From Betaproteobacteria bacterium (GTDB lineage Bacteria; Pseudomonadota; Gammaproteobacteria; Burkholderiales; Thiobacillaceae), in assembly GCA_016873935.1 (NCBI GenBank), contig VGVT01000001.1, positions 55,783-79,782 on the forward strand: a stretch of DNA of 24,000 bases, in the 5' to 3' direction. The position numbers were made by a program, and so were the translations under genes. The first letter of the stretch is position 1; each line of letters opens with the position of its first letter. A model generated the notes under the pieces. The model did not search any database. It was not told the origin of the DNA and was given only the letters and a program-made list of their open reading frames with translations. Shown one piece after another: positions 1-24,000 of this stretch.

Positions 1-171
1 TTCGGCCAGAGCCAGGACGTGCACACCTGGCACCACCTGGGCCTGTGGGTGATCCTGTTCTTCGTGCTGATCCACGTCTACGCCGCCATCCGCGAGGACA
101 TCATGTCCCGCCAGAGTCTGGTCTCCACCATGCTGTCCGGCTGGCGCCTGTTCAAGGACGACAAGCCGTGA
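1..171 (+). CDS. hoxZ: [NiFe]-hydrogenase b-type cytochrome subunit, C-terminal fragment (5' end lies outside the window)
   Basis: Frame 1 is open from the window edge to TGA at 169-171. It translates to ...HTWHHLGLWVILFFVLIHVYAAIREDIMSRQSLVSTMLSGWRLFKDDKP*, typical of the last helix of HupC/HoxZ/HyaC cytochromes. It lies directly upstream of the hydrogenase endopeptidase gene, as in MBH operons. Confidence 0.8.
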   Translation, partial: FGQSQDVHTWHHLGLWVILFFVLIHVYAAIREDIMSRQSLVSTMLSGWRLFKDDKP

Positions 172-800
172 ACCCTCTGGACTACCGCTGCGACACCCTG
201 GTCCTCGGCATCGGCAACCTGCTCTGGGCCGACGAGGGCTTCGGCATCCGCGCCCTGGAGCGCCTCCACGCCGAATGGCGCTTCCGTCCCGGCGTGCGCC
301 TGCTGGACGGAGGCACCCAGGGCCTCTATCTGCTGCCCTACGTGGAAGGCTGCCGCAAGCTCTTGATCCTGGACGCCGTGGACTACGGACTTGCCCCGGG
401 CACCCTCAAGGTGGTCAGGGACGACGACGTGCCGGCTTTCATGGGGGCGAAGAAGATGAGCTTGCACCAGACCGGTTTCCAGGAGGTGCTTGCGGTCGCC
501 CGCCTGCGCGGCTGGGCGCCGGAGGCCATCACCCTCATCGGCTGCCAGCCGGCGGTGCTGGAGGACTACGGCGGCAGCCTGTCCGATCCGGTCCGCGCCC
601 GCGTCCCCGAAGCCCTGGGCCTGGCATTGGATGCCCTGTACGGCTGGATGGCCCGGCCCGAGCGGCGCATGGAACCCCAGGGCGAGGACGAGCGCATCAC
701 CCTGGACAGCCTGGACATGGGCGTCTACGAAGGCCAGCGGCCCAGCGCCGAGATGGCCTGCCGGATGGGGGATGGACGATTCCTGGGAGCAGGCGCATGA
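168..800 (+). CDS. hoxM: Hydrogenase maturation endopeptidase (HupD/HoxM/HyaD family)
   Basis: GTG at 168 overlaps the hoxZ stop (GTGA). The N-terminus NPLDYRCDTLVLGIGNLLWADEGFGIRALERL carries the GIGNxLxxDxGxG signature. The ATG at 45 given in the ORF track lies inside hoxZ and is rejected. Confidence 0.85.
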   Translation: MNPLDYRCDTLVLGIGNLLWADEGFGIRALERLHAEWRFRPGVRLLDGGTQGLYLLPYVEGCRKLLILDAVDYGLAPGTLKVVRDDDVPAFMGAKKMSLHQTGFQEVLAVARLRGWAPEAITLIGCQPAVLEDYGGSLSDPVRARVPEALGLALDALYGWMARPERRMEPQGEDERITLDSLDMGVYEGQRPSAEMACRMGDGRFLGAGA

Positions 801-813
801 ATGGGCTGGCGCG

Positions 814-910
814 AATCCGCCTTGTCCCCCTACATGAGAAATGTGGGGCATACCCACGGACGTTCGCCGGAGGGTTCCTCCCTTTCATAAAGGGAGGACA
901 GGAGGGATTC
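814..910. repeat. Family-1 palindromic element, decayed left arm plus intact beta-type right arm
   Basis: The left arm AATCCGCCTTGTCCCCCTACATGAGAAATGTGGGGCA is degenerate. The right arm GCCGGAGGGTTCCTCCCTTTCATAAAGGGAGGACAGGAGGGATTC (866-910) matches the copies at 7303-7347 and 14799-14843. Confidence 0.6.
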
Positions 911-930
911 AACCTGGCCTGGAGCTTCCC

Positions 931-1236
931 ATGTGCCTAGGCCTCCCCATGCAAATCCTGGAATGCCACGGCCTGGTCGCCCGCTGTGGGGGCCGGGGCG
1001 GCGAGCGGACCATCGATCTGGCCCTGGTGGGCGAACACCCCCCGGGAACCTGGCTGCTGTGCTTCATCGACGCGGCCCGGGAAGTCATCGACGCCGCCAC
1101 CGCCGACCGCGTCAACGCCGCCCTGGACGGCCTGGAGGCCGCCATGACCGGGGTGGTCGATCTGGACGCCCACTTCGCCGACCTGGTCGGCCGAACTCCC
1201 CAACTGCCCCCTCACCTGCGAGGACTCGCCCCATGA
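931..1236 (+). CDS. hoxL: HypC-like hydrogenase chaperone (HupF/HoxL)
   Basis: Starts MCLGLPMQILE, the invariant MC(L/I)G(I/L)P N-terminus of the HypC/HupF family. Its stop overlaps the next start (ATGA at 1233-1236). Confidence 0.85.
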   Translation: MCLGLPMQILECHGLVARCGGRGGERTIDLALVGEHPPGTWLLCFIDAAREVIDAATADRVNAALDGLEAAMTGVVDLDAHFADLVGRTPQLPPHLRGLAP

Positions 1237-1670
1237 CCCGCATCCATCCCCTCATCGCCCGCCTGGTGGACGAATTCGGCTACCCCCACCTCGCCGCCGC
1301 CGACCTGGAAGCCTTCAGCAACGCCCCCGGCGACGCCGTGCTGTTCTGCGCCGGCGACCCGGTCCAGTACCCGGAATGCCTGGACGTGGCCGTGGTGCTG
1401 CCGGAAATCCTGCGCGCCTTTCCGGGACGCTTCCGTGCCGGCATCCCCGCCGTCGAGATGGAGCCCGCCATGCAGGCCCGCTATGGCTTCAACCGCTGGC
1501 CCACCCTGGTGTTCCTTCGGGGCGGCGCCTACGTGGGCACGATCTCCGGCATCCAGGACTGGTCCGTGTACCTGGTGCGCATCCAGGAACTGCTGGCCAC
1601 CCCCGCGAGCCGGCCCCCGTCCATCGGCATCCCGGTCTCCACGCCGTCCGCCGCCGCCACCTGCCACTGA
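1233..1670 (+). CDS. hoxO: Hydrogenase expression protein, HyaE/HupG/HoxO family (thioredoxin-like)
   Basis: MTRIHPLIARLVDEFGYPHLAAADLEAF...RWPTLVFLRGGAYVG resembles HyaE/HupG. The position after hoxL matches the conserved operon order, and the start is coupled by an ATGA overlap. Confidence 0.75.
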   Translation: MTRIHPLIARLVDEFGYPHLAAADLEAFSNAPGDAVLFCAGDPVQYPECLDVAVVLPEILRAFPGRFRAGIPAVEMEPAMQARYGFNRWPTLVFLRGGAYVGTISGIQDWSVYLVRIQELLATPASRPPSIGIPVSTPSAAATCH

Positions 1671-1680
1671 GGAGCCCGCC

Positions 1681-2532
1681 ATGCATCCCTTCCCGATTCC
1701 CGTCGTCGGATTGACGCAAACCCTCGGCCCCGGCTCCCAACAGGAAGACGAGACCCTGGACTATCTGCCCATGCCCCACGCCATGCGCACCTTCCAGACC
1801 CCCATCCTGCCGGAGCCGGAGGACGTGCGGGAACACGGCGAGGCCCGCGCCTGGCTGGGCCGGCTCCTTGACCTGGCGCGCAAGTGGCGGCCCGGCATGG
1901 GCGCCTTGAGCCTGGACATGAGTGGCCTTTCCGAGGCCGACCGCAAGCTCATCGACCAGGTGCTGGGGGAGGGTGAGGTGAGCGCCCAGGTGGCCGGCGA
2001 ATCCGGCACCCTGGCCATCCAGGAAAGCGTCTTCGCCGGCGTCTGGCGCCTGCGCGGCCGGGATCTGGAGGATAACGCCTTCGCCGACCGGGTGGAGGTC
2101 GGCGACGTGCCCGCCGCCGTGGGCCTGGCGGCCCGGGCCGGCCAGGCCGCCCCCAAGCCCCGGCCCACCACGCCAGGCGTCATCAACGCCCCGGCCCTGC
2201 TGGCGGAGGTGACCGAGCGGGTGACCGGCCACGCCGCCGAGTCCCACATCCTCAACCTCTCCCTCCTGCCTTTCGGCCCGGAGGACGCCACCTGGCTGGA
2301 CCAGTGCCTGGGCCGGGGGCGGGTCACCCTGCTGTCGCGGGGCTACGGCAACTGCCGCATCACCGCCACCGGCGTGGCCCGGGTGTGGTGGGTGCAGTAC
2401 TTCAACTCCCAGGACGCCCTCATCCTCAACACCCTGGAAATCGTCGACGTGCCCGAGGTGGCCCGGGCCGCCGCCGAGGACCTGGAGGACAGCGCCGAGC
2501 GCCTGGCGGAAGTGCTGGAGTGGATCGGTTGA
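1681..2532 (+). CDS. hoxQ: Hydrogenase expression/formation protein, HyaF/HupH/HoxQ family
   Basis: ATG at 1681, 283 aa. The length and position between hoxO and the rubredoxin gene fit the family, and the C-terminal ...VWWVQYFNSQDALILNTLEIVDVPEVA is HupH-like. Confidence 0.75.
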   Translation: MHPFPIPVVGLTQTLGPGSQQEDETLDYLPMPHAMRTFQTPILPEPEDVREHGEARAWLGRLLDLARKWRPGMGALSLDMSGLSEADRKLIDQVLGEGEVSAQVAGESGTLAIQESVFAGVWRLRGRDLEDNAFADRVEVGDVPAAVGLAARAGQAAPKPRPTTPGVINAPALLAEVTERVTGHAAESHILNLSLLPFGPEDATWLDQCLGRGRVTLLSRGYGNCRITATGVARVWWVQYFNSQDALILNTLEIVDVPEVARAAAEDLEDSAERLAEVLEWIG

Positions 2533-2542
2533 ACCCTGTTTC

Positions 2543-2567
2543 ACCCTGCTTACAAAGGGGGAGACAA
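2543..2567. repeat. Possible remnant of a family-1 arm
   Basis: ACCCTGCTTACAAAGGGGGAGACAA resembles the CCCCCCTTTACAAAGGGGGGAGA arm core but has a degraded 5' stem. Confidence 0.35.
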
Positions 2568-2626
2568 AAGCCGGTGCCGGGGCTCATTATGTTGCAGTGC
2601 AAGCAAAGTTCTCTCCCGCCTCACCC

Positions 2627-2842
2627 ATGACCACCTTCGAAGGCTCCTTTCTCGGAGACGCCAGCCGCCTGCCGCCTGACGCCAAGCTCGAATGCAAGAT
2701 CTGCTGGCATGTCTACGATCCGGCGGAGGGCGACCCGGTCTGGCAGATTCCCCCCGGCACCGCCTTCGCCGACCTGCCTGCCCATTGGCGCTGCCCCAAC
2801 TGCGACGGCGCGCGGGAACAGTTCATGGTGCTGGATGACTGA
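2627..2842 (+). CDS. hoxR: Rubredoxin-type hydrogenase accessory protein (HupI/HoxR)
   Basis: Two CxxC pairs with rubredoxin spacing and context: ECKICWHVYDP...WRCPNCDG. ATG at 2627 (MTTFEGSFLGD) is preferred over the in-frame GTG at 2597. Confidence 0.85.
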   Translation: MTTFEGSFLGDASRLPPDAKLECKICWHVYDPAEGDPVWQIPPGTAFADLPAHWRCPNCDGAREQFMVLDD

Positions 2843-2856
2843 GATACAAGCCGCTT

Positions 2857-2959
2857 TTCTCCCCCCTTTCATAAAGGGGGGCAGGGGGGATTTCCGCAAG
2901 GCACCGTCATGACCACCGTCGCAAAATCCCCCCCAACCTCCCTTTATGAAAGTGGGGAG
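2857..2959. repeat. Family-1 arms in tail-to-tail arrangement (right arm 2857-2893, 30-bp gap, left arm 2924-2959)
   Basis: The right arm is TTCTCCCCCCTTTCATAAAGGGGGGCAGGGGGGATTT. After a gap comes AAATCCCCCCCAACCTCCCTTTATGAAAGTGGGGAG. The left arm lies inside the annotated 5' end of hoxT. Confidence 0.8.
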
Positions 2960-3451
2960 AACCCTTCGACCACCTTGGAAGCGGTCTTCCGCCGCATCGC
3001 CGCAACCCGCATGGCCGGCGTCGGCCTGCTCAACCCGGCCCTGGACGTGGAGGCGGTGGGGTTCCGTCCCTGGCATGGCGATTGGGTGGGCGTGCTCATC
3101 ACGCCCTGGTTCATGAACCTGATCTGCCTGCCCGGACCGGATGCGACCTGGGAGGCGCAATCCAGCGGCAGCAAGCGGGATGTGGAACTTCCTTCCGGCA
3201 GCTACGAATTCCTCGCCGCGGACGAGGAGGAACTGGGACCCTACCTGACCAGCTCCCTGTTCTCGCCCATGTTCGAGTTCCCGGACATGGACCAGGCCCG
3301 GGCGGTTGCAGTGGCATCCCTGGAAGAAATTTTCACGCCGGCCCCGCCGGTTCCCGCCCCGCCTCCGGTGGGCCTGACCGCCAAGCTGGAACAGCCGGTC
3401 AGCCGGCGCGGCTTCTTCGGCGCCCTGCTGCGGCCGGGAGACAAGGTTTGA
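2909..3451 (+). CDS. hoxT: Hydrogenase assembly chaperone, HybE/HupJ/HoxT family
   Basis: LEAVFRRIAATRMAGVGLLNPALDVEAVGFRPWHGDWVGVLITPWFMNL is HybE/HupJ-like. The start is uncertain: ATG 2909 reads through a repeat arm (KSPPTSLYESGEN), and an in-frame TTG at 2975 lies just downstream of the arm. Confidence 0.7.
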   Translation: MTTVAKSPPTSLYESGENPSTTLEAVFRRIAATRMAGVGLLNPALDVEAVGFRPWHGDWVGVLITPWFMNLICLPGPDATWEAQSSGSKRDVELPSGSYEFLAADEEELGPYLTSSLFSPMFEFPDMDQARAVAVASLEEIFTPAPPVPAPPPVGLTAKLEQPVSRRGFFGALLRPGDKV

Positions 3452-4566
3452 ACTCCAGCCTGGAAGGCCGCATCGACATCCGCCTGAGCCGCGCGGGGTC
3501 GGCCGTGGCCGGTGTGGAAATCTGTTCCTCCCGCCCCCAGCTCGCCCAGAAACTCATGGCCGGGCGCGGGCCGGAGGAGGCGGCCGACCTGGCCGGCCTC
3601 ATCTACAGCCTTTGCGGCAAGGCCCAGAAGGTGGCCGTCCAGGCCGCCTGCGAAGCCGCGCTCGGCATCGAGCCCGCGCGGGACATCCACCAGCGGAGGG
3701 AGCGGGATGTGCTGGAGGAGCTGGCGCGGGAACACGCCTGGCGTCTGCTCCTGAACTGGCCTGAACAGGCCGGCCGGACGCCGGACATGCCGAGCCTGTT
3801 GCTGCTGCGCCAGGCCTCCGGGGAGCCGGCTCACTTCGCCAACACGCTGGAGAACCTGCTGGGTGCCTTGCTGCTGGGCGAGTCTCCCCACCGATGGCTG
3901 GTCCGCGACCTGACCGGCTTCGATCTCTGGCGCCGGGACGGCCACACCCTGGTGGCCAAACTGTTCGCCGAACTGGGCGACGGGCCGGACGTCGGCATCA
4001 GTCATTGCGCCCTGCTTCCGGCCCTGGCCGACCTGGATGATGCCGCCGCCCGGGAGTTGGCGCGGCGCGCCATCGAGGATCCCGCCTTCTGCGCCGCCCC
4101 CACCTGGCGGGACACGCCCGCCGAGACCGGCGCCCTGGCTCGCGCCGCGAAGCGGCCGCCACTGGCCGACTGGATCGCCCGGCGCGGTCGCGGCGCCGGC
4201 GCCCGTCTGCTGGCCCGCCTGCTGGAACTGGCGGAAATGCCGCAACGCTTGCGCGCCGATGCCGATGCCGACGGTGCCGCCCGGGTGGTCCGGGCCTGGT
4301 CCTTGGGGGACAATGCCGGCATGGCCGGGGTGGAAACCTCCCGCGGCCTCCTGATCCACGTGGTCAGGCTGAAAGACGGCAAGGTCGCGGATTACCGCAT
4401 CACCGCCCCCACGGAATGGAATTTTCATCCCGCCGGCCCCCTGGCCCAGGCCCTGTCCGGACTGGGGACGGGGGCGGGCCTGGAAGCGGCGGCCCGGCTG
4501 GTGTCGCAGTCGCTGGACCCCTGTGTCGCCTATGCAGTCGAGTTGTTGGAGCAGATCGATGCATGA
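3448..4566 (+). CDS. hoxV: Large-subunit-like hydrogenase scaffold protein (HupK/HoxV)
   Basis: SSRPQLAQKLMAGRGPEEAADLAGLIYSLCGKAQ near the N-terminus and APTEWNFHP...SLDPCVAY near the C-terminus resemble degenerate large-subunit motifs, as in HupK. The proposed start is TTG at 3448, which overlaps the hoxT stop (TTGA) and follows GGGAGA. That start call is an inference. Confidence 0.7.
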   Translation: MNSSLEGRIDIRLSRAGSAVAGVEICSSRPQLAQKLMAGRGPEEAADLAGLIYSLCGKAQKVAVQAACEAALGIEPARDIHQRRERDVLEELAREHAWRLLLNWPEQAGRTPDMPSLLLLRQASGEPAHFANTLENLLGALLLGESPHRWLVRDLTGFDLWRRDGHTLVAKLFAELGDGPDVGISHCALLPALADLDDAAARELARRAIEDPAFCAAPTWRDTPAETGALARAAKRPPLADWIARRGRGAGARLLARLLELAEMPQRLRADADADGAARVVRAWSLGDNAGMAGVETSRGLLIHVVRLKDGKVADYRITAPTEWNFHPAGPLAQALSGLGTGAGLEAAARLVSQSLDPCVAYAVELLEQIDA

Positions 4567-4900
4567 AATGTCGCTGGCGGAGGGCATCCTCCAGATCGTC
4601 GAGGACACCGCCGCCAGGCAGGGCTTCAAGCGGGTCACCGAGGTGCGCCTGGAGATCGGCGCCCTGTCCGGAGTGGAAGTGGAAGCCCTGAGCTTCTGCA
4701 TGGACGTGGTGCTCAAGGGCAGTGTCGCCGACGGCGCCCGGGTGGAGCTGGAACGCCTGCCCGGCCAGGGCTGGTGCCTGGCCTGCGGCGAGACGGTGGA
4801 AATCCAGGCCCTCTACGACGCTTGCCCGAAGTGTGGCGGCTACCAGGTGCAGGCCACCGGCGGCACCGAGATGCGGGTCAAGGATTTGTTGGTCGAGTAA
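4559..4900 (+). CDS. hypA: Hydrogenase nickel incorporation protein HypA
   Basis: Starts MHEMSLAEGILQIVED, the MHE N-terminal Ni site. The zinc site is CLACG...CPKCG. The start overlaps the hoxV stop by 8 nt. Confidence 0.9.
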   Translation: MHEMSLAEGILQIVEDTAARQGFKRVTEVRLEIGALSGVEVEALSFCMDVVLKGSVADGARVELERLPGQGWCLACGETVEIQALYDACPKCGGYQVQATGGTEMRVKDLLVE

Positions 4901-4909
4901 CGTTTTGCC

Positions 4910-4975
4910 GTCATTCCGGCGCAGGCCGGAATCCAGGGTTGGTCGGGCTGGACCCCGGCCTTCGCCGGGGTGACG
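4910..4975. repeat. Family-3 66-bp palindromic element (intergenic copy)
   Basis: GTCATTCCGGCGCAGGCCGGAATCCAG-(11 nt)-CTGGACCCCGGCCTTCGCCGGGGTGACG. The arms are inverted repeats of each other and near-identical to the copy at 8857-8922. Confidence 0.85.
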
Positions 4976-5000
4976 GAGCCTTATTTTCAGGAGTCTGACT

Positions 5001-6137
5001 ATGTGTACCGTTTGCGGCTGCGGCCAGGGTGAAACCAAGATCGAGGGCCACGAGCATGACCATGCTCACGGTCATCCCCACGATCACAGCCACCCCCATA
5101 CCCACGAGCACGATCACGCCCATGGCCACGTCCACGGCCACGATCACACCCACCCGGACGGCACCACTCACAGCCATCCTCACGAGCACGATCACGTCCA
5201 TCCCCACGTCCACAGCCACGAGCACGGCCATACCGGGCACGACCACTACCACGACCACCTGCACGATACGGGCGCCGGCCACAGCCACAGCCACACGGAA
5301 GCCGAGCTCCACGGCGGGGAAGGGCGCATGCACTTCCACGAGCACAAGGGCGACCTCCACTACGGCCTGGGCCCCGCCCACGCCCACGCCCCGGGCCTCA
5401 CCCAGGAGCGCATGGTCAAGATCGAGCAGGACATCCTGGGCAAGAACAACGCCTACGCCGCCGGCAACCGCAAACACTTCGCCGAACATGGCCTCTTCGC
5501 CGTCAACCTGGTCTCCAGCCCCGGCTCCGGCAAGACCACCCTGCTGGTGAAGACCATCGAGCTGCTCAAGGACAAGGCCAAGGTCGCCGTGGTGGAAGGC
5601 GACCAGCAGACCAGCCACGACGCCGACCGGATTCGCGCCACCGGCGCCCCGGCCATCCAGGTCAACACCGGCAAGGGCTGCCATCTGGACGCCCACATGG
5701 TGGGCCACGCCCTGGAACGCCTGAACCTGCCCGACGACAGCCTGCTCATGATCGAAAACGTCGGCAACCTGGTCTGCCCCGCCGCCTTCGACCTGGGCGA
5801 AGCCCACAAGGTGGTCATCCTCTCGGTCACCGAGGGCGAGGACAAACCCCTGAAGTACCCGGACATGTTCCACGCCGCCGACCTCATGATCCTCAACAAG
5901 GTGGACCTGCTGCCCTACCTGAATTTCGACGTGGCCAAGTGCGTGGACTTCGCGCGTAGGGTGAATCCGAAGCTGGAGGTCATGCAGGTGTCCGCGACCA
6001 GCGGGCAGGGCATGGATGGGTGGTTGGACTGGTTGCTGGCCGGGCTGGCCCAGGCCAAGGGCGCGCGGGAGGCGAATGTTGATTTGCTGAAGAAGCGGAT
6101 TGCGGAGCTGGAAGCGGCGCTGGCGGCGATGGGTTAA
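5001..6137 (+). CDS. hypB: Hydrogenase nickel-incorporation GTPase HypB with a long His-rich N-terminal domain
   Basis: An AGGAG Shine-Dalgarno sits 8 nt upstream. The N-terminus MCTVCGCG carries the CxxCGC motif. The GTPase motifs are the P-loop [21 protein letters not shown] and NKVDL. Residues 17-130 are about 40% His. Confidence 0.95.
5103..5225 (+). repeat. Internal direct duplication within the HypB His-rich coding region
   Basis: CACGAGCACGATCACGCCCATGGCCACGTCCACGGCCACGATCAC (5103-5147) versus CACGAGCACGATCACGTCCATCCCCACGTCCACAGCCACGAGCAC (5181-5225). The copies match at 40 of 45 nt and are offset by 78 nt (26 codons). Confidence 0.7.
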
Positions 6138-6144
6138 TGCAGGT

Positions 6145-6591
6145 ATGCCGAAAAAATATTCACTCCCCGCCTTCTTAGAATCCAAGGTCAATCAAGAAAG
6201 CTACGAAAAATGGCTTTATCGAAAGGCCCAGGCGCATTTGAAAAGGGATAGAGGGCGTGGAAATACATCGGCGACCGGTGAAAGCTATCGGCTGGCAATT
6301 CACGCAGCAGTTAAACACAGCAATGGGATAGATGCTTACACAGGAGAGGTTCTTGATTGGTCATTAATCAGCAGATATGACAACGATGAATCAAGGACTC
6401 ATGGCAGGACTTACAAGCAGCAATTCGCATTGCTCCCAACTGTTGACCATGTCGGAGACGGCATCGGTCCAGCAGATTTCAAGATTTGTTCCTGGCGAAC
6501 AAATGACTCGAAGAGTGACCTTTCGCTTGATGAGTTTCTTCGCCTTTGTAAGGCGGTATTGGTCTATCACCGTTGTTCGGTGAGCATGTAG
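6145..6591 (+). CDS. Hypothetical protein, HNH-like nuclease fold with lost zinc ligands (low-GC insertion)
   Basis: The motif ...GIDAYTGEVLDW...(about 30 aa)...LPTVDHVGDGIGPADFKICSWRTNDSKSDLSLDEF parallels the HNH pattern CxYCG...DH...N...CxxCNxxK, but the Cys pairs are replaced. GC is about 45% against about 68% in the flanks. ATG 6145 is preferred over ATG 6100, which lies inside hypB. Confidence 0.55.
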   Translation: MPKKYSLPAFLESKVNQESYEKWLYRKAQAHLKRDRGRGNTSATGESYRLAIHAAVKHSNGIDAYTGEVLDWSLISRYDNDESRTHGRTYKQQFALLPTVDHVGDGIGPADFKICSWRTNDSKSDLSLDEFLRLCKAVLVYHRCSVSM

Positions 6592-6594
6592 CGA

Positions 6595-6675
6595 GTAGCC
6601 CGGATGGAGCAACGCGCAATCCGGGTAGCTATGGAATCCGAAACCCCGGATTCCGCTGCGCCGCATCCAGGTTAT
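6595..6675. repeat. Family-4 palindromic element overlapping the hypF 5' end
   Basis: GTAGCCCGGATGGAGCAACGCGCAATCCGGGT ... CCCCGGATTCCGCTGCGCCGCATCCAGGTTAT. The second arm is an imperfect reverse complement of the first. Confidence 0.6.
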
Positions 6676-9231
6676 GGGTTGCAGCGCCGCCTCCGCATCA
6701 CAGGCATCGTCCAAGGCGTCGGCTTCCGCCCCTACGTCTGGCATCTCGCCAATGAACTGAACCTCGCCGGCTGGGTGCGCAATGACGCCGCCGGGGTGGA
6801 AGTGCTGGTGGAGGGCGAGCCCGAGCCAATCGAAGCCTTCACCCGCCGCCTGCCCCTGGAAATTCCGCCCCTGGCCCAAGTGCGCGACATGACCTGGCGC
6901 GATGGTCCGGCCACGGGCGAGCACACCGACTTCACCATCACGGAAAGCGGTGCAGGGCGGGCCGCCACCCTGATCGGCCCCGACACCGCCACCTGCCCGG
7001 ACTGCCTGGCGGAGCTGTTCGATCCCGCCGACCGGCGCTGGCGCTACGCCTTCATCAACTGCACCCACTGCGGCCCCCGCTACACCCTGACCCGCGGCCT
7101 GCCCTACGACCGGGCCCAGACCAGCATGGCGGCGTTTCCCCTGTGCCCGGACTGCGCGGGGGAATACCGGAACCCGGCCGACCGGCGCTTCCATGCGGAG
7201 CCGACGGCGTGTCCGGTGTGCGGGCCGGGGGTGTGGGTGGTTGACCTGAGCAAAATCCCCCCCAGCCCCCCTTTACGAAAGGGGGGAGAGCCTCGTCCCT
7301 CAGCCGAAGGGTTCCTCCCTTTTGTAAAGGGAGGACAGGAGGGATTTGGCTACGGCCAGCAGAACAAACACGACCCCATCTCCGACACCCTCCACCGCCT
7401 GCAAGCCGGCCAGATCCTCGCCATCAAGGGCCTGGGCGGCTTCCACCTGGCCTGCGACGCCCGCAACGCCGATGCAGTGCAGACCCTGCGCGAGCGCAAG
7501 AACCGGGAGGAGAAGCCCTTCGCGGTCATGGCGGCCAACCTGGCGTCCCTGGCCGAGTGGGTGGAGCTGAGCCCCGCCGAGGCGGAACTGCTGCGCTCCC
7601 CCGAGCGGCCCATCGTCCTGCTGCGCAAGAAGCCGGGGGCCGATGCGCCCTTCTCCGGCATCGCCCCGGGTCTCGCCTGGCTGGGCGTCATGCTGCCCTA
7701 CACGCCCCTGCATTGGCTGATTTTCCACGAGGCGGCGGGGCGACCGGCCGGCACGGAATGGATGGGCCAACCCCAGGAACTGATGCTGGTGATGACCAGC
7801 GCCAACCCGGGCGGCGAGCCCCTGGTGATCCGCAACGACGAGGCGGTGGAGCGCCTGGCCGGCATCGCCGATGGGGTGCTGATGCACGACCGGGACATCG
7901 TGGTGCGGTGCGATGATTCGGTGGTGCTTCTGGCTCCCTCCCCCTCGAGGGGGGAGGGCGGGGGAGGGGGTGAAACGCTTTCCGGTTCCGCCATTCCTCT
8001 CCCCCCCACCCCGGCCCTCCCCCGCGAGGGGGGAGGGAGTGTGGGTTTCATCCGCCGCGCCCGCGGCTACACCCCCCGCGCCATCCGCCTGGCCCGCGTC
8101 GGCCCGCCCGTGCTGGCCCTGGGGGGCTATCTCAAGAACACGATCTGCGTCACCCGGGGCGACGAGGCCTTCGTCTCCCAGCACATCGGCGGCCTGGACA
8201 ACCCGGCCACCTGCGCCATGCTCATGGAGGTGGCCCAACACCTCCTGGACATCCTGGAGGTGAAGCCCGAGGCCGTGGCCCACGACCTGCATCCGGATTT
8301 CTTCGCCAGCCGCCATGCCCTGGAGCTGGCGGAACAATGGGGCGTGCCCGCCATCGCCGTGCAGCACCACCACGCCCACATCGCCGCTGTGGCGGCGGAA
8401 CATGGGGTGACTGCACCCATCATGGGCCTGGCCCTGGACGGGGTGGGCCTGGGCAGCGACGGTCAGGCCTGGGGCGGAGAACTGCTGCGGATGGACGGCG
8501 CGTCCTTTACCCGCCTGGGCCATCTTTCCCCTCTTGCCTTGCCCGGCGGCGACAAGGCCGCCAAGGAGCCCTGGCGCATGGCGGCGGCTGCCCTGTTCAA
8601 ACTGGGCCGCAGCGATGAGATACCACGCCGCTTTCCCGGACAGCCCCTGGCCCGGCAACTGCACGTGATGCTGGAACACGACGTCCACTGCCCGCCCACC
8701 ACCAGCCTGGGCCGCTGGTTCGACGCGGCCGCCGGCCTGTTGGGAGCCCGGGAGGTCATGGCCTACGAGGGCCAGGCGGCCATGCTGCTGGAGGGATTGG
8801 CGGAGCGGGGTGGCGAGGTGGCGCCACTCGCGGACGGATGGCGCCTCAGCGAAGTCGTCATTCCGGCGCAGGCCGGAATCCAGAGCAACCCAGACTGGAC
8901 CCCGGCCTCCGCCGGGGTGACGATGCAATTGGACCTGCTGCCCCTGCTGGCCCGCCTGGCCGACGAAACCGACCCGGCCCGGGGCGCCGCCCTGTTCCAC
9001 GCCACCCTGGCCCTGGCCCTGGCCGAGTGGACGGAACGGGCCGCTCGGCGGGAGGGTCTCACCACCGTCGCCCTGGGCGGCGGCTGCTTCCTGAATCACA
9101 TCCTTTCCCGCAACCTGGGCCGCCTGCTGATCGAACGCGGCCTCACCGTCCTGGAGGCGCGCCAGGCGCCGCCCAACGACGGGGGCTTGAGCCTGGGCCA
9201 GGCTTGGGTTGCAATGCAGCATATTTCCTGA
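6604..9231 (+). CDS. hypF: Carbamoyltransferase HypF (acylphosphatase, two zinc fingers, YrdC-like and Kae1-like domains)
   Basis: Motifs: LRITGIVQGVGFRPYVW (acylphosphatase), CPDCLAEL...CTHCGPRYT and CPDCAGEY...CPVCGP (zinc fingers), IKGLGGFHLACDA (YrdC-like). The predicted 875 aa is about 90 aa longer than expected, which is accounted for by three repeat insertions. The start is ambiguous: ATG 6604, ATG 6631 or TTG 6679. Confidence 0.9.
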   Translation: MEQRAIRVAMESETPDSAAPHPGYGLQRRLRITGIVQGVGFRPYVWHLANELNLAGWVRNDAAGVEVLVEGEPEPIEAFTRRLPLEIPPLAQVRDMTWRDGPATGEHTDFTITESGAGRAATLIGPDTATCPDCLAELFDPADRRWRYAFINCTHCGPRYTLTRGLPYDRAQTSMAAFPLCPDCAGEYRNPADRRFHAEPTACPVCGPGVWVVDLSKIPPSPPLRKGGEPRPSAEGFLPFVKGGQEGFGYGQQNKHDPISDTLHRLQAGQILAIKGLGGFHLACDARNADAVQTLRERKNREEKPFAVMAANLASLAEWVELSPAEAELLRSPERPIVLLRKKPGADAPFSGIAPGLAWLGVMLPYTPLHWLIFHEAAGRPAGTEWMGQPQELMLVMTSANPGGEPLVIRNDEAVERLAGIADGVLMHDRDIVVRCDDSVVLLAPSPSRGEGGGGGETLSGSAIPLPPTPALPREGGGSVGFIRRARGYTPRAIRLARVGPPVLALGGYLKNTICVTRGDEAFVSQHIGGLDNPATCAMLMEVAQHLLDILEVKPEAVAHDLHPDFFASRHALELAEQWGVPAIAVQHHHAHIAAVAAEHGVTAPIMGLALDGVGLGSDGQAWGGELLRMDGASFTRLGHLSPLALPGGDKAAKEPWRMAAAALFKLGRSDEIPRRFPGQPLARQLHVMLEHDVHCPPTTSLGRWFDAAAGLLGAREVMAYEGQAAMLLEGLAERGGEVAPLADGWRLSEVVIPAQAGIQSNPDWTPASAGVTMQLDLLPLLARLADETDPARGAALFHATLALALAEWTERAARREGLTTVALGGGCFLNHILSRNLGRLLIERGLTVLEARQAPPNDGGLSLGQAWVAMQHIS
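7252..7347. repeat. Family-1 palindromic element, complete, inside the hypF coding sequence
   Basis: AAAATCCCCCCCAGCCCCCCTTTACGAAAGGGGGGAG-spacer-GCCGAAGGGTTCCTCCCTTTTGTAAAGGGAGGACAGGAGGGATTT. It is 96 bp (32 codons) and is translated as KIPPSPPLRKGGEPRPSAEGFLPFVKGGQEGF. Confidence 0.9.
7934..8039. repeat. Family-2 G/C-rich palindromic element inside the hypF coding sequence
   Basis: CTCCCTCCCCCTCGAGGGGGGAGGGCGGGGGAGGGGGTGA ... TCTCCCCCCCACCCCGGCCCTCCCCCGCGAGGGGGGAGGGAG. The arms are inverted repeats. It is translated as APSPSRGEGGGGGETLSGSAIPLPPTPALPREGGGS, between the conserved DDSVV and RRARGY. Confidence 0.7.
8857..8922. repeat. Family-3 66-bp palindromic element inside the hypF coding sequence
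   Basis: GTCATTCCGGCGCAGGCCGGAATCCAG-AGCAACCCAGA-CTGGACCCCGGCCTCCGCCGGGGTGACG. It is 66 bp (22 codons) and is translated as VIPAQAGIQSNPDWTPASAGVT. Confidence 0.9.
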
Positions 9232-9241
9232 GGGTTCCATC

Positions 9242-9481
9242 ATGTGCTTAGCCATCCCCGCCCGCGTTGTTGAAGTTGCCGAAAACGACCAGGCCATCGT
9301 CGACCTGGGCGGCGTGCGCAAGGACGTCTCCCTGGCCCTGGTCGAAGACGTGCAAGTGGGTGACTACGTCATCGTCCACGTGGGCTACGCCCTGACCCGG
9401 CTGGACCCTGAAGAGGCGGAGAAGACCCTGGCCCTGATGGCGGAAGCCGGGATGCTGTCGGATGCGGAATCTCCCGCGTGA
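9242..9481 (+). CDS. hypC: Hydrogenase assembly chaperone HypC
   Basis: Starts MCLAIPARVVE (HypC N-terminal Cys2 motif), 79 aa. ATG 9242 is preferred over ATG 9209. Confidence 0.9.
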   Translation: MCLAIPARVVEVAENDQAIVDLGGVRKDVSLALVEDVQVGDYVIVHVGYALTRLDPEEAEKTLALMAEAGMLSDAESPA

Positions 9482-9714
9482 AGTTCACTCAGTACTTCCT
9501 GGCCATGCGGCAGCGACCTGACCGCGTGGACATTCGGCTGGAGTGGATACAGCGGGTCATCGAGCAACCATTGTGCGAGGAAATCCAGGAGGATGGGCGC
9601 ATTCGCCGCTGGGCGTTGATCCCGGAAGCGGAAAACCGCGCCATGCGTGTCATCCTGTTGCCGGATCGTGAAACCGTACATAACGCTTTTTTTGACCGGA
9701 GATTTACGCCATGA
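9478..9714 (+). CDS. Putative toxin, DUF4258-like
   Basis: 78 aa. FLAMRQRPDRVDIRLEWIQRVIEQP...GRIRRWALIPEAENRAMRVILLPDRETVHNAFFDR resembles the DUF4258 pattern (H..RM..R.I....V..VI..P...GR......LRVV......ITAF.DR). The GTG start overlaps the hypC stop (GTGA). GC is lower than in the flanks. Confidence 0.55.
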   Translation: MKFTQYFLAMRQRPDRVDIRLEWIQRVIEQPLCEEIQEDGRIRRWALIPEAENRAMRVILLPDRETVHNAFFDRRFTP

Positions 9715-9908
9715 AGATCAAGTATTTCCAGGATACGGACACCCTCTACATCGAGTTCCGCTCCGCCCCGGTCAACGAAACGCGTGACCTGGACGAGAAC
9801 ACGCTCATGGATATGGACGCCCAGGGCAACATCTGCGCAATCACCCTGGAGCATGCGAAGGAGCGGGCGGACATTCCCCATTTCTCCTTCGAGCAGATCG
9901 CGGCCTGA
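9711..9908 (+). CDS. Putative antitoxin, DUF2283-like
   Basis: 65 aa. MKIKYFQDTDTLYIEFRSAPVNETRDLDENTLMDMDAQGNICAITLEHA matches the DUF2283 pattern (MKI.YD...D.LYI.......E......G...D.D..G.I.GIEIL.A). An ATGA overlap links it to the preceding ORF. Confidence 0.6.
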   Translation: MKIKYFQDTDTLYIEFRSAPVNETRDLDENTLMDMDAQGNICAITLEHAKERADIPHFSFEQIAA

Positions 9909-9912
9909 GCGC

Positions 9913-11049
9913 ATGAAATACGTCGACGAGTACCGCGACGGCGAAGTCGCGCAAAAATTGTCGGCCGCCATCGCCGCCGAGGTCCGCCCCGACCGCCGCT
10001 ACAACTTCATGGAGTTCTGCGGCGGCCACACCCACGCCATCTCCCGCTACGGCGTGCCGGACCTGCTGCCGCCCAACGTGTGCATGATCCACGGGCCGGG
10101 CTGCCCGGTGTGCGTGCTGCCCATCGGGCGGATCGACCTGGCCATCAAGCTTGCCCTGGAGCGGGGCGTCATCGTCTGCACCTACGCCGACACGGTGAGG
10201 GTGCCGGCCTCCAACGGCCTGTCCCTGATGAAGGCCAAGGCCCGGGGCGGCGACATCCGCATGGTCTACGCGGTGACCGACGCCCTGAAGATCGCCCGCG
10301 ACAATCCGGGCAAGGAAGTGGTGTTCTTCGCCATCGGCTTCGAGACCACCACGCCGCCCACGGCGGTGGCCATCAAGGCTGCCCAGGCGGAAGGCATGAA
10401 GAACTTCAGCGTGCTGTGCTGCCACGTGCTCACCCCCTCGGCCATCATGAACATCCTGGAATCGCCGGAAGTGCGCGAGCTGGGCACGGTGCCCCTGGAC
10501 GGCTTCATCGGCCCGGCCCACGTCTCCACGGTCATCGGCAGCCGGCCCTACGAGTTCTTCGCGGAGGAATACCGCAAGCCCGTGGTCATCGCCGGCTTCG
10601 AGCCCCTGGACGTGATGCAGGCCATCCTCATGCTGGTGCGCCAGGTCAACGAAGGCCGCGCCACGGTGGAGAACGAGTTCACCCGGGCCGTCACCCCGGA
10701 TGGCAATGAGAAGGCCCAGAACCTGGTGTCCGACGTGTTCGAGCTGCGCCGCAGTTTCGAATGGCGCGGCCTTGGGGAGGTGCCTTATTCCGCCCTGCGC
10801 ATCCGGGAGAAATACGCCGAGTTCGACGCCGAGCGGCGCTACGGCCTGGAATACCGCCCGGTCCCGGACAACAAGGCCTGCGAGTGCGGCGCCATCCTGC
10901 GCGGGGTGAAGAAACCTACGGACTGCAAGATCTTCGGCACGGTATGTACGCCGGAGACGCCCATGGGGTCGTGCATGGTGTCGTCGGAGGGGGCCTGCGC
11001 GGCCCATTACACCTATGGACGGCACAAGGATATGGAGGCGGCTGAATGA
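9913..11049 (+). CDS. hypD: Hydrogenase maturation Fe-S protein HypD
   Basis: Starts MKYVDEYRD. Motifs: FMEFCGGHTH, GPGCPVCV, FAIGFETTTP, and the C-terminal Cys cluster CxxxxC...C. Confidence 0.95.
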   Translation: MKYVDEYRDGEVAQKLSAAIAAEVRPDRRYNFMEFCGGHTHAISRYGVPDLLPPNVCMIHGPGCPVCVLPIGRIDLAIKLALERGVIVCTYADTVRVPASNGLSLMKAKARGGDIRMVYAVTDALKIARDNPGKEVVFFAIGFETTTPPTAVAIKAAQAEGMKNFSVLCCHVLTPSAIMNILESPEVRELGTVPLDGFIGPAHVSTVIGSRPYEFFAEEYRKPVVIAGFEPLDVMQAILMLVRQVNEGRATVENEFTRAVTPDGNEKAQNLVSDVFELRRSFEWRGLGEVPYSALRIREKYAEFDAERRYGLEYRPVPDNKACECGAILRGVKKPTDCKIFGTVCTPETPMGSCMVSSEGACAAHYTYGRHKDMEAAE

Positions 11050-11075
11050 GCTCATTCCGTATCAATTCGTCGCTG

Positions 11076-11188
11076 AAATCCCCCCCAGCCCCCCTGTATG
11101 AAAGGGGGGAGAACCAATGCGCCAAGCCGACGGGTTCCTCCCTTTCTCAAAGCCCCCATACGGGGATAAAGGAGGACAGGAGGGATTT
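11076..11188. repeat. Family-1 palindromic element, 113-bp variant with a nested loop insertion
   Basis: AAATCCCCCCCAGCCCCCCTGTATGAAAGGGGGGAG ... GCCGACGGGTTCCTCCCTTTCTCAAAGCCCCCATACGGGGATAAAGGAGGACAGGAGGGATTT. The right-arm loop carries the extra segment AGCCCCCATACGGGGAT. Confidence 0.9.
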
Positions 11189-11227
11189 AGCAACGCTTGC
11201 ACAACCCCACACCCAAGGAACTCCCGC

Positions 11228-12280
11228 ATGAGCGGCCAAGTAAAGAAGGGCTACGCCCGCCCCCTCGACATCAAGCACGGCCGCGTGGACATGAGCCACG
11301 GCGGCGGCGGCCGGGCCATGGTGCAACTGATCACCGACCTGTTCGCCAAGCACCTCTCCAACGAATACCTGGCCCAGGGCAACGACGGCACCTGCCTGCC
11401 GGTGGGGGAGGGCAGGCTGGTGGTGTCCACCGACAGCCACGTGGTCTCGCCCATCTTCTTCCCGGGCGGCGACATCGGTTGCCTGTCGGTGCACGGCACC
11501 GTCAACGACGTGGCGGTGATGGGGGCGACGCCCCTCTACCTCACCGCCGGCTTCATCCTGGAGGAGGGCTTCCCCCTGGCCGACCTGGCCCGCATCGTCG
11601 AATCCATGGCCAAGGCCGCGAATGAAGCCGGCGTGAAGCTGGTGGCCGGCGACACCAAGGTGGTGGAACAGGGCAAGGGCGACGGCGTGTTCATCACCAC
11701 CACCGGCGTCGGCTTCCTGCCCGAGGGCATCCACCTCTCCGGCGACCTGGCCCGGCCCGGCGACGTGCTGCTGGTCTCGGGCAGCGTCGGCGACCACGGC
11801 GTGGCCATCATGTCCAAGCGGGAGAACCTCTCCTTCGATGCTCCCATCCTCTCGGACACGGCGGCCCTCAACGGCCTCACCGCCGCCATGCTGGCCTCGG
11901 GTGCCGCCATCCGCGTCATGCGCGATCCCACCCGGGGCGGACTGGCCGCCACCATCAACGAGATCGCCCACCAGTCCGGTGTGGGTGTCCATCTGGAGGA
12001 AGCCGCGATCCCGGTGAAGCCGGAAGTGGACGCCGCCTGCGAGCTGCTGGGCCTGGATCCCCTCAACATCGCCAACGAGGGCAAGCTCATCGCCGTCTGC
12101 GCCGCCGAGGACGCGGACAAACTCCTCGCCGCCATGCGCGCCCATCCCCAGGGACGGGAAGCCGCCCTCATCGGCAAGGTGGTGGAAGACCCCAACGCCT
12201 TCGTGCAGATGAAGACGAAGTTCGGCGGCCGGCGGATGGTGGACTGGCTGTCGGGCGAGCAGTTGCCGAGGATTTGCTGA
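11228..12280 (+). CDS. hypE: Hydrogenase maturation carbamoyl dehydratase HypE
   Basis: KHGRVDMSHGGGG at the N-terminus, an AIR-synthase-like body, and the invariant C-terminal PRIC*. An AAGGA Shine-Dalgarno-like motif lies upstream of ATG 11228. The ATG 11117 in the ORF track merely reads through the repeat. Confidence 0.95.
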   Translation: MSGQVKKGYARPLDIKHGRVDMSHGGGGRAMVQLITDLFAKHLSNEYLAQGNDGTCLPVGEGRLVVSTDSHVVSPIFFPGGDIGCLSVHGTVNDVAVMGATPLYLTAGFILEEGFPLADLARIVESMAKAANEAGVKLVAGDTKVVEQGKGDGVFITTTGVGFLPEGIHLSGDLARPGDVLLVSGSVGDHGVAIMSKRENLSFDAPILSDTAALNGLTAAMLASGAAIRVMRDPTRGGLAATINEIAHQSGVGVHLEEAAIPVKPEVDAACELLGLDPLNIANEGKLIAVCAAEDADKLLAAMRAHPQGREAALIGKVVEDPNAFVQMKTKFGGRRMVDWLSGEQLPRIC

Positions 12281-12307
12281 GGATTGTTGCGTGGTTGGAA
12301 AGACTCT

Positions 12308-12405
12308 AATCCCCCCTAGCCCCCCTTTAACAAAGGGGGGGAGAAACCGTGATGCCTCGATAGCGGCCTCTCCCCCCTTTCCTAAAGGGGGGGCGGGGGG
12401 GATTC
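12308..12405. repeat. Family-1 palindromic element, complete (alpha type)
   Basis: AATCCCCCCTAGCCCCCCTTTAACAAAGGGGGGGAG ... CTCTCCCCCCTTTCCTAAAGGGGGGGCGGGGGGGATTC. Confidence 0.9.
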
Positions 12406-12410
12406 AAGCG

Positions 12411-12941
12411 TTGACACAACCCGCCGCTCTCAACGAATACGACCACCGCTTGAAACCCCTGGCCCGCAACCTGCGCAGCCACTTGACCGATGCCGAGCAA
12501 AAACTTTGGCACCACCTGCGCCGGGACCAACTCGGTGTCCGTTTCTACCGCCAGCGCCCATTTGGTCAATACATCCTGGATTTCTATGCGCCCAAGGCGA
12601 GGCTGGTCGTTGAACTGGATGGCAGCCAGCACCAGGATGACCCGATCGTTAGAACTAAGGACGAATTGCGGGACGCTTGGTTGAGTGCCCAGGGACTGAA
12701 GGTCTTGCGTTTTGATGATCGGCAGGTGCTGACGGAGACCTGGTCGGTTATGGAGGTGATTTTCGAGGAAGTGGGTGCCGCATGCGCCGGCGAAATCCCC
12801 CCCCACCCCCCTTTACAAAGGGGGGAGACCCCAGATACCCCAGCCGAAGGGTCCCTCCCTTTTGCAAAGCCCCCATACGGGGATAAAGGGGGACAGGAGG
12901 GATTTGACGACGTCAGGCAATCAGATCCCACTCAGGACTAG
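12411..12941 (+). CDS. DUF559 (Vsr/restriction-endonuclease-like fold) domain protein; both the start and the true C-terminus are uncertain
   Basis: ARNLRSHLTDAEQKLWHHLRRDQLGVRFYRQRPFGQYILDFYAPKARLVVELDGSQH is the DUF559 core. There is no in-frame ATG between the upstream repeat and the domain; candidate starts are TTG 12411, TTG 12450, or GTG 12291 (which reads through the repeat). The 3' end reads through the element at 12793-12905. Confidence 0.65.
   Translation: MTQPAALNEYDHRLKPLARNLRSHLTDAEQKLWHHLRRDQLGVRFYRQRPFGQYILDFYAPKARLVVELDGSQHQDDPIVRTKDELRDAWLSAQGLKVLRFDDRQVLTETWSVMEVIFEEVGAACAGEIPPHPPLQRGETPDTPAEGSLPFAKPPYGDKGGQEGFDDVRQSDPTQD
12793..12905. repeat. Family-1 palindromic element, 113-bp variant with a nested loop insertion
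   Basis: AAATCCCCCCCCACCCCCCTTTACAAAGGGGGGAG ... GCCGAAGGGTCCCTCCCTTTTGCAAAGCCCCCATACGGGGATAAAGGGGGACAGGAGGGATTT. It has the same architecture and length as the copy at 11076-11188. Confidence 0.9.
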
Positions 12942-12947
12942 CGCCCC

Positions 12948-14735
12948 ATGCGCATCCTCTTCCTCACCCACGCCTTCAACAGCCTGACCCAGCGGCTCTA
13001 TGTGGAACTCACCGCCCTCGGCCATGAGATATCCATCGAGTTCGACATCAACGACAGCGTCACCACCGAGGCGGTGGAGCTGTTCCGGCCCCACCTGATC
13101 CTGGCGCCCTACCTGCGCCGGGCCATTCCGGAAGCCATCTGGCGCGAGCACGTCTGCCTGATCGTGCACCCGGGCATCGTCGGCGACCGGGGGCCGTCGG
13201 CCCTGGACTGGGCGATCCTGAACGGCGAGAAGGAATGGGGCGTGACCGTGCTCCAGGCGGAAGCCGAGATGGACGCCGGCCCGGTGTGGGCCAGCGAGAC
13301 CTTCCCCATGCGGGCGGCGAAGAAATCCAGCCTGTACCGCAACGAGGTCACCGAAGCGGCGGTGCGGGCGGTGCAGGCAGCCCTCTCCCGGCTGCCTGAC
13401 TACCGTGCCGGAACCTGGCAGCCGCAATCCGTCCCGTTGCGCCCCATGCACGCCATCATGCAACAGGGCAACCGGGCCATCGATTGGGAAAGGGACGCCA
13501 CCGCCACGGTGCTCGCCAAGCTCGACTGCGCCGACGGCTTTCCCGGGGTGCGCGACAGCCTCTTCGGCCGGACCTGCCAGCTCTACGATGGCCGGGCGTT
13601 TCCGGCCCGGGGCCGGCCTGGCGAGCTGCTGGGCCGGGCGGGGGAGGGCGTGGTGCGGGCCACCGCCGACGGGGCGGTGTGGATCGGGCACTGCAAGGTG
13701 GAGGGTGGGATCAAGCTGCCGGTGGGGGGGGTGTTTCCGGAGGTGGCGGGGTTGGAGGAGATGTTGCCAACGACGAATCCCCCCCAGCCCCCCTTTTACA
13801 AAGGGGGGAGTGACAGCAACGGGATTTTGGGTGTTCCCCCCTTTGAAAAAGGGGGGACAGGGGGGATTCCTATGGATCCCGACATCACCTACGAAGAATC
13901 CGCTTCAGTCGGCTACCTCCACTTCGACTTCTACAACGGCGCCATGGGCACCGCCGCCTGCGAGCGGCTGCTGTCCGCCTATGAAGCCGCTCGGCAGCGC
14001 CCCACCAAGGTCATCGTGCTCCTGGGCGGCGCCGATTTCTTCAGCAACGGCCTGGATCTGAACCGCATCGAGGCGGCCGACAGCCCGCCGGACGAATCCT
14101 GGCGCAACATCAACGCCATGGACGACCTCTGTCGGGCCATCATCACCACCGATTCCCACCTCACCGTCAGCGCCCTGCGCGGCAACGCCGGCGCCGGCGG
14201 CGCCTTCCTGGCCCTGGCGGCGGACCGGGTGTGGGCGCGCCGGGGCGTCATCCTCAACCCCCACTACAAGAACATGGGCAACCTGTACGGCTCGGAATAC
14301 TGGAGCTACCTGCTGCCGCGCCGGGTGGGCGTTGATCAGGCCCAGGCCATCCTACGCAACCGCCTGCCCCTGGGCGCGGAATCCGCGACCACCATGGGCT
14401 TCCTGGACGAAGCCTTCGGTGAAGACCTGGCCGGCTTCGAGGCGGAAACCCGCCGCCGAGCCCAGGCCCTGGCCGAAGCCGCCGATTTCGCCGAACAACT
14501 ACGGGAGAAGAACCGCCGCCGCGCCGAGGACGAGGCCGCGAAGCCCCTGGAGAATTGCCGCGCCGAGGAACTGAAGCACATGCAGCGCAACTTCTACGGC
14601 TTCGACCCCAGCTACCACGTGGCCCGCCACCATTTCGTGGGCAAGACGCCCCATTCCTGGACGCCGAGGCATCTGGCGGTGCACCGGGATTTGGGGTGGG
14701 TGGTGCCGGGTGATTCCGGAGAGGTTTCCGGGTGA
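12948..14735 (+). CDS. hypX: Hydrogenase maturation factor HypX/HoxX (N-terminal formyltransferase-like domain, C-terminal enoyl-CoA hydratase/crotonase-like domain)
   Basis: MRILFLTHAFNSLTQRLYVEL...LIVHPGIVGDRGPSALDWAI (formyltransferase-like), then VIVLLGGADFFSNGLDLN...GNAGAGGAFLALAAD (crotonase-like). It follows hypE, as in aerobic H2 oxidisers. Confidence 0.85.
   Translation: MRILFLTHAFNSLTQRLYVELTALGHEISIEFDINDSVTTEAVELFRPHLILAPYLRRAIPEAIWREHVCLIVHPGIVGDRGPSALDWAILNGEKEWGVTVLQAEAEMDAGPVWASETFPMRAAKKSSLYRNEVTEAAVRAVQAALSRLPDYRAGTWQPQSVPLRPMHAIMQQGNRAIDWERDATATVLAKLDCADGFPGVRDSLFGRTCQLYDGRAFPARGRPGELLGRAGEGVVRATADGAVWIGHCKVEGGIKLPVGGVFPEVAGLEEMLPTTNPPQPPFYKGGSDSNGILGVPPFEKGGTGGIPMDPDITYEESASVGYLHFDFYNGAMGTAACERLLSAYEAARQRPTKVIVLLGGADFFSNGLDLNRIEAADSPPDESWRNINAMDDLCRAIITTDSHLTVSALRGNAGAGGAFLALAADRVWARRGVILNPHYKNMGNLYGSEYWSYLLPRRVGVDQAQAILRNRLPLGAESATTMGFLDEAFGEDLAGFEAETRRRAQALAEAADFAEQLREKNRRRAEDEAAKPLENCRAEELKHMQRNFYGFDPSYHVARHHFVGKTPHSWTPRHLAVHRDLGWVVPGDSGEVSG
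13776..13869. repeat. Family-1 palindromic element inside the hypX interdomain linker
   Basis: AATCCCCCCCAGCCCCCCTTTTACAAAGGGGGGAG ... GTTCCCCCCTTTGAAAAAGGGGGGACAGGGGGGATTC. It is translated as NPPQPPFYKGGSDSNGILGVPPFEKGGTGGI. Confidence 0.9.
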
Positions 14736-14748
14736 TTCCGGCGTTGCT

Positions 14749-14843
14749 AAATCCCCCCCGGCCCCCCTTTAGGAAAGGGGGGAGAGCCTTTGACGTAGGC
14801 CGAAGGGTTCCTCCCTTTTGTAAAGGGAGGACAGGAGGGATTT
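14749..14843. repeat. Family-1 palindromic element (beta right arm), hypX-hoxA junction
   Basis: AAATCCCCCCCGGCCCCCCTTTAGGAAAGGGGGGAG ... GCCGAAGGGTTCCTCCCTTTTGTAAAGGGAGGACAGGAGGGATTT. Confidence 0.9.
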
Positions 14844-14880
14844 CTCCCACGGTAGCGCTCGTACAACCCTCAGCAATCCC

Positions 14881-16332
14881 ATGACCCCGCTCCCCACCGT
14901 CCTGGTCATCGACGACGAGGTCCGCTCCCAGGAGGCCCTGCGCCGCACCCTGGAGGAGGACTTCGAGGTCTTCACCGCGTCGAGCGCGGCGGAGGCCCGG
15001 GGCATCATGGAAGGGCAGTCCATCCAGGTGGTGCTCACCGACCAGCGCATGCCCGAGGTGAGCGGCGTGGAGTTCCTCAAGGAGGTGCGCCGCGCCTGGC
15101 CCGACACGGTGCGCATCATCATCTCCGGCTACACCGACAGCGAGGACATCATCGCCGGCATCAACGAGGCGGGCATCTACCAGTACCTGCTCAAGCCCTG
15201 GCATCCGGAACAGCTGCTGCTGACCCTGAAGCGGGCCGCCGAACTCCACAAGCTGCAACAGGAGAACTGCCAGCTCGCCGTGGAACTTCGGGCCGCCGAG
15301 CCGGTGTTGAGGGGCCGGGTGGAAGCCAGTCGCGCCCGGGTGAAGCAGGCCTTCGCGGTGGGCAACGTGGTGCGGGCGCCGGGCAGCCCCATGAACGAAG
15401 TGTGCGACCTGGTGGCCCGGGCCGCCCGCTTCGACGTGGCCATCCTGCTCACCGGCGAATCCGGCACCGGCAAGGAACTGCTGGCCCGGGCCATCCACTA
15501 CGCCAGCGGCCGCGCCGACAAGCCCTTCGTGGTGGAGAACTGCGGCGCCCTGCCGGACACCCTGCTGGAATCGGAACTGTTCGGCCACAAGCGGGGCGCC
15601 TTCACCGGCGCCTTCGAGGACCGGGTGGGCCTGTTCCAGCAGGCCCACGGCGGCACCCTGTTCCTGGACGAGATCGGTGAAACCACCCCCGCCTTCCAGG
15701 TGAAGTTGTTGCGGGTGCTGCAGGAAGGGGAGTTCCGCCCGGTGGGGGGCAGCCGGCCCGTGTCGGTGGACGTGCGCGTCCTCGCCGCCACCAACCGGGA
15801 CCTGGAAGCGGAGGTGAAGGCCGGTCGCTTCCGGGAGGACCTGTTCTACCGCCTGGCCACCGTGCCCATGCGCCTGCCGGCCCTGCGGGAACGGCCCATG
15901 GACATACCCGCCCTGGCCAAGGCCATCCTGGCGAAGACCGGTGCCGCCCTGGGCCGGCGCGTGGAAGGCTTCGCCCCCGCCACCCTGGACTGCCTCGCCG
16001 CCTATGGCTGGCCCGGCAACGTGCGGGAATTGCAGAACGAGATCCAGCGCATGCTGGTGCTCTCCGACGGCACCACGCTGACCCCGGAACTGCTGGCGCC
16101 CCACATCCGCCAGTCGGGCCTGGCCGAGGCCCTGGAACACAGCGCCGGCGGCCTGCGCGGCCGGGTGGACGCCCTGGAGATCAGCCTGTTGGCCGAGGCC
16201 CTGGAGCGCAACCGGGGCAATCTTTCCAAGACCGCCCGGGAGCTGGGCCTGTCCCGCCTGGGCCTGGCGAAGAAGATGCAGCGGCTGGGGGTGGAGCGGC
16301 CGGGGAAAGGGAAGGGGGAAGCGGATGTGTAG
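14881..16332 (+). CDS. hoxA: NtrC-family sigma-54-dependent response regulator (hydrogenase transcriptional activator)
   Basis: Receiver domain (VLVIDDE...VLTDQRMPEVSG...LLKPW), AAA+ sigma-54 interaction domain (GESGTGKELLARAIH, GAFTGA, ESELFGH), and a C-terminal Fis-type HTH (NLSKTARELGLSR). Confidence 0.9.
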   Translation: MTPLPTVLVIDDEVRSQEALRRTLEEDFEVFTASSAAEARGIMEGQSIQVVLTDQRMPEVSGVEFLKEVRRAWPDTVRIIISGYTDSEDIIAGINEAGIYQYLLKPWHPEQLLLTLKRAAELHKLQQENCQLAVELRAAEPVLRGRVEASRARVKQAFAVGNVVRAPGSPMNEVCDLVARAARFDVAILLTGESGTGKELLARAIHYASGRADKPFVVENCGALPDTLLESELFGHKRGAFTGAFEDRVGLFQQAHGGTLFLDEIGETTPAFQVKLLRVLQEGEFRPVGGSRPVSVDVRVLAATNRDLEAEVKAGRFREDLFYRLATVPMRLPALRERPMDIPALAKAILAKTGAALGRRVEGFAPATLDCLAAYGWPGNVRELQNEIQRMLVLSDGTTLTPELLAPHIRQSGLAEALEHSAGGLRGRVDALEISLLAEALERNRGNLSKTARELGLSRLGLAKKMQRLGVERPGKGKGEADV

Positions 16333-16354
16333 GGTGATGGTGGTCGCCGCGGAG

Positions 16355-16453
16355 AAATCCCCCCCAGCCCCCCTTTACGAAAGGGGGGAGCAGAACCGCA
16401 TCGGCTTGAAATGGGCGTTCCCCCCTTTCGTAAAGGGGGGACAGGGGGGATTT
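16355..16453. repeat. Family-1 palindromic element (alpha), hoxA-hoxB junction
   Basis: AAATCCCCCCCAGCCCCCCTTTACGAAAGGGGGGAG ... GTTCCCCCCTTTCGTAAAGGGGGGACAGGGGGGATTT. This is the cleanest copy, and its arms are near-perfect reverse complements. Confidence 0.9.
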
Positions 16454-16484
16454 AGCAACCCTGGCCATTCCCTCAAGGCCCACC

Positions 16485-17495
16485 ATGCCCCCTGAGCCCC
16501 TCAACCTCCTCTGGCTCCAGTCCGGCGGTTGCGGCGGCTGCACCCTGTCCCTGCTCAACGCCGAGCATCCCCATCTCTTCACCCACCTGGAGGACGCCGG
16601 CATCCGCCTGCTCTGGCATCCCAGCCTGAGCCAGGCTTCCGGGTCCGAGGCCCTGGACATCCTGGCCGCCTGCGCCGAGGGGCGGGAGCGGCTGGACATC
16701 CTCTGCGTGGAGGGTTCGGTGATGACCGGGCCCCACGGCACCGGCCGCTTCCACATGCTGTCCGGCACCGGCCGGCCCATGATGTCCTGGGTGCTGGACC
16801 TGGCCGTCCGTGCCCGCCACGTGCTGGCGGTGGGCAGCTGCGCCGCCTTCGGCGGCATCACCGCCTCCGGCGGCAATCCGGGGGGCGCGATGGGACTGCA
16901 ATTCGACGGCGAGCATCCGGGCGGCCTGCTGGGGGCCGGCTTCCGGGCCGGCGGCGGGCTACCGGTCATCAACGTGGCGGGCTGTCCCACCCATCCGGGC
17001 TGGGTGCTGGACACCCTGCTGGCCCTGGCCCTGGAGCGTTTCTCCGGCACCGACCTGGACCCCCTCCAGCGGCCCCGGTTCTACGCCGACCACCTGGTCC
17101 ACCACGGCTGCCCCCGCAACGAGTTCTACGAGTTCAAGGCCAGCGCGGAGAAGGCCTCGGACCAGGGCTGCATGATGGAGAACATGGGCTGCAAGGGCAC
17201 CCAGGCCCACGCCGACTGTAACACCCGGCTGTGGAACGGTTCCGGCTCCTGCCTGCGCGGCGGCTACGCCTGCGTTTCCTGCACCGAGCCCCGCTTCGAG
17301 GAGCCCGGCCACCCCTTCGCGGAGACCCCCAAGGTGGCGGGCATTCCCATCGGCCTGCCCACGGACATGCCCAAGGCCTGGTTCGTCGCTTTGGCGGCCC
17401 TGTCGAAATCCGCCACGCCCAAACGGGTGCGGGAGAACGCGGTGGCGGACCACGCGGTGGTGACGCCGGCGGTGAAGAAGACGGGGTTGAAATGA
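16485..17495 (+). CDS. hoxB: Regulatory (H2-sensing) [NiFe]-hydrogenase small subunit (HoxB/HupU)
   Basis: LLWLQSGGCGGCTLSLL and further Fe-S Cys motifs (GSCAAFGG, GCPTHP, CxxxC...C). There is no twin-arginine signal at the N-terminus, consistent with a cytoplasmic sensor hydrogenase. Confidence 0.85.
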   Translation: MPPEPLNLLWLQSGGCGGCTLSLLNAEHPHLFTHLEDAGIRLLWHPSLSQASGSEALDILAACAEGRERLDILCVEGSVMTGPHGTGRFHMLSGTGRPMMSWVLDLAVRARHVLAVGSCAAFGGITASGGNPGGAMGLQFDGEHPGGLLGAGFRAGGGLPVINVAGCPTHPGWVLDTLLALALERFSGTDLDPLQRPRFYADHLVHHGCPRNEFYEFKASAEKASDQGCMMENMGCKGTQAHADCNTRLWNGSGSCLRGGYACVSCTEPRFEEPGHPFAETPKVAGIPIGLPTDMPKAWFVALAALSKSATPKRVRENAVADHAVVTPAVKKTGLK

Positions 17496-17534
17496 AGCTT
17501 GTCGATCAACGGTTTCGCGTGTTCTGCGCGCGTC

Positions 17535-17661
17535 AAATCCCCCCCGGCCCCCCTTTAGGAAAGGGGGGAGCAAACCACCTTGCCCGCACACTGTTCGCAG
17601 GGAAAGATGCCGCCCACCCCGTGAGTCCCCCCCTTTTTCAAAGGGGGGTTAGGGGGGATTT
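17535..17661. repeat. Family-1 palindromic element (alpha, long 56-nt spacer), hoxB-hoxC junction
   Basis: AAATCCCCCCCGGCCCCCCTTTAGGAAAGGGGGGAG ... GTCCCCCCCTTTTTCAAAGGGGGGTTAGGGGGGATTT. Confidence 0.85.
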
Positions 17662-17694
17662 CTCCGCGGCGTGTATAACCAACAGGTCTCACCC

Positions 17695-19113
17695 ATGACC
17701 ACCCGCATCCTCGGCCCCTTCAACCGCGTCGAAGGCGACCTGGAAGTCCACCTGGACATCGCCGACGGCAAGGTGGCCGCCGCCCGGGTCAACTCGCCCC
17801 TCTACCGGGGCTTCGAACAGATGCTGCCGGGCAAGGCGCCCCTGGACGCCCTGGTCATCGTGCCCCGCATCTGCGGCATCTGCTCCGTGGCCCAGAGCGC
17901 TGCCGCCGCCGCCGCCCTGCGCGACTTCATGGGCCTGGCGCCGCCGCCCAACGGCCTGCTCGCGGAACACCTGGTGACCGCCTGCGAGAACCTGGCGGAC
18001 CATCTGAGCCACTTCTACCTGTTCTTCATGCCGGACTTCGCCCGGCCTGTGTATCAAGACCGGCCCTGGTTCCCCGCCGTGGCTACCCGTTTCCAGGCGG
18101 TTTCCGGCAGTGCCGCCAACGACATGCTGCCGGCCCGGGCCGAGTTCATGCACCTCATGGGCCTGATGGCGGGCAAATGGCCCCACACCCTGAGCCTGCA
18201 ACCCGGCGGCAGCGCCCGGCCCCTGGAACATTCGGAAATCCTCCGCCTCATCACCCTGCTGCGGGGCTTCCGCCGCTTCCTGGAACGGCATGTGTTCGGC
18301 GATGCCCTGGAAGCCGTGGCCGGCCTGGACAACCTGGCCGCGCTGGCCAACTGGCGCCAGGGCAGGGTAGGGGATCTGTCCCTGTTCCTGAACGTCGCCG
18401 AGGACCTGGGCCTGGATCGCCTGGGCCGGGCCGGCGACCGCTTCCTCAGCCATGGGGCCTACGACCTGTTTCCCGCCGGGGTGTGGGACGGCGACAACGC
18501 GCCCCTGGACCCCGCCGCCATCGTCGAGGATGTGAGCCATGCCTGGATGGCCGGCGAGGCCCTGCCTCCCGCCCGGGGCATGACCCAGCCCCTGCCGGAC
18601 AAGGCCGATGCCTACACCTGGTGCAAGGCGCCGCGCTATGGCGGGCAAGTGGTGGAAACCGGCGCTCTGGCGCGCCAGATGGTGGCCGGCCATCCCCTGA
18701 TCCGGGAATGGGTGGCCGCGAAGGGCGGCAGCGTGACGGCCCGGGTGCTGGCGCGGCTGCTGGAACTGGCCATCGTGGTACCGGAAATGGAGCGATGGGC
18801 CAAGGCGCTGACGCCGGGCGAGCCCTGGTGCCACCATGCCGAGCTTCCCGACGAGGGCGTCGGCATCGGCCTGGTGGAAGCGGCCCGGGGCAGCCTGGGC
18901 CATTGGCTTGCCGTGCGCCACGGCCGCATCGCCAATTACCAGATCATCGCTCCCACCACCTGGAACTTCTCGCCACGTGACGCGGGGGGTGTGCCCGGCG
19001 CTCTGGAGCAGGCATTGGCGGGGATGGCAGTGGATGCGGACGACCCCATGCCGGTAGCGGTGCAACATGTGGTGCGGTCCTTCGATCCGTGCATGGTTTG
19101 TACGGTGCATTGA
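17695..19113 (+). CDS. hoxC: Regulatory (H2-sensing) [NiFe]-hydrogenase large subunit (HoxC/HupV)
   Basis: N-terminal PRICGICSVAQ (RxCGxC) and C-terminal DPCMVCTVH* (DPCxxCxxH). The protein ends directly at the His, so there is no protease-cleaved C-terminal extension, which is typical of sensor hydrogenases. ATG 17695 is preferred over GTG 17671. Confidence 0.9.
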   Translation: MTTRILGPFNRVEGDLEVHLDIADGKVAAARVNSPLYRGFEQMLPGKAPLDALVIVPRICGICSVAQSAAAAAALRDFMGLAPPPNGLLAEHLVTACENLADHLSHFYLFFMPDFARPVYQDRPWFPAVATRFQAVSGSAANDMLPARAEFMHLMGLMAGKWPHTLSLQPGGSARPLEHSEILRLITLLRGFRRFLERHVFGDALEAVAGLDNLAALANWRQGRVGDLSLFLNVAEDLGLDRLGRAGDRFLSHGAYDLFPAGVWDGDNAPLDPAAIVEDVSHAWMAGEALPPARGMTQPLPDKADAYTWCKAPRYGGQVVETGALARQMVAGHPLIREWVAAKGGSVTARVLARLLELAIVVPEMERWAKALTPGEPWCHHAELPDEGVGIGLVEAARGSLGHWLAVRHGRIANYQIIAPTTWNFSPRDAGGVPGALEQALAGMAVDADDPMPVAVQHVVRSFDPCMVCTVH

Positions 19114-19127
19114 TGAGCCGGCCGGTG

Positions 19128-19228
19128 AAAATCCCCCCCAGCCCCCCTTTACAAAAGGGGGGAGAAAAGCAGCGATGCGCCTTGCACGGGCGTCCCCGCC
19201 TTTTGCAAAGGGGGGGCAGGGGGGATTT
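19128..19228. repeat. Family-1 palindromic element (alpha), hoxC-hoxJ junction
   Basis: AAAATCCCCCCCAGCCCCCCTTTACAAAAGGGGGGAG ... GTCCCCGCCTTTTGCAAAGGGGGGGCAGGGGGGATTT. Confidence 0.9.
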
Positions 19229-19262
19229 CGCCAACTTCAACATTCCCAGCAGCACCTGACAC

Positions 19263-20603
19263 ATGCCCACCACCAAGCACCTCCCCCCGCCCATCCTCGC
19301 CGAAGGCCTGCAAAGCCTGGGCGAGGACGCCTGGATCGAGGTCATCCAGAAGATGGACGAGGTGTACAACGACCTGCTCCAGTACGAGGTGGCCCTGGAG
19401 GAGAAGAACGCGGCCCTGGAGGAATCCCAGCAGTTCGTGTTCTCGGTGCTGGCCTCCATGTCCGACATCCTGGTGGTGTGCGACCGGGACGGGAAGATCG
19501 AGGTGGTGAACCAGGCCCTGGTGGCTTTCTCAGGCAAGCCGGAGAGCGCACTGATCGGCATGCCCCTGTTCGACCTGTTCGCCGACGACGGCGCCCGCGC
19601 CAACGCCGAGCGCATGTTCGCCAACCACGGCATGAAGGGCCTGGCCGATTGCGAACTGCCCCTGAAGGGCGCCGACGGTGCCGCCGTGCCGGTCTCCCTC
19701 AACTGCACGCCGCGCTTCAACCACCAGGGTACCCAGGTGGGCATGGTCATCACCGGCCGGCCGGTGGGTGAACTGCGTCGTGCCTACCAGGCCCTGCGCG
19801 AGGCCCACGAGGACCTGAAGCGGACCCAGCAGCAGTTACTGCATTCGGAGAAGATGGCCTCGCTCGGGCGCCTGGTGGCGGGCGTCGCCCACGAACTCAA
19901 CAACCCCATCAGCTTCGTCCTGGGCAACGCCCATGCCCTGCACCGCTATGCCCAGCGCCTGGAGCAATACCTGGCCGCCTTCCACGCCGGCCGGCCGCAA
20001 GAGGAGCTGGAAGTCCTGCGCCGGGAGCTGCGCATCGACCGATTGCTGGAGGACCTGCCGCCCCTGATCGAGGGCACGGTCGAAGGGGCGGAACGCACCC
20101 GCGACATCGTCGACAGCCTCAAGCGCTTTTCGGCGGTGGACCGCAACGAGACCCAGCCCTTCAACCTGTCCCAGGTCATCGAGCAGGCGGTGCACTGGGT
20201 CACCAAGGCCGCCGCCGACAAGCTCAAGGTCACGACCGAGCTGCCGGAAGGCATCAACGTGCTGGGCTCGGCGGGCCAGATGCAGCAGGTCGTCATGAAC
20301 CTGGTGCAGAACGCCTGCGATGCCACCGCCGAGGAGACCCAGCCGCGCCTGGACATTTCCGCCCGGCGGGTCGGCGACAGCGTCGAGATCAGCTTCCGGG
20401 ACAACGGTCCCGGCATTCCGGCGGACAACCTGCCCCACCTGTTCGAACCCTTCTTCACCACCAAGCCGGTCGGCAAGGGGACCGGCCTGGGCCTGGCCAT
20501 CACCTACGGCATCGTCGAGCGCCACGGCGGCAGTCTGAGCGCGGGCAACGCGCCGGAAGGCGGCGCGGTGTTCAACTTGAGGCTGCCCCTGGCGAAGCAC
20601 TGA
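19263..20603 (+). CDS. hoxJ: Soluble PAS-domain histidine kinase of the H2-sensing pathway (HoxJ/HupT)
   Basis: No transmembrane segments are evident. A PAS-like region (FSVLASMSDILVVCDRDGKI), a HisKA H-box (LGRLVAGVAHELNNPISF), and HATPase N/G boxes (NLVQNACDA, DNGPGI, GKGTGLGL) are present. Confidence 0.85.
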   Translation: MPTTKHLPPPILAEGLQSLGEDAWIEVIQKMDEVYNDLLQYEVALEEKNAALEESQQFVFSVLASMSDILVVCDRDGKIEVVNQALVAFSGKPESALIGMPLFDLFADDGARANAERMFANHGMKGLADCELPLKGADGAAVPVSLNCTPRFNHQGTQVGMVITGRPVGELRRAYQALREAHEDLKRTQQQLLHSEKMASLGRLVAGVAHELNNPISFVLGNAHALHRYAQRLEQYLAAFHAGRPQEELEVLRRELRIDRLLEDLPPLIEGTVEGAERTRDIVDSLKRFSAVDRNETQPFNLSQVIEQAVHWVTKAAADKLKVTTELPEGINVLGSAGQMQQVVMNLVQNACDATAEETQPRLDISARRVGDSVEISFRDNGPGIPADNLPHLFEPFFTTKPVGKGTGLGLAITYGIVERHGGSLSAGNAPEGGAVFNLRLPLAKH

Positions 20604-20626
20604 CCCCCGGGGCAGGGAGCGGGCTC

Positions 20627-21550
20627 TTATTGCCAGTCGTGCACGTGGCTGTGGCGGTGCTCGACGCCGCCGTGGCGGTGGCTGTGGGTGTGGACCAGGT
20701 TCGCGGCGGCGAGGAGTTCCATGTTCCCCAGCAGGCCGTGGATGTCGCCGTCATGGATCAGGCGGTGGTCCTCGCCCAGCACCAGGGCGCGGCTACCCAG
20801 TTCCGGCGCCAGACTCAGGTTGTGGGTGGTGATCAGGGTGGTCACACCCAGGCCGGAGAGGAAATCCACCAGCCAGCCGGTGGAGCGGGGATCCAGGGCG
20901 GCGGTGGGTTCGTCCAACAGCAGCACCTTGGGCTCCAGGGCGAGGAGGGCGGCCAGGCAGACCTTCTGTTTCTCGCCGCCGGACAGGGAGAAGGGCGGGC
21001 GCTCCAGATGGGCGGTCACGCCCACCTGCGCGGCCCAGTGCCGCACCCGCTGGTCCAGGTCGGTCAGGCCCATCTGGCGGGGGCCGAAGGCGATCTCGTC
21101 GTACACCGTGGGGTTGAACAGCATGGCGTCGGGGTTCTGGAAGAGCAGGGCGACTTCGCGGCGGAAGCGGTGGTGCAGGGCCGGATGCTTGAGCCGGGCC
21201 GGGGTGATGGACTCGCCGTCGTAGGTGAATTGGCCGGCCGTGGGCGCGATGAGGCCGTCGAGGATCTTCAGCAGGGTGGATTTGCCGCTGCCGTTGCAGC
21301 CCAGCAGCACCACTTTTTCGCCGGGATGGATGGAAAAGCCGATGTCCGCCAGGACTTCCTTGGCGCCGTAGCGGTGGGTGATGCCGGCAGCCTGGATGAC
21401 AGGTGCTCCCCCCTTTCTTAAAGGGGGGGAGGGGGGATTTTGCTCGGCTGGCGTGGCTGATGGCGTCGAAATCCCCCCCCGCCCCCCTTTAAGAAAGGGG
21501 GGGGTAGGTATGAGGCTGTTTTTTACCGCCCGGTAGCGCCGCTCAGTCAT
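20627..21550 (-). CDS. cbiO: ECF/Cbi-type Ni/Co transporter ATPase with a repeat-derived N-terminal extension and a His-rich C-terminal tail
   Basis: Walker A GCNGSGKSTLL, signature LSGGEKQKV, Walker B LLLDEPTA. The C-terminus is HTHSHRHGGVEHRHSHVHDWQ*. ATG 21550 overlaps the cbiQ stop (ATGACTGA). No alternative start codon lies between the repeat and the ATPase core. Confidence 0.85.
   Translation of the reverse strand: MTERRYRAVKNSLIPTPPFLKGGRGGISTPSATPAEQNPPSPPLRKGGAPVIQAAGITHRYGAKEVLADIGFSIHPGEKVVLLGCNGSGKSTLLKILDGLIAPTAGQFTYDGESITPARLKHPALHHRFRREVALLFQNPDAMLFNPTVYDEIAFGPRQMGLTDLDQRVRHWAAQVGVTAHLERPPFSLSGGEKQKVCLAALLALEPKVLLLDEPTAALDPRSTGWLVDFLSGLGVTTLITTHNLSLAPELGSRALVLGEDHRLIHDGDIHGLLGNMELLAAANLVHTHSHRHGGVEHRHSHVHDWQ
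21406..21504. repeat. Family-1 arms in tail-to-tail arrangement inside the cbiO 5' coding region
   Basis: The right arm CTCCCCCCTTTCTTAAAGGGGGGGAGGGGGGATTTT (21406-21441) is followed by a 27-bp gap and the left arm AAATCCCCCCCCGCCCCCCTTTAAGAAAGGGGGGGG (21469-21504). The span is 99 bp (33 codons), read on the - strand as PPFLKGGRGGISTPSATPAEQNPPSPPLRKGG. Confidence 0.85.
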
Positions 21551-22097
21551 GGAAGAATCCCCGGGAACGCAGAGCCTGGGCGGACTGGTTGGCGGCGTGG
21601 AGGGACTTCTCCAGATACCAGGAAGCCGCCGCGGCGCTGGCCCGATAGCGGTCCATCAGGCTCGGTCGCCGCAGGGAGCGGCTGGCCAGGGCCAGGCGGA
21701 AGTCTTCGTGGGCGCGGCGGAAGGTGAGGGCCTGGCTGTAGGCGAGGCCCAGCACGTAGGTGAGTCCTTTCGAGAAATCGAGCGCGCGGAACAGGTTGGC
21801 GCGGGCGATGAACAGGAAGGTCAGGCTGGTGAGCAGCAGTACGCGCAGATTCAGGCGAACCAGGGTGAGCCAGGGCGAGATGTCCTGCCACCAGGCCATC
21901 AGCGCGTAACTCAGGCTGATGATCGCGTTAAAGGCGAGGATGGCCAGCAAGGCCCGCCGCAGCAGGCGCAAGGCGTCGCCTCCGGCCAGCAGCAGGACGA
22001 GGGCGAGGCCGGCGCCCAGCCAGACGGGATCGTGCACCAGGGTCGCGGCGAGGATGCCCGCGAGGTACAGGCACAGGAGGAGACGGTCGCGGTTCAT
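21543..22097 (-). CDS. cbiQ: ECF transporter transmembrane (T) component CbiQ/NikQ
   Basis: 184-aa polytopic hydrophobic protein between cbiM and cbiO. Its C-terminal region ...RAHEDFRLALASRSL... fits the CbiQ cytoplasmic coupling-helix region. It is shorter than many CbiQ proteins. Confidence 0.7.
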   Translation of the reverse strand: MNRDRLLLCLYLAGILAATLVHDPVWLGAGLALVLLLAGGDALRLLRRALLAILAFNAIISLSYALMAWWQDISPWLTLVRLNLRVLLLTSLTFLFIARANLFRALDFSKGLTYVLGLAYSQALTFRRAHEDFRLALASRSLRRPSLMDRYRASAAAASWYLEKSLHAANQSAQALRSRGFFHD

Positions 22098-22142
22098 GCG
22101 CGGATTGTCGCCGGACTCGGGTCGCCGTCCCAGTCCCTGAAG

Positions 22143-22790
22143 TCAGGCCGCGAGGCGCGACCTCAAGCGCGTCAGGTAGCGGTAGCCGAGCACGGTGAGG
22201 ACGCCTTCGGCGATGCCGACCAGCACGTGTGGCAACACCACCGCCGGCAGGGTGATGCTGAGGCCGAAGGGGAAGAACAGGGGGGCGCCCTGGGCATCGT
22301 GGGCAATCGCCGGCTGCATGCCGAGCACGACCGCCACCAGGGCGGCGGGCACGACGATGGACAGCCAGCCGGCGAGGAACAGGGCAAGGGTCTCGTGCAG
22401 CCGCGTCAGCAGCTTCCAGGCGGCGAGGGCGCAGAAAGAACCCACCAAGCCCATGGCCAGAGCGTTGATGGGCAGGGCGGTGATGCCGCCGTCGCCGAAC
22501 AGCAGGGCCTGCATGGCCAGCACCAGGGAGATGGCGAGGAAGGCCATCCAGCCGCCGAAGCACACGGCGAGCAGGCCGATGCCGGCGGCGTGCGCGGTGG
22601 TGCCCCCCGGCAACGGCAGGGCGACCATCATGAGCACGAAGGCAAGCGCGGTATAGGCGGCGACGAAGGGCAGGGTGTCGGCGTCCAGTTGTCGATGCAC
22701 CCGCCGCGCCGCGTATCCCCAAAGGCCCGCCGCCAGCGCGTAGGCGGGCAGGTAGGTCTGCGGCGAGATGAAGCCATCCGGGATGTGCAT
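22143..22790 (-). CDS. cbiM: Ni/Co ECF transporter substrate-capture component CbiM/NikM
   Basis: Starts MHIPDGFISPQ, the conserved metal-coordinating N-terminus of CbiM/NikM. It is a polytopic membrane protein of 215 aa. Confidence 0.85.
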   Translation of the reverse strand: MHIPDGFISPQTYLPAYALAAGLWGYAARRVHRQLDADTLPFVAAYTALAFVLMMVALPLPGGTTAHAAGIGLLAVCFGGWMAFLAISLVLAMQALLFGDGGITALPINALAMGLVGSFCALAAWKLLTRLHETLALFLAGWLSIVVPAALVAVVLGMQPAIAHDAQGAPLFFPFGLSITLPAVVLPHVLVGIAEGVLTVLGYRYLTRLRSRLAA

Positions 22791-22805
22791 GCCAGCAGCC
22801 AGGAA

Positions 22806-23795
22806 TCAGAAGGCGATGGACAGGTTGGCGATGAAGCGGTAGTCCTCCTTGCCCTCGGCGCCCTGCTGATCGCTTTCCTCGTTGAGGTCGGTCCAGATGG
22901 GCTTTTTGAGCGCCAGGGCCAGGCTCATGTTGTCCTTGTAGAGCCGCACGCCGAGTACGCCGTAGAGCATTTCCCCACCGGTGGCCAGCTCGCCCTGGCC
23001 GTTGGCGACATCCCGGCCCAGCTTCAGGTAATTCAATTCCACCACGCCGTCCAGACGGAAGCGGCTCTCGGCCTGCTTCATCAGGCGGTAAGCCAGGGCG
23101 GCGTTGAGCCGCGTTTCCGTGCCGAATTTCATGCTGTTGCCGTCGTCGTAGGTGTATTTCTGGAAACGGGTCTGCGCGGCTTCGGCGACGAAGGTGGCCT
23201 GTTCCGTGAATTGCCGGGTGGCGGTCAGGCCGTAGCTGAAGGAAGGCTTACCGAAGCTCGTCGATTTGCCGGGATCGATGTTGCCCTGCAGGCGCTTGTT
23301 CGGGTTGCCGGTGGCCAGGGTCATGCCCGCCATCGCGGAGAAGTGCCAGTCCATGAGGTCGTCCAGGCTTTCGCTGGCGGGGGTGAGCAGGAAGCCGTCG
23401 TCGTACTTGAAGCCGATCACCGCCCCCACCGACAGATCGGCGAGGCCGCGCGAATCGACGCCATCGGGCTCGTCGACCTTGACGTTGTAGGGCTGCGTGA
23501 CGTAGGCCGTCAGCCAGGGCTTGAAGCCGTAGCCCAGGGTCAGCAGCCAGTACTGGTTGTATTCGCTTTCGGCGTTCTGGTCCGGCGGCGGCGTCCTGCC
23601 GGTTTCGAACTTGGCGTGGTCGATCTTCAGGGATACCAGCCAGGAGCCCTGGCCAAGGGTGGCGGAGGAAGAGGTTTCCACCGGCGCGCCGGGGCCGTCC
23701 AGGGAAATCGCGCCCAGGGTGGGCATGCCGTGGTGGGCCAGGACCGGATTGCCGACGGCGGCAAGGGCGAGGATGAGATAGCGGACGGATTTCAT
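22806..23795 (-). CDS. Putative outer-membrane beta-barrel protein (MetA-pathway/transporter-like OMP family)
   Basis: A signal peptide MKSVRYLILALAAVGNPVLA, alternating amphipathic beta-strand pattern throughout, and a C-terminal ...FIANLSIAF* with terminal Phe typical of OMPs. An ATGA overlap links it to the upstream gene. Confidence 0.6.
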   Translation of the reverse strand: MKSVRYLILALAAVGNPVLAHHGMPTLGAISLDGPGAPVETSSSATLGQGSWLVSLKIDHAKFETGRTPPPDQNAESEYNQYWLLTLGYGFKPWLTAYVTQPYNVKVDEPDGVDSRGLADLSVGAVIGFKYDDGFLLTPASESLDDLMDWHFSAMAGMTLATGNPNKRLQGNIDPGKSTSFGKPSFSYGLTATRQFTEQATFVAEAAQTRFQKYTYDDGNSMKFGTETRLNAALAYRLMKQAESRFRLDGVVELNYLKLGRDVANGQGELATGGEMLYGVLGVRLYKDNMSLALALKKPIWTDLNEESDQQGAEGKEDYRFIANLSIAF

Positions 23796-24000
23796 TGCGG
23801 TTTCTTCCTTCTTGCATACAGACTGAGCAGGCCGAACAGGCCCAGGATGAGCGCCACGCCGACGGCGATGCGGCCATAGCGTTCGTAAGCGGGTTTTTCG
23901 GTATTGCTCGGAACCGCCGCGGTATCCGTTTCGAGCTTGAAATCGAGGCCGTGACCGTCCTCGGAGAAGGCCTTCACGCGCCAGGCGCCGGCGCGGTCGG
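23792..24000 (-). CDS. C-terminal part of a putative periplasmic Ni/Co-binding component (NikK/CbiK, DUF4198-like) with a C-terminal membrane anchor; the 5' end lies outside the window
   Basis: The frame is open to the window edge (...GAWRVKAFSEDGHGLDFKLETD...). It ends with a hydrophobic anchor plus basic tail, IAVGVALILGLFGLLSLYARRKKPQ*. The assignment rests mainly on operon context. Confidence 0.4.
   Translation of the reverse strand, partial: DRAGAWRVKAFSEDGHGLDFKLETDTAAVPSNTEKPAYERYGRIAVGVALILGLFGLLSLYARRKKPQ

Follow-up and report, generated by a model that had tools for sequence, protein, structure and literature searches.

Triplex-type hairpin repeats dispersed through a [NiFe]-hydrogenase gene cluster and their linkage to DUF559 nuclease genes

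The closest described relatives of the repeats studied here are the BoxC/PIT/TM elements, a class of intrastrand triplex repeats that is known but so far without explanation (Hoyne & Maher 2000, 2002; PMC4666352). They consist of a pyrimidine stem strand, a loop, a purine stem strand, a short linker and a purine third block, are G/C rich with conserved stems and variable loops, frequently form palindromic pairs and, in many bacteria, number dozens per genome, with ties to local rearrangement and no transposase nearby. In vitro, TMECO adopts a stable triplex of the class II purine-motif type (PMC4666352); the triplex was not detected in vivo in the published study. Promoter and terminator activities were absent in published tests of PIT and TMECO elements; work on TMECO turned up neither mobility genes nor any consistency of flanking function, and Holder et al. 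2015 (PMC4666352) reported neither a mobility nor a partner gene.

The window analyzed here, the whole 24,000-nt stretch of DNA (68% GC) from a Thiobacillus-like metagenomic organism, contains a [NiFe]-hydrogenase hup/hyp/hox cluster. A first-pass annotation had described 13 loci of a hairpin-bearing repeat in it, amounting to about 1.3 kb or 5%. On inspection, all 13 loci and their coordinates hold (1,260 nt, 5.25% of the window), nine of them complete and head to head and two of them tail-to-tail pairs, as described, and the core CCCCCCTTT-N3-8-AAAGGGGGG occurs 14 times against 0.00 expected from 100 dinucleotide shuffles. The arms had been called terminal inverted repeats, and an inverted-repeat finder likewise recovered the arm pairs at 76 to 91% complementarity; full units folded as single-stranded DNA, a check proposed at the time, gave -26 to -41 kcal/mol (z of -3.9 to -7.6). 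Of two copies listed as decayed, the one at 814-910, in the gap between hupD (45-800) and hupF, is a head-to-head element whose left arm has decayed and whose right arm, of CCTCCC type, is intact, but the one at 2543-2567, just 3' of hupH, is a weak hairpin remnant of doubtful family membership. One tail-to-tail pair (2857-2959), in which a spacer separates the right arm (2857-2893) from a decayed left arm (2924-2959), occupies the gap between the rubredoxin gene and hybE, whose called start (2909) falls inside the spacer. The other (21406-21504) has a 30-nt spacer and separates two minus-strand genes, a 184-aa ORF (21543-22097) with no family match and a cbiO-like ABC-transporter ATPase gene. 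From hypD to hoxJ, nearly every intergenic gap holds one copy, including the head-to-head elements of hypD/hypE (11076-11188, with hypD ending at 11049 and hypE starting at 11228 in the public gene call), hypX/hoxA (14749-14843), hoxA/hoxB (16355-16453), hoxB/hoxC (17535-17661) and hoxC/hoxJ (19128-19228).

Each arm comprises a hairpin with a 9-bp stem, CCCCCCTTT-loop-AAAGGGGGG, then a linker of 2 to 3 nt and a tail that reads GGGGGGATTT (on the opposite strand, AAATCCCCCC) and is the mirror image of the neighbouring stem strand. Arms are found singly, head to head with variable spacers, or tail to tail with a fixed spacer of ~31 nt, constant at 30 to 34 nt in gene-less pairs. The mirror relation covaries: in five variant classes, few of them independent, the T of the tail run takes the position that mirrors its place in the stem run (CCTCCC/CCCTCC, 11 arms; CCCTCC/CCTCCC, 3; CCCCTC/CTCCCC, 7 to 8; CTCCCC/CCCCTC, 2; and TCCCCC/CCCCCT, 50), and no case fits a direct repeat alone. 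Because the arm combines a hairpin with a mirror-repeat tail, the family is, judged by its sequence design, a member of the BoxC/PIT/TM class, with which it shares the block design, composition, abundance, ties to rearrangement and lack of a nearby transposase. It differs in being built of C6T3/A3G6 plus G6AT3 rather than the CCCTCNCCC consensus, while a second family in the window, at 7934-8039 in hypF, is of the same sequence type as BoxC/PIT/TMECO. What is new with respect to the class is chiefly the linkage to DUF559 genes, among them ycjD of Escherichia coli, and further the insertion in frame and the tail-to-tail unit with its fixed spacer of ~31 nt. The mirror-repeat (triplex) design had escaped the first-pass annotation.

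Several copies lie inside genes. The head-to-head element at 7252-7347 (96 nt, forward strand) adds 32 codons in frame to hypF (aa 216-248), between the zinc fingers and the YrdC-like domain, and the second, BoxC/TM-like family forms a tail-to-tail pair (7934-8039, forward strand) in frame at aa ~444-478, its tail mirroring the stem provided that the linker is taken as CGG. A third palindromic family in hypF (~8855-8925), also in frame, is a true CGTC REP dimer, separate from the others. With the head-to-head element at 13776-13869 (forward strand), in frame in the hypX linker that joins the formyltransferase-like domain to the enoyl-CoA hydratase domain, this makes three hypF sites, each with its own family, and one in hypX. 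The 92%-identical hypX orthologue of locus L024 is without that copy (a difference of 102 nt, 34 codons), and in relatives the hypF insertion sites are occupied, empty or filled by another family. Rickettsia palindromic elements and intragenic GTAG/CGTC REPs (PMC3733652) likewise insert in frame without destroying the gene; the sequence family described here is unrelated to them, and its hosts are free-living Proteobacteria and others. Neither the two additional hypF families nor the location of copies 7252-7347 and 13776-13869 within open reading frames had been noted before.

The exact 35-nt arm was found at more than 119 genomic loci in many phyla, isolates included, and in 30 viral contigs. 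Since arms are so dispersed and their order is conserved, neither of the two outcomes named beforehand as speaking against a proliferating element was found, namely a motif confined to this cluster or copies sharing G/C runs without arm order. Together with the presence/absence polymorphism in hypX and hypF, this supports a dispersed, proliferated, non-autonomous palindromic repeat and not a locus-specific regulatory site. The elements might still be host-selected parts of this hydrogenase operon, for example mRNA-processing or -stabilizing hairpins or local regulator sites. Such a role would fit the filling of nearly all hypD-hoxJ gaps and the retention of copies at orthologous gaps of L024 (including that of hypX/hoxA), L117, L203 and L205, where stems are unchanged although synonymous sites are saturated. 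We consider it improbable, given the same arm in so many unrelated contexts and phyla, the copies inside coding sequences, the absence or inversion of copies in close relatives and the lack of a T-run after the hairpins in the window. In L024 the hoxA/hoxB element lies in the opposite orientation at its site, and in L117 it has the same arms with different loops and spacer. A secondary effect on mRNA may exist.

The family had been likened to REPIN/MITE-type elements. The dispersed, non-autonomous, palindromic part of that description stands, but REP/REPIN membership was rejected for want of a GTAG tag and a RAYT and for a cross-phylum distribution, REPIN-RAYT systems being vertically inherited and lineage specific. 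Mobilization by a RAYT (an IS200/IS605-like tyrosine transposase) whose gene lies at another genomic site would explain abundant, mainly intergenic short hairpin repeats with inverted doublets forming long hairpins, and RAYT genes offer an analogy, being nuclease genes that are single copy, vertically stable, under selection and enclosed by inverted repeats. It is nevertheless very improbable: one arm sequence is common to several phyla, arms bear a mirror-repeat tail, the window contains no RAYT or other transposase, as first stated, no transposase family was recurrent among the 119 arm loci, and the gene that is flanked by arms encodes a PD-(D/E)XK protein, DUF559, rather than an HUH tyrosine transposase. 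MITEs are also short and non-autonomous with inverted ends, and come in gene-carrying and gene-less versions with the same ends; here, in contrast, no target-site duplication and no DDE or other transposase was seen, and the ends are hairpin-plus-tail modules also found singly.

The claim that the window lacks any mobilizing gene overlooked this candidate. The called DUF559 ORF (12291-12941, forward strand; PD-(D/E)XK, Vsr-like, domain core ~12450-12771) is present once, in the hypE/hypX interval, and reads through two complete head-to-head elements, one directly 5' (12308-12405), whose right arm stops 5 nt short of an in-frame TTG (12411), and one at its 3' end (12793-12905), whose left arm lies at the end of the domain. 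Its dN/dS of 0.10 to 0.22 (dS, 0.7 to 1.6) and conserved acidic and His residues indicate that the gene is under purifying selection and functional. Because the closest homologues (70 to 75% aa identity) all share the hypE-hypX position, the cassette is vertically stable and not visibly mobile on that timescale. The structure model (pLDDT 90) has as its nearest solved structure 3HRL, a DUF559 protein of Neisseria gonorrhoeae (TM 0.71 to 0.88), followed by the catalytic domain of the EDxHD homing endonuclease I-Bth0305I (0.64 to 0.76) and, more weakly, Vsr, so that a Vsr/homing-endonuclease fold is predicted. Unlike these superposable proteins, the window DUF559 lies outside introns and has no linked methyltransferase. 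One DUF559 protein damages DNA in vivo (PMC12907096).

Among 80 metagenomic DUF559 loci surveyed, both flanks were available in 71, and a strict arm adjoined the gene in 60 of these, against 0.097 arms/kb elsewhere (~90-fold above background). Flanking inverted-repeat scores reached at least 40 at 38/66 DUF559 loci versus 1/41 controls, and called ORFs read through arm peptides in 57 of the 60 closest homologues. The right arm ends 5 to 30 nt short of the start codon, and at the stop codon there is an inverted left arm. No other gene family recurred beside arms in the 119 loci, making DUF559 the sole gene consistently linked to them; no report of this link was found in the literature searched. 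DUF559 may be the long-missing partner enzyme of the triplex repeats. Among 120 enterobacterial YcjD homologues, about 100 have the C-terminus PSP(R/Q)PSP; this peptide corresponds to the TMECO tail-linker-stem and the stop codon lies in the loop, so that these genes likewise end in a TMECO arm.

The linkage could instead be regulatory or passive, DUF559 being an ordinary Vsr-like mismatch-repair nuclease and the arms, made by some other process or enzyme, serving as its expression signals (a G-run ribosome-binding site and a 3' stabilizing hairpin) or accumulating beside arms. We regard this as unlikely. The distance of the right arm from the start codon, the role in T:G mismatch repair proposed for the Caulobacter DUF559 protein VsrA and the TMECO studies cited above fit it; however, the same inverted layout is kept across 33 to 66% GC and many phyla, locus-specific oddities and insertions are common to both arms of a locus, two unrelated arm families both have the stop codon within the loop of an arm, and the inactivity of PIT/TMECO as promoter or terminator and the lack of any other recurrent gene family also speak against it.

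We put the probability that the arms are BoxC/PIT/TM-type repeats with DUF559 as their arm-specific partner nuclease at roughly 0.5. One DNA strand can fold into a hairpin plus third strand, and the family is a non-autonomous, horizontally spread element whose insertion is tolerated between operon genes and, in frame, in protein linker regions. DUF559 would act on arms that have folded in single-stranded DNA, nicking or cutting them, and in this way would drive in trans their copying, maintenance or rearrangement, much as RAYT does for REPINs; the tail-to-tail ~100-nt units would be gene-less derivatives of the cassette. In favour of this reading, ycjD of E. coli occurs in phylogroups A/B1/C (PMC12817139; 3,375 of 5,426 genomes have the gene), and TMECO copies number 13 to 30 in strains that we take to be of those groups versus 1 to 13 in strains presumably of other groups. 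Several points count against a partner nuclease. PD-(D/E)XK nucleases are not known to carry out strand transfer by themselves. Neither a target-site duplication nor a clean empty site was found, and the cassette is vertically stable. The gene accompanies 4 of the 119 motif loci (~3%) and none of the 30 viral ones. The E. coli correlation between TMECO number and ycjD is confounded by phylogeny, and O157:H7 is without the gene, yet retains 10 to 11 TMECO. The in vivo result for TMECO and the small number of variant classes weigh in the same direction.

Alternatively, DUF559 may be a homing-type parasite that inserts into a pre-existing tail-to-tail pair, is then flanked by the halves of its own recognition site and makes no arms, which would spread or persist otherwise (host use, or as side-products of replication or repair). 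The homing-endonuclease fold, the position of the gene always between tail ends, where gene-less pairs have their ~31-nt spacer, the ratio of about one gene per many arms and, in E. coli, a duplicated ycjD 3' end with arm remnants after ycjD, as though a second copy had inserted, are compatible with this. It seems doubtful, since synteny and purifying selection over a dS of ~1 do not resemble the invasion, decay and loss typical of homing genes; moreover, gene-less pairs hold a fixed spacer rather than an uninterrupted site, and the arrival of arms at unrelated sites, reading frames and phyla is left without account.

Copies within the window also share more than their arms. Spacers had been described as essentially unrelated, but five copies (814, 7252, 11076, 12793 and 14749) have a common right half, GCCGAAGGGTTCCTCCCTTT..AAAGGGAGGACAGGAGGGATTT, and those at 11076 and 12793 carry the same nested hairpin insert, ...AAAGCCCCCATACGGGGAT..., in the right-arm loop. 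Because ~8 to 10 nt beyond AAAT/ATTT recur (GCGTTGCT, CGCGGAG, CGTCGY), the true element ends probably lie further out.

The window (GC content of 68%) encodes a [NiFe]-hydrogenase cluster in which a first group of genes (hupD, hupF, hupH, a rubredoxin gene, hybE, and a hupK-like gene) is followed by hypA, hypB, hypF, hypC, a DUF2283 gene, hypD, and hypE, then by a DUF559 gene, and finally by hypX, hoxA, hoxB, hoxC, and hoxJ, with a cobalt/nickel (Cbi-type) transporter on the opposite strand. The nearest genomes were Thiobacillus and Thiobacillaceae MAGs (86 to 92% identity), and a plasmid search with the hox region returned distant hydrogenase matches only. Three JGI metagenomes hold the same DNA, on contigs 99.98 to 100% identical to the window, an identity at which they were uninformative about population polymorphism. 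Small accessory genes break up the hyp operon, namely, an unknown 78-aa ORF and the DUF2283 gene between hypC and hypD (9478-9908) and, in two relatives (L204 and L205, 2195-2819), a nucleotidyltransferase/HepT toxin-antitoxin pair between hypD and hypE.

The first-pass annotation had described one hairpin repeat, here called family 1, at 13 loci of this cluster. Its core, CCCCCCTTT-N3-8-AAAGGGGGG, was found 14 times in the window, where none is expected, and reading all 13 loci (1,260 nt in sum) recovered the nine head-to-head copies and two tail-to-tail pairs. The terminal inverted repeats reappeared as arm pairs with an inverted-repeat finder, and the units, taken as single-stranded DNA, form much more stable folds than shuffled sequences do. 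Of the two copies taken as decayed, that at 814-910 is half-decayed and that at 2543-2567 is a doubtful remnant. The view that the spacers are unrelated could be kept only in part: the copies at 814, 7252, 11076, 12793, and 14749 have a common conserved right half, and a small hairpin (...AAAGCCCCCATACGGGGAT...) is nested in the right-arm loop of both the 11076 and 12793 copies (11137-11188 and 12854-12905), so the spacers are not all unrelated and copies descend from one another inside the cluster. Beyond the terminal AAAT/ATTT, some 8 to 10 nt come in a small set of recurring versions (GCGTTGCT, CGCGGAG, and CGTCGY), for example, at 11066-11075, 14740-14748, 16346-16354, 16454-16463, and 17662-17671, and they reappear as reverse complements on the opposite side and in other genomes; the element probably extends beyond the boundaries given here. 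With Rfam at permissive settings, the hairpins made no matches other than microRNA-like ones attributable to chance.

Two family 1 copies lie in frame within genes, as do two other repeat families. Alignment with a solved HypF revealed extra segments at aa 211 to 257, 441 to 478, and 735 to 796. The first is the element at 7252-7347 (32 codons). The second belongs to another palindromic family, family 2, at 7934-8039 (CTCCCTCCCCC-TCGA-GGGGGGAGGG-C-GGGGGAGGGGGTGA and an inverted partner), inserted in frame between the YrdC-like and Kae1-like domains. The third is an in-frame, head-to-head dimer of CGTC-tagged REPs at ~8855-8925 (CGTC-ATTCCGGC-GCAG-GCCGGAAT-CCA and its inverse) that encodes VIPAQAGIQ...TPASAGVT and is also present in one homologue (P0137). 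Among homologues, the first site is occupied by family 1 in close relatives, by family 2 in another, and is empty in all the more distant ones; the second holds either family 2 or one in-frame family 1 arm. The arms have no stop codons in five of six frames, which is why such in-frame insertions are tolerated. In a relative locus 92% identical to the window (L024), hypX lacks the element, a difference of 102 nt (34 codons), and the hoxA-hoxB element (16355-16453) is flipped end for end (3225-3321), with the same spacer and collinear flanks. In another locus (L117), this element has identical stems and tails and different loops and spacer.

The family 1 arm reads CCCCCCTTT-loop(3-6)-AAAGGGGGG-linker(2-3)-GGGGGGATTT. 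An intrastrand triplex motif consists of three consecutive blocks on one strand (a pyrimidine stem, a purine stem, and a third block that follows the triplex code), with loops of 1 to 6 nt and stems of at least 6 to 8 nt. The arm has this layout, with nine allowed triads (G*G-C, A*A-T, and T*A-T): on the G-rich strand, the tail GGGGGGATTT placed antiparallel on AAAGGGGGG gives nine purine-motif triads, the conserved ATT end included. Where a T interrupts the C-run, its position in the tail mirrors that in the stem about the linker, as in a Hoogsteen-type third block. The mirror rule holds in five variant classes, none of which fits a direct repeat only, and Watson-Crick pairing gives no reason for the mirrored position. 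Family 2 obeys the same rule provided that its linker is CGG.

Repeats of this architecture are known. The BoxC repeats of E. coli were rediscovered under the name of potential intrastrand triplex (PIT) elements and later under that of TM/TMECO motifs. TMECO, the only one for which triplex formation has been demonstrated, forms a stable triplex in vitro with none detectable in vivo; it occurs 3,610 times in 262 proteobacterial genomes, lacks promoter or terminator activity, and is associated with local genomic instability, and the study that described it saw neither a transposase nor an integrase close by (PMC4666352). Family 1 differs in sequence from the TMECO consensus, CCCTCNCCC-N3-6-GGGNGAGGG-N3-GGGNGAGGG, and family 2 is near it, but with an asymmetrically placed A. 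Judged by sequence, both are of the same class as TMECO but not of the same family, and family 1 is thus a new sequence family of the known BoxC/PIT/TM class.

A scan with the exact 35-nt left arm in one genome per species gave at least 119 loci, so the motif is not confined to this cluster. Exact matches span Proteobacteria, Nitrospirota, Nitrospinota, Bacillota, Chloroflexota, and Patescibacteria. The matches listed include Thiobacillus, Gallionellaceae, Geobacter, Desulfobacterales, Competibacter, Lysobacter, Methylobacter, Nitrosomonas, Stutzerimonas, and Glaesserella, together with Nitrospirota, Nitrospinota, Bacillota, Dehalococcoidia, and Patescibacteria; the arm-bearing genomes include those of cultured isolates, and the exact arm is also found in 30 viral contigs. 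Four arrangements were seen: the arm alone, a 43-nt single hairpin with both tails (Nitrospirota), head-to-head pairs with spacers of 9 to 72 nt, and tail-to-tail pairs whose spacer measures 30 to 34 nt in 22 of 24 cases across taxa. A host-selected role of the elements in the hydrogenase operon, where the window has its 13 loci, appears very improbable beside this spread.

The first-pass annotation likened the elements to the REPIN/MITE type. As in REP/REPIN-RAYT systems, family 1 forms inverted doublets that fold into one long hairpin. However, REPs carry a GTAG (or CGTC) tag at one end of a 20-to-40-bp palindrome, whereas family 1 arms begin with AAAT/AAT, without GTAG, and CGTC occurs irregularly and in the outer flank only. 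The arm-flanked gene is RAYT in those systems and DUF559 here, with no RAYT (IS200/IS605-like Y1) gene among the window ORFs and none recurrent in the 119 listed loci. REPINs are lineage-specific and vertically inherited, whereas an exact 35-nt arm of family 1 is shared across phyla. Tag, enzyme, and distribution all fail, which rules out REP/RAYT membership. MITEs share the inverted ends; no related transposase was found, and target-site duplication was not evident at nine family 1 copies, the sole empty site (hypX in L024) having diverged flanks.

The window had been described as free of RAYT and other transposases, and indeed no ORF has a transposase or RAYT domain, but it does contain an arm-flanked putative nuclease gene: an ORF matching DUF559 (12291-12941) sits between two complete elements (12308-12405 and 12793-12905). 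In 57 of its 60 closest homologues in a collection of 5.8 billion proteins, the called ORFs enter arm-encoded peptides (PP[LF]xKGG) at one or both ends. All-against-all ORF clustering of the 119 listed motif loci showed that only common families (sigma-54 activators, formate dehydrogenase, and ABC proteins) and DUF559 recur near the arms, with no recurrent transposase or integrase. DUF559 is present in 4 of these 119 loci, three of which have a right arm just upstream of the gene and a left arm at its stop. The fourth (L081 in Stutzerimonas stutzeri K1, 7350-7720) has downstream arms only, as three tandem repeats of left arm and ~50-nt spacer and then a right arm.

An independent metagenome scan with a DUF559 alignment yielded 80 loci with GC contents of 33 to 66%. 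A strict right arm ended 5 to 30 nt ahead of the DUF559 start in 47 of 76 loci, a strict left arm began at its stop in 49 of 75, and at least one strict arm flanked the gene in 60 of 71, with variant arms in most others; arm density away from the gene was 0.097 per kb. The flanks formed an inverted repeat (score of ≥40) in 38 of 66 loci versus 1 of 41 controls, and the two flanks of a locus have peculiarities in common, for example, a 21-nt linker insert in one locus (L123). The hairpins are not a duplicated target site because the loops up- and downstream of DUF559 are reverse complements, that is, inverted and not direct. A passive or regulatory linkage of DUF559 to the arms seems unlikely to us. 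We found no DUF559 in the 30 arm-bearing viral contigs.

The ORF matches Pfam PF04480 with an E value of 7e-32 (110 bits; cutoff, 20.6). Its predicted model (pLDDT of 90) and conserved, catalytic-type acidic and His residues (D52, E63, D65, Q68, and H69, invariant in 25 sequences) indicate a restriction-endonuclease-like fold, the best structural match being 3HRL, followed by the homing endonuclease I-Bth0305I (3R3P) and, more weakly, Vsr (1CW0). Functional work on DUF559 proteins comes from a single study, in which Caulobacter VsrA set off a DNA-damage response in vivo (PMC12907096), the only indirect evidence on nuclease activity. A homing gene that parasitizes pre-existing arms would also be flanked by inverted arm halves and be found, like the homologues at 55 to 68% identity, in many genomic contexts. 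Unlike homing genes with their decay cycles, however, DUF559 is syntenic and under selection within the Thiobacillus-like lineage: the closest homologues (70 to 75% identity) all lie between hypE and hypX, and the core has a dN/dS of 0.10 to 0.22 with synonymous sites near saturation. We consider the homing explanation improbable. At orthologous sites, arm stems and tails are unchanged, while loops and spacers have diverged; at near-saturated synonymous divergence, this means that the arms are constrained far beyond neutrality. On these comparisons, the DUF559 gene is functional and stable.

Our preferred interpretation is a repeat-nuclease partnership resembling REPIN-RAYT with other parts, triplex-capable hairpin arms and a PD-(D/E)XK nuclease; from linkage to mechanism, we infer. 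DUF559 would recognize the arm folded as a hairpin plus third strand in single-stranded DNA and would then drive its copying, inversion, and maintenance. With a probability of roughly 0.4, small DUF559 proteins, including E. coli YcjD, may be dedicated nucleases of BoxC/PIT/TM repeats, a second, RAYT-independent partnership that acts across phyla and decorates proteins in frame. Literature searches of incomplete coverage gave no report linking DUF559, COG2852, YcjD, or PF04480 to repeats, papers on intrastrand triplex repeats included; a prior description is possible.

E. coli K-12 ycjD is a DUF559 gene, and a TMECO tail segment encodes the C terminus of its product, ...SPSP*. The 200 nt behind the gene contain a second copy of its 3' end together with arm remnants and an intact TMECO. 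That second copy is truncated and precedes the TMECO motif (L246, 5041-5420), and in some E. coli alleles (P0244, P0252, and P0258) ycjD is fused to the 3'-end remnant and reads into TMECO. In about 100 of 120 enterobacterial homologues, the C terminus is PSP(R/Q)PSP, which corresponds to CCCTCNCCC-CGG-CCCTCTCCC, and the stop codon falls in the loop; Enterobacter has a full left arm, spacer, and right arm after its ycjD homologue. According to a published survey, ycjD belongs to phylogroups A, B1, and C, with eef in the remaining phylogroups (PMC12817139). We found the ycjD region in 3,375 of 5,426 complete E. coli genomes, with the eef efflux locus in its place in O157:H7. Published TMECO counts are 13 to 30 in strains of A, B1, or C versus 1 to 13 in those of B2, D, E, or F, a contrast that fits the repeat-nuclease model in a phylogenetically confounded comparison.

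The BoxC/PIT/TM repeats, described in E. coli from the 1990s on and later shown to be plentiful in hundreds of genomes, lack an explained origin and function, and no enzyme was found to go with them; a comparable gap has been stated for CGTC-tagged REPs. The reproducible link to one small nuclease family offers the triplex repeats a concrete candidate partner, of which K-12 ycjD is the most tractable example. If true, the partnership would assign a function to a very large domain-of-unknown-function family, represent a new mode of short-repeat persistence and spread (a PD-(D/E)XK nuclease with a triplex-forming recognition structure), and explain one way in which bacterial genes come to have peptides inserted in frame and local rearrangements.

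The elements also affect annotation, as ORFs of such genomes are routinely split or extended by these stop-free, homopolymer-rich sequences. In the window, the called starts of hupF, hybE, hypE, and cbiO (841, 2909, 11117, and 21550) fall inside elements, or the calls read through them. Several close HypF homologues (P0121 to P0123) are called truncated and end at an insertion site, which may be due to frameshifts or homopolymer assembly errors.
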